59,986 nt of DNA from a candidate division Kazan bacterium. Its GTDB lineage: Bacteria > Patescibacteriota > Kazan-3B-28. The translations under genes were made by a program, and so were the position numbers. This document shows positions 1 to 59,986 of this stretch, piece by piece (position 1 is the first letter of the stretch; every line of letters begins with the position of its first letter). The notes beneath the pieces were generated by a model. It was not told where the DNA came from and made no database searches. It saw only the letters and a list, made by a program, of their open reading frames with translations. The stretch covers positions 1-59,986 of the forward strand of contig QMNG01000003.1 in the NCBI GenBank assembly GCA_003647645.1. Reading direction: 5' to 3'.

Positions 1-48
1 GACACACGAACCTGAATCGTGCGTGTCTACCAATTCCACCACCGCGCC
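1..48 (-). tRNA. tRNA-Leu(CAG), 5' part only (cut by window start)
   Basis: Reverse complement GGCGCGGTGGTGGAATTGGTAGACACGCACGA-TTCAGGT-TCGTG: Leu-type D arm, anticodon stem CACGA/TCGTG, loop with CAG. Confidence 0.85.
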
Positions 49-66
49 TTAGAGCACTTATCCCCG

Positions 67-155
67 TGGTGGGCGGGGTGGGACTCGAACCCACACGAAG
101 TATTGCCTTCAACGGATTTTAAGTCCGTAGCGTCTACCGATTCCGCCACCCGCCC
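67..155 (-). tRNA. tRNA-Leu(TAA)
   Basis: Cloverleaf with long variable arm, anticodon arm ACGGA-CTTAAAA-TCCGT, GGTTCGAGTCCC T arm, encoded CCA. Confidence 0.95.
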
Positions 156-286
156 AAAGCTGCTTCGCAGCAATTCTCAATTTTCAATTCGCAATTTTCA
201 ATTAGTTACTATAGTAGAAACTCCTTTTTTGATAATAATTGATAATTGACCATTGTTAATTGTTAATTGGGGCAAAGCCCTTTATA

Positions 287-360
287 TGGAGGCCAGGATG
301 GGATTTGCACCCATGTAGACGGTTTTGCAGACCGTTCCCTAACTCCTCGGGCACCTGGCC
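287..360 (-). tRNA. tRNA-Cys(GCA)
   Basis: Acceptor GGCCAGG/CCTGGCC, anticodon arm ACGGT-CTGCAAA-ACCGT, CCA end; T loop reads GTGCAAATC. Confidence 0.9.
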
Positions 361-527
361 TCGTCGGGATGGACTCGACTTAACGCGCTCCCGAGACAAG
401 CTCGGGCGGCTTTTAGGTCTCGTCATCCTTCCTCTCAAACTCGCAAACAGTCGTTCACGCTCCTTAGTTTGCGAGTTTGTGTCCTAAACCTTATTTTCAA
501 TCAGTTTTATTGTAATGAGGCGAATTC

Positions 528-602
<75 letters not shown>

Positions 603-661
603 GGGAAATTTTTTATTGGTCATTGACCATTGTTAATTGTTAATTGGAGCGAAGCTCCTTC

Positions 662-736
662 TGGTGCCTGGGGTCAGAATCGAACTGACGACACGCGGTT
701 CTTCAGACCACTGCTCTACCACTGAGCTACCCAGGC
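662..736 (-). tRNA. tRNA-Phe(GAA)
   Basis: GCCTGGG/CCCAGGC acceptor, loop CTGAAGA, GTTCGATTC, CCA. Confidence 0.95.
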
Positions 737-833
737 CAATGTAATGAATAATGTAGAATGTCAAATGCCAAATTATTTTGTTTTACACTCCACCATTCTT
801 CATTTTCAATTCTCAATTCTTCATTAATTTATG

Positions 834-911
834 TGGTGGGCGCGGAGGGAGTCGAACCCCCGACCTTTCGGATGTAAACCGACTGCTCTAGACCAACTGA
901 GCTACGCGCCC
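834..911 (-). tRNA. tRNA-Val(TAC)
   Basis: GGGCGCG/CGCGCCC acceptor, TCGG-TTTACAT-CCGA anticodon arm, CCA. Confidence 0.95.
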
Positions 912-912
912 G

Positions 913-999
913 TGGTGGGCGGAAGAGGACTCGAACCTCCACGGGTTTTATCCCACACGGCCCTTAACCGTGCGCGTCTACCAGTTCCGCCATCCGCCC
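913..999 (-). tRNA. tRNA-Leu(AAG) (A34 anticodon)
   Basis: Leu-type D arm GGCGGAACTGGTAGACGCG, long variable arm, anticodon arm CACGG-TTAAGGG-CCGTG giving anticodon AAG, CCA end. Confidence 0.9.
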
Positions 1000-1008
1000 T
1001 CATAGTAA

Positions 1009-2697
1009 CTATTCTTTCTTGGTTTTAATATACCACTCATTAATATTAATAAATCTGTCGCTAACAGACGAGAGGTTGATTTTATCAGTAACTCCCCTCA
1101 CCTTGCTATCTACTAAATAAGTGTAACGCGGCTGATACAGTAAAATAGCCGGCACTAAATCAGCAAAGGCATCTTGAAACCTATGATAGTAAACAATTGT
1201 TTTATTTAAACTCGTTGCAATTCTGGCTGATTCAAGATTATTGTCAATATCCTTGTCAAAGATAACGGCTAATGCCAGGCCAGGATCATGTGCCTGGCTA
1301 CTGTGCCAATAGACATACGGATCAGAATCTATCCCTAGGTCTTGCCCAAAGATTAATACTTCATACGCCCGTGGACGGATAACCTCCTTAATCAAGGTAG
1401 CTGCCGACAAGGCCTCAATGGTTACCTCTGCTCCGATAGACGCCCAATTGTTGCGCAGTATCTCGGCAATCTGGAGTGAACTTTCATCATCACGCACTGC
1501 TATTTTGAATCCTAACCGCACGCCATCCTTTTCCAAAAAGCCGTCTTGGTCAATGTCTTTCCAATTGTCATCCTTAAGAATTTTAGCCGCAGTCGCGATG
1601 TCAAAGTTGTATTTCTTAATGTCAGGCTTATGTCCCCAAAAGCCGGGCAGAATCGGTGAATCCACAACCTCAGCCCGACCATTTTCGACCTCGTCGATAA
1701 TTTGCTGCTTGTTGGTGGCATAGGCCAGAGCCTGACGGACGGCTCGGTTTTGTATGACCGGATTGCCGCTGGCCTGATTGAAATATATTGCCTTATATTG
1801 GGGCAAACTATAAATATACTCAGCATCATTGGGAGTCAGCTCACTGTTTTCAAAAACTAATTCTCTAAAACCGGCCGCACTAACCTCCCGGTTTTTAAAG
1901 GCGTTAAACAAGTTTTTCTCGTTCTCAAAGAAAAAGAATACCAATGTGTCTATCATCGGCTGTTTGCCATAATAGCCATCAAACCGATGGAGCGTCACCG
2001 ACTTGCCGTCTGACGACTTTTTGTAGCTATAAGGACCTGTTCCGATAATGTCTGTTTGGACATATTTTGATCTCATCTCAACAACCGGTATGTCATGATA
2101 AATATGACGAGGAACTATCCCGACTGAGAGGTTGTACAGGAAAAAGGCCGAAGGCGTCGGTAGAGTAAACTTAACTGTATATTCATCAATTTTCTCAACA
2201 GCAATATCGGCGAAACTGGCCTTAAGGATGCCGTCATATTCTAGAGTTTGTAAAATATTGACTGTAAAGAGAACATCATCAGCATCGAATTTAACACCGT
2301 CGTGCCACAGCACATCATTGCGCAGGTGAAAAACATAAGTCCTGCCTTCGTCAAACATTTTCCATTGAGTAGCTAAATCCGGCACTACTTCCCGACCGGC
2401 GCTAATTTTGGTTAAGCCGGAATAAATCAAGCTTGAAAGAACCTTATCCACATCGTTGGTATCACTAAATAACGGGTGGATGAACCGGGGAAAACCGACC
2501 AAACCCTCGAGATACACGCCGCCACTAACCGGCTGGTATGTGGCATTAAGTATCTGGTTACGGGAGAGCAGCACTGAGCTGACCGCAACTACTATTATTA
2601 AGCCGCCTAATACCAGTTTTTCTCTCCCTGTAAATTGCTTGACTAAATTTTGGCTCCAGATTATAACTTGCCTCAAAAATTCCCGAAAAGAAGACAA
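1009..2697 (-). CDS. Peptide ABC transporter substrate-binding protein (SBP family 5)
   Basis: N-terminal TM anchor; IYSGL, PDLA..W, F.LR.DV.WHDG..FDADDV.FT, IGTGPY motifs. Confidence 0.9.
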   Translation of the reverse strand: MSSFREFLRQVIIWSQNLVKQFTGREKLVLGGLIIVVAVSSVLLSRNQILNATYQPVSGGVYLEGLVGFPRFIHPLFSDTNDVDKVLSSLIYSGLTKISAGREVVPDLATQWKMFDEGRTYVFHLRNDVLWHDGVKFDADDVLFTVNILQTLEYDGILKASFADIAVEKIDEYTVKFTLPTPSAFFLYNLSVGIVPRHIYHDIPVVEMRSKYVQTDIIGTGPYSYKKSSDGKSVTLHRFDGYYGKQPMIDTLVFFFFENEKNLFNAFKNREVSAAGFRELVFENSELTPNDAEYIYSLPQYKAIYFNQASGNPVIQNRAVRQALAYATNKQQIIDEVENGRAEVVDSPILPGFWGHKPDIKKYNFDIATAAKILKDDNWKDIDQDGFLEKDGVRLGFKIAVRDDESSLQIAEILRNNWASIGAEVTIEALSAATLIKEVIRPRAYEVLIFGQDLGIDSDPYVYWHSSQAHDPGLALAVIFDKDIDNNLESARIATSLNKTIVYYHRFQDAFADLVPAILLYQPRYTYLVDSKVRGVTDKINLSSVSDRFININEWYIKTKKE

Positions 2698-2773
2698 CCC
2701 CGCAAGTGCAGGGTGAGTATAAACCTCAGACTTAGAACGTTTAAGAATACGAATAGTAGTTGCCCTTAATTAT

Positions 2774-2992
2774 CTATAAAAACAAGACAATAAAGGAAAT
2801 CAGAACAAAAGCCACCGCCAGACCGATAGTAATGTTGAAAATGACCTTTTCTGGTCCGCGCCTGGTGCCGTAGAAAACTCCGCCACCACCGCCAAAAGCA
2901 TCGCCCATCGACGAACTCCTGTTCTGAAACAGAATAGCTGCCACCAGGATGACACCGACTATAACCTGAATAATGATAAATATTTTTTCCAA
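2774..2992 (-). CDS. secG: Preprotein translocase subunit SecG
   Basis: Two TM helices flanking ILFQ...GDAFGGGGG...TRRGPEK. Confidence 0.9.
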   Translation of the reverse strand: MEKIFIIIQVIVGVILVAAILFQNRSSSMGDAFGGGGGVFYGTRRGPEKVIFNITIGLAVAFVLISFIVLFL

Positions 2993-3080
2993 AGTTTGGT
3001 TGATTAAATCCTCATCATTCTACCCATAAATCAGCAGTAAAGTAAAGCAAGCAAAAATCACTTTACTAAATAATTGAAAT

Positions 3081-3542
3081 GTGCCTATAATTGGAAAGTT
3101 CATTAGAACTATGAAGACACGAGGTGAATTTGCGGAATCAGACAATCCCGACACTATTATCGGGTATGGTGTTAGTGTTGAAGGGACTCTTCAGACAGCC
3201 GGTGATATTCAGATCAACGGCTATTTCAAGGGCAAACTAATTACTCGCGGTGATGTTGTGATTGGCGAGCATGGACAAGTTGACGCCAACATTAACGCTG
3301 AAAATGTCTATATTGCTGGTGAAGTAACCGGTAATGTAAATGCCATAGACAAACTGGAAATTCTAGAAACAGGAAAGGTCGATGGCAATATATCCAGCAC
3401 AGCTTTGGTCATCGAATCCGGCGGTGTTTTGAAGGGCAGCAGCACAATGCGCGACACCGAGGATACAAAACCAGCTGTAGACCCAACTTACGAGGTCGAA
3501 GAAGCCAAAAAGGCCAGTGAAGAGGAAGCCGTCAAGGTCTAG
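3081..3542 (+). CDS. Bactofilin / polymer-forming cytoskeletal protein (CcmA family)
   Basis: TIIG.GV.VEG.L, I.ING.F.G, V.IG..G.V.ANI.A, I.G.V.GNV, LEIL.TG.V.G.I repeats; start may be ATG 3111. Confidence 0.9.
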   Translation: MPIIGKFIRTMKTRGEFAESDNPDTIIGYGVSVEGTLQTAGDIQINGYFKGKLITRGDVVIGEHGQVDANINAENVYIAGEVTGNVNAIDKLEILETGKVDGNISSTALVIESGGVLKGSSTMRDTEDTKPAVDPTYEVEEAKKASEEEAVKV

Positions 3543-3543
3543 A

Positions 3544-4497
3544 ATGTATTTATTTCTTATCAATCCGGAAGCCGGAAATAAGCGATTTGTCCGTATTGAG
3601 AAAAAAATGAAACAACTGCTTGATCAGTACAAGATCAAGAGGCGGTTTGTGATAATTGATGATTTAGCCAACGTGCCTGCCATTGTCAAACATAATCTGC
3701 GGCCGATCGATAAGGGCATAGTCATAGTCGGAGGCAATGCCACAGTTAACGCTGTAATTAATGCCACTGTTACAGAGAACTTGCCGCTGGCCATCGTGCC
3801 AATGAGCAGAACCAACTACTTGGCTAAAAGCATCGGCATTAAATCCTGGGAACAGGCCATTAAGATGCTGGCCGAGCCAGAATTCCGGGCTGAGCGACTG
3901 GGTAAGATCGGCAAGTATTATTTTGTCAGACAGATAGCTATTACTTCTCGCCAAAATCTGTTGACCAAATATCTAACTAGAACCAATCCAATTCTAAGAT
4001 TTCTGGGCATAGCCGGACCGGGCCGGGCCGGGGACAACCAAGTTACAACCAAAATCCTGTTGGACGACGAATTAAGCGCTTCAAGCAAAACTCAAAAACT
4101 TGAGATCTCACTCTCCCCCAGCCAGCTGCCGGCCGGCTCCTCAGCTCCAAAAAGCTTGCTCCGCGCCAAAAGTGCCCAGGTTCCAGAGACAGATCCCAAA
4201 AACAGGCCCCGGTCTGATAAGGAAGTTTTTCAGCCCGGCGCTCCAGCTGAGGGAAGCAAGAAAACCACCGAGAAAAAATTGCAAATTCGCCTGTTTGTTC
4301 CAAGTCAAACAGGAACAAACATCAGTTTGCTGCATGGCAATTGCCTGACCATAGACAGCGATAAAAAGATGCCGGTAACCATGGGTAACGAAACCATCGC
4401 TTTTACGCCGGTTGAAATCAAAGGATTATCAAAACATGTCCGGCTAATGGTGCCGAAGGGTTCTAATGGTGAATTGACTGAACCCATAACCTCGTGA
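3544..4497 (+). CDS. Diacylglycerol/lipid kinase family protein with an internal low-complexity insertion
   Basis: INP.AGN, VGGNAT (GGDGT variant), LAIVP..RTNYLAKSIGI; ATG 3544 follows the previous stop. Confidence 0.75.
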   Translation: MYLFLINPEAGNKRFVRIEKKMKQLLDQYKIKRRFVIIDDLANVPAIVKHNLRPIDKGIVIVGGNATVNAVINATVTENLPLAIVPMSRTNYLAKSIGIKSWEQAIKMLAEPEFRAERLGKIGKYYFVRQIAITSRQNLLTKYLTRTNPILRFLGIAGPGRAGDNQVTTKILLDDELSASSKTQKLEISLSPSQLPAGSSAPKSLLRAKSAQVPETDPKNRPRSDKEVFQPGAPAEGSKKTTEKKLQIRLFVPSQTGTNISLLHGNCLTIDSDKKMPVTMGNETIAFTPVEIKGLSKHVRLMVPKGSNGELTEPITS

Positions 4498-4510
4498 TAA
4501 TTTAAGGATA

Positions 4511-5041
4511 GTGAAAAGACATCGACGTAAACCATATACACCACAAGTTCGAATTAATGAACGAATTCGAGTACCTGAGGTGCATTTAATTGATGGTCAA
4601 GGCAAGTCTCGTGGCAGCGTCCCAACTGCCACGGCTCTGGTTATGGCGCGTGAAGCGGGTTTGGATTTGGTTGAGGTATCGTCCAACGCCAATCCCCCAA
4701 TCGCTAAAATCATCGATGCCGGAAAATACAAATACGACCAAGCCAAAGCCAAATCACGAACCAAAAAACACCAAAAAGAGGCTAGCATTAAAGAGATTCG
4801 GCTGGGATTTAAAATTGACGACCACGATTTTGATGTTAAATTCAATCGTGCTAAAAAATTCTTATCACAGGGTGATAAAGTAAAGGCCGCTGTAATATTT
4901 AGGGGCCGTGAAATCACCCATATTGATTTGGGTAAGAAACTTTTGGACAAGTTTGTTGACAGACTGAGTGAAGTAGCTAGAATAGAACAAGCCCCAATTA
5001 GACAGGGCAGGAGCATTCACACCGTTTTGTCTCCCAAATAA
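4511..5041 (+). CDS. infC: Translation initiation factor IF-3
   Basis: RINERIR..EV.LID, GLDLVEVS.NANPP.AKI.D.GKYKY, GDKVK..V.FRGREI; GTG start. Confidence 0.97.
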   Translation: MKRHRRKPYTPQVRINERIRVPEVHLIDGQGKSRGSVPTATALVMAREAGLDLVEVSSNANPPIAKIIDAGKYKYDQAKAKSRTKKHQKEASIKEIRLGFKIDDHDFDVKFNRAKKFLSQGDKVKAAVIFRGREITHIDLGKKLLDKFVDRLSEVARIEQAPIRQGRSIHTVLSPK

Positions 5042-5166
5042 AACTTGTCCCGCCTGCTCAGCAATAGACTTGGCTTTTAATAAGAATGTCAGAAACTCGG
5101 GTAGCGGACAGCCAACGGGCATTTGCTAGTGGGCAGAAGCTATATGAATACAAATTTTTAATTGAA

Positions 5167-5361
5167 ATGCCTAAAATCAAGACACACAAAGGAGCCGCCA
5201 AGCGAATCCGAATAACCCGCAGCGGGAAGCTGAAACGCCGGCAGGCAATGCAGTCTCACAACCTGACTAAAAAAACTTCTGCCAGAAAGCGCCGACTGCG
5301 CCGGCCGGCTGATATCAATTCCGGAGACGAGAAGCGAATGAGGCGAATGCTGGCTCGTTAG
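5167..5361 (+). CDS. rpmI: 50S ribosomal protein L35
   Basis: [18 protein letters not shown]...H.L.KK; between infC and rplT; true start ATG 5167. Confidence 0.96.
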
Positions 5362-5464
5362 ACACAAGGATTAGGAGTCAAGAACTAAATATAAAATACA
5401 TCGAAAAACCACTTTAGCAACTTATCCCCGATTCATCACTCTTTATTTGTAATTCCAACTTAAT

Positions 5465-5809
5465 ATGCGCATTAAACGAGGAAAAACAACCAGGCGCCGC
5501 CATAAAAAAATATTGAAGCTGGCCAAGGGCTACCGAACTATCCGCAAATCCAATGTTAAGGTTGCTCGCACTGCCATAATGAAGGCACTATCTTATGCTT
5601 ACCGCGACCGCAGAAACAAAAAGCGAGTTTTCAGAAGCTTGTGGGTCAGCCGAATTAACGCAGGCCTAGAAAGTTTTGGCGTTAACTACAGTCGATTTAT
5701 CAAGGCCTTGAAAGACAAAAAAATTGATATTGATAGAAAGATCTTGGCTAAACTAGCCGCCGAACATCCAGAGATATTCAAACGCATAGTCGAGCACGTC
5801 GCAAAATAA
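5465..5809 (+). CDS. rplT: 50S ribosomal protein L20
   Basis: MRIKRG...RRRHKKILKLAKGY, AYRDRRNKKR.FR.LW..RINA. Confidence 0.97.
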   Translation: MRIKRGKTTRRRHKKILKLAKGYRTIRKSNVKVARTAIMKALSYAYRDRRNKKRVFRSLWVSRINAGLESFGVNYSRFIKALKDKKIDIDRKILAKLAAEHPEIFKRIVEHVAK

Positions 5810-5831
5810 AAAAGGCCCCGAGGGCCTTTTT
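5809..5831. terminator. Bidirectional intrinsic terminator
   Basis: AAAAAGGCCC-CGA-GGGCCTTTTT directly after the rplT stop. Confidence 0.85.
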
Positions 5832-6136
5832 GGCTACATCTATGCCAAGATCAAACCCTCGGGGTGCGTTCAACAGCCACTGGAACAGTGGGCGCAGCGC
5901 GGAATTATAAACCGCTTCATAGTTTACCTCCTGACTGTTGATAAGAAGAACATCAATGCTCTTCTATTTATAATGTACCAAACCAGTCAAGCATATTTCA
6001 GATAATGTACTTTTACACCTTAAACCTGCGCTAGAACCCATGGCCGTGAATTTTAATGCGGAGCGCGGTGCACAGCATAGTACATACCACTTCTTCAGGT
6101 GGATGTTGTCATTAAGGCTGTTTGTGCGTAATTTTT

Positions 6137-6529
6137 CTAATAAACACTAAAGGCCAGCCACAGGAAGAATACGCCCAATAACGCAGTAATAAGCCCGCAT
6201 ATCATGTTGTTGGTACCCGGTTTGTAAAACTTCTTGATCAAGTTTCTCATGCTTTCCGGAAAAAGAATGATGAAGGCGCCCTTAACCAGACCCAACCAAC
6301 CTACTAGTGGAATCACCCACATCCAATTATTAGCCAAAAGCCGGTACTCCACCCCCAAAATGATCACCGAAAAGGCAATGGTAATGAAAGCCAGGCTCAA
6401 CAGTGAACCAGTCGGCTTGGCAAACCCGTCCAAAATCGCATGGATGTCCTTGCTGTTGAACATCAATGGGATACCCAACAATATCATCCAAGCAGCCATA
6501 ATAAGAGCGACAATTGCGAAGAAACTCAT
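6137..6529 (-). CDS. Hypothetical 4-TM membrane protein
   Basis: 130-aa hydrophobic ORF with upstream GGGAGAAG; LVGWLGLVKG motif. Confidence 0.7.
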   Translation of the reverse strand: MSFFAIVALIMAAWMILLGIPLMFNSKDIHAILDGFAKPTGSLLSLAFITIAFSVIILGVEYRLLANNWMWVIPLVGWLGLVKGAFIILFPESMRNLIKKFYKPGTNNMICGLITALLGVFFLWLAFSVY

Positions 6530-6543
6530 ATAAACTTCTCCCT

Positions 6544-8649
6544 TTAATTAACTTGTATATAATTAGCACTAAGATCAAGGTCGGTTACCAGCCGCCCATT
6601 GAATAAGCGCTTGATTTTATCGCTGTCGTCCCCACCAGCCAGTTTGAGCGCGGGAGACAGTTTTAAAGTACTGGTTAATAGAGTAGTATCGGCACCGGGT
6701 TGCTTTTCAACCAACAACCGATAATTCCCATTAACTTTGTACGGCAGTTGGTACGACAAATTAATAGTATTTTCGGTCTTGGGTGGCGTGGTTACCCAAA
6801 AGGCAAAAACTGTTTTATCACCCTCTTCATAAATTTCAACCTGCGTACCCTCATCCTGTCCGCTGGACGTAATGAGCGTGCTGCCCAGAGGGACATAAAC
6901 ACGGACATAATCCCGGTTAACACCGTCGGGAGCCTCGCCATTGGAGAGATAATTGAATCCGGTGCCGGTATGGGTATAGGTTATACTCAAACTCTCCGTA
7001 GCAGCACCTGTTAAATTGATCATAATCGTATGTTTGATCTCTTCGACCACTCGCTGACTGCTTTTCATTCCGCCAAGATTTGATCTAACCACAGCCAAAA
7101 AATCTTCATTCTGATCAAGCAGCGGCATTGCTCCGGCAAAATTAAGATCTTCTATCACTTTTTGAAAACGGGGGTTGCGCGTGTATATCAAAATGTCTTT
7201 TTGGACCAGCCGCTGCATAATCGATGCCTGAATGTCCTGAAATTGCGCATGACTGGCCGTGAGCAGGCGCTCCATCAGTATGGGGGCTAATTTGTTGATA
7301 AGCTCTTTGGGATTTTCTCTCTTGTAGCGATTGGCTGCGATGTCTGCCTGAATGACTTCAACAACATTGCTGGCTGTCAGAGTAATATCCTCTTCCTCAA
7401 AATATATAGAGCCAAATATTCTTAACTGGTCCCTCATCACCTCCGGAGTGATGGCGATTATACCGTCCAAGCTGCCACCGGCAATACCGGAGTCCTCATA
7501 TAATTTTTGAAAAGTTTTGGCTGATGTTGGAAAATCAAAATACCAATTCGAATCCCTGGTCCCCCATCTGGCGTCGCCGGTTTCCCAGTCTGTGGCTATA
7601 GCCCTGAGAGGTGTTGGCATATCCAGCGACGGATTAATGATCTGGCCGTCTATTCTCTGGGTGGTATCCACGGACATTTCCTCAATCTGGCCTTTATATA
7701 TTTTTACAAATGCCACACTGCCCACAAAGCCACCGGTAGCCCGCAGCTCATTATTATTTTGGTTAAGAATTGCGTAGTAGCGCGGATTATTAAACCCCAG
7801 TATGTCGGGAAGTTCTCTGGCAATTGTTCCCAGCGTCATTACCAAATTCTGTAGGGCGGCAGTTTTTTCCTGTGCATTGACCACGGCAGCAGCATAAACA
7901 GGATCAATGACATCGGGATTAATTGAATTTAATAAACTGCTGGCCTTATTAACTTTGGCCAGTGCCCGGTCCAGATTTCCAATATTTTGATAAAGCAAAT
8001 TGGTAACTTGGGTAGCAAAGTCCTTAACCTGCAATTGACTGCTGACCGCTCCGTTGAAATATTGCATCAGCGGTTTCAATGTATCAATTAGTAAACTGCC
8101 GGCCTGAGCCAAACTCTGGCCGCTGTCGATAAGTTTTTGGCCGGTGACTATCTGTGAATTTTCGGCTGCCAGACCCGAAAGATAAAGATTAGTCTGCCCT
8201 AAGGACAGAATTTCCAGCTGTGCCCGGGAAAAAAGATTATCTGCAGCTATAAAGTTAGCCTTAGCCCCATTTATATCCTGTTCAATAGCAGCCGTTGCCG
8301 CCAACTCCAGTTTACTGATGCCCCGAGTGGCCAGCTCACTGATGTCGGCCTTCATGCTGTCGGCAAAACTAAATATCAACCCTCCTGCCATATACAAGAC
8401 AAAAGCTATTACACCGATCAAGATTATCTTCAGCCAAAACCAGATCGACAAGCTAATTGCTGGCCGGATAGCCGCTACCTCAAACTGCATATCCATAACC
8501 TGGCTCTGCTTGCCAAGTATAATGCCAGGAGCTGAAACAGATGCTGTTTTCTTTTTATCCGAACTTACCCTAATATCTATTGGTCTATGCCAAGTCACCC
8601 GCGGTGCGGTTTTGGGTTTGAAATAATAATATGTTTTCTTATTCCCCAT
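6544..8649 (-). CDS. DUF4012-domain membrane-anchored protein
   Basis: YAILNQNNNELRATGGFVGS, RDSNWYFDFPTSA, DGIIAITP, NRDYVRVYVPLGS motifs; likely start ATG 8649 overlapping the GT stop. Confidence 0.8.
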   Translation of the reverse strand: MGNKKTYYYFKPKTAPRVTWHRPIDIRVSSDKKKTASVSAPGIILGKQSQVMDMQFEVAAIRPAISLSIWFWLKIILIGVIAFVLYMAGGLIFSFADSMKADISELATRGISKLELAATAAIEQDINGAKANFIAADNLFSRAQLEILSLGQTNLYLSGLAAENSQIVTGQKLIDSGQSLAQAGSLLIDTLKPLMQYFNGAVSSQLQVKDFATQVTNLLYQNIGNLDRALAKVNKASSLLNSINPDVIDPVYAAAVVNAQEKTAALQNLVMTLGTIARELPDILGFNNPRYYAILNQNNNELRATGGFVGSVAFVKIYKGQIEEMSVDTTQRIDGQIINPSLDMPTPLRAIATDWETGDARWGTRDSNWYFDFPTSAKTFQKLYEDSGIAGGSLDGIIAITPEVMRDQLRIFGSIYFEEEDITLTASNVVEVIQADIAANRYKRENPKELINKLAPILMERLLTASHAQFQDIQASIMQRLVQKDILIYTRNPRFQKVIEDLNFAGAMPLLDQNEDFLAVVRSNLGGMKSSQRVVEEIKHTIMINLTGAATESLSITYTHTGTGFNYLSNGEAPDGVNRDYVRVYVPLGSTLITSSGQDEGTQVEIYEEGDKTVFAFWVTTPPKTENTINLSYQLPYKVNGNYRLLVEKQPGADTTLLTSTLKLSPALKLAGGDDSDKIKRLFNGRLVTDLDLSANYIQVN

Positions 8650-9841
8650 GTATTTCAACTGCCTCGTAAATGGCGTCCAGCGTACGCTTGGCAGACCTCT
8701 CCCAGGAAAAATAACGAGCTCGCTCATATCCTTTGGCTACTAAGGTTCGCCTTAATTCCCTATTTTCAAGGAGACTTTGAATGTGTCTCGCCAGGCCCTT
8801 GTAATCTTGAGGTTCCACCAGCAAAGCGGCATCACCGGCCACTTCAGGCAATGACGAAACATTACTGCAGATAACTGGACACCGACAGGCAAATGCTTCT
8901 AAAATCATCAGGCCGAATCCCTCGTAGTGAGACGGGAAAACCAGTGCTTCGGCATTATGCAGCATAGCAATTTTTTCCTGTTCGGTAACCCAGCCAGTAA
9001 AGATAACATCATCTTTTAGGCCAAGCTCATCAATGGCCTGGTAAAGATCATCTGCCAACCAGCTTTTGCCGCCTGCCAGAACCAACTTTATTGTATCAGA
9101 AGAGCTAAGCTTCAGTTCATATAATGCTCTGATGACCGTCGATAGATTTTTGCGCGGCTCGATGTTCCCCACGAAGAAAAGATACTTGTCCGGCAGATTG
9201 AATTTGGCTTTAACTGCCAGAAGAAGCTCGGGCGGCGGGACAGCAAAATATTCCTCGCCTACTCCCTCGGGAATGGTCCGAATTCGATCTGCTCTAGCGC
9301 GGGTGAAGCGTAAAATATCTTTTTTGGTAGCCTCGGAAACAGCGATCACAATGTCCGAAGTGCGAGCCTCATAAGGATAATTCATCTGCCACTGCCACAG
9401 ACGGGAACTATACGTAAAGTATTTAGGATAAATCAGAAAAATTAAATCATGGAAAGTGGTAACCTTGGCACACTTGCGACTTAAAGGCAGCATCTGAGGC
9501 GAGGGCATAAACATAACATCCAATCCGCCGCAGGCAAAATCGGCCTTGGGCCAATTGAGCGGTTTATAAAGGGCATGGATCAGCAGCGGAAAATTGATCC
9601 ATCTGGATTTCTTCACCTCAACATTAGAACTGCGCAAAAACGGATAATCTTTCACCAGCTGTTCAAATCTTTCATCAAGATCGCGATAAGAATTATAAAA
9701 CAACACATAAGTGTTAACTTTGTCTATTCTTAACAAATGCCTAAGAGTCTGAATGGTATATTGGCCAACGCCACTCAGCTTGCCAGTCAGAAGATTTCTA
9801 ATGTCAACACCTATGCGGATTGGTCTCATATTTTTCCTCAT
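8639..9841 (-). CDS. Glycosyltransferase family 4 (GT-B)
   Basis: FVGNIEPRKN, VFPSHYEGFGL..LEAFAC..PVI.SN.SSLPEVAGDAA. Confidence 0.92.
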   Translation of the reverse strand: MRKNMRPIRIGVDIRNLLTGKLSGVGQYTIQTLRHLLRIDKVNTYVLFYNSYRDLDERFEQLVKDYPFLRSSNVEVKKSRWINFPLLIHALYKPLNWPKADFACGGLDVMFMPSPQMLPLSRKCAKVTTFHDLIFLIYPKYFTYSSRLWQWQMNYPYEARTSDIVIAVSEATKKDILRFTRARADRIRTIPEGVGEEYFAVPPPELLLAVKAKFNLPDKYLFFVGNIEPRKNLSTVIRALYELKLSSSDTIKLVLAGGKSWLADDLYQAIDELGLKDDVIFTGWVTEQEKIAMLHNAEALVFPSHYEGFGLMILEAFACRCPVICSNVSSLPEVAGDAALLVEPQDYKGLARHIQSLLENRELRRTLVAKGYERARYFSWERSAKRTLDAIYEAVEIHGE

Positions 9842-9916
9842 TATTCCAAGATCAGTTCAAGACCTCGATAAAAATATTTTAGTTGTCATGATAGAACCTT
9901 AAGCCCAAAACAACGG

Positions 9917-11056
9917 CTAGACAGACAACATTTTATGATATTTATCTATCGCTCGCTCTACAAAACTCTTAAACTTGCGCTTGAATACAGAATTATCAAA
10001 CCTCTTGGCCTGCTGCTTACAGTCATTCGGGGATATCTTCATACTTTCAAGCTTTTTGATAGCATTGATCAAAGATCTGGGAGTTTGCTCGTCAAAGAAG
10101 ACACCGGTCTTGCCATCAATAACCGTTTCTGTCGCTCCGCCCTTGTTGAAAGCGATTACGGGCTTACCAGCAGCCATCGCTTCCAGGGGAACAATGCCAA
10201 AATCCTCCTCCTGGGGAAAGATTAGTGCCTTACACCGGCCAATATAGCGGGCTACTTCTTCGTCAGACAGAGATTTTAAAAATTCAATATTTTGGCCCCT
10301 GGCCAGTTGCTGTAGACGCTTGATTTCCGGCCCATCGCCGATAATTTTAACCTCTAATGTCAACCGGTTAAAAGTTTCCACCACCAGATCAGTCCGCTTA
10401 TAGGCAACCTGGCGGCCGACTACTAAATAAAAATCTTCCGACAGCTGGGTGGCCTTATCAAATCTATGAAAATCCACCGGCGGATGTAGCACCGAGGCAT
10501 CGGCCTCATAATATTTGGCGATGCGTTTTTTGATATGGTGGGAAATGGCCACAAATATATCAACCCTGTCGGCTGCTACCCTATCCCACATTCGAAGCTT
10601 GTGGATTATTGCTGGCATAAACGGCCTTAGAAATCTGCTCAGTACGCCAAACTGATCACTGTTTATATACTCATGGTAGTGGCTCCAATAATATCGGGTC
10701 GGCGTATACAGATAGCAGATGTGCAAAGTTTCCGGCTTGGTGATAACACCCTTAGCTTCGGCACTGCTTGATGAAATTACTAAGTCATAGTTATCCAAAT
10801 TGAAAGACTCAAAAACTGCGGGACGCTGCATGGCAAAAAGTTGATGCTTGTTTCTCAGAGGAGATTTCTGTAAATAGCTGGTAATGACTTTTCTGCCTTT
10901 AAGCTCGGGAAAAACTGAGGGCTTATATACTGAAGTATAAATATCGGCCGCTGGAAATATTTCTGCCAACAATAAAACCACCCGTTCCCCGCCGCCGCGG
11001 TTGGTCAGCCAATCAGTAACAATCGCCACTCTTAAATCCTCAAACTTTGTTGCCAT
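9917..11056 (-). CDS. Glycosyltransferase family 4
   Basis: DWL..RGGGERV, HICY..TP.RY.W, EEDFGIVPLEAMAAGKPVIA...GGA.ETV.DG.TG. Confidence 0.92.
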   Translation of the reverse strand: MATKFEDLRVAIVTDWLTNRGGGERVVLLLAEIFPAADIYTSVYKPSVFPELKGRKVITSYLQKSPLRNKHQLFAMQRPAVFESFNLDNYDLVISSSSAEAKGVITKPETLHICYLYTPTRYYWSHYHEYINSDQFGVLSRFLRPFMPAIIHKLRMWDRVAADRVDIFVAISHHIKKRIAKYYEADASVLHPPVDFHRFDKATQLSEDFYLVVGRQVAYKRTDLVVETFNRLTLEVKIIGDGPEIKRLQQLARGQNIEFLKSLSDEEVARYIGRCKALIFPQEEDFGIVPLEAMAAGKPVIAFNKGGATETVIDGKTGVFFDEQTPRSLINAIKKLESMKISPNDCKQQAKRFDNSVFKRKFKSFVERAIDKYHKMLSV

Positions 11057-11074
11057 AGGTTCTATTATACCAAG

Positions 11075-12469
11075 TTAGTAACTGCCCTTTCTGGAAAGAA
11101 CTGTCTTAAAAGTCAAAAGAATAATTTTGATATCCAGCCAGAGAGACCAGTGTTCAATATAAAATACATCCAACTTGCCATATTCATCCTCATCTGAATC
11201 ATGCCGGCCAGAGACCTGCCAAAGGCCAGTCACACCGGGTTTAACTAGTAACCTGCGTTTAAGGTCGTCAGAATACTCCCTTACCTCCTCTGGCAGAGCC
11301 GGACGGGGACCAACTAAACTCATATTGCCAATCAAAACATTGAATAGTTGGGGTAGCTCGTCCAGCGATGTCTTGCGGATAAATTTCCCAACTCTGGTAA
11401 CTCGCGGATCGTCTTTGATCTTAAATAGCGGACCTTTGGCTTCATTCCTTTCCGCTTTTAATTTAGCTCTAAGTTCTTCAGCCTCCCTCCCACCATAGCC
11501 CTCGCCCGTAGACATCTCTGTATACATTGAACGGAATTTGTAGAAAGTGAAGGTTTTGCCAAGTTCCCCTACCCGCTCCTGAGCAAAAATAACCGGTCCT
11601 TTGCTATCCAGTTTTATGGCTATTGCTACCAATCCCATGATCGGCAGAGCGATAATCATACTCAGCAACACCAATACAATGTCAAATATCCGCTTGACGA
11701 TCCGCCCCCACCCGGTCAGTAAGGTTGGAATTAATTCAATTAAGGGATAGCCAGACAGCATATCCACTGATATGTGAGAAGCATACAGCCCTGGCAGGCT
11801 GGGAACATATTGCAGGGTAATGTTATTATCTTCAGCAAATCGAATCAATGAGCTCATTTCCTCAGCCGGCGGCTCATAGCTAATGATAATTCTGTCTGCT
11901 TTTGAGTAGCGGCTGAGTTCTTCGGTGTCCAAATAAGAGAAATAATGCACAAGTTTTTGCTTGGGACGGTTCTGCTTAACTTGGTCCCGTAGGACTTCGC
12001 CAATCTTCCCGTGGCCAATAATAATCACTCGCTCTACCCCTATGCCATAATTTTGAAACCACTGCTTAATAACTTCCAAGAACGCCCGGCCGACAACTAC
12101 AAATATCAGGCTCATCCCCCAGACATAAATAATGATCAGCCTCGAAAAGAAGGTGGTCTGTATCAAAAAAAGGCCGATCATGAACAAAGCCAGGGCTGTG
12201 GATGTGGCAATTATGACCCGGCCGAACAGCTCCCAATGATTTTTAAACCCGCGGAAGCGGTATAGCCCAAGCATGGCAAAGACAACCACCCAGATAACCG
12301 ATGCATACAGGGCAAACTGCAGATAGCTGTCCCATGGCTGGATATAAATAACTTCGATAAACTGCCAGTTAAGCCGTAGCCAGTAGGCACTAAGAAAACT
12401 AGCCACTAACATAAGGTAGTCCAGCGGCACCAATAGGATCGTAAAGAATTGGTTAAACCTTTTCATCAT
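11075..12469 (-). CDS. Polyprenyl-phosphate sugar phosphotransferase (WcaJ/WbaP family)
   Basis: N-terminal TMs; [56 protein letters not shown]. Confidence 0.93.
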
Positions 12470-12864
12470 CTAGCATTCTACACCGTGGGAGCAATTTTTT
12501 AAACAAAAACTCTCATTGGAAGAGAGTTTTTGTATAGCTCCTTGCAAACTATAAGCCGGATTCTGTCCCCCCACTTTCTGAGCACCAACCGATGTTGCTT
12601 GGCACATAAGTGCCATGCCCAAAAAGTGGGGGGTGTGATTATCTATCTGGGACAGACATTACTGCCTGCCTCAACGCGTTGGGATTCTAATTCGTCTAGT
12701 TCGAACCCAATCTATTAACGAATTAAATCCAGCCCAACTTGCACCGAAAAGGGTTTACCAGAATTTCCGCCTCGCGGCGGAGTCCTGCGAGTAGCAAGAG
12801 GAGTAAATCGCTAGGTTTGGCCTGGCTTTCTACACAACACACCTCGCAGCTTTTCACCTTTTTG

Positions 12865-12992
12865 ACCACTGCTCCGCAGTGGAAGCACTAATATCTAAGC
12901 ACTAAATTCTAAACAAGTATTGAAATAATTTATTCTATAACATGTTTAGAGTTTAGGATTTCGAATCTAGTATTTCCAATGCGAAGCATTGG
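12865..12992. mobile_element. Structural-RNA hairpin insert, copy 1 (RNase P, P12 region)
   Basis: ACCACTGCTCCGCAGTGGAA...heptamer arms...TTCCAATGCGAAGCATTGG; 6 substitutions versus copy 3. Confidence 0.85.
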
Positions 12993-13024
12993 TTTAGTAT
13001 AGTCTCTGTGGCACTTTCCCTATC

Positions 13025-13169
13025 ACCACTGCTGCGCAGTGGAAGCACTAAATCAGAAGCACTAAATCCTAAACATATTTTATTCATCTATCCCAGTTTG
13101 GAATTTAGAATTTGGAATTTGTTTAGAGTTTAGATTTTCGAATTTCGTATTTCCATTGCGGAGCAATGG
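13025..13169. mobile_element. Structural-RNA hairpin insert, copy 2 (RNase P, P9 region)
   Basis: ACCACTGCTGCGCAGTGGAA...TTCCATTGCGGAGCAATGG; colinear with the 23S insert at 45568. Confidence 0.85.
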
Positions 13170-13227
13170 CAACGGTCGCCGTTAGCGACTTTCCGGGTCC
13201 GAAATGGTGTCCGGACTTTCCTCCCCA

Positions 13228-13355
13228 ACCACTGCTCCGCAGTGGAAGCACTAATATCTAAGCACTAAATTCTAAACAAGTATTGAAGTAATTTATTCTA
13301 CAGCATGTTTAGAGTTCAGGATTCCGAATTTAGTATTTCCAATGCGAAGCATTGG
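13228..13355. mobile_element. Structural-RNA hairpin insert, copy 3 (RNase P, P3 region)
   Basis: Near-identical to copy 1; lies just 5' of GGGGAGGAAAGTCC on the minus strand. Confidence 0.85.
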
Positions 13356-13447
13356 CATGGGGCAATCACACATTTGCAAGGAGCAGGATCAGAATACTTT
13401 AATCTATTCAAAGTGTAAAGAGGTGAATCTTATGTATAATTGTATAT

Positions 13448-14089
13448 ATGGACAGCATCAACCAGCCATTTGTCATCGGCATCGGTGGCGGAACTGGCTC
13501 TGGAAAAACATACATCGCCAAACAGCTTCAAAAGATTGATCCTAGCAAGATCATTCTGATTTCCCATGACCATTATTACAAAGACAGGAGTGATATTCCG
13601 CTTGAGGACAGAAAAAAAATAAACTACGACGAGCCAGCCGCAATAGACGGGGATCTGTTTGCCAAACAGATGTTGGCCTTAAAATCCGGCCATTCCATCG
13701 ATATGCCGCTTTATGACTTTTCTACTCACACCCGCCAAAATACTACACAGAAGGTTAAGCCCGCTCCGGTGATCATCATTGAGGGAATCCTCATTCTGAC
13801 CGACAAACGGATCCGAGATCTGCTGGATCTAACCATCTTCGTAGAAGCCGATCCGGACATTCGTCTAGCCAGAAGGCTGGAAAGAGATATTGGTGAACGC
13901 GACAGAAGCTTTGAAGAGTCAATTAACCAGTATCTAATATCCGCCCAGCCGATGCATGATAAATATGTAGAGCCGGGCAAGGATGAAGCTGACATTATTA
14001 TCAACAACAATCGAACAATCGAAGAATTAGAAGATGCTCTGGAAACTATCCGGGCCCGCATTCTTGAAGTTCTTGAAAATTCAAATTAA
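13448..14089 (+). CDS. udk: Uridine kinase
   Basis: IGIGGGTGSGKT, DHYYKD, NYDEPAAID, IIIEGIL, RL.RRL.RD...R.R, MH.KYVEP.K..ADII. Confidence 0.93.
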   Translation: MDSINQPFVIGIGGGTGSGKTYIAKQLQKIDPSKIILISHDHYYKDRSDIPLEDRKKINYDEPAAIDGDLFAKQMLALKSGHSIDMPLYDFSTHTRQNTTQKVKPAPVIIIEGILILTDKRIRDLLDLTIFVEADPDIRLARRLERDIGERDRSFEESINQYLISAQPMHDKYVEPGKDEADIIINNNRTIEELEDALETIRARILEVLENSN

Positions 14090-14104
14090 AATATCTTTCA
14101 AGGG

Positions 14105-14181
14105 GGGCGATTAGCTCAGTTGGTTAGAGCGCATCATTGACGTTGATGAGGTCACTGGTTCGAATCCAGTATCGCCCACCA
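14105..14181 (+). tRNA. tRNA-Val(GAC)
   Basis: GGGCGAT/ATCGCCC acceptor, CATCA-TTGACGT-TGATG, GGTTCGAATCC, CCA. Confidence 0.95.
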
Positions 14182-14292
14182 AACAAAAATTAACCTTCAC
14201 TCACTACATAGGCGGCTGTCAATATAGTTAATGAGTGATTACTATACATATTAGCTTACAGAAAAGTCAGAGAGCAATAACCACAAAAGTAT

Positions 14293-14322
14293 CCAAAAAC
14301 CTCACGGCCGTGAGGTTTTTGG
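14293..14322. repeat. Perfect 30-bp palindrome with CTCACGGCCGTGAG core
   Basis: CCAAAAACCTCACGG|CCGTGAGGTTTTTGG, 6 bp past the stop of the PaaX/Cas2-like gene. Confidence 0.95.
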
Positions 14323-14328
14323 TGTGTC

Positions 14329-14820
14329 TTACCAAATGTGTTTACCGATATAGAGTGATGTATAATTACCAACTTTATGATAATCGATAATTTTTAGCAT
14401 CCAATTTTCACAATCGTATTCACTAACCCAAACGCTTTGTTGATGTTTTTTAAATCCGAGTGTTTTGATATGTGATCTAAAACTATCCCTTAATTTTCTT
14501 TTGGATTCAGGAATATCAAAAACTAACACTCTTGTCTGTCCATCTTTGGCCAATATTTTTTTGATTGCTGGAAGGGCTCTAACTACCCCGTATTTTGTTA
14601 ATTGATATTTATTTTCGCCCTGTTTTTTGATTTCCCCATTTTTGATAAGTTCACTAACTTTTCGTCGCAACTCACCTTTTTTAAGTAGTTGAAAACCCTT
14701 GTATTTAGTTTCCAATATAAGCCCCAGCAAGTCCGCGGTTTCAACTACGCTTGTTTTAAATAGCCTTACAATTACTTCCCGTACAACAGATTTATTGACT
14801 GATTGAAGATTATTTTTCAT
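14329..14820 (-). CDS. PaaX-like / standalone Cas2-fold protein (winged helix plus ferredoxin-like domain)
   Basis: N-terminal wHTH-like part (L...G.I......Y.LT..G), then LVFDIPE.KRKLRDSFR..IK.LGF...QQSVWVS.Y. Confidence 0.8.
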   Translation of the reverse strand: MKNNLQSVNKSVVREVIVRLFKTSVVETADLLGLILETKYKGFQLLKKGELRRKVSELIKNGEIKKQGENKYQLTKYGVVRALPAIKKILAKDGQTRVLVFDIPESKRKLRDSFRSHIKTLGFKKHQQSVWVSEYDCENWMLKIIDYHKVGNYTSLYIGKHIW

Positions 14821-14836
14821 ACATTTATTATACCAA

Positions 14837-14858
14837 AAATCTCACGGCCGTGAGATTT
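14837..14858. promoter_or_regulatory. 22-bp palindrome with the same core, next to the -10 box of the PaaX/Cas2-like gene
   Basis: AAATCTCACGG|CCGTGAGATTT; TATAAT on the minus strand at 14827-14832. Confidence 0.7.
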
Positions 14859-14915
14859 AGCGTATGTGTTATATGTAACGCCTGAACCGACACATGAGGC
14901 GCTAGGAATTATAAG

Positions 14916-17096
14916 TCAGGAGATGGTGAGCAGAAGAGTACCTGTATATTCCCCGACCGCGCGGCTGTTGAGATTGGTCAAGGTTATTGTAGGAAGAAAA
15001 AAGAAGCCGCCGGTGCGAACGGTGGGGTCAACACTTGAAGCCGAACTATAAGCAGTTCGGTTAGAATCCAAAGTGCTCCCGCTACCGGGCGCTGTTATAC
15101 CAGTTTTGTCTGACGCAAAAGAACCATATAAAACCGTAGTGGGAGCTGTCCAAGTGATGTCGGCGCCGGGAATGGTATCGGGGCCACACGTATTGCATAC
15201 TAATGACATTGAACTAACTACCACATCATAGCCATTTCCCAATCCTGTTTTGTCCCAAAAAACTATCTCCTCACCTGGCTGAAAGACATATACCAGTGTG
15301 CCGCCGCCGCCCAAAGTATAGGTCCCGAGAAAAACTGCCGAGGGAACTTGGTAAAGCTCCAAATCATATGCACCAGCACATCTAAGAGTAGGATACGAAT
15401 ACGAGCCGTTAAGGGCAACGGTCTGCCAGTCGGGAACGCCAGCAATGGAATCTTCTGTGTACTGAAGTCTGAACCAGTACTGGGCGTTAGCAGTAGCGCT
15501 AAAGTTTTGAATAGTAAATTCATGCTCATAGATAGTGCTGGCAGCCGGATCAAAAGTACTTCCCTGCCCGGCACCCGTCAGATTATCTTCATTATGTCTG
15601 CCTGCTGATGGCGAGCCCGACAATCGGGTTGTGCTAATATCATCGTCGTCATTTACATTATCTCCGTCATAGTAGCGCCAAGTAACTAGCGAACCCTGAC
15701 CCCCCACCAAAGTAGGAGTGCCAGAAAAATCCGGCGTAGTGTCGAATTGCAATCGGTATTTTACATCTGTGCCAGCTCCACCGCCTGTCTCGCCCACTAC
15801 GATTCGCAGTTTTATAGCGTTCATCTTGTAGATAATTTGGGTATTAGTGGGCAATGTATTTTCAGCTGATATGGCATCACCTGTGGTAGTTTCGCCACCG
15901 TTTGTATTATTGGGATCTGCCACATCTTCGGCGTCATACCAGCGCCAGTTGCGGGAATCAGGCGTATATTCGGCTTGTTTCTTGGCCACCACCACATTGA
16001 TGTAGGGCGCAACGTTATTTTCGGTGGAAAAATTCCCCGAGATAGTGTGGGAGTGGGTACCAATCATTGGTATGCTAGGACTGCCGGAGGACATAACTGT
16101 ACCGGCGATATGAGTAGTAGAAGTTACATTTAAAGCATGGGTATGGGTAGCATAGCCCTGGCCGGTTTGGTAGGTAGTTTGGGCTTCAATTAAAACTCCG
16201 CCGAAGGCCTCGCCGCCATCGCTGATTACATCCCAGCCCGAACTGTCGATATTGGGGTCGCCATCGAACATCGCGATCATATTGGGAGGTATGGCCGTTC
16301 CCCCGCTGCTGGTGACATACCGCAAGTCCACCTCAGTATGCAACGGGGTGTGGTCGGTGCTGGCCGGAGAAGTAGTTGGACCATAGGTATGTATATGACC
16401 GTCAATGACAGCAGTAACACCGGTACCATCAACGAGGGGTGTGTTTGAGTCTGATATATCAGAAGCGATGTTGAGGTTGGTATGAGTGTGGGTAGTGGAG
16501 CCACCGGTACCGCCGGAAGTTGCCGCGATTCGGATCATATAGCCGTCTTGGCTGGTATAATCCGTGAACCCAAGCGCGGCCACTGCCGAATCAAATATAG
16601 CAATAGCATACTGGGGCAGAGTGGTGGGAATGCCGCTGTCATAAGTAATGGCAATTAAGTTTCGGTAGACCGGCAGAATGGTTGCAGGGTCCATCATAAA
16701 AACTTGGATGGAGTGACCATGCGGCGCATCAGCTAACACGGTATTCTGTTTATTGCTTCTGACGTTGACAGTCGGTGAGCTGGCATTAACAAAAGCCACC
16801 GTGCCCTGAGTGTGAATATGGGTTCCAGCGTTAGTTAATCCCACATTGGCAACACTATCTCCCCGCAAAAACTTATCGCCATAAGTAGCTGAAGCATTGG
16901 TCCAGCCAGTAGGAATACTCCCGCCTAAGGCGGTATCCCACAATAAGATCATTTTTTCGCCGCTGGCACGAGCCGGCTTGTTGGGCGGCCAGGGCATACC
17001 CAAGGATAAAGCTATAATGCCGACTATCGCCAGCCAGCTTATCCACCGGCTGATATTTCTTTGGAAATATTTTCTTGCGATATCCACTAATGCCAT
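14916..17096 (-). CDS. Secreted surface protein with repeated HxH motifs and a C-terminal WxL-like domain
   Basis: N-terminal TM/signal; THIHT, PHGHS, THTHT, GHIHT, THTHA, THSHT; C-terminus DITWTAP...GEYTGTLLLTIS resembles WxL. Confidence 0.65.
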   Translation of the reverse strand: MALVDIARKYFQRNISRWISWLAIVGIIALSLGMPWPPNKPARASGEKMILLWDTALGGSIPTGWTNASATYGDKFLRGDSVANVGLTNAGTHIHTQGTVAFVNASSPTVNVRSNKQNTVLADAPHGHSIQVFMMDPATILPVYRNLIAITYDSGIPTTLPQYAIAIFDSAVAALGFTDYTSQDGYMIRIAATSGGTGGSTTHTHTNLNIASDISDSNTPLVDGTGVTAVIDGHIHTYGPTTSPASTDHTPLHTEVDLRYVTSSGGTAIPPNMIAMFDGDPNIDSSGWDVISDGGEAFGGVLIEAQTTYQTGQGYATHTHALNVTSTTHIAGTVMSSGSPSIPMIGTHSHTISGNFSTENNVAPYINVVVAKKQAEYTPDSRNWRWYDAEDVADPNNTNGGETTTGDAISAENTLPTNTQIIYKMNAIKLRIVVGETGGGAGTDVKYRLQFDTTPDFSGTPTLVGGQGSLVTWRYYDGDNVNDDDDISTTRLSGSPSAGRHNEDNLTGAGQGSTFDPAASTIYEHEFTIQNFSATANAQYWFRLQYTEDSIAGVPDWQTVALNGSYSYPTLRCAGAYDLELYQVPSAVFLGTYTLGGGGTLVYVFQPGEEIVFWDKTGLGNGYDVVVSSMSLVCNTCGPDTIPGADITWTAPTTVLYGSFASDKTGITAPGSGSTLDSNRTAYSSASSVDPTVRTGGFFFLPTITLTNLNSRAVGEYTGTLLLTIS

Positions 17097-17107
17097 GGCT
17101 TAGAATA

Positions 17108-18337
17108 TTATTTATCTGATTTGTCCGGAAATGGATGATAGATACTCATCTTGGCAGAAATAAGATACCTCCAAAAACTTGGCATTGGGTTTGATATCTT
17201 TTTCTGGTGCAGCTTGCCGGCAGACATCCGGCCCCGGGGAATAAGCAGCTTGTCTCCGGCGTTGATGACATACGGCCACTTAAGTTGATTTAGCTTCACC
17301 AGCACTCGGGGAAAGATGCCGGTGCGTTCCGATATATGCATAATTGTGTCTCCCTTTTTGACCGTGTAAGTCTCTACCTCCAAAATATACTTGGACTTAT
17401 CGCCAAAATAGACAAATGTCCGGTAAATGATCCACAGCAGCATTAATATAATCAGCGTCCATAAAAGATATCCACCGCCAACCCAAAAGCTGAATTTATA
17501 AGTAAAATCTAAATTGGGAATAGTGCTGGTTGTCCCGTCCGGCAGAGTTTGTTCCATCGTCCAGGTGTGCAGTACTACTTTTACCCGATAGAAGCCAAAC
17601 TTGGGCGCCGGCTTGTCCCAAATTTTCGTGATTTCCATATCCCATCCGGGCAAAAAGACGCCATTTTCGTCTTCCTGTTGAGTGCGGGAGCCCAGCAAAG
17701 CGCTCAGCGTGATATCCAAGGCCGGCTCCAATTTTACATTGCTGTCGTTTTTAGCTCTGATATTAAAGATCAGCTGGTTATCTTCAATCTTATGGGTGAC
17801 TTCCTCAAAAATTATGTTCCGTTCGATCTTCCCCGGAACAGTAATATACATTCTGGTAGCAACTCTGGTCTTTAGAGTAATGCCGGACTTGCTAGCAGCG
17901 TCTCTGGCATACACTGCGATTCCTCCGCTGTGTTCACCCACGCCGGCTGTTTCCGGCACTGTTATCGTGAATCCAACTTCCCTTGATGCGCCGGCCGGCA
18001 GCACAATTGTGGTCGCTTCAAGCTGTATCCAGTTGCCAACATCTTGATTCTTCTCAACTGAGTCAACTACTGAATACGAACCGTCGCTTGTAGTAATCGC
18101 ATCCAAGGCCTCAATAGCGATTGTTTTAGTTTCACCAGCATGATTAGTGACTATAACCGAATCTTGTTTGCTCTCTCCCCGGTTTAAGACATATATAAAC
18201 CGGCTTCGGCCCTGCTCACCCTCAATTTGCGACGGCATCAGACCAACACCCCCACCCTGAGCCGAGACCGGTTGAGGGATTAGCCAGAAACAGACTGCTA
18301 AAGCTGCGAATATTAATCTATTAGTTTTTTGAAGCAT
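17108..18337 (-). CDS. DUF916-like (WxL-partner) protein with TM and LysM
   Basis: Signal peptide; F.Y.L..GE.K.D.V.V.N, VG.WI.L....I.LPAG.S.EV.FTI.VP..A.VGEH.GGI, TM, YTVKKGDT...I LysM. Confidence 0.75.
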   Translation of the reverse strand: MLQKTNRLIFAALAVCFWLIPQPVSAQGGGVGLMPSQIEGEQGRSRFIYVLNRGESKQDSVIVTNHAGETKTIAIEALDAITTSDGSYSVVDSVEKNQDVGNWIQLEATTIVLPAGASREVGFTITVPETAGVGEHSGGIAVYARDAASKSGITLKTRVATRMYITVPGKIERNIIFEEVTHKIEDNQLIFNIRAKNDSNVKLEPALDITLSALLGSRTQQEDENGVFLPGWDMEITKIWDKPAPKFGFYRVKVVLHTWTMEQTLPDGTTSTIPNLDFTYKFSFWVGGGYLLWTLIILMLLWIIYRTFVYFGDKSKYILEVETYTVKKGDTIMHISERTGIFPRVLVKLNQLKWPYVINAGDKLLIPRGRMSAGKLHQKKISNPMPSFWRYLISAKMSIYHPFPDKSDK

Positions 18338-18420
18338 TGCAAGTTTGGATTAATAATGGACTTAAGTTGGAATTTAGAATATAGAATTTGGAATTTGGAG
18401 TAAATGTTTTTTATTTTTTC

Positions 18421-18526
18421 TGGATTCCCGCCTCTGCGGGAATGACAGCTTTTTTGTTGTCATCCTGAATTTAGTTCAGGATCCTTGGTAGGGCAGGCTA
18501 GATGCTGAAACAAGTTCAACATGACG
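18421..18526. repeat. REP-like composite (GGATTCCCGC..GCGGGAATGACA plus TGTCATCCTGAA..ATGACG)
   Basis: Palindromic units with TGTCA/ATGAC tags between two co-oriented genes. Confidence 0.75.
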
Positions 18527-18550
18527 GTAGGTTATTCTGCCCTCTGTCCC

Positions 18551-20095
18551 CTACTTACCCCTCCGCTTTTTATGCGTTTTTTTTGCCTTTTTCCGCGGCT
18601 TCTTTTTGGGAACTATTAATTCTTGACCGTTTCTCAGACGATACGGCGGCCTGAGATTGTTCAGGCTGATAAGCTCGTCCAAACCAATACCGGCAAATTC
18701 AGCAACATCAGTGATAGTATCTCCCTTTTCAGCAATCAAAATTTCCATATCATCACTTAATCGCTCTGTGTCTTGTTTCATCAGTTTGCTAGTAATATGG
18801 TGGACGCCGCGCCAGCGGAAGAGGTGACCCAAAATTCCGCCGACTATTTCTCTATCTCCTAACATAGTGCGGGATCGCTCTTTCCATTCTTTTCGTTCCA
18901 TCCGCCCAATCGGAATCAGCAGCTGGTCTCCGGGGTGCACCTCATATGGCCAGCGCATCATATTAAACTTGGCTAACACCCTTGGATCAATCCCAAATTT
19001 GGCCGCAATGCCAGTAAGAGTATCATTTTTGACAACCTTATATATCTTAGTCTTAGTCCGTAAGCGGCGTGAAATGACCAAATATAACCAGAGGGAACGC
19101 AACAGATATAGGAATATAATCAGAAGTACCACATATAAGATTTCAGCGCCGGGGATAATCCAAAAAACATAAGTGACTTCAACCGTCTCGTCCGGCAACA
19201 GAGTGGTTGTGCCGTCTCGGTTATACTGGGTGTGTTCTCCCAGATGAAACTTAAAACTGGCCACAAACCTCCCAATGTATGGGGCCCGTTTGTTCCAAGG
19301 CAGCATTAACTCGCCGGTGGATTCCCTGAGCAACGGGGACATTTCAACATCCTTCATCTCCCCGACTTTCCCAAACAAACCGCGTATCACTGCGTCAAGC
19401 CTCGGCCTAAGGGTAACATTGCCCCCGTTGGAAGCATTAAAATGGAATTTGAGAGCTCGGTTATCTGACCTGTCAATGGAGTGAGTAACACTGTTAATAA
19501 CCAAGCTCCGTTCAACGTCGCCGGGAACATTAACAACTATTTGGGCCCCGACTTGCATAACAATAGATAAGCCCATCCCACCTTTGTTTTTGCTGGCTGA
19601 TTTCTTTTCACTAACTAAAATTACCCCCGTGTGCTCACCGACATCGGCGTATTCCGGAACCCTGACCGTGAACCCGACAGTTTTAGAGCCATGAGGAGAG
19701 ACGGGAATTTCCTGCTCATCAAACTCTACCCAATAACCGGGGTCTTGCCTGTCTCCCGGCTCATATTCCAGTTTGATCAACTTTCCGTCCTTAAAATTAT
19801 ACCCGGAAGAAAAAAGCATAATTACAGCGGCAGAATCTTTGGTGCTGCGCACAACCACCGCGTCGCGCAATTCTTCGCCCTCGGCAAGGACATACCGAAA
19901 CGAATGCCGAACCGCGGTATCCTCCGCCCGCGCTACTGGTTCCATTGAAACACCCCCCACGTTGGGGCTGGCATAGGCACTATTGCCGGACATTAAAAGA
20001 AACCCCACAATCAGTACTAAGCTAGTGAGGAAAACAATAACCTTGGAGTATTTTTTCATAGCCACTCCTCTATTCTCGGATAATTTTTGCTTCAT
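18551..20095 (-). CDS. DUF916-like (WxL-partner) protein with TM and two LysM domains
   Basis: Paralogue of 17108-18337; YKVVKNDTLTGIAAKFGI and EKGDTITDVAEFAGI LysMs; basic C-terminal tail. Confidence 0.75.
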   Translation of the reverse strand: MKQKLSENRGVAMKKYSKVIVFLTSLVLIVGFLLMSGNSAYASPNVGGVSMEPVARAEDTAVRHSFRYVLAEGEELRDAVVVRSTKDSAAVIMLFSSGYNFKDGKLIKLEYEPGDRQDPGYWVEFDEQEIPVSPHGSKTVGFTVRVPEYADVGEHTGVILVSEKKSASKNKGGMGLSIVMQVGAQIVVNVPGDVERSLVINSVTHSIDRSDNRALKFHFNASNGGNVTLRPRLDAVIRGLFGKVGEMKDVEMSPLLRESTGELMLPWNKRAPYIGRFVASFKFHLGEHTQYNRDGTTTLLPDETVEVTYVFWIIPGAEILYVVLLIIFLYLLRSLWLYLVISRRLRTKTKIYKVVKNDTLTGIAAKFGIDPRVLAKFNMMRWPYEVHPGDQLLIPIGRMERKEWKERSRTMLGDREIVGGILGHLFRWRGVHHITSKLMKQDTERLSDDMEILIAEKGDTITDVAEFAGIGLDELISLNNLRPPYRLRNGQELIVPKKKPRKKAKKTHKKRRGK

Positions 20096-21585
20096 TGCAA
20101 ACTCTTAGTATCTCTTTCCCAAATTACATATAGGTTGTCGGCATACACTTGGGACCAACCGTCATCGGAGTTCGACAGAAAGAAGTTTATCGGATGGGAG
20201 GCCTTAGTTAGGACTGTATCGATATTCCATTCCTTCAGCCCCGCCATTGCCGGCTCCTTCTCAGCCCCTAACAATTTCTTAAACTCCCAAAATATTTCGG
20301 TTCCATTATCTTTCCAGATGGCCATCCGGCCATCAATGAACACTTTCTGTTCAGGCAGTTGCCAAATCAGATATCCACCCCAGTTATATTCGTTGAGTAG
20401 TTTCCTGTTTTTGGGGTTGTTGCGCAGATATTCAACTGGACCAGCTGGATAGTTCAAATATAAACCGTAGTTCTTGGGACTGCTTAGCGCCGGAATACTC
20501 ACAGAAAAGTAATTATATCCCATACCCGCTGTAAGCAACAAAACAACCAGCGGCATAATAATTTTTTGGGACATATCCGATAATCCCCGGCTAATCAGCA
20601 AGTCAAACTGTTCAGCCAACAGTGGAATTGAGGCTACGGCAAACAGCGGCATATGTCTCCAGGAAGAAATGCCAACATAGAACATCGCCACAGCAATGAC
20701 CAATTTGGTTATATCAACCCGCCATCGATTAGCCGCCAACAGAACAACTAACAAAATTCCCAAAATGGCGATATTATAACCGGAAGTTTGCAGCAGGTTT
20801 ACGCCTATCCACTCAGAAATACTGCCTAGTATTGCGCTATCGCTATATGTTTGAATTAATTCCTGGTAGACCCTCCAACCATACGGATTTATAAAGGTAG
20901 CCAAGAAACTGATTGCGCTCACAATTATAAGCGGCCGAAATTTAATAATTGGCCGGATATTTTTAAGAATTTTTTTGCTCGGTTTAGCCAGAAGAACCCG
21001 GCGAATAAACTCTCCAGTTATAAATAACATTATTATGGCAAATCCAGCCACAAATCCCCCGTGCAAATTTGCCCACAGTGCAAACAGTGGCGGCAGCCAA
21101 TAGATAATACGGGAAGACCGCTGATCGCGATAGGCAAACAACACATAAAGGACAACCGCCACACCCAGAAGAGTTATCATCTGCGGCCGGGCTCCGATGA
21201 TATTCCATGAAACCAACAGTGTAATTATGGCAATCAAGCTACGCATCAAAGTACTCTTAATATGGATACTTGATGCAATATAAAACGCACCAACAATGAT
21301 AGCTGCAAAAACTACAACTAATCCCCACAGCCCGGCAATTGAATGGATAAAAGCCATCAATACATCGGTCAACCATTCGTGCGCTACCCATGGATAACCC
21401 GGCATTGTCCAAGAGTAGATATCGCCTCGGGGAACACTTAAGTTACTGATAACATCCTGCCCGTTACGAAGGTGCCAGCCCATATCCGGGTCATTGGGAA
21501 GCCTAAGCGACATAACAACCAGCAGGCCAAACATTAGATACTGGGATGCGGCTTCTATCAATTTATTTCTCATTAATCCCTTCAT
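20092..21585 (-). CDS. Multi-TM GT-C-type glycosyltransferase
   Basis: DPDMGWHLRNG, D.YSWT, WVAHEWL, RPQM.TLL, LWANLHGGF, INPYGW, FIDGR motifs. Confidence 0.7.
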   Translation of the reverse strand: MKGLMRNKLIEAASQYLMFGLLVVMSLRLPNDPDMGWHLRNGQDVISNLSVPRGDIYSWTMPGYPWVAHEWLTDVLMAFIHSIAGLWGLVVVFAAIIVGAFYIASSIHIKSTLMRSLIAIITLLVSWNIIGARPQMITLLGVAVVLYVLFAYRDQRSSRIIYWLPPLFALWANLHGGFVAGFAIIMLFITGEFIRRVLLAKPSKKILKNIRPIIKFRPLIIVSAISFLATFINPYGWRVYQELIQTYSDSAILGSISEWIGVNLLQTSGYNIAILGILLVVLLAANRWRVDITKLVIAVAMFYVGISSWRHMPLFAVASIPLLAEQFDLLISRGLSDMSQKIIMPLVVLLLTAGMGYNYFSVSIPALSSPKNYGLYLNYPAGPVEYLRNNPKNRKLLNEYNWGGYLIWQLPEQKVFIDGRMAIWKDNGTEIFWEFKKLLGAEKEPAMAGLKEWNIDTVLTKASHPINFFLSNSDDGWSQVYADNLYVIWERDTKSLQ

Positions 21586-23183
21586 ATGCGATCCATCTCA
21601 AAATCAAAATTAACAAAATATTCATTTGAACTTAGGGATTCGACCACCTCGGTTTTGCTTGTGTCAAAAAAACCTATTCCCATACCCCTGGAGATATAGA
21701 GTTCTTGAAAGAATTCATTCTTTGGAAATTTCTTAGAGGACCCCCAAAAAACCAAGTGTTTAATATCAGAACCAACTGGAATTTTAGCCAGATAGTCCGA
21801 CATTGTCATCCCCCGAACATGCCAAATAACTGACTCTTTGTCGTAAGCTAACGCTGATGGACGGTACGAATATATATCATACTGCGGCAGATAGTACTGA
21901 AGGTGCCTGACTCCAAAAAAGACTAAATCACCATTAACAAAAATAATAGTATCGTCTGGAGTAAAGTTGTTTTCAACATGCGATAAAAGTTTATCGAGTG
22001 TACTATCCACTTTAATCACGGACTGGCGCGAAGCGCTAATATAATCCAAACTCAGGGCCGGAACATTAAAAAAGCTGTAAACTTGAACAGAAATTATGGC
22101 CACAACCAAAAAAGCTGCGAACAGTGTGCCAAAATTCTTATGGTAGTGATTGCCAATATCAGCAATTAGAACAATGGCACCCGACGCCAGAAGCAACAAA
22201 ACAATTATAAAAAACAGCCCATATCCCGGATTTCTCATCAGAGTGATAAGCAGCAAAACCAGTCCGGGGACCATTACCCAAAACCAAAACCAAAGCTGCC
22301 TTGCAATTATAGGGAAACGGGCTTTTGATTCAGCTGCAATAAATGGCAATAAGGATAAAAACAACACTGGCAGGTACACAAAAGCAGATTGCTTGATAGT
22401 TTGCCACAGCAAAGCCCCGTTTTTGATAAGTGCGTCGGTGCCTTCGAAAGCGTATAGTATCCATAGCGATGTGACAGATAACAACGATAACGCCCTAAAA
22501 TACGGCAATATTCCGCCGGAAAGATATACCAAGGGAATAAACCAAACTAAATTAGCAATAAGAAATATAATGCTGATTAACTTCCAGTATTTTGTAAATA
22601 GCGACCAATGAGAAATCACCACATAAATAGTGATCGGCAAAATAAAAATTTCAGCAGTTTGTCTGATACCGCCCAGCAGTCCTAATATGGCAACCGCTAT
22701 TAAGAGTAAATTAATTTTTGGAGTACGCCAAAACCTATACAACAGCAGCAATACCACTGACATAAGAACAACTTCTACTATATAGACCTCTGCTACTGTC
22801 CCATGGAACCAGACCGACGCATTGGTAACATAAAAAATACCCGCCAAGTAGCCGGCAACTTTGCCAAATATTTCGTTAGCCAGATAATACACTATTATAA
22901 GACCGGCCAATGAAGCTAAAATTGACAAAGTAATAAACGCAATATTGGGATCGGCCACGAGATAGTTAATCAGTTTGCCCAGTCCGACATATATTATGTA
23001 GCCCGGCGGATGAGGCTGGTGTTTGATGACATCAAACTCATTTAAAGCCAAGGCAAACTGCACAGAATCATGATGAAAAAGGTGCTGTGATTTATACAGC
23101 CACCTTGAACCAGCCAAAAAAATTATCAAAATAGGCAGATAAAGCTGCGCAAAAAGTTTGGTGCTGATGAACTTCGATACCAT
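21582..23183 (-). CDS. Multi-TM GT-C-type glycosyltransferase (PMT/DUF2723-like)
   Basis: HHDSVQFALA..EFDV..HQPHPPGYIIY, many TM segments. Confidence 0.7.
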   Translation of the reverse strand: MVSKFISTKLFAQLYLPILIIFLAGSRWLYKSQHLFHHDSVQFALALNEFDVIKHQPHPPGYIIYVGLGKLINYLVADPNIAFITLSILASLAGLIIVYYLANEIFGKVAGYLAGIFYVTNASVWFHGTVAEVYIVEVVLMSVVLLLLYRFWRTPKINLLLIAVAILGLLGGIRQTAEIFILPITIYVVISHWSLFTKYWKLISIIFLIANLVWFIPLVYLSGGILPYFRALSLLSVTSLWILYAFEGTDALIKNGALLWQTIKQSAFVYLPVLFLSLLPFIAAESKARFPIIARQLWFWFWVMVPGLVLLLITLMRNPGYGLFFIIVLLLLASGAIVLIADIGNHYHKNFGTLFAAFLVVAIISVQVYSFFNVPALSLDYISASRQSVIKVDSTLDKLLSHVENNFTPDDTIIFVNGDLVFFGVRHLQYYLPQYDIYSYRPSALAYDKESVIWHVRGMTMSDYLAKIPVGSDIKHLVFWGSSKKFPKNEFFQELYISRGMGIGFFDTSKTEVVESLSSNEYFVNFDFEMDRI

Positions 23184-23281
23184 ATTTTAATCATAGATAA
23201 GTTTTCAAATATTGTCTTGCACAAAAGCAACCCGGAAGATCTCCCGGGTTGCTTCAATGACTAACTTAAATATTTTTTATT

Positions 23282-23923
23282 TTAGTCGGCGACCACTGTA
23301 AGTTTAAGCTCGCCGTTGTAGGTATCGGCCTTCAAGGTTGAGTCTATTGTTACATTAAATGTCCAGTTATCAAATCTAACAATACCGGTATCATTATGCC
23401 CTGAGTTAAACATGGCCTGATTTGTAGACAGATTGGCGGAAGAATTGGCCACTACATCGGCAATATCGAAGGTCTCCACATTGGTGATGTCAGCATCAGC
23501 CGGATAAGCGACAACATTGGCGGCATTGATATAATCAGAGCCAGAGTTAGTCAGGTTGGCACAATTTGCCCACATCGTCCACGCACCCGGCGAGTCGCGG
23601 TAGTCAGCAATAGTCACGTCATTAAGGAGGTTGGACTCGGTTGACGCAGTACCAGAAGTTGCGGGACTAAAAGTAAGGTCATCTGTATTTAAAATTTCCA
23701 AAACGCCGGCCTGTACAACAATGTTCAGGTCGGCAGCATCATTGTTGGCAGCCCGAGCAATAAATCCATCCTGAGGTATAAAAGACAAACCGCCCGCATT
23801 GAAAATCATCAATGTGGCAACAACTAACACGCCCCCCACAATCATCTGGCGAGACACATGCTGCCGAATTTTGGACAACAGTAATCCCTCTTTCATTTTC
23901 ACCTCGCACTTATTATAACTCAT
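23282..23923 (-). CDS. WxL-domain cell-surface protein (CscB-like)
   Basis: Signal/TM, V.AGVL.I....DLTF, TIADYR.SPGAWTMWAN..NL, DTYNGELKLTV. Confidence 0.7.
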   Translation of the reverse strand: MSYNKCEVKMKEGLLLSKIRQHVSRQMIVGGVLVVATLMIFNAGGLSFIPQDGFIARAANNDAADLNIVVQAGVLEILNTDDLTFSPATSGTASTESNLLNDVTIADYRDSPGAWTMWANCANLTNSGSDYINAANVVAYPADADITNVETFDIADVVANSSANLSTNQAMFNSGHNDTGIVRFDNWTFNVTIDSTLKADTYNGELKLTVVAD

Positions 23924-24033
23924 AATGTTTTTTTGTATACTTTTTTATTTTAATCCTTAGCGCTAACTTATCAAGTCATCCGCGACCGGGTCGGGCCTAC
24001 TTCCACCCGCGCCGGTATATTCACTATTATTGA

Positions 24034-24062
24034 ATTGTATCATATATTACATTCTATGTCAA
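24034..24062 (-). promoter_or_regulatory. Sigma70-type promoter for the WxL/GT-C operon
   Basis: TTGACA-17 bp-TACAAT on the minus strand. Confidence 0.75.
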
Positions 24063-24106
24063 CCCCCCCCTCTGTTGGATTCTGAATACCGTGTTAGTAT
24101 ATAAAA

Positions 24107-25930
24107 GTGAGAAAGACAAAAACAGGTAAGCAGCACAGACAAAAATTCGGGGTATTGGCATTATACCTGATGGCCCTGTTGGCTTTGGCTGTATCCATAT
24201 CAGGATTGTTTACCAATGTACTGCCTGTACTCCACGATATAAATGTCTATATCTGGGCCAACGCCATCCACGAGCTAACGCTCAAAGGAATTTATTTCCC
24301 CCAATGGGTTCCACAGCTCTGGTATGGTTTTGGGCTTCCTGTTTTTTACTTCTACAATCCCCTCTATTATTTGGTGGTAGAATTTTTCCAAACATTAAAA
24401 CTGGGAACTGTTGCGTCCATTAATGCGGTCTCCATAGTCTCTGTGGTTATTGGAGGATATTCAATGTATTTGTGGGTCCGCGAGGTGGCTAGCAGGTCTT
24501 CTGCCATTGCGTCCGGGGCGCTCTTTATCTTGGCTCCCTATTTTCTGTCAATGATATACACCAGAGGCGCACTTGTAGAAATTTTTGCACTCTGTTTGGT
24601 TCCGCTATTAATGTGGGCGATCACAAAGTTCTGGAAAGAGCCGGGTGTCAAATATTGGAGCATCATGATAGCTGTGTTATCAACAATTTTCCTGACGCAT
24701 GTGCTAATAAGTGCAGTTGCTGTATTCATTGCCGTGACCTATGTTATTTTCCTGACTCTTCAAAAAAGAGGTACCACCGGTATCTTGACCCACACTTTGT
24801 ACGCCGGGCTAATATCGTCAGCTGTTACCGCTTTTTACTGGCTGCCGGCGGTTGTGAATATAAAACTGATAAATTTCCCAAATGTTTTAGAGGGAAGATT
24901 CTTCTATAATTCTAATTTTGTCCATCTCAGTGAGTTTCTTAATCTCCCCCTGATAAAAGAACACGGGTGGCTAACTTTAGGAATATTACCGCTGGTGGTT
25001 TTGGTGCTTGGATGGATAGCCCAAGGAGAGATCATGGACGAGATAAAAAGAAAATGGCTACTGTTTATGCTTTCTTTGGCTAGCATATTTGTGCTGCTGA
25101 CTCTTCCTATCTCTGACTTTTTGTGGACGATGGTACCGGGACTTGCGACTTTTCAATTTCCCTCTCGTTTTTTGGGGCCGGCAGTATTGCTGCTGGCCTT
25201 TGTGGCCGGCTTGCTGCTGGATCAGCTAATCCACAGCCAACAAGCTCGAATAATTATGTCTGCTGCAGCAATTGCGGTCGCCTGTCTTCTTGCGATTCCC
25301 TTTGTGCAGACGACGCCTTATTTTGAGTTTAATAACCTAGGAGAACAGGACCTGAATGTTACAAATTATATGAAACAAATATACGCAAGATTTGCCTATG
25401 CCCCTAAAATGGGCAAACGTTTTGACCGAGGAGTGGTTTCCTTTGAGTACCTGCCCCGCCGTATGTCGGAAGCAGAGGCCTCCAAGTTGATGTCGAATTC
25501 TTTTGAACGGCTTGTTGACGAAGAGGGCATACTTGGGGACTACATTCGGGTGGAGATGGAGTCCGGTGATGCCCAGATCACTACACAAATTGACGAACCG
25601 TATAATTCCAAATATTTGGTTAACGCCAACGAAGACAGCCGAATCCGAATAAATCAATTCGAATTTCCGGCTTGGCAGATCCGGCTGGATGGCAAATTAG
25701 TTGAAACAGAAATAATTTTTAATGAACCAGGCCAATTCCTGGACATTCCAGCCGGGAACCATGTCCTTGAAATAAAATTAACCACTTTGCCCATTGTATT
25801 TTGGTCGCGGGTCTTCTCTGGAATTGCGCTGTTGCTGACTGTTATGGGCCTGATTTGGTTCAAGCTGAGGAAAAATACTGCTAGAATTACAGGGTATGGC
25901 AAAGCAAACCAGAAAAAGAAAAGTAGATAA
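24107..25930 (+). CDS. PTPS-related / YfhO-like membrane glycosyltransferase (GT-C)
   Basis: W.PQLWYGFGLP.FYFYNPL, APYF....Y.RGA..E, FYWLPA, FQFPSRF, FPAWQI..DG, G.H.LE. Confidence 0.75.
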   Translation: MRKTKTGKQHRQKFGVLALYLMALLALAVSISGLFTNVLPVLHDINVYIWANAIHELTLKGIYFPQWVPQLWYGFGLPVFYFYNPLYYLVVEFFQTLKLGTVASINAVSIVSVVIGGYSMYLWVREVASRSSAIASGALFILAPYFLSMIYTRGALVEIFALCLVPLLMWAITKFWKEPGVKYWSIMIAVLSTIFLTHVLISAVAVFIAVTYVIFLTLQKRGTTGILTHTLYAGLISSAVTAFYWLPAVVNIKLINFPNVLEGRFFYNSNFVHLSEFLNLPLIKEHGWLTLGILPLVVLVLGWIAQGEIMDEIKRKWLLFMLSLASIFVLLTLPISDFLWTMVPGLATFQFPSRFLGPAVLLLAFVAGLLLDQLIHSQQARIIMSAAAIAVACLLAIPFVQTTPYFEFNNLGEQDLNVTNYMKQIYARFAYAPKMGKRFDRGVVSFEYLPRRMSEAEASKLMSNSFERLVDEEGILGDYIRVEMESGDAQITTQIDEPYNSKYLVNANEDSRIRINQFEFPAWQIRLDGKLVETEIIFNEPGQFLDIPAGNHVLEIKLTTLPIVFWSRVFSGIALLLTVMGLIWFKLRKNTARITGYGKANQKKKSR

Positions 25931-27653
25931 AAAAACGGATCTGGGTAAGATTCGGCATTCAGCCAGCCACATCCTGGCTGAAGCGGTTTTAAATTTGTAT
26001 CCGAATACTAAGCTAGGTTTCGGGCCAGCAACTGAAACCGGCTTTTACTATGATTTTGATTTCAAAAGCCCGATCACTGATAGCGATTTGGAAAAAATCG
26101 AATCAGAGATGCTAAAACTTATTAATGAAGGAAGAACTTTCAAAAAATCAGAGATGACGATCGCCAAAGCGCTGGCTTGGGCTAAACGGAACAAACAACC
26201 ATATAAGATAGAACTGATTGAGGGCCTGAAGCGAGATGGTCACAAACAGGTCACATTCTATAAAAGTGGCAGTTTTGTTGATTTATGTGAAGGGCCGCAC
26301 GTTAAATCAGCAAAGGACATCGGGGCAATTAAATTATTGAGTTTGGCTGGCGCCTACTGGCGCGGGGATGAAAGAAACCCGCAACTAACTCGCATCTATG
26401 GCACAGCTTTTGCCGCAAAAAAAGATTTGGATGAATATATTAAACTGCGCGAAGAGGCCAAAAAGCATGACCATCGCCTGATCGGCGAGAAGCTTGAACT
26501 CTTCTCATTCCACCCGGAAGGTCCCGGTTTTCCATTCTGGCATCCAAAGGGACAGCGACTTTTCTTGACTGTTTTGGAATACATGCGGGAGGTTTTACAC
26601 AAAAACGGCTATGGCGAGATAGCTACCCCGCCGATCCTCAATGTTGATTTGTGGCACAAATCCGGCCATTGGGACAACTATCAGAATAATATGTACTTCA
26701 CTGAAATAGATAAGCAGTCATATGCCATCAAACCGATGAACTGCCCGGGCGGAATGCTGATTTTCAACCATAAGCTCCATTCTTATCGGGACCTGCCAAT
26801 TCGAACGGCCGAATTTGGACTGGTTCACCGGCATGAACTGTCCGGCGTACTGCACGGATTATTCCGAGTGCGTTCGTTCACACAGGATGATGCCCATATC
26901 TTCTGCCTGCCGGAACAAATCAAAGATGAAATCAAGGCCCTTATTCGGATGCTACAGAACGTTTATAAAGATTTTGGATTTGAGGATTACCGCATTGAAC
27001 TGTCCACTCGTCCGCTGAAGTCCATCGGTTCTGATGCAATGTGGGAAAAATCCGAACAAATAATGCGGGAAGTTGCCAAAGAAGAAAAAATTAATATTGA
27101 AGTCAATGAAGGCGAAGGGGCTTTTTATGGCCCTAAATTCGATTTTCATGTTAACGATTGCCTAGGCAGGTCTTGGCAACTGGGTACTATCCAGCTGGAT
27201 TTCTCGATGCCGGAACGGCTTGGCGCCAAATACACGGACAAAGACGGAACCAGAAAGATACCAATTGTGATTCACCGCGCCATTTTAGGCAGTATAGAAA
27301 GATTCTTAGGTATTCTTATTGAACATTACGGCGGCATACTTCCCCTGTGGCTGGCGCCGGTGCAGGTCAAAATTCTGCCCATCAGTAATAAGCACAGCAA
27401 ATATGTGACTAAGATCGCCCAGGAATTAAAAACGGTTAATATCCGATTTGAGACGGATGACAGAAACGAATCGTTAGGCAAAAAAATTCGCGACGCCGAG
27501 CTGATGAAGATTCCTTATATGCTAATCATTGGTGATAAAGAGGCCAAAGTTAAAAGTGTAGCGGTCCGCCACATTAAGCAGGGCGATCTGAAAACAATGA
27601 AAATCAACTCCCTAATCCGCAAGTTAGGAGAAGAAATTGATTCAAAAAAATAG
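25896..27653 (+). CDS. thrS: Threonine--tRNA ligase
   Basis: RHSA.HILA.AV, DLC.GPHV, AGAYWRGD, DHR.IG, SGHWDNY, KPMNCPG, GL.RVR.FTQDDAHIFC, AFYGPK.DF, HRAI.GS.ERF. Confidence 0.98.
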   Translation: MAKQTRKRKVDKKTDLGKIRHSASHILAEAVLNLYPNTKLGFGPATETGFYYDFDFKSPITDSDLEKIESEMLKLINEGRTFKKSEMTIAKALAWAKRNKQPYKIELIEGLKRDGHKQVTFYKSGSFVDLCEGPHVKSAKDIGAIKLLSLAGAYWRGDERNPQLTRIYGTAFAAKKDLDEYIKLREEAKKHDHRLIGEKLELFSFHPEGPGFPFWHPKGQRLFLTVLEYMREVLHKNGYGEIATPPILNVDLWHKSGHWDNYQNNMYFTEIDKQSYAIKPMNCPGGMLIFNHKLHSYRDLPIRTAEFGLVHRHELSGVLHGLFRVRSFTQDDAHIFCLPEQIKDEIKALIRMLQNVYKDFGFEDYRIELSTRPLKSIGSDAMWEKSEQIMREVAKEEKINIEVNEGEGAFYGPKFDFHVNDCLGRSWQLGTIQLDFSMPERLGAKYTDKDGTRKIPIVIHRAILGSIERFLGILIEHYGGILPLWLAPVQVKILPISNKHSKYVTKIAQELKTVNIRFETDDRNESLGKKIRDAELMKIPYMLIIGDKEAKVKSVAVRHIKQGDLKTMKINSLIRKLGEEIDSKK

Positions 27654-27819
27654 AAGAGAGATTGCAACCAAGACCGATCGTCGAAGCCTCAAACGGCGCA
27701 AGGTTGCCCAATTTAAAACTGACAACCGCAGAAGTATCCGGCTAATTGCCAAACAAAGCGTACAAAGACGCAAATAGATTTAACTTCCTGTTATTGCGAG
27801 AGAAGACTACTCATTCTTC

Positions 27820-28317
27820 CTGTCATTGCGAGAAGTTCTGCTAAATAGCAGAACAACGAAGCAATCTATCTATGCAAAACCACAACTACTACATTTACAT
27901 TATGACCAATCACCGAAACAGCGTCTTATATACTGGCATCACTAACAATTTGATCAAACGCGTTTATGAGCATAAGCATAAGTTAGTTCCCGGTTTTACT
28001 GCTAAATATAATATTTGTAAATTAGCTTACTTCGAACAGACCGAAAATGTAGAATCGGCCATACTTCGTGAAAAACAGATTAAAGGTTGGCGACGAAGCA
28101 AAAAAGAAGTTTTAATTAATCTAATGAATCCCAAATGGCAAGATTTGTCCCAAGAGTGGAATATCCAAGAAACAGATTCCTCAACAGAACCCATGTCTCT
28201 CTGTCATTCTGAGCGGAGTGAAACGAAGCCGAAGAATCTTATCAAACAGATCCCTCGAGTACCTCGGGATGACAAAAGAGACACTCGGGATGACAAAAAA
28301 GACACTCGCAATGACAG
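27820..28317 (+). mobile_element. Putative GIY-YIG element bounded by perfect 13-bp inverted repeats
   Basis: CTGTCATTGCGAG (27820-27832) and CTCGCAATGACAG (28305-28317) enclose the nuclease core. Confidence 0.65.
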
Positions 28318-28330
28318 TGTAAATAAGTAG
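27872..28330 (+). CDS. GIY-YIG nuclease with a repeat-derived C-terminal tail
   Basis: YYIYIMTN..N.VLYTGITNNL.KRVYEHK, FT.KY...KL.YFE, AI.REKQIKGW.R.KK..LI...NP.W.DL; tail CHSERSE...PRDDKRDTRDD is translated repeat. Confidence 0.92.
   Translation: MQNHNYYIYIMTNHRNSVLYTGITNNLIKRVYEHKHKLVPGFTAKYNICKLAYFEQTENVESAILREKQIKGWRRSKKEVLINLMNPKWQDLSQEWNIQETDSSTEPMSLCHSERSETKPKNLIKQIPRVPRDDKRDTRDDKKDTRNDSVNK
28263..28317 (+). repeat. 21-bp tandem repeat (2.6 copies) of a REP end
   Basis: CTCGGGATGACAAAAGAGACA / CTCGGGATGACAAAAAAGACA / CTCGCAATGACAG. Confidence 0.9.
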
Positions 28331-29266
28331 TTGATGCGTAAAAATAAGAAACTAAAAATTGTAGCGGTGGTGGGACCGACGGCTTCTGGTAAGTCAACAC
28401 TGGCCGTTGAACTGGCAAAGCAGTTTAATGGAGTCATAATCTCTGCTGATTCCCGCCAAGTTTATCGCGGAATGGACATTGGTACCGCTAAAATCTCCAA
28501 AGATGAGATGGAGGGCATCTCCCACTATATGTTAGATGTGGCAGATCCGGATGATGACTTTAATGTAAGTCTATATCAAAAATCTGTAATGAATCTGCTT
28601 GAAGCCATAAAAAACAAAAATCGGAAAACCAACAGACCTGTCCTGCCCTTTATCGTCGGTGGCACTGGCCTATATGTCAGCGCCATCGTCGATGGTTTAA
28701 AATTTTCCGAGGTCAAACCGAATCTCAAATTGAGAGCCGATTTAAATAAAAAACCGCTGACCCAGTTGGCAATTAAGCTGAAAAAATTGGATCCCAACAC
28801 CACTACCGACTTAAAAAACAAGCGCCGAGTTATCCGAGCCATCGAGATATTAAAAGCCGGAAGCAAACCCTCCGGGCCAGAGGCCACTAAGGACCAGTGG
28901 CCGGCCAAAACTGAACCGAAGTTTGAAGTACTAAAGATCGGCGTTGGCAAAGACAGAAACATATCCAAAAAAAGAATTGAGAATCGGATATGGAATATGG
29001 ACATTCCGAAATTAATTAAAGAAACCAAAGCTCTAATTAAAAGGAAGTACGATTTTTCCAGCCCGGCCTTATCAGCTTTGGGCTACAACGATGTCAAAGA
29101 TTTTATCAACGATAAAATCACTGAACCGGAGCTAATTTATAGACTAATTAAGCTACACACCCAATACGCCAAGCGGCAGATGACCTGGTTTAAGAAGGAT
29201 AGATCTATTCACTGGGTAAAAGATGCCTCATCAGCCAAGAAACTAATCGCTAAGTGGTTGGAGTAG
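28331..29266 (+). CDS. miaA: tRNA dimethylallyltransferase
   Basis: VGPTASGKS, ISADSRQVYRGMDIGTAK, VGGTGLY, N.RRVIRAIE, YAKRQMTWF. Confidence 0.97.
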   Translation: MMRKNKKLKIVAVVGPTASGKSTLAVELAKQFNGVIISADSRQVYRGMDIGTAKISKDEMEGISHYMLDVADPDDDFNVSLYQKSVMNLLEAIKNKNRKTNRPVLPFIVGGTGLYVSAIVDGLKFSEVKPNLKLRADLNKKPLTQLAIKLKKLDPNTTTDLKNKRRVIRAIEILKAGSKPSGPEATKDQWPAKTEPKFEVLKIGVGKDRNISKKRIENRIWNMDIPKLIKETKALIKRKYDFSSPALSALGYNDVKDFINDKITEPELIYRLIKLHTQYAKRQMTWFKKDRSIHWVKDASSAKKLIAKWLE

Positions 29267-30062
29267 GAGTTTTAGGCTCAACCACAGATTTGACTACGGG
29301 CTGGTGCGGATAAACATAGCCAACACTGTTATATTTTCCCCGCCATAGATTAAAGCGGATACGAAAAAGATCAAAAAGTGTCCGAATAGCCTCCCTGCCG
29401 GTTCGCACCTTGGTTTCAAAATCGTTGTACCAATTAATGCCTACCTCCTTAAATCTATAACGCAGTTTTTGGGCAATGACAAAGGCCTCTATATCAAAAC
29501 CGAAACGGGTCAGCCGAACATTGGCGAATATATTTTTGCCGGCATTTCGCTCAAATAGTTTGAATCCACACTGAGTATCCCAAACCCCGGGTACAGCTAC
29601 AATGCGAATCAATAAGTTGGACAAACGAGACAGAATTATTCTAGGCCTCGATTGAAACACATGAATTTTGCTGCCCTTGATGTATCTGGAGCCAAATACA
29701 ATTGGATAGATATTAACATGCTCTAGTAATTTTTCGACTTCTTCGATGGGTGTGGCGTTGTCGGCATCGGTAAATAAAATATATTTGCCCAAGCCCGCCA
29801 GTATCCCTTGTTTAACAACCGCTCCCTTGCCCTGATTTTGTGGATTATCAATGAGCCGCAGCTGGGGCCAGCCCTCTCTGATAATATTTACAATCGGCAC
29901 AGTCGTGTCAGTACTGCCGTCATTCACCACAATAACTTCATAGACATAACCTTGAGCATCTAAATATTTTCTGATTTTGCTTAAAGTACTGCCGATTCGG
30001 CGTTCCTCATTGTAAGCAGGGATCACAATCGATAGATAGATTGAATTATTATTCCCGTTCAT
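29250..30062 (-). CDS. GT2 polyprenol-phosphate glycosyltransferase (Dol-P-Glc synthase/GtrB-like)
   Basis: LSIVIPAYNEE.RI, VVNDGSTD.T, NQGKG.VVK.G, FTDADNATP, DTQCGFKLF; likely start ATG 30062. Confidence 0.9.
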   Translation of the reverse strand: MNGNNNSIYLSIVIPAYNEERRIGSTLSKIRKYLDAQGYVYEVIVVNDGSTDTTVPIVNIIREGWPQLRLIDNPQNQGKGAVVKQGILAGLGKYILFTDADNATPIEEVEKLLEHVNIYPIVFGSRYIKGSKIHVFQSRPRIILSRLSNLLIRIVAVPGVWDTQCGFKLFERNAGKNIFANVRLTRFGFDIEAFVIAQKLRYRFKEVGINWYNDFETKVRTGREAIRTLFDLFRIRFNLWRGKYNSVGYVYPHQPVVKSVVEPKTPTPTT

Positions 30063-30456
30063 AAAAAACCAAATATTTGGAGGCCATAAAATTCCAAGCC
30101 AGAACAATGGCAGCCGATACAGCTTTGGCTATATTATATTGCCAAGCAAAAGTTAAATTAAAATCGTATGTGCCCAACAGCTCTGTGCCGTAGTGTACCA
30201 AGATATTTGAAAGAATCAAACCAACAGTACTGATTAACGCAAAAGTTGAAAATTGTCTGATATGAGTGGGCTCATTGTTCCTAAAAGTCCAATATTTGTT
30301 CATGAAGTAGCTATTAGTTACTGCTGCTGAGAAAGACAGAGTGTTGGCCAAAAGTATCGGCCAGCCGACTATGGCAATAAAAAAATTAAGTAACACAAAA
30401 TCAATAATCGTATTGGCCACTCCTACTATTCCGAATTTAACTGCCTGTTTAACCAT
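30049..30456 (-). CDS. GtrA-family flippase
   Basis: KFGIVGVANT.IDF, SYFMNKYWTF, WNFMASKYLVF. Confidence 0.9.
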   Translation of the reverse strand: MVKQAVKFGIVGVANTIIDFVLLNFFIAIVGWPILLANTLSFSAAVTNSYFMNKYWTFRNNEPTHIRQFSTFALISTVGLILSNILVHYGTELLGTYDFNLTFAWQYNIAKAVSAAIVLAWNFMASKYLVFYERE

Positions 30457-30542
30457 AATGTTGTTTTATCATTGCGAACGAAGCGAAGCAACCCCCTCGT
30501 ACACACCATTCCTCTCTGATTTATGATTCACAATTCGTGATT

Positions 30543-31277
30543 CTATTTTAAATCCTTTGTGGCTACAACTAATATGCTGCTTCCCCACGGCAGACCGATG
30601 CCTGATGTCAGCAGATATGCCTCAAGTTTACTCAGCCAGACCAAAAAACCATTGAGATGTATGGCATCACTGACAGTTTCGTAAGTAGTTTCCGGCTTAG
30701 CATATTTTTTTACCAGTCTTATGACCACAAATACCGGAAATACAAAAAAGAAAAATGGAGACAAAAATTTTATCTTAAATCCAGCTGCTCTGATTTTTTG
30801 AGACAGCTCAAAACTAGAATAACGGCGCTTATGGTGCAAAGCTTTATCATGTGCACCGAACAGCCATTGGTGCGCGGGTACTGTCAGCAACAGATATCCA
30901 CTCGGCGTTAAATTGGAATGCCATCGTCTAAGCGCAAGCCTGTCATCTTCCATATGTTCCAATAGATCAAAAGCAGTAATCAGATCATATTTTTCAGAAG
31001 ATGGCCTAGTGGCATCATCTTGAATCAGCCGATGATAGGCACTTTTTTGCCTGCAGTACGATAATGCATTGGGCTCATTATCCAGACCCGTAACAACTCC
31101 CCACTTCTTTAGCCAACTAAAATTAATCCCCGTGCCGCAACCTAAGTCCAAAACATTTAGCTTGCCCGTGGGAGTTACAAATTTAGTTAAAATTTGTCCT
31201 AATATGTATCTACGCCCAATGTGCCACCAGTAGTTTTTTTCGTAACGCTCCATTCGGGTATATTCTGCCAGTTCCAT
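30543..31277 (-). CDS. Class I SAM-dependent methyltransferase
   Basis: E..YWW..GRR, VLDLGCGTG, FDLLEH..DD, TVPAH.WLF..HD....H.RRY. Confidence 0.9.
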   Translation of the reverse strand: MELAEYTRMERYEKNYWWHIGRRYILGQILTKFVTPTGKLNVLDLGCGTGINFSWLKKWGVVTGLDNEPNALSYCRQKSAYHRLIQDDATRPSSEKYDLITAFDLLEHMEDDRLALRRWHSNLTPSGYLLLTVPAHQWLFGAHDKALHHKRRYSSFELSQKIRAAGFKIKFLSPFFFFVFPVFVVIRLVKKYAKPETTYETVSDAIHLNGFLVWLSKLEAYLLTSGIGLPWGSSILVVATKDLK

Positions 31278-31291
31278 TGTGATTTTCTTTC

Positions 31292-31367
31292 TGGTCGGGG
31301 CGACTGGACTCGAACCAGCGATCTCCGCGTCCCAAACGCGGCGCCTTAGCCACTAGGCCACGCCCCG
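31292..31367 (-). tRNA. tRNA-Pro(TGG)
   Basis: CGGGGCG/CGCCCCG acceptor, CCGCG-TTTGGGA-CGCGG, GGTTCGAGTCC, CCA. Confidence 0.95.
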
Positions 31368-31601
31368 GCTAGTTAATTCTTTTAAATATCTATATCCAGC
31401 TCCTTGTTTAAAATATTTTTCTCGACTCATCGCTTCGGCTCCAGTTGGATATATCTCTTTGTGTACAATCTGCCATGGACCTTTATTTTTTGTACTAGCG
31501 ACTTTATTACTGTTATGTAGTGCAATACGATAGCTTAAATTGTTGGTTTGACCAACATAAGTTTTACCACCTTCATTAATTATTACATATAGATAATACA
31601 T
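31353..31601 (-). CDS. Small GIY-YIG nuclease (UPF0213-like), stop codon inside tRNA-Pro
   Basis: MYYLYVI.N..G.TYVGQTNNL..R...HN, ST...GPW..V..E, AM.REKYFK.G.G. Confidence 0.88.
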   Translation of the reverse strand: MYYLYVIINEGGKTYVGQTNNLSYRIALHNSNKVASTKNKGPWQIVHKEIYPTGAEAMSREKYFKQGAGYRYLKELTSRGVA

Positions 31602-31746
31602 AACTTTATTGGGAGCCTTCAGTAGCGCAGCGTTCTGCTGGCCAGCAGAACCACGCCCCGATTGTTAAAATTAAGCTCTCAAACACACTTATTATACCTC
31701 AAATATGATGCACGGTTACAGTATAATAAGGTAGAATACAATTATC

Positions 31747-33021
31747 ATGAGATATTCAAAATCTTTTACTAAAACCACCAAGGAAAAGCCCAAAGAAGTA
31801 GAGCTCGTCAGCCATGAGTATCTGCTTCGGAGCGGATTTATCACCCCGCTAGGAGCAGGTTTTTACACCTATTTGCCGCTGGGATTCCGGGTGCTCAAAA
31901 AGATCCGTAATATTATTGAAGAAGAACTGGCCAACATTGGGGTCGAGGAGATGTCGATGCCGGTAGTTCAGCCCGCCCGCATTTGGAAAGAGAGCGGCCG
32001 GTGGCTGGAGGTTGGCCCCGAACTTTGGAAATTCCAAAATCGTTCAGAGGAGGATTTCGCCTTAGCGATGACTCACGAGGAGGCAGTCACTGATGCCGCT
32101 AAGCAAATAATCTTTTCATACAAAGATTTGCCCAAAATCGTAAACCAAATCCAGATAAAAGTTCGCGATGAGGCCAGACCGCGCGGCGGGCTGCTTCGAC
32201 TGCGTGAATTTTTAATGCAAGATGGCTACTCCTTTGACAAAGACGAGGCCGGACTGGACAAATCTTACAACCTGTTCATGGAAGCATATAAAAAAATATT
32301 TGCCCGGGTCGGCATCAAAACCGCAATTATTGAATCTGACACCGGAGCGATGGGAGGTTCAGGAGCCCACGAATTTATGATGATAGCTAAAAGCGGTGAA
32401 GATAAAATTATTTCTGACGGCAAGCGGACGGTTAATGCTGAGAAGGTTGGTATCGCCAGAGAGGAAGATATTGACTCTGCTCCGGCCAGAGCAAAGATCA
32501 AAGAATTCTTTGGACACAATAATGTGGAGTTTATGCGCGGGATTGAAGTCGGCAATATTTTCAAACTCGGCACAAAATATTCAACCTCGATGAAGCTGCA
32601 ATACGTCGATGAAAAAAATAAATTGCACCCGGTAGTAATGGGCAGTTACGGAATTGGCTTGGATAGGCTGATAGCATCAATCGTTGAAGCCAGCCATGAT
32701 GACAAGGGCATAATTTGGCCCGCCAGCGTGGCCCCATATAGGGTCCATTTGATCCATTTGGGAGATAACTACAAGGTAATTGACGCTGCCACCAAAATCT
32801 ATGATGAATTATGGGCAGCTGGGATTGAAACTTTCTATGACGACAGAGATGAAGCCTCAGCCGGCGACAAGCTAAACGATGCGGATCTAATAGGCCTGCC
32901 ATACCGCTTGGTAGTCAGCGAAAAAACCATCGCCAAAAACTCTGCGGAAATTAAGGCCCGGGATAAAAAAACTGCCTCCAATATCAAATTGGATGAAGTT
33001 GTTAAAACTTTGAGAGAATAA
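31747..33021 (+). CDS. proS: Proline--tRNA ligase (short form without the INS editing domain)
   Basis: L.R.G.I...G.G.YTYLPLG, THEE, K.RDE.RPR.GLLR.REF.M.DGYSF, EVGNIFKLGTKYS, MG.YGIG..R. Confidence 0.97.
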   Translation: MRYSKSFTKTTKEKPKEVELVSHEYLLRSGFITPLGAGFYTYLPLGFRVLKKIRNIIEEELANIGVEEMSMPVVQPARIWKESGRWLEVGPELWKFQNRSEEDFALAMTHEEAVTDAAKQIIFSYKDLPKIVNQIQIKVRDEARPRGGLLRLREFLMQDGYSFDKDEAGLDKSYNLFMEAYKKIFARVGIKTAIIESDTGAMGGSGAHEFMMIAKSGEDKIISDGKRTVNAEKVGIAREEDIDSAPARAKIKEFFGHNNVEFMRGIEVGNIFKLGTKYSTSMKLQYVDEKNKLHPVVMGSYGIGLDRLIASIVEASHDDKGIIWPASVAPYRVHLIHLGDNYKVIDAATKIYDELWAAGIETFYDDRDEASAGDKLNDADLIGLPYRLVVSEKTIAKNSAEIKARDKKTASNIKLDEVVKTLRE

Positions 33022-34787
33022 TGAACATTGCAGCTGACATCCAATTTGAGATTCAAAAAGTGGCCAAAAAACTCTGGCCGAAAATTAAATTGCCCGAAAT
33101 TGTTGTGGCTGAGCCGCCGTCTCCCCCATCTGGTGGAACAGAATTTGGGGACTATTCCTGCCCGGTGGCTTTGGGTATTGGTAGGCTCACAAAATCTGAT
33201 CCTCTCAAAATTGCTGAACAAATTAAAGAAAAGCTAGGAAAAATAGAACAAATTAAGGAAATCACCGTAACCAAGCCGGGATTCATTAATTTTATAATAA
33301 ATTATAAAGATCTGGCTGATGATTTGCTGGCCCGGCCGCAAAAAATTTCGGCTATGAGACCAAGAAATATTATTTTGGAACACACGGCGGTAAATCCCAA
33401 CAAGGCCGCCCACATCGGGCACTTAAGAAATGCCTGTCTGGGAGATTCGTATGCCAAAATCCTAAAACTGCTGGGACATAATGTTGAAATTCAAAACTAC
33501 ATTGATGATCTGGGTACACAAGTGGCCGACAGCGTGATGGCTATGCGTGAATTCGGCGCTCCTCCCAAAAACCAACCGGCCGATGAATGGTACTGGAACA
33601 TTTATTCAAAAATTCAAAAGAAGTATAAGACAGAGCCCGGTCTGCTTGAGAATCGCGATAATATATTACAGGAAATGGAAGAGGGCAAAAATGCTGATGC
33701 TAAAAAAATCGTCGATGAAATGGTGGCAGCCCATCTTGCCACCTTCAAGAAGTTTAATATCAAATATGATCTGCTGGTTTTTGAGCACGATATTATTAAT
33801 AATCATTTGTGGGACAAGGTTTTTGAGGATTTAAAAAAGCGCAAACTCATAGTTAAGCCCGCCACGGGTGAAATGAAAGGCGCTTGGATAGTTGAGTTCG
33901 GTGAAACCGAACGGGAGAACAAAATTCTAGTAAGAGCTAACGGAGTTCCGACATACACAGCCAAGGATTTGGCATACGAGTTGTGGAAGTTCGGTTTAAC
34001 TGAACCAATGAAAGGCTACAAAAACAAATTTAAAACCGTGGATATGACCATCACCGTAATTGATGAACGACAGAGTTATCCCCGAAGAGTGATTCAACAT
34101 ATTTTAAGCGAGTTGGGATATAAAAGGGAAGCTAAAAACTCTATTCACCTCGCCTATGGGGTAGTTAAGATTTCCAAGAAAGCCGCACAGGTGCTCAATC
34201 AGGACACCGGGCAAAAATCGACGTATTCAATGTCTGGCAGAAGCGGCATCGGGGTTATGGTCAACGCATTACTGGATACCGTCATCGCCAAACAAATTTG
34301 TGATCACAAAACTGAGGCAAATCGGGCCAAGGATATTGCCGTCGGCTCAATCCGCTACTATATGCTAAAAACCCGTCCTCTGCGTGAAATTATATTCGAC
34401 TTTGATGAAGCTCTAAAAACTGATGGCAATACCGGTGTCTACTTGCAATATGCCTATGTTCGAGCCAATCATATTTTAATGAAAGTTGATTCGAAAAAAT
34501 CTGCCAAAATTCCCAAAAACTTGAGCGTTCACGAAAAACAATTAATCAAGACGTTAGCTGAGTTGGAAAGCCATATCCTCAAAGCTGCTAATGAATACGA
34601 CCCGTCGCTGATTTGTGATTATGCTCATGGTTTGGCTTCAACCTTCGCCCGGTTCTATGAGACCAGCCCAGTGCTACAGTCGGAGGAACCGCTTAAATCC
34701 TTCCGACTCAATTTAGTTAAAAAATACAAAGAAACCTTAGAACAAGTGTTGAATCTCATTGGTATTCCAGTACTACCCAGTATCTAA
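33021..34787 (+). CDS. argS: Arginine--tRNA ligase
   Basis: FGDYS, PGFINF, EHTAVNPNK..HIGHLRNA.LGD, MSGR.G, GNTG.YLQYAYVR. Confidence 0.96.
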   Translation: MNIAADIQFEIQKVAKKLWPKIKLPEIVVAEPPSPPSGGTEFGDYSCPVALGIGRLTKSDPLKIAEQIKEKLGKIEQIKEITVTKPGFINFIINYKDLADDLLARPQKISAMRPRNIILEHTAVNPNKAAHIGHLRNACLGDSYAKILKLLGHNVEIQNYIDDLGTQVADSVMAMREFGAPPKNQPADEWYWNIYSKIQKKYKTEPGLLENRDNILQEMEEGKNADAKKIVDEMVAAHLATFKKFNIKYDLLVFEHDIINNHLWDKVFEDLKKRKLIVKPATGEMKGAWIVEFGETERENKILVRANGVPTYTAKDLAYELWKFGLTEPMKGYKNKFKTVDMTITVIDERQSYPRRVIQHILSELGYKREAKNSIHLAYGVVKISKKAAQVLNQDTGQKSTYSMSGRSGIGVMVNALLDTVIAKQICDHKTEANRAKDIAVGSIRYYMLKTRPLREIIFDFDEALKTDGNTGVYLQYAYVRANHILMKVDSKKSAKIPKNLSVHEKQLIKTLAELESHILKAANEYDPSLICDYAHGLASTFARFYETSPVLQSEEPLKSFRLNLVKKYKETLEQVLNLIGIPVLPSI

Positions 34788-34788
34788 A

Positions 34789-35802
34789 ATGCAAGTTCAG
34801 TTTAAATTATTTATTCTGTTAGGCATCGCCTTGATCGGCTACGCCGGCTGGCATACCCTTGGTCAGCCCGAATTTAGGGAAGCTACAGAAAATACCACTC
34901 AACCCAAATCTATCACTGTACTGGTAGGCGGGGATGTTAATATGGGCAGACTGACCGGCCAAAATATTTTGGCTGGCGATATCGATTTTCCATTTAAATA
35001 TATTGCCGATACGTTAAAAAACGTGGACATTGCTTTTGTTAATCTTGAAAGCCAGCTGGCGGACTTAGGCGGCGAAACTGAATCTCCCACTTCTGAATAC
35101 CGCTTTGCCGGTCCACCGGATGGCGCCGTTAGCTTAGCCAACGCCGGCATCGACATTGTGTCAGTGGCCAATAATCATATGTGGGACTATGGCAAGGCCA
35201 AATTAAAAGAAACTTTGGATAATCTGCGAAACAATGAGGTTTTATATGTCGGCGCGAGCATGGATGGCAACAAACGTTTTGATCCCGCTGTTCTAGAGAT
35301 ACGTGGTAAGAAAATCGCGTTTTTGGCAATGACAAATTTGCTCAACGGCTATGAAAATGTCGGGGCTGACGATTATATCTCGTTTCAAAATCCCGATGCT
35401 ATCGTAGCAGAGATTGAAAAGCTGAAAGTCCGCAGTGATATAGATTGGATTTTAGTTTCTCTGCATTCCGGCGCCGAATACATTGAGAAACCTACACAAA
35501 ACACGGTTAATCTAGCCAAACGATTCATCGACGCTGGAGCTGATGCTATTCTGGGACACCATCCCCATGTTCCCCTGCCCATAGATGTATATAATAAAAA
35601 ACCCATTTTCTATTCCTTGGGTAATTTTGCCTTTTGGCAGCCATTTGGGTTTTGGACGGAAAACAGCTTTTTGGCCAAATTAATATTAGAGAAACCCCAC
35701 GAGGTTAAGTACGAGATTATTCCCATCGACGCTGGCTGGCAACCAGAACTATTAACAGACGAAGAATCCATTAATAAACTACTCTCTCGCTTGAATAGCT
35801 AA
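34789..35802 (+). CDS. CapA / PGA_cap metallophosphatase-fold protein
   Basis: GDV..GR, NLES, D.VS.ANNH..DYG, SLH.G.EY, GAD.ILGHHPHV, YSLGNF; ATG 34789 follows the argS stop. Confidence 0.88.
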   Translation: MQVQFKLFILLGIALIGYAGWHTLGQPEFREATENTTQPKSITVLVGGDVNMGRLTGQNILAGDIDFPFKYIADTLKNVDIAFVNLESQLADLGGETESPTSEYRFAGPPDGAVSLANAGIDIVSVANNHMWDYGKAKLKETLDNLRNNEVLYVGASMDGNKRFDPAVLEIRGKKIAFLAMTNLLNGYENVGADDYISFQNPDAIVAEIEKLKVRSDIDWILVSLHSGAEYIEKPTQNTVNLAKRFIDAGADAILGHHPHVPLPIDVYNKKPIFYSLGNFAFWQPFGFWTENSFLAKLILEKPHEVKYEIIPIDAGWQPELLTDEESINKLLSRLNS

Positions 35803-35975
35803 CAATCCCCTCCTATTGGCGAAGCCAACCATCGAGCGTTGAAACATTAGCGTTCTGAATAAAACAAATCCTCTACTCTAGTGTGCCCACTGTCTGACCG
35901 CAGGGAGTTTGGTGATAAACCAGAGAGAAGATTTGTTTATATGAATAGCTAATGTTGAACGCGGAGGATTTTTCC

Positions 35976-36030
35976 GGTACTTTTTCTAAAAAAGTACCAA
36001 AACATTTTGGTTACTTTAGTGAAAAGTAAC
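35976..36030. repeat. Double-hairpin TACTTTT..AAAAGTA element, copy A
   Basis: Shares AAAAGT(A/G)CCAAAACATTTTGG(T/C)TACTTT with 40497-40557. Confidence 0.7.
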
Positions 36031-36041
36031 ACTTGTTGCTG

Positions 36042-36070
36042 TTGACAAAAATCAAAAAATGTACTATAAT
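36042..36070 (+). promoter_or_regulatory. Consensus sigma70 promoter
   Basis: TTGACA-17 bp-TATAAT, 29 bp upstream of ATG 36100. Confidence 0.85.
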
Positions 36071-36099
36071 AATATAATACACTGGAAAAGCTTGCACCT

Positions 36100-38754
36100 A
36101 TGGCAAAAAATAAAAAACAAAAACAAACTTCTGTATATCTAATGGTCCTTCTAATCGTCGCACTAGTTATTGCTGGTGCGTTGATTTACTTATGGGTAAA
36201 AAGTTTCACACCGGCATCCGAAGCATCTACTTCGGCCAGACAAGCTGCCCCGTTCATCGACTACACTGGCACAATGAATTACAACGGGCAGACCGATACC
36301 TTAGTATTGGGCATTTTAAAGCCGAGCATCGTCAAATTAATGCAAGAACGGCCTGATTTTGAGGGTGACCCGGTAATTAAAGCCGAGAACAAAATAAAAG
36401 AAATACAAAGCTTGATTCGCCAAGCCAAAAATTTGATCGCTACTATTACCGGCGAGGCAACCACGCCAGTTTTTAACGATGAAGAAACAATTGAAGAAGA
36501 GCCGGCAAAAAATTATGTAACGCCCCTTAATGATTTTTCTGTGTATGAACCGACCGACGATGGTGACATATCCCCTGATAGAGATGACAAGCCGGATCTA
36601 AGCTTGCCTAACCTTGTGCCCGACTTTGCCTCCGACTCAGGGAGTTCGTCTCCGACTCAGCGAGAATCAACTAAAGACAGCAGCCCAACTGAAAATGAAC
36701 CCGAGTCATTAATTGACAAAGTCGCCAGCAGTGCAAAAAATCTAGTTGCCAATACCACCAACTTGGTGGCTGACTTTTTCAAGAACACTTGGTCCAAAAT
36801 AACCGGCAGGCCGTATATCAGCAGCTACACCATTAGCCGATTTGCCTTGAGCCAAGAGGTTGAAATCAAAATTAAGGGCAATAACTTCCACCCCAACAAA
36901 GACGAAAACGACACCACTTTGGCACCGGAGCCAGGCTCGTCTATCACCATTGCTTACACAAATGGGGATGTTACTACCCTTTCTGATCGGCAGTTCTTTG
37001 GAAGCAATACACAACTAACTGCATACACTAAAGATTACGCTAAAACCATATCCAAGATAACCTTCACCTCGCGGGAACGGGGCTCTTACAGCAAGTCTAT
37101 GCCCGTGCTTAAGCAGATCACTCCAATCCAAAAGGACTATCCCCTGTCTTTAAGCGGGTATAGAGTTACCAAATATTCGATATCGAACGAAATTAAGGTC
37201 AGTATATTCGGCAATAATTTCTACCCCGATAAGCCCAAAGATGCAACCAATCTTGCCATGAAAGCGGGCAGTAAAATCAAGCTGACTTATGCCAACGGAA
37301 CCACTGCAACCTTTGACCATAAAAAATTCTTCGGCACCAACACCGAACTGACTCTCATCATTGATGATAACGGTAGAAAAATTGTTAAGGTTGAGTTTAT
37401 CAACAGTAAAGGTGAAAGTGCATATACTACTAATAACCAAACACCTGCCCCGACCACCGGCGGAGAGCCAGAAATGGAATCAGTCCGACCTCAGGCCTCG
37501 CTGTCCAGTTTTAAGGCCGAAAATCTGGCTATCGGCGGAGCCAAAATCACCATTTTCGGCAGTAATCTAAAAGTTGGGACTGCTAAAAACTTGGCGCCGG
37601 AAAAAGGTTCCAGACTAACCATTTTCTTCGACGACTTTACCAATCGGGAGTTTAAAGATACTGAGTTTATGGTTGCAAATGATTCAATTGTGGCGTATTC
37701 AAATGAAAAATTCAGAAAAGTAGCCCGGGTTTATTTCGAATCGCCGACCTTTGGCATTAAAAGCACCCAGACCGGAACCACGATCACTCAGCCACCGGTC
37801 AATGAGCCAAAAATTACTGGGTACAAAATTATGAATTACAACATATACGACCAGCTTATGGTCGAAGGCGAAAATCTGCTGGTCAGCTCCAATCGCTCGG
37901 ACAAGGACGAACAAGTTGTGATTATGTATCGCGATAATAATAGCCGCACCTATACCAGCAACGAATTTTATGGCTCTCCAACCAGAATTTATATAATCGG
38001 CGACGTAGATGAATTCAGCAATATCGGCACTGTTTATTTCGAATCAAAAAGCCGCGGACTTGCCAGCACCAGCAATCAGCTTAGCTTGATCAACGTTGCC
38101 AATTTTTTGGTCAACAAGGTATTAGCCGCTGTTTCGGAGAGTGAAAATACTACATTTGGAATTAAAGCCAAAAACCGTAGACAGGCCTATGACGACCTGA
38201 AGGATGAAGTTGATAATATACTGGCTCAGCTTGAGACTTACGGAGATGAGCTTAATGCTTATGTGGTTCCCAGCCAGCCGACCGGCGATAGCTTAGGGAC
38301 AAAAATTCCAACCTCGTCAACCAGCGGACTGACGATCCGCGGCGATCTCGGTGAAACAGAGACACTCGGAGCAGCCGCATTAAAACAAAAGCTCAAAAGT
38401 GCCAGCCGCAGCATTTACTGGTTAAAACGAGACGATCCCGTACTTAAGACATGGGATAGTATAGCAGAGTTCCAGGCCAATGGAGTGCTGGGATTTGATT
38501 TTGATCTTAAATACGCATCCAACGGCGTTGTCTTCATTAAATTGAATAGTTCCAATTCAAACGTTCAATCTTTAGTAAACGAAATTGCCAATAACCGAAC
38601 TATCTTAAATGCCTTAATGCAAGTCGGCCGCTCGGCCTTCCCGGGAGGCTATGACACTCCGGCCTGGATTCGAGAAGCTCTCAAAACTGCTAAAAATAGA
38701 AACACTAATCTTACACCTGCTGCTCCTGCCCTTAATGAACCAGCAGCTTTTTAA
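36100..38754 (+). CDS. Large membrane-anchored protein with four tandem ~90-aa beta-rich (IPT/TIG-like) repeats
   Basis: N-terminal TM; repeated I.G.NF...LAP..GS.I.I.Y..G....F....F.G.N..L...Y......I.KV.F.S units. Confidence 0.65.
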   Translation: MAKNKKQKQTSVYLMVLLIVALVIAGALIYLWVKSFTPASEASTSARQAAPFIDYTGTMNYNGQTDTLVLGILKPSIVKLMQERPDFEGDPVIKAENKIKEIQSLIRQAKNLIATITGEATTPVFNDEETIEEEPAKNYVTPLNDFSVYEPTDDGDISPDRDDKPDLSLPNLVPDFASDSGSSSPTQRESTKDSSPTENEPESLIDKVASSAKNLVANTTNLVADFFKNTWSKITGRPYISSYTISRFALSQEVEIKIKGNNFHPNKDENDTTLAPEPGSSITIAYTNGDVTTLSDRQFFGSNTQLTAYTKDYAKTISKITFTSRERGSYSKSMPVLKQITPIQKDYPLSLSGYRVTKYSISNEIKVSIFGNNFYPDKPKDATNLAMKAGSKIKLTYANGTTATFDHKKFFGTNTELTLIIDDNGRKIVKVEFINSKGESAYTTNNQTPAPTTGGEPEMESVRPQASLSSFKAENLAIGGAKITIFGSNLKVGTAKNLAPEKGSRLTIFFDDFTNREFKDTEFMVANDSIVAYSNEKFRKVARVYFESPTFGIKSTQTGTTITQPPVNEPKITGYKIMNYNIYDQLMVEGENLLVSSNRSDKDEQVVIMYRDNNSRTYTSNEFYGSPTRIYIIGDVDEFSNIGTVYFESKSRGLASTSNQLSLINVANFLVNKVLAAVSESENTTFGIKAKNRRQAYDDLKDEVDNILAQLETYGDELNAYVVPSQPTGDSLGTKIPTSSTSGLTIRGDLGETETLGAAALKQKLKSASRSIYWLKRDDPVLKTWDSIAEFQANGVLGFDFDLKYASNGVVFIKLNSSNSNVQSLVNEIANNRTILNALMQVGRSAFPGGYDTPAWIREALKTAKNRNTNLTPAAPALNEPAAF

Positions 38755-38776
38755 AAAGGTAAGATAAAAACTAGAT

Positions 38777-38804
38777 AAAAACTCCAAGTAAATTTGGGGT
38801 TTTT
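38777..38804 (+). terminator. Putative intrinsic terminator
   Basis: AAAACTCCAA-GTAAAT-TTGGGGTTTTT after the 38754 stop. Confidence 0.55.
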
Positions 38805-38819
38805 GTTTACAATAGACAT

Positions 38820-40331
38820 ATGGGGCTGGCAAAAATCAAGAGCGCGGCCATTATCGGCCTTAGCGCAATTCCGATTGATGTAGAAGTGGACATTAGCAAC
38901 GGTCTGCCGACTTTTAAGATAGTCGGCCTGCCTGACAAGGCAGTGGAGGAAGCCCGCGAGCGGGTGCGTTCGGCACTAAAGAATTCAAATATGCAGATGC
39001 CAAACAAGCGGCTAACTGTGAATCTGGCGCCGGCTGATGTAAAAAAAGTGGGCCCAGCCTATGATTTGCCGATTGCTGTAGGTTTAGCGTTAGCTTCTGA
39101 ACAAATTAAGCTGCCCGATGAGAAGATGCTGTTTGTAGGCGAATTAGCGCTTAACGGCGACGCCCGCAGTGCTAATGGAATCATTGCTATCGCCAACATG
39201 GCAAAGCAACAGGGTTACACAAAATTATTTGTTCCCTCCAAAAATGCCAAAGAGGCGTCCTTAATTGACGGGATTGAGGTTATTCCTACCAGCAACCTGA
39301 AGGATTTAATGCTGCATTTCCGCGAAGAACAGGTTATTCTTCCCCATCCCAAACAAAAAATTGTCCCGAGATTGCCAAAAGCAGAAAACGATATGAAAAA
39401 TATCGCCGGACAGGAACAGGCCAAACGGGCACTGGAAATCGCTGCCGCCGGCGGACATAATATTCTGATGACTGGACCTCCGGGCAGCGGCAAAACTATG
39501 CTGGCCAAAGCCCTTCCGGGAATTCTGCCGGAGATGAATGTAAAAGAGATCTTGGAAGTAACAAATATCTACAGTGTGGCGGGAATGTTACAGGACCAAT
39601 CGATTATATCCACCCGGCCATTTAGGAGCCCACATCATACCTCATCGTATGTAGCGTTGGTTGGCGGCGGCAATTGGCCCCAGCCCGGCGAGGTGTCGTT
39701 GGCGCATCGGGGGGTTTTATTTTTGGATGAACTGCCGGAATTTCCCAGAAATGTATTGGAAGTTTTGCGCCAGCCGTTGGAAGATGGCGTGGTCCATGTC
39801 GCCCGCGCAGCCGGCAAAGTTAGTTTCCCGGCTCGATTCATGCTGGTCGCCGCCAAAAATCCCTGCCCGTGCGGATATTTTGGCGATCGGGACAAGACCT
39901 GCACCTGCTCTGCCGGACAGATCGAGAGTTATAATAAGAAAATTTCCGGCCCCCTGCTTGATAGAATTGACATCCATATCGAAGTGCCTAGGGTGGAATA
40001 TAAAAAACTTCGTAATCCCGAATCAAACTGTGAAAGTTCCGCCGCGATCCGCCAGCGTATTGCCCAAGCACGACTAATCCAAAAGGAAAGATTTGAAAAA
40101 TCAGCCACCAACAACAATGGCGAGATGACCACTGAGGAAATAAAAGCATATTGCATACTAGATGACGCGGGCGAACAACTTTTGGAACAGGCTGTAACTT
40201 CCTATCATTTGTCCCCTCGCAGCTACACTAGAATATTGAAAATTGCCCGCACCATCGCTGATTTGGAAAATTCAGAATCAATCAAGCCAAATCACTTGGC
40301 AGAGGCCATTCGTTATAAAGTTATAGAATAA
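38820..40331 (+). CDS. comM: YifB/ComM Mg-chelatase-like AAA+ ATPase
   Basis: VEVDI.NGLP.F.IVGLPD.AV.E.RERVR.A, TVNLAPAD..K.G..YDLPIA, GPPGSGKTMLA, PFR.PHH..S, GEVSLAHRGVLFLDELPEF, NPCPCG, SGPLLDRID. Confidence 0.93.
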   Translation: MGLAKIKSAAIIGLSAIPIDVEVDISNGLPTFKIVGLPDKAVEEARERVRSALKNSNMQMPNKRLTVNLAPADVKKVGPAYDLPIAVGLALASEQIKLPDEKMLFVGELALNGDARSANGIIAIANMAKQQGYTKLFVPSKNAKEASLIDGIEVIPTSNLKDLMLHFREEQVILPHPKQKIVPRLPKAENDMKNIAGQEQAKRALEIAAAGGHNILMTGPPGSGKTMLAKALPGILPEMNVKEILEVTNIYSVAGMLQDQSIISTRPFRSPHHTSSYVALVGGGNWPQPGEVSLAHRGVLFLDELPEFPRNVLEVLRQPLEDGVVHVARAAGKVSFPARFMLVAAKNPCPCGYFGDRDKTCTCSAGQIESYNKKISGPLLDRIDIHIEVPRVEYKKLRNPESNCESSAAIRQRIAQARLIQKERFEKSATNNNGEMTTEEIKAYCILDDAGEQLLEQAVTSYHLSPRSYTRILKIARTIADLENSESIKPNHLAEAIRYKVIE

Positions 40332-40496
40332 ATAACCCCTCCATAATGTTTATTCCGCATTGAGCAAATTGTGCAAGCCAATAGAAAAATTACCGCCAGC
40401 GAAGCTGCACGTTTGAGCGGAGCGAGTTCAGCGAGAGCTGGAAAGGTAATTTTGTCTAAATTGGCTCACAATTTGTGAACAGGGTGTCTTTTTTGA

Positions 40497-40557
40497 GGCA
40501 CTTTTGGGACAAGCAAAAAGTGCCAAAACATTTTGGCTACTTTTGATAAAAATAACA
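40497..40557. repeat. Double-hairpin TACTTTT..AAAAGTA element, copy B
   Basis: GGCACTTTTG...AAAAAGTGCC-AAAACATTTTGG-CTACTTTT...AAAAATAAC. Confidence 0.7.
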
Positions 40558-40603
40558 CTATATTCTAAACGCCCCAAAATTTGGGACGTTTACTTTATCT
40601 ACT

Positions 40604-40933
40604 TTACAAAAGTCCTACTAGCCAACTACCAAAAGCAGTATTATCGATAGCCCAATTGAGCGCCACCAACACAACTATTATGGCCACTATTAAAATCAAT
40701 AAGAAAATCAGATCTTTCTTGACATAGCTATACTCGTGGACAACGGGCGGAGTAACCGGCGCAGCCGGTGTTACCGGGGCCTCTGGAGAAACCAGTGTTT
40801 CAGTTTGCGCGCTCTCCTCTGGTTGGCGAACGACTGCTTCAGGGACAGCTCTTTCTGCATCTTGATGCAACGCCTGAAGGCGTTGTAATTCCTTTAATCG
40901 TTTGAGATGTTTCTTCGACATCTTAAATAACAA
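40604..40933 (-). CDS. Hypothetical protein with C-terminal TM
   Basis: Charged N-terminus, Pro/Val linker, HEYSYVKKDL..., then a hydrophobic helix. Confidence 0.7.
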   Translation of the reverse strand: MLFKMSKKHLKRLKELQRLQALHQDAERAVPEAVVRQPEESAQTETLVSPEAPVTPAAPVTPPVVHEYSYVKKDLIFLLILIVAIIVVLVALNWAIDNTAFGSWLVGLL

Positions 40934-40943
40934 TCTTATAATC

Positions 40944-41005
40944 TGTCATCCCGAGGTACTCGAGGGATCTGTTCTATAAGATTCTTCGACTGCGCTCAGA
41001 ATGAC
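40944..41005. repeat. TGTCAT...ATGACA REP-like doublet
   Basis: Reverse complement matches the element in the GIY-YIG tail (28201-28273), including AGATCCCTCGAGTACCTCGGGATGACA exactly. Confidence 0.9.
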
Positions 41006-41141
41006 AATGGGCGAAACGGGTCCTTTTCTCGCATCCAACACTCCGCACCCTCCTTCGTTCAATCTCATCACAAGTAGGAGATTTGCCTCTTGTGATATAG
41101 ATTTCACTACGGACGGGCAGACCGGCGATGTCTTCAGCACA

Positions 41142-41265
41142 GAAATCCCGCGACGACCTACTTTCGCGGGGCCTTGCGGTCCCACTATCATCGGCGCTGG
41201 GGTGCTTAACTGCCGTGTTCGGAATGGGAACGGGTGTTTCCACCCCGCTACAGTCACGGGATTTC
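41142..41265 (-). rRNA. rrf: 5S rRNA
   Basis: CCCGTTCCCATTCCGAACACGGCAGTTAAGC...GCCGATGATAGT...GAAAGTAGGTCGTCGC; ends GAAATCCCG/CGGGATTTC pair. Confidence 0.95.
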
Positions 41266-41291
41266 TAAGCTGAAAATACTACCGAGGAGCA

Positions 41292-41743
41292 CCTGCCCGA
41301 AACGCTCCGCGTATGCGACGCAGGCGGGCAATGTTTGATACTAATTTTTAATCTATTTCCCGGAGATGAAGAAATCCTTCAGTTTTTGCAGGCCTTCATC
41401 CATTGATATAAACAATCTTATCAGCTCGGCTAATGCTAAGATCAGAACAGCTTCTATTGTGCTGACGAATACAATCGCCAAACCGGCAGAAATACCTGAA
41501 CCGCCAAACAGCGGAACACCATAACTGACAATAATCTCCGGATTCAACCAAGCCAAAAAGCCAACGGCAAGCCCCCCTATAAATATTAGCCAACCAAGAC
41601 CACGTAGGACATATATAGATGTCCGCAACATTTTATACTTACCCATAAATTCTCAAAAAAATAATTAATTTACCTTGCCCGAAATGCTACGTATAACGTT
41701 GCAGACGGGCCAGCCCGCAGCAGATACAGCGTTTCTGGCGGGC
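41292..41743. repeat. GCCCG...CGGGC hairpin repeats flanking the gene in the 23S-5S spacer
   Basis: 41292-41329, 41675-41710, 41712-41743; related units at ~48239-48278 and ~48349-48380. Confidence 0.6.
41353..41646 (-). CDS. Hypothetical 2-TM membrane protein in the 23S-5S spacer
   Basis: 97 aa, two hydrophobic helices, ..LALAELIRLFISM.E.L..L C-terminus. Confidence 0.7.
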   Translation of the reverse strand: MGKYKMLRTSIYVLRGLGWLIFIGGLAVGFLAWLNPEIIVSYGVPLFGGSGISAGLAIVFVSTIEAVLILALAELIRLFISMDEGLQKLKDFFISGK

Positions 41744-42124
41744 ACAAATCAAGAATATCACAACTTTCCTAAATCGCCGATTCAAGGAATGTAAGCACAA
41801 GCCTTTATCCAATCGAACGAAAAAATTATCGAATTATTAGTACAACTCGGCTGAATGCATTACTGCACTTACACCTGTTGCCTATCAACCAGGTAGTCTT
41901 CCTGGATTCTCACTTCCGCCGAAGCGGAAATCGAAATCTGTCTTGGAGGAGGCTTCGCGCTTATATGCTTTCAGCGCTTATCCCGTCCGCACATAGCTAC
42001 CCGACGGTGCCCTTGGTAGGACAGCCGGTACACCAGAGGTGCGTTCACTTCGGTCCTCTCGTACTAGAAGTGACTCTCCTCAAATTTCCATGTCCACAGC
42101 AGATAGAGACCGAACTGTCTCACG

Positions 42125-42869
42125 CATGTATCTCCATTATTACTAATGGCATAGACTATATCTTCACCCTTTCTTGTACATCTACAAGATGAGGGGGTGG
42201 CGTATGATGGGTGGCTAGTTGCCGATCCCATCTCATCAATCCATTCTTGCCAGAGTGAATCGAATCAGTCGTTACGGGGAAAGAGATTATTTGTTTGCAG
42301 AAACTTTTTAACTGTTGTCTGATTAATCGTCCGTTTCTTAGAATAATTATACTTTGCAGTTTCATCTACCAGAGCCGCTCTCTTAAGAAGCTCTCGGGGA
42401 GACATTCTTTGGTGCGAAGAACCAATTCCCAACACACATAAATCAATAACTTTTTGTGCTAAGGTCTTTTTAAGTCGCAAGTACGGCAACAATTTAGTTA
42501 ACACATCGTAGACTGGCTGATATCCAACAATCGTATATTCAGCCATTTGATCGTTACGAACTCGAACATATCCGAATTTGAATTGATTTTTTAACCATTC
42601 GAGAAAATCCTTTTTAGTTTCTTTTTGATAAAAAACTATACTGACTCGAATTTGGTAACCATGGATATATCCTTTCCGTTTCACAAGTTGTGCCATAATA
42701 CAACCGTCTCCGTCCAAGAATCCCGCAATGTAAGCAAGTAATGTTTCTGTCATAAACTCAGTCTTCCCTCGGTATTGCCCTCTGTTGGTTCGGTATTCAA
42801 CAGTAGGGTTTCACCGATATTAGCCACGTTTATTGTACAACATTTCTGTTGTAGAACGCAATGTAACTT
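42125..42869 (-). mobile_element. Group I intron at 23S position 2593 (E. coli numbering)
   Basis: Interrupts AGAACGT|CGTGAGAC; 5' exon ends in U, intron ends in G; IGS GCGTTCT; AAGATATAGTC S element. Confidence 0.93.
42265..42753 (-). CDS. Single-motif LAGLIDADG homing endonuclease (I-CreI-like)
   Basis: [18 protein letters not shown]...[14 protein letters not shown]; located in the L2593 intron, the site I-CreI homes to. Confidence 0.93.
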
Positions 42870-43492
42870 ACGTTCTGAACCCAGCTCGCGTGCCTCTTTA
42901 ATTGGCGAACAGCCAAACCCTTGGAACCTGCTCCAGCTCCAGGATGAGACGAGCCGACATCGAGGTGCCAAACCACGCCGTCGATATGGACTCTCGGGCG
43001 TGATAAGCCTGTTATCCCCGGGGTAACTTTTATTCGTTGAGCTTCCGCGCACCCATGTGCTACGGTCGGATCACTATAGCCTGCTTTCGCATCTGCTCGA
43101 CTTGTAGGTCTCGCAGTTAAGCTCCCATATACTATTGCGCTATCATCCCGATTTCCATCCGGGACTAGGGAACCTTTGAACGCCTCCGTTACTTTTTAGG
43201 AGGCAACCGCCCCAGTTAAACTACCCACCAAACGCTGTCCCTCTGCCGGATAACGGCTAGAGGTTAGAATTAAAAGCTCATCAGGGTGGTATTTCAAGGA
43301 CGACTCCACCCCGACTGGCGTCGGGGCTTCTTAGTCTCCCACCTATCCTACACAGATGAAATTTTAACCCAGCGTCAAGCTGTAGTGAAGCTCCACGGGG
43401 TCTTTTTGTCTTGCTGCGGATAACCGGCATCTTCACCGGTAATGTAGTTTCGCCGAGTCCCTCTTTGAGACAGTCTCCAGATCGTTACGCTA

Positions 43493-43835
<343 letters not shown>

Positions 43836-43849
43836 ACCTTAGGACCGTT

Positions 43850-44620
43850 CATTTATGTTACTTTGCATAACCACATCCATTACTGATATTGCGCTCTGTG
43901 GCGCCCCGCCGTTTCCGGTTTCCATTTTGCTTATGCAAAATGGCGGGGTCTGCATGTCGCCATGCAGATCGGACTATATCATCTCTGATGTCGAAATCTG
44001 TCGTGTATCAGAGTTCGGCGTATAGTCTCTGAGGATTCTCGCTGTAGAATTCTTTCTCTTACCACCACTATTCATCTGGTGGCGCAACGACAAGGCTAAC
44101 AAATAGTCATTATCGTCGAGTTGTGGTTTAGCCAATAAATTGGCTACCTGTTTAAAACGCTCAAATTCTTGGGCTTTTTGACCCACGAGGGGAAATTTGT
44201 CAAAGAAGGGAATAACACAAGAACATATTTCTGGTAGCGAATTTACTTCGAAATACCATGCATCATTACCTGCTTTGCGCATTGTTCCACATCTAAGAGT
44301 GTTTTTGAATAACTCAAGTGGTTCGCGGTCGCGTTGCGAAACATTAAAGGCGGCGGATATTCTCCAGCCCCTTCTATAATCGCTACGACGACGGCAGATG
44401 ATCATAAAACTACCTTCTCCCAGAGCAAATCCGGAAAGAAAATAACCTATGTCATCAGAAATAGAATTTACATCGAGCCTTTCCTGCTGATTGTCTGCAC
44501 CCGAGACATTGTCAGAAACCATATGTTAAGCATATAAGCTTCTAGTCTGGGATACTACACCTTTTTCAGGACAGAGTTTCCAGCATATAGCCGAATTTTA
44601 CAACTACCTCGGTCAAGTTG
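43850..44620 (-). mobile_element. Group I intron at 23S position 1917
   Basis: Interrupts GTAACTAT|AACGGTCC; U before, G at end; IGS GTAGTTGT; P/Q/R/S elements present. Confidence 0.92.
43974..44522 (-). CDS. LAGLIDADG homing endonuclease overlapping the ribozyme core
   Basis: GYFLSGFALGEGSF...F.VSQRDREPL, IPFFDKFPLVGQKA.EF..F; N-terminus ADNQQERL reads through Q, C-terminus through R and S. Confidence 0.9.
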   Translation of the reverse strand: MVSDNVSGADNQQERLDVNSISDDIGYFLSGFALGEGSFMIICRRRSDYRRGWRISAAFNVSQRDREPLELFKNTLRCGTMRKAGNDAWYFEVNSLPEICSCVIPFFDKFPLVGQKAQEFERFKQVANLLAKPQLDDNDYLLALSLRHQMNSGGKRKNSTARILRDYTPNSDTRQISTSEMI

Positions 44621-44804
44621 ATAGTTACGGCCGCCGTTCACCAGGGCTTAGATCAGAAGCTTTAACCAACGCGAAGCGCTGGTCTGACCTCCTCACGTGA
44701 CCTTCTGGCACTGGGCAAGCGTCAGTCCCTATACTTCCTCTTGCGAGTTAGCAGAGACCTGTGTTTTTGATAAACAGTCGCCTGGAGTCTTTAGCTGCGG
44801 CCAG

Positions 44805-44935
44805 CCACCGCTCCGCAATGGAAATGTCAAATTAAGAATTAGAATGTCAAATGATGGAAGAAGATTCTTTGAATCTTCAATCGTTCATTCTTCATTATTC
44901 ATTCTGCATTGTTCATTCCCAGTGCGAAGCGTTGG
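44805..44935. mobile_element. Structural-RNA hairpin insert, copy 4 (23S, ~helix 63)
   Basis: CCACCGCTCCGCAATGGAA...heptamer arms...TTCCCAGTGCGAAGCGTTGG. Confidence 0.8.
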
Positions 44936-45567
44936 TTGGCAGTCCTTATCCCGAAGTTACGGACGCTGTTTTGCCGAGTTCCTTAAAGAGGGTTCTCTCG
45001 TACGCCTTAGGCTACTCGCCCTACCCACCTGTGTCGGTTTCAGTACGGATATTTTGCATTCTCGCTAGAGGTTTTTCCAGTCAGATTAAATCAGCCAAGT
45101 TATTTCATCCCGAAGGAATCCACTCCCATTCACAGCTCGAAGTTTATCGGCGAACCGAATAATCTCCCGGATTTGCCAAAGAGATCCTCCTCACTGCTTA
45201 GACCCGGAAACCTATCCGGGCTCAGCCTATCATTCTGCGTTACCCCATTGCTAGGCGCGCAAACCCGTGAACTGGCATCCATTCTGCTGTACAGCAGAAC
45301 GATCATCCAATCCGCAGAATTTGTTTGCCTTGGACGAACACAAAATAGTACAGGAATATTAACCTGTTGCCCATCGACTACGCTTTTCAGCCTCGCCTTA
45401 GGACCGACTAACCCTGGGACGAAAACCGTCGCCCAGGAAACCTCAGGTAAATCGGCGTCAAGGTTTTTCACCTTGATCTCGCTACTCGTGCCAACATTCT
45501 CACTTCTGTACGCTCCACCGAACCTTACGGTTCAACTTCACTGCTGTACAGAACGCTCCCCTACCAC

Positions 45568-45712
45568 ACCACTGCTACGCAGTGGAAGCACTAAACCCTA
45601 AGCACTAAATCCTAAACTTATCTTACTCGTTTGTCCCAGTTTGGAATTTGGGATTTGGAATTTGTTTAGAATTTAGGATTTCGAATTTAGAATTTCCATT
45701 GCGGAGCAATGG
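45568..45712. mobile_element. Structural-RNA hairpin insert, copy 5 (23S, ~helix 45)
   Basis: ACCACTGCTACGCAGTGGAA...TTCCATTGCGGAGCAATGG between GAACGCTCCCCTACC and CATCCGCATCTTCGG. Confidence 0.88.
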
Positions 45713-45797
45713 CATCCGCATCTTCGGTACTTAATTTAGCCCCGTTACATTTTCGGCGCAGACACACATCGACCAGTGAGCTATTACGCTTTCTTTG

Positions 45798-45828
<31 letters not shown>

Positions 45829-46337
45829 TTGTTTATGTGTCTCTACTTCCTTTCACACTTAATTAAGTTTAGGGACCTTAGATGGCGGTCTGGGCTGTTT
45901 CCCTCTCGACGCATGACGCTTAGCCGCCACGGTCTGACTCTGAGACTTTTGACCAGTCAGTATTCGGAGTTTAATTGGATGTGGTACACATAAGTGCCCA
46001 AATCCATTCAGTAGCTCTACCACTGCTGGGAACGTTCTCAGGCTATACCTAAATATATTTCGGGGAGAACCAGCTATCTCCGAGCTCGATTGGAATTTCT
46101 CCGCTAACCACAGCTCATCCCCTCACTTTTCAACGTAAGTGGGTGCGGCCCTCCACAACTTTTTACGGTTGCTTCAGCCTGGCCATGGTTAGATCGCCCG
46201 GTTTCGGGTCTAATCCCTGCTACTTCAATCGCGCTATTCACACTTGCTTTCGCTTCGGCTACGCCAGTCTAGTGGCTTAACCTTGCAACAAAGATTAACT
46301 CGTTGGCTCATTCTACAAAAGGCACGCAGTCACACCA

Positions 46338-46502
46338 CCAGCACTCTGTGCTGGATGGAAATACTAAGCACGAAGCACTAAATACTAAACAATATCTAAA
46401 TAATAAATTTCCAAACAGGTTTAAAGTGTTTGAAGGTTTAGAATTTGTAATTTGTTTAGAGTTTAGAATTTCGGATTTAGAGTTTCCAGCACACAGTGCT
46501 GG
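46338..46502. mobile_element. Structural-RNA hairpin insert, copy 6 (23S, ~helix 25), variant ends
   Basis: CCAGCACTCTGTGCTGG...AAGCACTAAATACTAAAC...GTTTAGAGTTTAGAATTTCG...TTTCCAGCACACAGTGCTGG. Confidence 0.82.
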
Positions 46503-46522
46503 CGATGCTCCTACTATTATTC

Positions 46523-46553
<31 letters not shown>

Positions 46554-46566
46554 CCTCACAGGGGGA

Positions 46567-46606
<40 letters not shown>

Positions 46607-47644
46607 TGGAATGATATTTAGCCTTACCAGATGGTCCTGGCAGATTCCGGCAGAATTTCACGGGTTCCACCGTACTCGAGAGAAAACACTTCAGAGTAAT
46701 TTTCCTTTCGCTTACAGGACTTTCACCTTCTTTGGTTGCCCTTTCCAGGGACCTTCTGCTAGGAAAATTATTTGTTAACTCCTGATTGAATTTACTGATT
46801 CAATACGTGCAATCCTCACAACCCCCTCTTTCACAACGCCAGTAAGCTTTTCCATGAAAGAAGGTTTGGGCTCTTCCCTTTTCGCTCGCCGCTACTGGGG
46901 GAATAAACATTTGTTCTCTTTTCCTCGTGGTACTAAGATGTTTCAGTTCCCACGGTTCCCTCCTCACTGCCTATGTGTTCAGCAGTGGGTTACGCTAATG
47001 CGTTGGGTTTCCCCATTCGGACATCCCCGGATCATAGGATGTTTGACTCCTTCCCGAGGCTTTTCGCAGTCTACTACGTCCTTCTTCGGTCATTCCAACC
47101 AAGGCATCCACCATATGCTCTTGAGTAACTTATTCACTCGATTTTTGGGGTTTAAAGACTAGTGCCTAGACATTCTTAAATCGGCGATTTAAGAAAGTTA
47201 GTTTAATTTTTGCCTAATTTTCAAAGGGCTAAGATATTGAAATTGGGATGCTCCATTCGACAAGCCCAGAGCAAATTCCCCTTCGAGGAATTTAAAAACA
47301 GGGCGTTCATCCCTGCTGAAAAATTTTCAACTTAAAAGGATGAATTACGTTTTAAACAGATTTTGCAGAAACAAACTAAACAAATCGATAGCTGATCTTA
47401 TATGGACTTCGTAGTCGAGTATATTCAACTGTTGATAATTAAAGACTATATCCTTGTCCCCCCACTGGGGATACATTAGTAAATCTATCATATATATGAT
47501 AGACATACAAGAAAGATTATTACAATATATCCCCTTGGCGTCAACCCCATACAAGCGACTTTCTGTAAAACGGGGTACCCTCTGTTATTACAGAAGCGTC
47601 GTCTACGGGGCAAGGGGGTATAATAGGGATACCTGTCCTGCTCA

Positions 47645-47731
47645 TTGTCATTCTGAATTCATTTCAGAATCTAGCTTCCTGCCCAGAGGGCTTTAGCCCG
47701 GAGGGATCCTGAAACTAGTTCAGGATGACGG
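47645..47731. repeat. TGTCAT...ATGACG REP-like doublet containing GCCCGGAGGG
   Basis: TTGTCATTCTGAATTCATTTCAGAATC...GGATCCTGAAACTAGTTCAGGATGACGG. Confidence 0.8.
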
Positions 47732-47774
47732 AAGAGAGAGCTTCCAGACTCCAAATTCTAAATTCCAACCCATT

Positions 47775-48047
47775 ATGGAAGAATTGAGTAAAAGCATCAA
47801 AAAAATTAAGCTCCAGAAGCGGAATCCGCATCTCCATTCGGAATTGCATGCTCTGGTAGATGAGGTGAGGGTTCAGTTTGGCGAAACGGCAAAAAAAGGC
47901 GTGGGTTCTTTTAGCTTTTATTTAGGGTTTTTTAAGAGACTAGGAGTAAATAAGGTCCGCCAGATACTGGCAGAAGTGAAGCAATCTAATGCAGAGGATC
48001 CGAAAAAGCTCTTTTGGCATCTTATAGGAGAAGAATCGAAAAAATAA
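47775..48047 (+). CDS. Hypothetical protein (90 aa)
   Basis: Open frame with protein-like composition, bounded by repeat elements; no family recognised. Confidence 0.65.
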   Translation: MEELSKSIKKIKLQKRNPHLHSELHALVDEVRVQFGETAKKGVGSFSFYLGFFKRLGVNKVRQILAEVKQSNAEDPKKLFWHLIGEESKK

Positions 48048-48365
48048 CCTTGTCCTCGGGCTTGACCCGGGGATCCAGAAATAACAGTTTTTCGCTACCA
48101 TTTGAGTCGGCAAACGGTAGCACCAAACCGACCGCTGTGTTCGTCGGGTTTTTCATTGGCTAAATCCTCTTACCGCTTAAAGGGGTAAACTCGTTCATTC
48201 CTTCACTCAAACATACCCCACACGATAAGGATTTAACTCCCGCCTGCATCAGCTGTGCTTCAAGCACTGCGGGCAGGCAATTCAAGACAACCGACCTCCA
48301 ATGCGGGATTAAATGTAATCGGCCCATTCGCGGGCCGATTGGTTATTCTTGCCCGAAGCATAGTT

Positions 48366-48647
48366 TTACTGCGGGCGGGTTAGCTTATAGGTGACTTTCG
48401 GGCCGGATTTGCCTATTTGTCTGATCAGTCCCTGTTTTTCTAGCTCATCCAAGTCGCGGGTGGCTTGAGACTGTGATACCCCCGTTAACTTCCTGTACTG
48501 CTCGTTAGTAATTTCCCCCTCTTTTTTGAGATGCTCTAATGCTCTCCGCCTCTGCCACTCCTGCTTCTCCACTACTTTAACTCTGCCCGGCCTTACCCAA
48601 AGCCATGCGATAATCCCTAATAAGATGAAAATGATTAAATAATACAT
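48366..48647 (-). CDS. Membrane-anchored winged-helix (DeoR-like HTH) protein
   Basis: N-terminal TM, then ITN.QYRKLTGVS.SQATRDL.ELEK.GLI.QIG..G..V.Y. Confidence 0.75.
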   Translation of the reverse strand: MYYLIIFILLGIIAWLWVRPGRVKVVEKQEWQRRRALEHLKKEGEITNEQYRKLTGVSQSQATRDLDELEKQGLIRQIGKSGPKVTYKLTRPQ

Positions 48648-48786
48648 AAATTCATTTTACATCAAAAAACAGCCCCATTTTTTAACGGCCCACCCACGGG
48701 CTGTTAGACTTTCATAAAATTTTATGAATAAAAGCTTCCTCTGTTATATTATTTTACAGATTCCAAATACCAGTATGTCGTTTGAC

Positions 48787-50118
48787 TTAAAATCTCAGAT
48801 TAGAATCTTCAGAAAACGCCCCCAATATTAATAGTCGTTGGCGTAACACATTGCGAACCGACCATAACCTTGCCATTTTTTCACCTTCTCCGTATGGAAC
48901 TCTTATTTCCCCAGTCATCACATATTTTTTATCTGGCATAGTACCACTCTGGGGTCTAATTTGAGATGTCTTTCCTTCTTGTAAGAGCGTGGCTACATCA
49001 GCGCTTGAATAAGATGGATGCCCTAGGCACATTCCCTTATCATCCAGCAACTCAACTGAGATATTGGGCATTGGCCACTTGTTATGTTTCCAGGAATTAG
49101 CAATCTGAGCCATAGCCCCAAATGCCTGTTCTCTGTATATCCCCCAAAAATCTACATGTATAACATCGTATGCTGCAGCTGTACCAAAATAAATCTGACT
49201 CTTGCGCCCCATTACCTTGGGGGAATACTGCAAAGTTATACTGACATTTTTCTTATCATCACTTACATTTAAATTAACTACTTTCATCCATCGTTCAATT
49301 AGGATTCTTTCAATAGACCGTCTTACCTCGGCGATTCTAAACAATTGGGTACGTTGCAGTTTAATCTCAATTTTGGGGTTGTGATTAAGAAAAAGTGCTA
49401 CACCAACTTCAATAATCCAAATTGCCTTTCTGAGATCTTTTATATGTCTATTGAGATCTGAAATGGTTAGCTCGAGTGGAGCTTTACCGAGATCTTTCAA
49501 AATAACCGTCCCTTCGTCAGTCACTTCCCAACGATCATGCCCCCCACCTGCATTTCTAATCATTCGATTCACTCCGATGGCTAATTCTGCAACATTGTTC
49601 CTGCCGACATTAACTTTTGAAGATTCTATCGTGGCAAGCTTGTCACTCGCTCCAATTCCAATAACCTTTTCGGGTAATTGAACCTTTTTGGAGTTACTAA
49701 GTTGTTTTAGATAATAGTAGGGAACGCTTGACCATAGTCTAAAGGAGCTTTCAAATAGATCCTTGTATTGGTCTAACTGTGCTTTAACTGTCGATTCCTT
49801 ATCTTGTGAATCAAACGCCTTGTTGATAGCATGTCCACCTGGAGCTGTTCTAACATAATCGCGATCAACCTCTGAACCTATAACAGATATAAGTGCCACC
49901 AATTGGTTCGGATCAACTTTAGCTAATTCCTCACACAATTGTTTGATCATCATTACTCTCTCCCACTCCTTATTGCTCACATCTAGATACCACTTTTCCC
50001 ATCCTTTACTAACCCAGTAGCTTAAATCATCGCCTTTCGGTTCATATTTAAGATGGGGTTTGATAGAATCCTCAAAGAACTTGGTTCTGATAGCTAAGCT
50101 TGGTTCATCAATAATCAT
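48787..50118 (-). CDS. Hypothetical protein (443 aa)
   Basis: Long uninterrupted ORF; no family recognised. Confidence 0.75.
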   Translation of the reverse strand: MIIDEPSLAIRTKFFEDSIKPHLKYEPKGDDLSYWVSKGWEKWYLDVSNKEWERVMMIKQLCEELAKVDPNQLVALISVIGSEVDRDYVRTAPGGHAINKAFDSQDKESTVKAQLDQYKDLFESSFRLWSSVPYYYLKQLSNSKKVQLPEKVIGIGASDKLATIESSKVNVGRNNVAELAIGVNRMIRNAGGGHDRWEVTDEGTVILKDLGKAPLELTISDLNRHIKDLRKAIWIIEVGVALFLNHNPKIEIKLQRTQLFRIAEVRRSIERILIERWMKVVNLNVSDDKKNVSITLQYSPKVMGRKSQIYFGTAAAYDVIHVDFWGIYREQAFGAMAQIANSWKHNKWPMPNISVELLDDKGMCLGHPSYSSADVATLLQEGKTSQIRPQSGTMPDKKYVMTGEIRVPYGEGEKMARLWSVRNVLRQRLLILGAFSEDSNLRF

Positions 50119-50198
50119 CTTATAACTTTGTGGAGGTGTAGGTTAGGGTGTAGACTTCTTGGCCATTTTTGGTGATGGTTTCGGTGCCGTGGAATTTT

Positions 50199-50648
50199 TT
50201 ATTGTCCCCAATCGATTAGCTCGGTGAATCTTAAATAAAAACCAAACGGGTCTTCCATTCTAAAGTCGCGCCACTTCATTTCTTTATCTTCCTTATCCAT
50301 TACTGGCTGAATGATGTGGTCTTTGAGAGTGTCAGCAACTTTGTTGTAGAACTCGTCAGCGCTAGGAACGGGTATGGTGATGGAGGTGGCGTATCCCCGC
50401 TTGGTGTCTTTGGGGTAGTTTTTGAAGTATGACTGGTTGTAGACTAAATCATTACCGCCATAGAAATGGAGAAGGGTTTCACCCATCTCGGTGGTCAGCT
50501 TCATCACTAAGTAGCCGGGTTTATCAGCAGTGGGAACGTGCTCTAAAATCACCTTGAAACCAAGGATGGAATAAAATTTCTTGGCCACATCAAAATCTGG
50601 AATATGTAATTCGATTATCAGATTGTTGCGAATTGGTTGTTTGTTCAT
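50199..50648 (-). CDS. VOC / glyoxalase-bleomycin resistance family protein
   Basis: ELH.PDF..A.KFY..LGF, W..RDFR..DPFG..LRF.E. Confidence 0.85.
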   Translation of the reverse strand: MNKQPIRNNLIIELHIPDFDVAKKFYSILGFKVILEHVPTADKPGYLVMKLTTEMGETLLHFYGGNDLVYNQSYFKNYPKDTKRGYATSITIPVPSADEFYNKVADTLKDHIIQPVMDKEDKEMKWRDFRMEDPFGFYLRFTELIDWGQ

Positions 50649-50796
50649 AACTTAATAGGTCTTGGTTCTGGCGCTAATTAAAAATTCCGCTACTTCCTCC
50701 ATATATTTTGAGCATAACATAGGCTATTTTTCTTGACCAGAAGCTACTTTTTGTTATATTAGAGCTATCTCGAACATTAAGATTGGAGGTGATATT

Positions 50797-51174
50797 GTGC
50801 CGATACCGTGGACGGTATATATTTCTGCAGGCAACAAGACAATGCACTACATCGACAATGCGTGTTGTGCAATTATCCGTCCCACAAGTGACAATGGGAT
50901 AGAATTGCTGCTTTATGAAGTATTAGGTAGAAACGAAGCTAACCTAATACTCCAAGGCAGAGACAAGGAGGAGGTGTTTCGCACCTGCTTCTACTACACG
51001 GCTGGCAGCTCAGAGGAGCAAGAAAAAGCACTTCAAGATGCTAAAAGTCGGGCAGAGGAGCTGCTGATGGAGCGAAGCGAGGAAGCCCGCCAACTCCTCA
51101 AGAAACACCGGCCGCTCGTTCCTGCTATTTTCAGTGGAGAACGTACCTCTAAAACCTTCAAGGAGGTAACCTAG
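50797..51174 (+). CDS. Hypothetical protein (125 aa)
   Basis: GGAGG RBS before GTG; TTGACC-16-TATATT upstream. Confidence 0.7.
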   Translation: MPIPWTVYISAGNKTMHYIDNACCAIIRPTSDNGIELLLYEVLGRNEANLILQGRDKEEVFRTCFYYTAGSSEEQEKALQDAKSRAEELLMERSEEARQLLKKHRPLVPAIFSGERTSKTFKEVT

Positions 51175-51407
51175 CAGAGAAAATTAAGAGCCACCCCTCT
51201 CCTTTGGTACGCAAAATCGGTGAAGCCCCAACCAACGAGGCCATCAGCCGTTACATGGGTGATTAGGCCAGAATCTTGCAACTGAACATACAGGCATTTC
51301 TTTTAAGAAGTGCCTGTTTTCATTTAATTCTAATCGGCCCATCCACGGGCCGATTGATTTCTCGCTTCTATTGCGGATTTTCTTTACTTCTTTGATATAC
51401 TGTAAGT

Positions 51408-51947
51408 GTGAATAAGAGGATACTTCTAGCCGTGGATCCAGCCTCCGGCCCGAAGGACCCCAAAGCCCGGAGGGAAGACCTAAAAAAGCTTCGCCAGAAA
51501 AGCGAGGTAGTTAAAGTTGTCGATAAAAATATCAAGCGTCTGGTTTCGGATATGTTCGATATTATGCATGCAGACAACGGAATCGGGCTGTCGGCTCCTC
51601 AGATCGGCGTGTCCAAGCGGGTAATTATCGGAGAATATGAAAGCACTAAGACTCCTGTTCCTCGCATGGTATTAATTAATCCCGAAATCACTTGGACATC
51701 AAAAAAAGAAACTGTGGACGAGGAGGGCTGTTTATCGTTTCCCAACTTGTACGGAATGGTCAAGAGACCTGAACGCATTCGCTATACTGCTATGAACGAA
51801 AACGGCAAAAAGATTGAGGGCAAAGCCACTGGTTTACAGGCTCGGGTTATCCAGCACGAAATAGACCATCTGGACGGGATTTTATTTATAGATAGGCTTG
51901 AGGGAAACCTATATACCTATGAGAAACAGGCAGAGAATGGAGAGTAA
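51408..51947 (+). CDS. def: Peptide deformylase with an N-terminal palindromic insertion
   Basis: GIGLSAPQIG, EGCLS.P, QHEIDHLDGILF; directly upstream of fmt. Confidence 0.96.
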   Translation: MNKRILLAVDPASGPKDPKARREDLKKLRQKSEVVKVVDKNIKRLVSDMFDIMHADNGIGLSAPQIGVSKRVIIGEYESTKTPVPRMVLINPEITWTSKKETVDEEGCLSFPNLYGMVKRPERIRYTAMNENGKKIEGKATGLQARVIQHEIDHLDGILFIDRLEGNLYTYEKQAENGE

Positions 51948-51988
51948 AGAATAGAGCATAGAGAGCAGAGAGAAGGAAAAACACAACT

Positions 51989-52068
51989 CTGTCATTGCGA
52001 GGAGGTCAAAGACCGACGAAGCAATCTCTTCTAAACACTCAGATTGCCACGCTACGCTCGCAATGACA
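51989..52068. repeat. CTGTCATTGCGAG...CTCGCAATGACA REP-like doublet (gene-less version of the GIY-YIG element)
   Basis: Same termini and internal ACGAAGCAATCT as 27820-28317, with only a short spacer. Confidence 0.88.
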
Positions 52069-52124
52069 AAAAACAAAAACTGTAATTTATTATTCCAGAT
52101 TCTATATTCCAAATTCCAATTTTT

Positions 52125-53063
52125 ATGAATCCCCAAAGCTACAATGTGATATTCATGGGCACGCCGGAATTTGCTGTGCCATCACTGAAAGCATTGATCG
52201 CCAGTCCAGAATTCAATGTAAGAATGGTAATTACCCAGCCGGATAAACCAGCCGGGCGAGGCAACGAAGTTCAAAAAAGTCCGGTTACCGAAGTGGCTTT
52301 GACGGAAGGTCTGCCGATTTTGCAGCCAGAAACAGTTAAGCACAACCCCGAGTTGGTTAGAGCAATCAAAAGCATTGCGCCGGATGTGATTGTGGTGGCG
52401 GCCTATGGCAAGATTTTGCCTCAAGAGATCTTAGACATTCCGAAATTTGGAATAGTTAATGTCCATGCTTCCCTACTGCCCAAATACCGCGGAGCTTCAC
52501 CAATACCAGCGACAATAATCAACGGTGATGCCGAAACTGGCGTAACAATCATGAAAATGGAATTAGAAATGGATGCAGGCCCGATTATTGGCACCAGCAA
52601 GAAAATAACCATAGACCAAGATGACACCAGCGCGACATTAAGTAAAAAATTGGCTGAAATCGGCGCCGAATCATTGATGGAGCTGCTGCCAAAATACCTG
52701 AGCGGCGAAATTACACCGCAAAAACAAAACGAAGCCGAGGCCAGTTTTGTTAAACTCCTTGAAAAAGAAGACGGTAAAATTGACTGGAACGAATCTGAGG
52801 AGATTATCGCCCGCAAGGTACGAGCGTATAATCCGTGGCCGTCAGCTTTCACTATTTACAAAGGCGAACCACTCAAAATTTTAGAAACGGAATATCATCC
52901 TGAGATACAGAATGAATCAGGCAAAGTTAGCACTCAGAACAGCGACTTATATATAGGAAAATTGAAGATACTCAAACTGCAACCGGCCGGCAAAAAACCA
53001 ATGTCCGGGAGAGACTTTTTAGCTGGACATGCAGATATTGCAGATATAGATCTTAGAAGTTAA
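52125..53063 (+). CDS. fmt: Methionyl-tRNA formyltransferase
   Basis: FMGTPEFAVPSL, V.TQPDKP.GRG, VVAAYGKILP, NVHASLLPKYRGASPI, MDAG.I, VRAYNPWP.A. Confidence 0.97.
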   Translation: MNPQSYNVIFMGTPEFAVPSLKALIASPEFNVRMVITQPDKPAGRGNEVQKSPVTEVALTEGLPILQPETVKHNPELVRAIKSIAPDVIVVAAYGKILPQEILDIPKFGIVNVHASLLPKYRGASPIPATIINGDAETGVTIMKMELEMDAGPIIGTSKKITIDQDDTSATLSKKLAEIGAESLMELLPKYLSGEITPQKQNEAEASFVKLLEKEDGKIDWNESEEIIARKVRAYNPWPSAFTIYKGEPLKILETEYHPEIQNESGKVSTQNSDLYIGKLKILKLQPAGKKPMSGRDFLAGHADIADIDLRS

Positions 53064-53227
53064 TTTTTGATAAGACGAATATGCTACAATTAGGGTAGTT
53101 TATTTTTGACAAAGGGATTTATATCGTTGCTTGATCAGAAGCCGTCTTGTGCTATTCGACACAGTTTGGTCGGGCTGTTGTCCACTTTTGTCGGGCTTCT
53201 GGCAAGACATAACGTAGAGGAGTCGCC

Positions 53228-53371
53228 ATGGCATATCTCTATCTACTAATTGGTATTGTTGACCTAATTTTGGTCTTCATTAACCCTGAGTGGGGCTACA
53301 CTCTGGCCATCATTCTCGGTATCATCTATGTGATATTCGGGCTGTATGAGGTCTTCATGCCTCGCAAATAG
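53228..53371 (+). CDS. Small 2-TM membrane protein (47 aa; missing from the ORF track)
   Basis: AGAGGAG RBS, ATG 53228, MAYLYLLIGIVDLILVFINPEWGYTLAIILGIIYVIFGLYEVFMPRK, followed by a terminator. Confidence 0.6.
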   Translation: MAYLYLLIGIVDLILVFINPEWGYTLAIILGIIYVIFGLYEVFMPRK

Positions 53372-53403
53372 AAATAGGATTTATCCTGTTATCATAAGTC
53401 CGC

Positions 53404-53433
53404 AAAAACCCGTTCTTTTCTGAACGGGTTTTT
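53404..53433. terminator. Bidirectional intrinsic terminator
   Basis: AAAAACCCGTTC-TTTTCT-GAACGGGTTTTT between convergent genes. Confidence 0.8.
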
Positions 53434-53445
53434 GGTTATCCTTAT

Positions 53446-53727
53446 TTATTGCCCAAATCCAGCCGATTCCAAAAATTCGTTGATTCTCGTAAAGAAATCA
53501 CCGACTACCGGGATGACTTCCATTTGTTGCAGGATGGCTCCGATAATTGCTACTAAGATTGCTAGTCCCACTGTGGCGCCGAGAGCAATAAATATACCGC
53601 TCACAAACGAGCGGGCAATTAGATAACCCCAATTACCATAGGCCTTTTCAATGGCCAAACTAAACGAACGAAGTGCAACATCATTAATCATCCCCTTTTT
53701 GTGTTGTTTCTTCCTCATCCCAATCAT
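53446..53727 (-). CDS. Small membrane protein (DUF5665-like)
   Basis: ..LI.RSF.SGIF.ALGATVG.AIL.......L..M..IPVVGDF. Confidence 0.65.
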   Translation of the reverse strand: MIGMRKKQHKKGMINDVALRSFSLAIEKAYGNWGYLIARSFVSGIFIALGATVGLAILVAIIGAILQQMEVIPVVGDFFTRINEFLESAGFGQ

Positions 53728-53737
53728 TATACCAGCT

Positions 53738-54223
53738 CTATGCGACGCTCACATTACACTCAATGTCATACAGGGCGTAGGAAACATTATTTACCCAAGG
53801 ATGGAGAGGTTCAACATATTTCCAAGTTCGTACCATTCCCCAAGGGGTAGGCTCGCCGTCTTGGGGGTCATACTTATACAGAAGCTCAGAAGTATATTTG
53901 ATCGACTCAGACCAAGAATTAAAATTCCTGGTTTTGCCAAAGTTATCACTGCCTTTGCGATAATCTTTAATTCCCCAAGCGTTAAAATTACCTGCCATGT
54001 GCTTGCCATAGCTGCTCTCGGCAGCGGAAATGGCTATAATTGTCCGCCAGTTATCGTATTTTGTCACTTCGACAGCTGGTATAGGGCTGCCCTTATCTGA
54101 TAAAAAGGTCTGCAATTGAGAAGTCAGCGGATCGAGATCGTATCCGACTGGCCCCCCTACAGCAATGTAGGCGAGAAGGGCAAATATTGCCCCAACTAAG
54201 CTGTTCATTTTTTCTATCCCCAA
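53738..54223 (-). CDS. Exported protein, possible lysozyme-like (glucosaminidase/SLT) fold
   Basis: N-terminal hydrophobic helix; IIAISAAESSYG...FNAWGI...F.SW.E.I. Confidence 0.5.
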   Translation of the reverse strand: MGIEKMNSLVGAIFALLAYIAVGGPVGYDLDPLTSQLQTFLSDKGSPIPAVEVTKYDNWRTIIAISAAESSYGKHMAGNFNAWGIKDYRKGSDNFGKTRNFNSWSESIKYTSELLYKYDPQDGEPTPWGMVRTWKYVEPLHPWVNNVSYALYDIECNVSVA

Positions 54224-54465
54224 TAAAAAACTGCCTTTTGGCAGCTACAAAACAGGATAGCTTAAAACTAGCTCTGTGTCAATAGAACTAGTATTTAGTA
54301 TTTGGAATCTAGAATCTAGTATGGGGTAGTACTTTTTCCGTTTGGTACAGCCAACCGTAGCTTGGAAAGCGAAGTTTGGTGGAGCTAGACGGAACTTTCC
54401 CAAGAGAAGCAGAGCATTCAATTTGATTCCATTCGTCCCTCCTGTTAGAATGAAGCGTTTATAAT

Positions 54466-54936
54466 TTGAACCTTAACACAAGGAGGAGATTTCAAATGGA
54501 AGGCAAACCTTCTTATCCCTGCTCGGATTATTCCCCTGAAAGCTGGGATGATGTAACTATCTACGCCATCACGGGATGGATGAGCCAGTCATGGGATGGA
54601 AGAGACGATTTTGCGGTAGCCTTTGGTGGCTACTTCAAGTTGCTCGAGAAAGAAGGAGCACTCAAGGGACAGATCGTGGATCAGTGGGGAACAGCCATAA
54701 TTAATGGGACTTTGAAGGGAGACACTCTCCTTTTCGACAAGCACTACGACTTCCTCGCAACCCCCATTACTTACCCTCTTATTATTTCTTTCAATCTCAC
54801 CAAGGAAGCCGACGGCCATTGGCGTGGGACCTACCAGATGTCTGGCGGCTTACATGGGAATGGAACCGTTGAATGCATTGTGGAAGCCGCCATACCCAAC
54901 GCATTCGGGGTTTCTTCGGAAGCCCACCTCAGTTAA
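54466..54936 (+). CDS. Hypothetical protein
   Basis: AGGAGGAG RBS before ATG ~54496 (MEGKPSY...); no family recognised. Confidence 0.65.
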   Translation: MNLNTRRRFQMEGKPSYPCSDYSPESWDDVTIYAITGWMSQSWDGRDDFAVAFGGYFKLLEKEGALKGQIVDQWGTAIINGTLKGDTLLFDKHYDFLATPITYPLIISFNLTKEADGHWRGTYQMSGGLHGNGTVECIVEAAIPNAFGVSSEAHLS

Positions 54937-54998
54937 AGGACTCAGAGCTGAGCATCTCTAAAAACTGCTCTTTTTTGTTAGATTGATTAAATCTGCTC

Positions 54999-55074
54999 TG
55001 GTGGACGGTACCGGAATCGAACCGGTGGCCTCTACGATGCGAACGTAGCGCTCTACCAACTGAGCTAACCGCCC
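54999..55074 (-). tRNA. tRNA-Ala(CGC)
   Basis: GGGCGGT/ACCGTCC with G3:U70, CTACG-TTCGCAT-CGTAG, CCA. Confidence 0.95.
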
Positions 55075-55194
55075 TCATGTGGTCGTTCTACAAGCTATAG
55101 CAGGCTAGGTAGGCAATTGAGATCCTTCGACTTCGCTCAGGATGACAAGATTATTAATTGGATATTGGATATTGAATATTACGGCGCAACCGTT

Positions 55195-56514
55195 TTATAT
55201 TTCTTCGAACTCAAACTCTTTTGAGCCGATGCGGACTTTATCCCCCTCTTTGGCGCCGGCCTTTTTTAATGCTCCCAGCACCCCCATCCGCTTCAATACT
55301 TTATAAAATCGGGCCAAAGCTTGGGGATTATTGACATCGGTCTTTGTGGCCAATCTCTCCTGACGCGGACCCTTAACCTCAAAATATCCTCTTTTTTTCA
55401 CAACTTCAAACCGAACATACGGCAGATCCCGCAGAGTGAAGATTTTAAAGATTTCATCAGCTTTGGTTTTATGTTCAACCTTAGGTAGAGTGCTGGCAAT
55501 ATTATTAACCAGATTCTGCACATTTTTGTGGGTGGCAGCCGAGATATAAAACGCCGGAAAGTTCCGAAACTTGATCTTTTTTATCTTTTTAAGCTGTTCC
55601 TCGGTAGCCACATCAATTTTATTGAATACAACCAACTGCGGCTTTTGTCCCAGCATCTTATCATATTTTTTCATCTCGCTATTAATCTTCTGGAAATCCT
55701 TTTTGGGATTTTCGCTAGTGGCATCCAGTATATGAACCAACAGCTTAGTCCGCTCGACATGCTTTAAAAACCGAATGCCCAAACCCTTGCCTTGTGAAGC
55801 TCCCTCAATCAACCCGGGAACATCGGCGACAATAAAACTGGTGTCTTTGAGCCGAACTATGCCCAAATTCGGAATTAAAGTTGTGAAATGATAATCCGCA
55901 ATTTTAGGACGGGCATTAGAGATAACAGACAACAAAGTTGATTTACCAACAGAGGGCATGCCAATTAGCCCAACATCAGCCACAATTTTAAGCTTGAGCA
56001 CTACCTCGCGCTCTTCTCCCGGTTCACCCAGCTCGGCAAAGCGCGGAGTTTGGAAAGAGGCCCTGGCAAACCGAGCATTGCCCATTCCCCCTTCTCCGCC
56101 CTTGGCCGCCAAAAATTCATCGCCCGATTCATCTAGATCAGCTATTAAAAACTCCTTTTTCTCGCCCTTAACTTTTTCCCTCCGAGCCGGAGATCCTCCA
56201 GCCCGGCGGGAGACCCTTTCAAAGATTTGCGTACCCACCGGAACCTTTATTATTAAATCCTTACCTGCCTTGCCGGCAGATTTCTTCTTTTTGCCCCCCT
56301 CTCCATTTTGGGCTTTGTAGGTCTTTTTTCTTGTCAGATCAGCCAAAGTGTTGAGATTATGGTCGGCTCTGATAATGATATCGCCGCCATCGCCGCCATC
56401 GCCGCCGTCAGGACCGCCGCGAGCCACAAATTTTTCACGGCGAAAAGACACGGCACCGTCCCCGCCTCTGCCGGCGATAATTTCAAAGCTAACTTCGTCT
56501 GCAAAACTACTCAC
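55195..56514 (-). CDS. obg: GTPase Obg/CgtA
   Basis: F.DEV...I.AG.GGDG.VSFRREKFV..GGPDGGDGG.GG, ADVGLIG.PSVGKSTLLS, PKIADY.FTTL.PNLG, DVPGLIEGA..GKGLG..FLKHVERT, C-terminal DUF1967-like region. Confidence 0.97.
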   Translation of the reverse strand: MSSFADEVSFEIIAGRGGDGAVSFRREKFVARGGPDGGDGGDGGDIIIRADHNLNTLADLTRKKTYKAQNGEGGKKKKSAGKAGKDLIIKVPVGTQIFERVSRRAGGSPARREKVKGEKKEFLIADLDESGDEFLAAKGGEGGMGNARFARASFQTPRFAELGEPGEEREVVLKLKIVADVGLIGMPSVGKSTLLSVISNARPKIADYHFTTLIPNLGIVRLKDTSFIVADVPGLIEGASQGKGLGIRFLKHVERTKLLVHILDATSENPKKDFQKINSEMKKYDKMLGQKPQLVVFNKIDVATEEQLKKIKKIKFRNFPAFYISAATHKNVQNLVNNIASTLPKVEHKTKADEIFKIFTLRDLPYVRFEVVKKRGYFEVKGPRQERLATKTDVNNPQALARFYKVLKRMGVLGALKKAGAKEGDKVRIGSKEFEFEEI

Positions 56515-56770
56515 ACTATTAGTATCTAGTATTTAGTATTTGGTATCTAGTATCTGGTATCTAGTGTTTAGTATATATTAGATTCTGAACCAAGTTCAGA
56601 ATGACGGGTTGTGTATTTTATGTCTGGTCTCCGACTCTTGAGAGTCTCTGACTCGGAGAGATTCCCGACTCCGCTCTTCGACGAGCTCAAAATCCGCGGC
56701 GGGAATGACAATTAATAATAAATAGCCCCTTTTGGGCTATTTATCTATGGACGCATTGTATACTATCTAC

Positions 56771-58057
56771 TTAAAATTGGTAGTCGGAGCGTTCATCAAC
56801 TACTTCAATCGGTTGATTTAGTTTGCGGTAAACCAGCCAAGCACCGGCCAAGGCTGCGGCAACTATACTTGCCCACATCCATTCCTCGGGGCCTGTACCG
56901 GGCAATGGGCTCATAAAGTAGGTATAGCCAAAGTATTCATCCATCTCTTGGTCATTATTATAGACCTTAACTCCAAGGGTAGTTTTGCTGGTGAGCTCGG
57001 GACGAGGAGGAACCTGAAGCAGAATTCTGTCATCGTTCCAATCCAAGATGTTGGTCATTTCCTCCAGGCCAATGTACACTTTACTGTTTTCACCATAGAA
57101 GCCAAATCCGCGGCCGTAGATTGTAATATTAGTGGGAACCATTTTGCTGCCACTGGCAGGGTAAATGTAAGTGATCTCGATGCCTCCAGAACCCGGGGGC
57201 AGAGGCGCTGGCGAGGAGCCGACAATGTAAGTGAAACTGTCATAGGTATCTGATTTATCATCATCTCTGGTAACTGTGATTCGACGGGCACTGTTGGCAG
57301 TTAGGTCCGGCTCAGCCGGAATAGTCACGCTAATTGAAGTATCAGACCAGCTGGTGACCGTAGCTGACTTAGTGCCGATGTGCACCCAGCCCGTACCTTG
57401 GGTTGCCCCAAAGTTGGTGCCGAAGATAGTAATATCATGACTGGAAGTATTAGTGCCGCTAGACGGGCTAATGCTAGTGATGTCCGGATCAGTGGTAGCC
57501 GGAGGAGTACTGGATACTGTAACAGTCGCGGACTCTACAGAGTTTAACAGCTCGCTGCCAGTGGAAGATGTAACATTACAATAGTTGTTCGTGGTGTCAT
57601 TGGGGTTTTGAGGATCAAACACAAAATTAACGTTGGTGGCACCTGTTTCAGTTTTGGCTTTGAAGTTGACGGTAGCCACCTTAATAGCTGTGCCATTTCC
57701 GCCGACCGGAGAAGCATTGAGTCCAACCAATGCTGAAACAACTTTTCTGTTTGTGTAAGCGCCAGCAGTACTTTCTACAACTGATGGAAGAGGATCAGTG
57801 CTTAAATTAGGTTCATAACCAACATAGTCTAACTTGCTGCTATCCCACTGAAGAATGGCATCAACGCCAAGTGTCTTATCTGCGCCTGTATCTACCATAA
57901 TATCCAGAGAAAAGGTTTCTCCCGGACCGACTGTTTTTACGCTTGGATCAAAGAAAAGCTTAGCAGTTCCAGCAGCCGTGGCTGGCATAACGCCAGCAAA
58001 CACAAGGCTAAAACCTGCAATTAAGCTGACAATTTGTTTGAATATTTGATTTTTCAT
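56771..58057 (-). CDS. Surface protein: cohesin-like domain, two IPT/TIG domains, LPxTG-like C-terminal anchor
   Basis: L.FDPS..TV.PGETFS.DI.VDTG.....GVDA.L.WD...L; ITSISPSSG...ITI.GTNFG..QG.G.V; PLPGTG, TM, RK. Confidence 0.75.
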   Translation of the reverse strand: MKNQIFKQIVSLIAGFSLVFAGVMPATAAGTAKLFFDPSVKTVGPGETFSLDIMVDTGADKTLGVDAILQWDSSKLDYVGYEPNLSTDPLPSVVESTAGAYTNRKVVSALVGLNASPVGGNGTAIKVATVNFKAKTETGATNVNFVFDPQNPNDTTNNYCNVTSSTGSELLNSVESATVTVSSTPPATTDPDITSISPSSGTNTSSHDITIFGTNFGATQGTGWVHIGTKSATVTSWSDTSISVTIPAEPDLTANSARRITVTRDDDKSDTYDSFTYIVGSSPAPLPPGSGGIEITYIYPASGSKMVPTNITIYGRGFGFYGENSKVYIGLEEMTNILDWNDDRILLQVPPRPELTSKTTLGVKVYNNDQEMDEYFGYTYFMSPLPGTGPEEWMWASIVAAALAGAWLVYRKLNQPIEVVDERSDYQF

Positions 58058-58086
58058 TTTTGTTTTTTATGCCCCCCTATTGTTTT

Positions 58087-58115
58087 ATTATACTACACTT
58101 TTGATTTTTTGTCAA
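58087..58115 (-). promoter_or_regulatory. Consensus sigma70 promoter
   Basis: TTGACA-17 bp-TATAAT on the minus strand, 29 bp before ATG 58057. Confidence 0.85.
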
Positions 58116-58131
58116 GTGGTCATCAGGTTCA

Positions 58132-59985
58132 TTATAAATCACCCAGTATTTGCCCCAAGTCGCCCATTTCCTGAAAATTACCAGTTTTACCAAACGGCCA
58201 GAAGTCATTAGCATTAACCGAACCGTCATTGTTGAAATCAGCAATTGACCAAAGTCCCTCCCCTACCGGATTTCCAAAGAGCCCTAAGAATATTGAATAG
58301 TCATGAGAATTGATTGAATCATCCCGATTACCAAATACATCGTAACTGCCGCCAATATCCCCTACCAGAAGCTCTGGGAAGACAAGATCGAATGTTATAT
58401 CATCGCCGGTTGAATCGGGTATTGTAATATCTTCGGTGGCCCTTCGAGATATGTGCTGAGAGGTTTTAGCGAATACAGCATAAGTAAATCCCGGCTGTAG
58501 CTCGGTTGTAGCGATAGAGCCAGAATAAGTTCCGTCCTCTGCGATACTAATCATGCTGGCCGGAACTGTCACAGTAGCAACTTGCCCATATCGATCAATA
58601 TCGGCTACTTCGTATATATAGAGGGTAAATTGGGGGTCGGGCCGATATATCGGTGATTCTATCTCACCCATTTGAAGCGTAGTGGTGAAGTTGATGCTGA
58701 CAACGCCCTGACCGGTAATAAGCAGACTGAGAGGGACGGAAGTAACAACTATTTCGCCATCAATAGTAACATCAATGGTAAATGTCAGATCCTCATTAAG
58801 ATGTTCCAGACCCTCGGATGCGACGAGCATATCTAATTCCCAACCAAATGTGTCGCCGCCATACTCATCGCCGTCCATTGACACTAGTTCGTATGACTCA
58901 AGATCGCCAACAAATTCCGATATATCATAAGCCAGAACCACATCGCTCAGGCGCAATTCATCATTAATGTCGTTATCATGTACGAGTATGGTATAGATAA
59001 ATGTCCCACCTGGATTAGTAATAATATCCTCTGGGGTAACTGTAATTGTAAGCGGATCTTCGGTTATGGTAACTGGATCATAGCTAACGCTCAGCGATTC
59101 GAAGTACGGACGGGTAACATTCCAGTCGTAGGTGAACAGATCAACTTTAAACTGCACAGATTTCACTTCAGAAAGATTGGTGGCAACATTAAATCTAGAA
59201 ATATCAGAATATTCTGAATTAATCGTTGCATTAGTAAAAATCAGATAATAATCCCTATCTTGACTATCGGAATGCTGAGGTATTTCGTTAAGACCATCCA
59301 AAGTTATTGAATTGCCGTCAGCATCAATGAATGCCATGCCTACTTCAACATTTGCCCCACCGACCGGTCCGCTCGGATCCAGACCATATCCATCAATAAA
59401 TCCCCAATCAACATTCGCTGATGTGAATGATTCAATCGATTCGGTAAGTTCAATATCTGCAGAATAATAAACGCCGTTGAGAGGCAAGGGTGGAATTTCT
59501 CCCGATTCCTCTATTGAGAAAGCCTCAGAATTGAAATTTTTCCCGAACGAACCGACATCATCACCGGTAACATAGAGGGAGATAAGCGCATTGTCGGCAA
59601 AATCTTCAATGTTTGATATCAGAGTGCCATCTAATTTGGTTCCAACCTCCCAAGTGGCCGTAAACGGACCAGTGCCATCCTGCGGATTAATTATCATCGG
59701 TTCTAACCATTCGGCGTCCAGACATACGCCAGGATCTATCTGGCATAAGACAAATTCAATATTAATTGGCCCGGTAAGTGCTCGGTTTAACTCAAACTCG
59801 ATATCTTTGTTTTGGCCAACATACCAAACTTCTCCAGCCGAGGGATGCTCGATAGTTATAAAGAAGGGCTCTACAACCGGTTCGTTCACATTAAACCAGT
59901 TGGACTGACCATAAGGAAGTCCCCAATTATTATGAGCATCTTCTTCGTTCATTCTGACGGCAATTTCAACTTCATCCCAATCGTA
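58132..59985 (-). CDS. Acidic surface protein with a C-terminal dockerin-like duplicated Ca-binding motif (5' end outside window)
   Basis: Frame stays open to the window edge (YDWDEVEIAVR-MNEE...); GDIGG...DDSINSHDYS and ADFNNDGSVNANDF. Confidence 0.7.
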   Translation of the reverse strand, partial: YDWDEVEIAVRMNEEDAHNNWGLPYGQSNWFNVNEPVVEPFFITIEHPSAGEVWYVGQNKDIEFELNRALTGPINIEFVLCQIDPGVCLDAEWLEPMIINPQDGTGPFTATWEVGTKLDGTLISNIEDFADNALISLYVTGDDVGSFGKNFNSEAFSIEESGEIPPLPLNGVYYSADIELTESIESFTSANVDWGFIDGYGLDPSGPVGGANVEVGMAFIDADGNSITLDGLNEIPQHSDSQDRDYYLIFTNATINSEYSDISRFNVATNLSEVKSVQFKVDLFTYDWNVTRPYFESLSVSYDPVTITEDPLTITVTPEDIITNPGGTFIYTILVHDNDINDELRLSDVVLAYDISEFVGDLESYELVSMDGDEYGGDTFGWELDMLVASEGLEHLNEDLTFTIDVTIDGEIVVTSVPLSLLITGQGVVSINFTTTLQMGEIESPIYRPDPQFTLYIYEVADIDRYGQVATVTVPASMISIAEDGTYSGSIATTELQPGFTYAVFAKTSQHISRRATEDITIPDSTGDDITFDLVFPELLVGDIGGSYDVFGNRDDSINSHDYSIFLGLFGNPVGEGLWSIADFNNDGSVNANDFWPFGKTGNFQEMGDLGQILGDL

Positions 59986-59986
59986 A

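Follow-up and report, generated by a model that had tools for sequence, protein, structure and literature searches.

A 33-nt palindromic doublet, probably a dispersed insertional repeat, in frame in housekeeping genes of a candidate division Kazan bacterium

Introduction

REPs are short (20-40 nt), mostly extragenic sequences, number in the hundreds in a genome and are accompanied by a RAYT gene; REP, BIME and REPIN sequences have reportedly been connected with RAYT transposases, and intragenic REPs are said to exist as well. Small dispersed repeats are also reportedly found in cyanobacteria, double-hairpin elements are said to reside in Allomyces mtDNA, and mobile GC clusters occur in the extremely AT-rich mitochondrial DNA of yeast. 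For the Rickettsia palindromic elements (RPEs) we know of no mobilising enzyme. Ten RPE families of about 100-150 bp, RPE-1 to RPE-10, belong to the Alphaproteobacteria (Ogata et al. 2000, 2002, summarised in PMC10969869), and their copy numbers range from tens to hundreds (PMC10969869). R. bellii carries 526 RPE copies, 53 of them in protein genes and 1 in tmRNA (PMC1458961).

The present analysis concerns a 59,986-nt stretch of DNA from an ultra-small CPR bacterium of candidate division Kazan (contig QMNG01000003.1 of assembly GCA_003647645.1), here called the window. An earlier note, made from the letters of the window, had suggested a family of in-frame palindromic insertions in housekeeping proteins comparable to the RPEs. 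This suggestion holds for Def, Obg, MiaA and an intergenic copy, and it extends beyond the window to TopA, PheT (twice) and the tmRNA gene.

Results

The repeat element is about 33 nt long (copies about 31-36 nt) and consists of two tandem copies of a 15-nt near-palindrome with the pattern CCTCYGG-N-CCRGAGG. The consensus of the doublet is CCTCCGGSCCAGAGG-SY-TCTCCGGSCCGGYGG, and the clear copies align over about 34 nt. The units come in pairs with a period of 15-17 nt, in tandem and in the same p/s/x form, not inverted, and the ends of the doublet (CCTCCGG...CCGGYGG) are inverted repeats, as is each unit itself. Taken as a 17-mer, p-CCTCCGG-s-CCGGAGG-x, the unit exists in two mirror forms, (C,G,C) with 15 and (G,C,G) with 10 representatives among 53 units; both units of a doublet share one mirror form, and variants in the arms do not flip with the centre. 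The GC content of the element is about 75%, compared to 44% G+C in the genome of roughly 0.5 Mb. The description of the inserts as long hairpins, given in the earlier note, had to be abandoned. One long hairpin per insert is rejected, because the repeat is a doublet of small 15-nt palindromes and three true copies (def, obg and miaA) fold only slightly better than their shuffles (z -0.7 to -2.0). The family signal is shared sequence and not thermodynamic stability.

About ten copies were found in the genome, all clear ones on the core contigs C1-C7. Six are in frame in protein genes (Def, Obg, MiaA, TopA and twice in PheT), one is in the tmRNA gene and three are intergenic, i.e. 7 of 10 copies are situated inside genes. 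They occur in both orientations and in several reading frames, and one copy just upstream of a 950-aa ORF ends in GGAGG. Allowing <=1 mismatch, the unit pattern matches 8 sites in the genome versus 0.2 in block shuffles, and the reversed-pattern control gave 0 matches in this genome. The 10-mer GCCCGGAGGG, already noticed before in def, on the reverse strand in miaA and in an intergenic repeat, is exact at positions 51465(+), 28868(-) and 47696(+) of the window. With <=1 mismatch it has 11 matches in the window compared to 2.55 expected, a number reached in 0 of 100 shuffles, and the genome-wide scan retrieved 8 exact matches versus about 0.6 expected from base composition. Leave-one-out nhmmer recovers 6 of 9 copies at E<=0.02, among them the miaA copy (E=0.007). 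The def, obg and 47674 copies are diverged, and for these three the leave-one-out profile alone is not significant (E=2 for def and E=9.5 for obg). A scan for over-represented 9-mers mostly pointed to the CRISPR array of a contig that looks foreign. An origin of the copies from some longer master gene or RNA of the genome was rejected, because nhmmer searches of this genome found only short copies and no longer, gene-carrying one, and the tmRNA copy is itself an insertion.

Table 1. Position and nature of the inserts in the window
Feature	Position	Strand	Description
def copy	51441..51473	+	33-nt insert GCCTCCGGCCCGAAGGACCCCAAAGCCCGGAGG; predicted translation ASGPKDPKARR (+11 aa)
obg copy	56179..56217	+ (obg gene on -)	39 nt replace one Ile codon, net +36 nt
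miaA copy	28869..28900	+	CCTCCGGGCCAGAGG-CC-ACTAAGGACCAGTGG, net +30 nt; predicted translation SGPEATKDQW (+10 aa)
Intergenic copy	47674..47704	+	31 nt, GCTTCCTGCCCAGAGGGCTTTAGCCCGGAGG, between two other small hairpin repeats
DAGK-family lipid kinase insert	4126..4266	+	in-frame 141 nt (47 aa); not a demonstrable family member
argS indel	33126..33140	+	15 nt (5 aa); not a family member

All sequences quoted in the earlier note were recovered in their places (Table 1), and the segments that it regarded as additional in Def, Obg and MiaA are indeed insertions of 11, 12 and 10 residues, respectively, when compared with orthologues including those of the nearest relatives, which lack these segments rather than sharing them. 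The def insert is missing in 8 of 8 family orthologues, the codon alignment with the nearest relative (L129) has a gap of exactly 33 nt, and unit 1 of this copy matches the pattern with 1 mismatch. The obg insert, with the predicted translation RVSRRAGGSPARR, is missing in 23 orthologues and also in L130 (80% amino acid identity) and L129 (83%), the latter with an empty site corresponding to 36 nt; its units CCTCCGAGCCGGAGA and CCTCCAGCCCGGCGG are adjacent and deviate from the pattern by 2 mismatches each. The miaA insert is missing in 19 orthologues and in the nearest relative (L177). Its unit 1 is an exact pattern match, and it has the 17-mer CCCTCCGGGCCAGAGGC in common with the copy of PheT located at C1:86150. 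The miaA copy is no assembly artefact, since a 6.9-kb stretch spanning it is 100% identical in an independent assembly (ENA, L178). Mapping on AF2 models placed the Obg and MiaA inserts in low-confidence loops: residues 104-116 of Obg, between two strands, have pLDDT values below 50, and residues 181-190 form the sole low-confidence block of MiaA (mean pLDDT 53).

The nearest relative, with about 79% nucleotide identity, lacks all four window copies, and 42 kb of its 455-kb contig contain no unit at <=2 mismatches. At the intergenic site it has a clean empty site between CAGAATCTA and GATCCTGAA with identical flanks and <=1 nt ambiguity, and comparison of this empty with the filled site revealed no target-site duplication. 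Likewise, alignments with the nearest relatives showed no direct repeat at the def, obg and miaA junctions; for all four copies the junction ambiguity is at most 1-2 nt. Elsewhere in the genome, TopA is longer by 11 aa than 24 orthologues, PheT has +11 aa twice compared to 24 orthologues, and the tmRNA copy resides in the PK1 hairpin loop, with 42 nt in place of the 8 of the Rfam model; this insert is missing in 17 relatives.

The earlier note had also counted inserts in the lipid kinase and, as a weaker case, in ArgS among the family. Both are true indels (+47 aa in the kinase versus 22 orthologues, which miss it, and +5 aa in ArgS), but their membership in the family is rejected on present evidence, since nhmmer found no family match for either, blastn found no other copy of the kinase insert in the genome, and the best unit PWM scores are 5.5 (p=0.16) for the kinase and 0.1 for ArgS versus 10-27 for true units. 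The kinase insert folds no better than shuffles (z=+1.3). One relative of 71% identity (P0175/L260) has a diverged, shorter version, in which unit-like matches are weak (p about 0.01), and at 67% identity no version exists; the kinase insert is an older, fast-evolving linker insert. The argS insert is missing in the nearest relative and most orthologues, and two relatives carry different short inserts at this spot.

Among the 26 genomes of the order the unit pattern has 49 matches versus 1 control match, while outside the order 7 unit matches versus 5 control matches in 35 other genomes of the phylum correspond to the background level. The copies of the relatives are doublets at non-orthologous sites, many of them inside long ORFs, and other genera and families of the order carry the same element at sites of their own. 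For example, a copy in G015 (contig C5) is 32/33 identical to the TopA copy of the present genome, def of G016 carries a copy at a position other than here, and G025 has copies nested within a different hairpin repeat, in its loop.

Discussion

Our data make it likely that the element represents a family of very short, GC-rich, non-coding, dispersed insertional repeats with RPE- or REP-like behaviour, which is tolerated in genes only in frame in a disordered loop. Judged from the sequence comparisons, copies have been added at unrelated sites, namely protein genes, the tmRNA gene and spacers, in either orientation, with sister lineages empty at these sites. The comparison between species, at the identity level given above, points to mobility, although formally the relatives could have lost the copies by precise deletion. 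Insertion itself is probably blind to the coding status, and in essential genes the only survivors would be copies that lengthen a permissive, disordered loop by a number of bases divisible by three. There the element, assuming translation, would be read through and yield about 11 residues with a high share of Ser, Gly, Pro, Arg, Ala and Glu. Genera and families with proteins of only 50-60% identity share the element in nearly identical form but at different sites, which argues that the making of new copies from a source under sequence constraint continues or ended only recently. As this source, a trans-acting, order-wide protein or process recognising the palindromic unit would be likeliest. 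Weighing against an insertional repeat of this kind are the lack of a consistent target sequence, the lack of a target-site duplication, the low copy number of about 10, the negative outcome of the search for a mobilising enzyme, the divergence of the def, obg and 47674 copies, and a predicted hairpin stability that hardly exceeds that of shuffles.

It is conceivable, if rather doubtful, that these repeats reveal an undescribed way of moving DNA common to the whole order of CPR bacteria to which the host belongs, perhaps to CPR bacteria generally. The 17-nt hairpin unit would then be copied via a folded single-strand intermediate, with (C,G,C) and (G,C,G) as flip and flop, and deposited as a tandem pair without target duplication by a small conserved nuclease or by the replication machinery alone. 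At least 6 small GIY-YIG genes exist in the core, and two family copies, those of miaA and tmRNA, have such a gene at a distance of no more than about 550 nt; with a roughly estimated p of about 0.02, this proximity is regarded as chance or as a lead only. A cassette with a GIY-YIG nuclease was rejected, because in the nearest relative the GIY-YIG gene is still found upstream of miaA although the element is missing.

Spread in the absence of any dedicated enzyme appears unlikely to us. In that case, GC-rich palindromes would be copied by template switching during replication or repair, or by recombination between the genome and DNA entering these naturally competent cells, and the conservation of the sequence would mirror structural needs of the intermediate. 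The core contigs without transposase and the junctions, with no target-site duplication and minimal ambiguity, would suit this explanation, and the two mirror forms of the 17-mer (15 versus 10 of 53 units) are a possible product of copying via a hairpin intermediate. However, no inverted copy of the host flank was seen at the clean empty site (47674-47704), a simple flip-flop does not predict that both units of a doublet have the same form or that arm variants do not flip with the centre, and 32/33 identity across families is hard to maintain without a sequence-specific reader or horizontal transfer.

A REP/REPIN-type system, in which the doublets would be REP pairs mobilised by a RAYT, i.e. 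an IS200/IS605-like Y1 transposase, is very improbable. The 15-nt imperfect palindrome arranged in doublets resembles REPINs, the missing target-site duplication is as in Y1 single-strand transposition, and PF01797 matches do occur in the bin. There are only two of them, on the small contigs C81 (GC 0.35) and C88 (GC 0.53), which are probably foreign to the core and unlike it in GC content (0.44), whereas the profile search with PF01797 revealed no Y1 (RAYT) transposase on the core contigs, and no mobilising enzyme was found. Moreover, 21 of the 26 genomes of the order have no PF01797 match, including G015, G016 and G020 with 4-6 unit matches each, and the element has about 10 and not hundreds of copies, most of them inside genes. 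We likewise give hardly any credence to host-function sites, i.e. palindromes that are selected at each locus as binding sites of dimeric host proteins or as RNA signals, or SGPE/ARR peptides selected as loop additions, since the 15-nt dyad symmetry typical of dimer binding sites, the strong conservation across the order and the GGAGG-ending copy upstream of the 950-aa ORF are set against copies that are non-orthologous between genomes and absent from the nearest relative at all four window sites, that occur in both orientations, several frames, spacers and an RNA gene so that no single peptide or regulatory logic fits, and that map to low-confidence loops in the Obg and MiaA models.

Genomes of CPR/Patescibacteria are among the smallest and most streamlined known, and here such a genome tolerates selfish-looking DNA in def, obg, miaA, topA, pheT and ssrA. 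The exact empty sites, the simple 33-nt anatomy and the distribution in one order provide a tractable case to learn how mini-repeats without an own enzyme move, a question shared with RPEs, REP-like elements and mitochondrial GC clusters. For annotation as well as for protein modelling, this means that a lineage-specific 10-12-residue loop of a CPR protein may derive from repeat DNA rather than from adaptation. The presence or absence of such inserts could also mark the history of strains and species. If the flip-flop hairpin reading were true, extremely reduced genomes would steadily gain new surface loops in their essential proteins from these elements. A literature search of limited coverage retrieved no publication on in-frame palindromic elements in CPR bacteria.

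Among the known systems, MITEs differ from the Kazan element, which lacks a target-site duplication and shares <=1 nt at its empty site between CAGAATCTA and GATCCTGAA. With REPs and REPINs it has in common the short, GC-rich, imperfect palindrome, the doublets and the missing target-site duplication, but the Kazan copies are few and mostly intragenic, their units are in tandem and not inverted, and a Y1 transposase is lacking on the core contigs as well as in most element-bearing relatives. The small repeats of cyanobacteria, the mitochondrial GC clusters and the Allomyces elements are similarly very short (about 20-50 nt), palindromic or double-hairpin and non-coding, and turn up in new places, genes for proteins and RNAs among them; nesting, exemplified in the Kazan order by G025, is a further likeness to the cyanobacterial and mitochondrial elements. 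The latter belong to other lineages and have other sequences, and the GC contrast is milder here (about 75% in 44%). Like the RPEs, finally, the Kazan elements are non-coding palindromic repeats of a small genome that occur in frame in unrelated housekeeping genes and, translation being assumed, are read through, and their pattern of 6 copies in protein genes, 1 in tmRNA and 3 in intergenic positions corresponds to that of the R. bellii RPEs including the tmRNA copy. In contrast to RPEs as described, they have a quarter of the size (about 33 nt), about 10 copies, a consensus of their own that probably belongs to no RPE sequence family, and a host among the Patescibacteria (Kazan group). The resemblance is thus one of behaviour only, while size, sequence and host phylum set the Kazan element apart.

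Insertions in the window

We conclude with high confidence that the GC-rich element of the window belongs to a dispersed, insertional repeat family that is tolerated in frame. The clearest insertion lies in an intergenic region (47674-47704), where the nearest relative found, represented by the 455-kb JGI contig Ga0366824_1000005, has an empty site with the sequence ...TTCAGAATCTA|GATCCTGAA... and identical flanks, while the window carries 31 additional bases at the bar. At most one base is common to the element end and its flank, hence no target-site duplication exists at this site. Neither a target-site duplication nor a common target sequence was found at the def, obg and miaA junctions in comparison with the same relative, whose Obg is 83% identical at the protein and ~79% at the DNA level.

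An earlier note, made from the sequence alone, had claimed in-frame palindromic inserts in Def, Obg, MiaA, a lipid kinase and, as a weaker case, ArgS, with the insert status judged from typical protein sequences. Alignments with orthologues from 25-40 related genomes verified the insert status in all five cases, but the claim of one shared family stood for Def, Obg, MiaA and the intergenic copy only, because the lipid kinase and ArgS inserts gave no significant match to the repeat unit. Def carries 11 residues that are missing from all eight orthologues of its family, Obg 12 that are missing from 23 orthologues, and MiaA 10 that are missing from 19 orthologues. The predicted peptides include ASGPKDPKARR in Def and SRRAGGSPARR in Obg. 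Codon alignments with the nearest relative showed gaps of 33 nt in def (exact), 36 nt net in obg, 30 nt in miaA and 15 nt in argS. Including the copies on other contigs (table), the net inserts in protein genes amount to 30, 33, 33, 33, 33 and 36 nt, compared to 31 nt in the intergenic region, which fits an element of ~32-34 nt that is frame-filtered within genes.

In AF2 models built with 45-46 homologues, the Obg insert (residues 104-116) is placed in a loop between two strands with pLDDT below 50, and the MiaA insert lies in the sole low-confidence block (181-190) of a model of otherwise 92.6 pLDDT. Different inserts occur at or near the same loops in other genomes of the comparison set, namely in Obg and MiaA of G024, in Def of G002 and G016, and in PheT and ArgS of several genomes; therefore, these loops are permissive.

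Copies elsewhere and anatomy of the element

The proposed family extends to topA, to two sites in pheT, to the tmRNA gene and to further intergenic sites, all of them on core contigs. The tmRNA gene with its copy measures 404 nt, compared to 352-385 nt in relatives. Rfam aligns it end to end, with 42 nt in the hairpin loop of PK1 versus 8 nt in the model, and a stretch of ~35 nt is missing from the tmRNAs of 17 relatives. Since the element is found in an RNA gene, in spacers and in protein genes, and in both orientations, it is a DNA feature and not a protein feature.

Family copies outside the window, hairpin repeats beside the intergenic copy, and GIY-YIG genes
Feature	Position	Remarks
topA copy	C1:536	+11 aa (ASGPEGSPARR) vs 24 orthologues
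pheT copy	C1:86151	+11 aa
pheT copy, degenerate	C1:85929	+11 aa
Intergenic copy	C4:29477	
Intergenic copy	C7:16273	
tmRNA-gene copy	C6:18102-18135	in PK1 hairpin loop; gene C6:17799-18202 (L233/L235)
Small hairpin repeat flanking intergenic copy	47645-47673 (window)	TCATTCTGAA-ttcat-TTCAGAAT
Small hairpin repeat flanking intergenic copy	47705-47735 (window)	ATCCTGAA-actag-TTCAGGATGAC
GIY-YIG gene	27872-28330 (window)	
GIY-YIG gene	31374-31601 (window)	adjoins tRNA-Pro 31292-31367
GIY-YIG gene	C6:17390-17644	adjoins tmRNA
GIY-YIG gene	C6:35862-36071	
GIY-YIG gene	C2:114658-114915	
GIY-YIG gene	C2:125569-125826	

The strings quoted in the earlier note were all found in their places; its picture of a single long hairpin per insert was not borne out. 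The 10-mer GCCCGGAGGG has three exact occurrences in the window and 11 with at most one mismatch, compared to 2.55 expected, a number reached in none of 100 shuffles, and its contexts are tandem pairs of a 15-nt near-palindrome. The pattern CCTCYGG-N-CCRGAGG matches eight genome sites with at most one mismatch (0.2 in block shuffles) and 26 sites with at most two (6.2 in block shuffles), and good unit sites are paired side by side, repeating every 15-17 nt. An alignment of nine copies over ~34 nt gave the consensus CCTCCGGSCCAGAGG-SY-TCTCCGGSCCGGYGG. In leave-one-out nhmmer searches of 503 kb, six of these nine were recovered at E<=0.02, while the copies in def, in obg and at 47674 are more diverged (E 1.5-9.5). 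The latter three were accepted because each contains one or two unit matches, which is very improbable within ~35 nt, and because these matches fall on insertion boundaries that had been defined independently. The two hairpin repeats flanking the intergenic copy are distinct from the doublet, and TTCAGGATGAC from one of them occurs 10 times in the genome.

Inserts in the lipid kinase and ArgS

The lipid kinase carries 47 residues that 22 orthologues lack (insert 4126-4266). This insert showed no significant unit match, is found nowhere else in the genome and does not fold better than shuffled sequences. At the same position, a relative with 71% identity carries a shorter and diverged insert, whereas one with 67% identity has none; the insert is therefore older than the others and fast-evolving. 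Four weak unit-like matches in the insert of the 71%-identical relative (best p ~0.01) make it possible that decayed family copies are present here. A second GC-rich run of the kinase gene, GCCGGACCGGGCCGGGCCGGGG (4000-4044), is located ~90 nt upstream of insert 4126-4266 and falls in a variable linker (IAGPGRAGD) of the same length as in the orthologues. ArgS carries five residues that most orthologues lack, and the corresponding indel (33126-33140) was not accepted as family member, because it does not resemble the unit.

Distribution and spread

Across the order (26 genomes), the unit with at most one mismatch was matched 49 times, compared to one match for a reversed-pattern control, and seven times in 35 further genomes of the phylum, where the control gave five. 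Single genomes of the order contain between 0 and 9 units. Most of 20 unit sites fetched from G015, G016, G020 and G025 represent the same doublet, several of them in long ORFs and some in spacers of tRNA/rRNA operons. Two of the fetched doublets are enclosed by the loop of a further small hairpin repeat; in G025 (loci L158, L165) the GC-rich doublet lies inside the loop of a hairpin of the 47705-47735 type. A copy on contig C5 of G015, CCTCTGGCCCAGAGGGCACTCCGGCCCGGCGGG, is identical at 32 of 33 positions to the topA copy of the Kazan genome studied here (G000), although both genomes belong to different families with orthologous proteins of ~50-60% identity. The copy in def of G016 occupies a different position than that in the window. 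That the occupied sites turn over while the element sequence is maintained is what chiefly speaks for a source under sequence constraint and for continuing or recent spread.

Other GC-rich palindromic in-frame inserts of ~70-90 nt and different sequence were found in the same or nearby loops of def in G002 (L013) and of obg and miaA in G024 (L053, L074). In several relatives, ArgS has inserts of 30-70 aa and PheT has short inserts (L200, L204, L205, L207). The order therefore contains at least two families of this kind.

Possible routes of mobilisation

No particular mechanism of mobilisation can be proposed with more than low confidence. The core contigs carry at least six small genes of GIY-YIG nuclease-like type. 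Several of these adjoin a tRNA or tmRNA gene, and two copies of the element lie within ~550 nt of a GIY-YIG gene. In the nearest relative, the GIY-YIG gene upstream of miaA is kept and the element is absent. We regard these genes only as a lead in the search for a mobiliser.

A striking regularity concerns the 17-mer p-CCTCCGG-s-CCGGAGG-x, whose central (s) and flanking (p, x) bases co-vary among 53 units, with the forms (C,G,C), (G,C,G) and (A,T,A) represented 15, 10 and three times. The two units of one doublet usually share the form, and (C,G,C) and (G,C,G) are mutual reverse complements save for small arm variants. These forms are reminiscent of the flip/flop resulting from hairpin copying; however, the arm variants do not follow the centre in flipping, and we do not claim this mechanism. 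Matches to Y1 (RAYT) transposases in the bin are restricted to C81 (G+C 0.35) and C88 (G+C 0.53), which are unlike the core. Within the order, 21 of 26 genomes gave no such match, three element-rich genomes among them.

Genome setting

The window is contig C3 of a bin that comprises 1.14 Mb in 138 contigs, of which C1-C7 provide ~503 kb at 0.435-0.443 G+C; genome sizes of 0.4-0.8 Mb are found among relatives in the same family and order. The source names of homologues put the organism into the Kazan group of Patescibacteria. The bin is mixed: around the core of 0.44, the G+C of small contigs spreads between 0.32 and 0.60, and many of these contigs are probably foreign, to which a second tmRNA (C16:2103-2494) also points. 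Contig C8 (GC 0.335) carries a CRISPR array from ~C8:18539 with 40 repeats of GTCACCATACTACATAGTTCTCTTTAAAC and a period of ~66 nt. C1 opens with a topA fragment whose first 76 residues recur with 96% identity at the opening of C5 on the opposite strand (C1:1-228, C5:1-228), which points to overlapping contig ends or to strain variation at a break in the assembly.

Comparison with known systems

The literature searched contained no account of elements of this kind in CPR bacteria. The Kazan element differs from REP-RAYT systems in their defining features, since it has no RAYT, few copies and a mostly genic location, and from MITEs by the lack of a target-site duplication. In its working it is closest to the very small repeats dispersed in cyanobacterial genomes and to the GC clusters and double-hairpin elements of fungal mitochondria, none of which is known to move by an established mechanism. 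Rickettsia palindromic elements are inserted in frame in many housekeeping genes and also occur between genes (PMC1458961; PMC10969869); R. bellii harbours 526 copies, 53 of them in genes and one in tmRNA (PMC1458961). The likeness to these elements proposed in the earlier note is supported at the level of behaviour, which is the same in both cases, whereas size, sequence and phylum all differ and set the Kazan element apart as a non-member of that family.

Follow-up and report, generated by a model that had tools for sequence, protein, structure and literature searches.

A probable SRM-ssn-SRM cassette with a GIY-YIG nuclease gene at the thrS-miaA site of a candidate division Kazan genome

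A gene for a small GIY-YIG nuclease lies between thrS and miaA in a candidate division Kazan genome and is enclosed by inverted hairpins that carry a GTCAT tag. The locus very probably represents an SRM-ssn-SRM cassette of the Ssn family, that is, a GIY-YIG gene bracketed by inverted GTCAT-tagged hairpins of the kind that this family recognises. By analogy with characterised relatives, we are highly confident that the protein is an Ssn-type nuclease with single-stranded GTCAT-tagged hairpins as substrates. The architecture of the locus, the statistical association of nuclease and repeats, the co-variation of their subtypes and the presence or absence of the cassette at an orthologous site are observed here.

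The pairing of Ssn nucleases with NTS/SRM repeats was described by Chenal et al. (2025, Nat Commun 16:2388; PMC11893778). The Neisseria NTS is CGTCATTCCCGCGMAVGCGGGAATCYRG, and a degenerate 'SRM' motif was also defined (PMC11893778). The gene most often flanked by these repeats, ssnA, encodes a 94-aa single-domain GIY-YIG protein (CDD cd10448), and 71% of Ssn homologues have at least one SRM nearby, 42% having SRMs on both sides (PMC11893778). In vitro, SsnA recognises the hairpin solely in single-stranded DNA, which it cuts a few nucleotides upstream of the CGTCAT tag; binding and cutting of single-stranded hairpins have been published for four homologues (PMC11893778). Cleavage depends most on the three bases that precede the stem, and binding on the C that follows it (PMC11893778). 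Earlier, Di Nocera et al. (2013, PMC3733652) had noted CGTC-tagged palindromes without a dedicated transposase. A sequence-only reading of the present DNA started from the same premise, that CGTC/TGTC repeats have no dedicated partner. This premise is outdated, as the partner is Ssn (PMC11893778). The nuclease-repeat pairing seen here is real but already published as the Ssn/SRM system.

The nuclease gene and its hairpin units

The window (the whole stretch of 59,986 nucleotides that was analysed) is contig C3 of a 1.14-Mb assembly with 43% GC and 138 contigs. Its ORF at 27872-28330 (+) is located between thrS (25896-27653) and miaA (28331-29266). A Pfam profile search identified GIY-YIG (PF01541, E=4.6e-14, residues 5-78) as its sole domain; a second domain is absent. 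The first 96 residues form a core that can be aligned end to end with single-domain homologues of 93-102 aa, typically ~95 aa, and that shares 60-79% identity with them across more than 15 phyla. In an alignment of 33 sequences, all 25 invariant columns are kept in the core. The catalytic-type residues Y9, Y20 and E67 are invariant in this alignment, and their spacing (11 and 47) equals that of Y6, Y17 and E64 in N. meningitidis SsnA, a match of spacing only. The NCBIfam model grpIintron_endo gave the ORF 19.3 bits against a cut-off of 56, so that the protein is not a group I intron endonuclease. A PDB sequence search with the nuclease matched only a distant UPF0213 protein (1zg2, E=0.0026) and returned no Ssn structure. 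Relatives of the nuclease number more than 4,400. The best 120 of these are 62-79% identical to it, and their named sources include Cyanobacteria, Chloroflexi, Elusimicrobiota and Deltaproteobacteria, among others. The features of the locus are as follows.

27637-27777 (+): small conserved basic ORF of 46 aa (...TDNRRSIRLIAKQ...), the gene that actually adjoins the cassette on the left and bounds the insertion site on that side
27788-27800 (+): degenerate additional left outer end (CTGTTATTGCGAG), with 1 mismatch to TGTCATTGCGAG
27820-27867 (+): left SRM-like hairpin unit of the GCGAG subtype, CTGTCATTGCGAG - inner hairpin - ACGAAGCAATCT
27872-28159 (+): Ssn-type GIY-YIG nuclease core, 96 aa, assigned from Pfam PF01541 and the homologue alignment
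28160-28330 (+): repeat-derived C-terminal read-through tail, ~55 codons; homologues stop near residue 96
28201-28238 (+): nested SRM-like unit of the CTGAG subtype (CTGTCATTCTGAG...GAAGAATCT)
28247-28274 (-): nested SRM-like unit of the CCCGAG subtype (AGATCCCTCGAGTACCTCGGGATGACA), with an identical unit at 40945-40969
28263-28317 (-): 21-nt tandem array of partial right ends (CTCGGGATGACA twice, then CTCGCAATGACAG)

As stated in the sequence-only reading, the nuclease core is contained within a perfect 13-bp inverted repeat, formed by CTGTCATTGCGAG (27820-27832) and CTCGCAATGACAG (28305-28317). These two arms are the outer ends of GTCAT-tagged hairpin units. The left unit, which can be written GTCATTGCGAG - inner hairpin - CGAAGCAATC, ends 4 nt upstream of the ATG; as DNA, region 27819-27869 folds at -9.5 kcal/mol (z=-3.8). 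Exact copies of TGTCATTGCGAG are found in the window only at 27821 (+), 28305 (-), 51990 (+) and 52057 (-), and exact copies of ACGAAGCAATCT only at 27856 and 52016. When up to 2 mismatches are allowed, TGTCATTGCGAG has 13 matches in the window compared with 4.45 expected, a number reached in 0 of 100 shuffles. The same reading had proposed that the ends of the cassette recur at 51989-52068 around a mere spacer, and the exact TGTCATTGCGAG and ACGAAGCAATCT matches bear this out.

On the right side, the two nested units form a doublet (28201-28274), which a structural scan recovers as 28203-28238 (+) and 28249-28273 (-), and the tandem array finishes with CTCGCAATGACAG, which supplies the right arm of the 13-bp inverted repeat. 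A near relative (L111) has a cassette whose nuclease is 79% identical to that of the window and which has the same GCGAG ends. There, the right unit is intact and contains the stop codon of the nuclease. Compared with it, the window cassette has lost the stop codon and the inner arm of the right unit and has gained the nested doublet and the 21-nt array. Lacking its normal stop, the ORF continues from ~28160 for another ~55 codons through repeat units. This tail is probably incidental. The full 152-aa product is encoded on 4 contigs from independent assemblies, and many of the best 120 relatives carry N- or C-terminal extensions that are visibly translated repeats (...CHAERSEAS..., ...IPRQARNDK...). 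In view of its incomplete right unit and its tail, this copy of the cassette could be decaying.

Tandem arrays of partial ends, with the tag and one stem arm every 17-21 nt, are also seen beside many cassettes from different phyla, for example in the flanks at four homologue loci (L002, L020, L028 and L037) in addition to 28263-28317 here. Their appearance suggests scars left by slippage or by repeated rounds of cutting and repair.

Dispersed units and nuclease paralogues in the host genome

All units share a common plan: a (T/C)GTC tag, a stem beginning with AT, a loop or inner hairpin, the complementary stem ending with AT, and a C. In the whole genome, (T/C)GTCAT is the most frequent hexamer context at perfect hairpins. 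A permissive hairpin scan allowing G-U pairs and long loops was passed by ~18% of all positions and was replaced by stricter scans. Units were then defined as GTCAY followed by a 5-nt arm, the complementary arm and a C. The genome contains 81 such GTCAY units, compared with 25-48 in ten random sequences (first-order Markov sequences with the dinucleotide transition frequencies of the genome). Roughly 40-45 copies are therefore real, which is a modest repeat load, and the excess over random agrees with the dispersed family posited by the sequence-only reading. Counting of 11-mers recovered a CRISPR repeat and A-rich words and missed the GTCAT-tagged repeats, because their stems are too varied. 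Besides those of the cassette, the window contains the following units.

18423-18446 (-) and 18459-18483 (+): pair made of an NTS-type unit (GTCATTCCCGCAGAGGCGGGAATC) and a CTGAA-type unit
30467-30492: degenerate copy (TATCATTGCGAA...)
40945-40969 (+) and 40980-41005 (-): doublet of a CCCGAG-type and a CTGAG-type unit
47647-47671 (+) and 47705-47729 (-): doublet of CTGAA-type units
48052-48075 (+): single GTCC-subtype unit (GTCCTCGGGCTTGACCCGGGGATC); units of this subtype flank the nuclease paralogue at C2:114658
51989-52068: intergenic gene-less doublet of the GCGAG subtype, left unit, 13-nt spacer and right unit
55121-55146 (-): single CTGAG-type unit
56581-56605 (-) and 56660-56709 (-): CTGAA-type unit, followed by an NTS-like unit with a long insert

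The sites listed as related units in the sequence-only reading are thus recovered, with two qualifications: the copy at 30467-30492 is degenerate, and the unit at 48052-48075 is of a different subtype. The gene-less doublet at 51989-52068 sits between ORFs 51408-51947 and 52125-53063. Its 80 nt form one long DNA palindrome (fold -19.7 kcal/mol, z=-6.2). Genome-wide, units of the GCGAG subtype make up the cassette, gene-less doublets at three sites (C2:123615-123689, C3:51991-52067 and C14:35-129) and one single unit.

The commonest local type is GTCATYCTGAA-N5-TTCAGRATC. NTS-type copies contain the dRS3 core ATTCCC-N8-GGGAAT, and the exact published NTS consensus is present once (CGTCATTCCCGCGCAGGCGGGAATCCAG, contig C2), along with T-tagged near-matches. 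The published SRM motif, HGTCWYN(0-2)YYVSBRHN(0-5)WNVSBRGN(0-2)RNCYNB, gave 7 matches in the genome compared with 0-7 in random sequences, and none at the cassette. It is not enriched because only NTS-type copies are caught, and the chance-level count means that the local subtypes are variants outside the published definition. The GCGAG, CTGAA, CCCGAG and GTCC subtypes all escape the motif, yet they keep the tag, the stem and the trailing ATC. The SRM motif is a search tool and not a definition of the family. Since it misses whole subtypes, surveys based on it undercount the repeats.

Eight GIY-YIG matches were found in the genome: UvrC, four matches from a second small subfamily (two of which look like halves of one split gene) and three Ssn-type proteins. 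The three Ssn-type genes (C3:27872, C2:114658 and C2:125569) are all bracketed by inverted hairpin units, each of a different subtype (GCGAG, GTCCTCGGGCTTGACCCGGGGA and GTCATYCTGAA...TTCAGRATC). Of the 826 long ORFs in the genome, just 3 have units at both ends at a distance of no more than 150 nt.

Matches from the second small GIY-YIG subfamily are located at 31404-31601 (-) in the window and at C30:6436-6600, C6:17432-17644 and C6:35901-36071. Three of these four matches directly adjoin a tRNA or tmRNA gene, and the subfamily has no flanking GTCAT units. The ORF in the window runs into a tRNA gene at ~31290-31370. The match at C6:35901-36071 is at the end of the contig and looks like the other half of the GIY-YIG gene on C30.

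Some further observations concern the assembly. The two contigs that carry Ssn genes, C2 (17 units) and C3 (16), hold 33 of the 81 GTCAY units, and the largest contig, C1 (139 kb), holds only 5; this concentration could reflect local spread or uneven assembly. A CRISPR-like repeat, GTTTAAAGAGAACTATGTAGTATGGTGAC, is present in ~41 copies. The relatives, which fall in one family and order, have genomes of 0.4-0.8 Mb, and the nearest sequence records are labelled Patescibacteria. With 1.14 Mb, the assembly is about twice as large as the other genomes of its family (0.4-0.7 Mb). In the hairpin listing, several of the small contigs look rich in GC, and some may be foreign to the bin.

Nuclease and repeats in homologues and at the thrS-miaA site

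Eighty homologue loci from more than 15 phyla were collected, in which 78 genes were scored; control ORFs were crude ORF calls from the same loci. GTCAT and ATGAC words peak within ~250 nt of the nuclease gene and fall to background beyond ~400 nt. A unit lies within 150 nt of 75 of the 78 homologues, compared with 58 of 419 control ORFs (Fisher p ~1e-48). Units on both sides are found for 56 of the 78 (72%), compared with 3 of 419 controls (0.7%; Fisher p ~1e-52). Start-side units are oriented + and stop-side units -, so that the tagged ends point outward. The sequence-only reading had asked whether homologues are flanked by such repeats above chance, and they clearly are.

Repeat subtypes follow the nucleases. 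Upstream and downstream units are of the same subtype in 23 of 52 loci, compared with 7.8 after shuffling. On a nuclease tree built from 95 columns and weakly resolved, subtypes are clustered, with 19 changes compared with a shuffled mean of 33.2, and none of 200 shuffles gave a value as low; the GCGAG type requires 5 changes compared with 13.1. The expectation that repeat subtype tracks nuclease phylogeny is therefore supported. Among 41 relatives, nuclease and repeats are mostly present together or absent together. Of the 24 genomes with an Ssn match at E<1e-25, 18 contain CTGAA-type units, compared with 2 of the 17 others, in a tally that ignores shared ancestry. Three genomes (G005, G010 and G012) have neither nuclease nor repeats; G010 and G012 belong to one genus, and its other members have both. 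An exception is a complete 0.6-Mb genome (G007) with 20 CTGAA-type units, many in doublets, but no strong Ssn-type gene (best match E=1.6e-10). Its repeats may be orphans that outlasted a lost nuclease. Together, flanks, co-occurrence and subtype tracking strongly support the earlier proposal of this small GIY-YIG family as the dedicated partner of TGTC/CGTC hairpins.

The small basic ORF at 27637-27777 has homologues (..TDNRKS[IV]QLI..) between thrS and miaA in six relatives (L082, L096, L100, L091, L088 and L094), and the order thrS, small ORF, miaA is conserved in the family and order. This ORF is a real, unnamed small gene kept across both.

The cassette is present or absent as one unit at this site. 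In three relatives, including the closest one (L082, with L096 and L100), the spacer is empty and only 7-30 nt long, and two others (L091 and L098) also have no cassette there. An empty version of the site, which the sequence-only reading had suggested looking for in relatives, is therefore found, including in the closest of them. The site is occupied in the window and L111, in L088 (CTGAG type) and in L086 and L094 (NTS type), so that its occupants carry three different repeat subtypes. In the nuclease tree, the genes of these occupants fall in different parts. An AU test did not reject a single clade, hence a single origin, for them (p=0.19). Insertion and loss therefore both fit the pattern, and no case is made here for independent insertions. 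Metagenome contigs were scanned twice with exact patterns for an empty site within the species; no match was obtained, not even to the left flank by itself, so that these scans do not bear on the matter.

The homologue cassettes showed no consistent target-site duplication, only sporadic flanking direct repeats of inconsistent lengths. At one locus (L005, 5900-6400), a ~41-nt segment from the 3' end of the upstream gene is duplicated, with 1 mismatch, so as to bracket the cassette. At another (L079, 5920-6400), a 12-nt direct repeat is found, and a composite of right unit, 12 nt and left unit recurs to either side of the gene and resembles a junction from a tandem or circular form.

Possible function and comparison with related systems

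By analogy with the Neisseria and Wolbachia enzymes, the protein would bind its hairpins only when the DNA is single-stranded, a state that may arise while DNA is replicated or repaired or when transforming DNA is taken up. Recognition would depend on the (C/T)GTC tag and on the C that follows the stem, and the nick would lie a few nucleotides 5' to the tag. Since the left GTCAT is on the top strand and the right one on the bottom strand, the predicted nicks are just outside both ends, one per strand. The genome holds three nuclease/repeat pairs of this kind, with a separate repeat subtype for each, and the nuclease activity may let the cassette and the doublets spread or persist.

The locus resembles the published Ssn/SRM system in many respects: a ~95-aa single-domain GIY-YIG protein, (C/T)GTCAT-tagged hairpins with ...ATC after the stem, an inverted repeat-gene-repeat arrangement, dispersed gene-less copies, nuclease-specific subtypes, a wide phylogenetic spread and an exact copy of the NTS consensus in the host genome. 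It differs in that neither the units that flank the gene, of GCGAG type with a variable inner hairpin, nor those of the most frequent local type fit the SRM motif. In addition, three paralogous pairs are present in a host genome that is small and of Patescibacteria type, and the window copy has a tail and a truncated right unit. The palindromes of Di Nocera et al. (PMC3733652) and the Neisseria dRS3 belong to the same class, with a CGTC tag at one end; they were described without an associated enzyme, whereas here and in PMC11893778 the enzyme is an Ssn nuclease. With REP/REPIN-RAYT systems, the locus shares a small nuclease gene flanked by its own tagged hairpins, dispersed intergenic inverted doublets, recognition of a single-stranded hairpin and repeat types specific to a nuclease clade. 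However, RAYTs are HUH Y1 transposases (IS200/IS605) that act through a covalent tyrosine intermediate, whereas a GIY-YIG protein acts by hydrolysis. RAYT repeats are tagged GTAG rather than TGTC/CGTC, though doublets exist in both. RAYT genes are single vertically inherited copies, whereas Ssn-type genes are patchy, with several paralogues per genome. I-TevI-type homing endonucleases also have a GIY-YIG domain and a selfish-element-like insertion between conserved genes. In contrast to the window nuclease, they have a C-terminal DNA-binding domain, an intron or phage context and one cognate allele; published Ssn relatives cut single-stranded DNA only, and their targets are dispersed hairpins.

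Could the arrangement be fortuitous, with ordinary terminator-like hairpins and a gene that merely lies in a repeat-rich spacer? The units are intergenic and fold as hairpins, as this explanation would have it. Nevertheless, we give it almost no credence, as both-side flanking concerns 72% of homologues but 0.7% of controls, and all three paralogues but 3 of 826 ORFs, and as unit density is at background beyond ~400 nt from the gene. The genome-wide ORF control and the homologue flank test refute it. Another alternative, suggested by the sequence-only reading, is that the nuclease is a RAYT-like mobiliser and the cassette an autonomous element that moves or copies itself and also gene-less, REPIN-like doublets. 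This hypothesis was already raised in PMC11893778, where Ssn was compared with the REP-/BIME-associated transposases of the IS200/IS605 family. We regard it as a serious possibility, at somewhat less than even chances. It agrees with the one gene-bearing copy and three gene-less doublets that have the same GCGAG ends and the same left/right asymmetry, and with the occupied thrS-miaA site in some relatives and its clean 7-30 nt counterpart in L082, L096 and L100. The three repeat subtypes among occupants of that single site, the co-variation of subtype with nuclease clade, and the joint absence of nuclease and repeats from G005, and from G010 and G012 within an otherwise positive genus, point in the same direction. 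So do the 60-70% identity of homologues across more than 15 phyla, with many of them on very short contigs, and the occasional flanking direct repeats (12 nt in L079, ~41 nt in L005). On the other hand, transposition or homing has been reported for no Ssn. GIY-YIG enzymes only hydrolyse DNA, with neither covalent intermediate nor strand transfer, and mobility would therefore need host repair or replication. Moreover, the predicted nicks are on opposite strands, whereas IS200/IS605 cuts the same strand. Flanking duplications are mostly absent and inconsistent in length, copy number is low (~40-45 units in 1.1 Mb), and a single ancient origin at thrS-miaA fits the AU test (p=0.19), with loss instead of gain.

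Alternatively, the nuclease may serve the host by cutting incoming or exposed repeat-bearing single-stranded DNA, the repeats that flank its gene being regulatory or a historical relic. We consider this a real possibility, though less likely than not. SsnA reduces the integration of NTS-flanked transforming DNA: in N. meningitidis transformation, an NTS-gene-NTS donor integrates less efficiently when SsnA is active (PMC11893778). The positional copies at thrS-miaA could be one clade, which fits long-term vertical retention, and multiple paralogues are kept with all conserved residues intact. A host-serving role alone, however, leaves unexplained the gene-less doublets with cassette ends, the diversity of subtypes at one site and the patchy joint presence and absence. 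The mobile and host-serving roles are compatible with each other and with the assignment of the locus to the Ssn family. A broader proposal would be that SRM-ssn-SRM cassettes are autonomous mobile elements across phyla, with gene-less doublets as non-autonomous derivatives. They would spread by a hydrolytic nick and host repair, unlike any known transposase, and thrS-miaA would be a recurrent landing site of at least three nuclease/repeat lineages. We put it forward tentatively and hold it to be less likely than not.

Reading of the sequence alone sufficed to detect a recently published Ssn/repeat system. What this locus adds are repeat subtypes that escape the SRM motif, one gene-bearing and three gene-less GCGAG copies, and presence and absence at an orthologous site. 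It offers a compact case, with three nuclease/repeat pairs in a 1.1-Mb genome and relatives that have empty and occupied versions of one spacer. This material could bear on the question raised in PMC11893778, whether Ssn proteins are mere cutters of single-stranded DNA or the engine that spreads CGTC-tagged palindromes.
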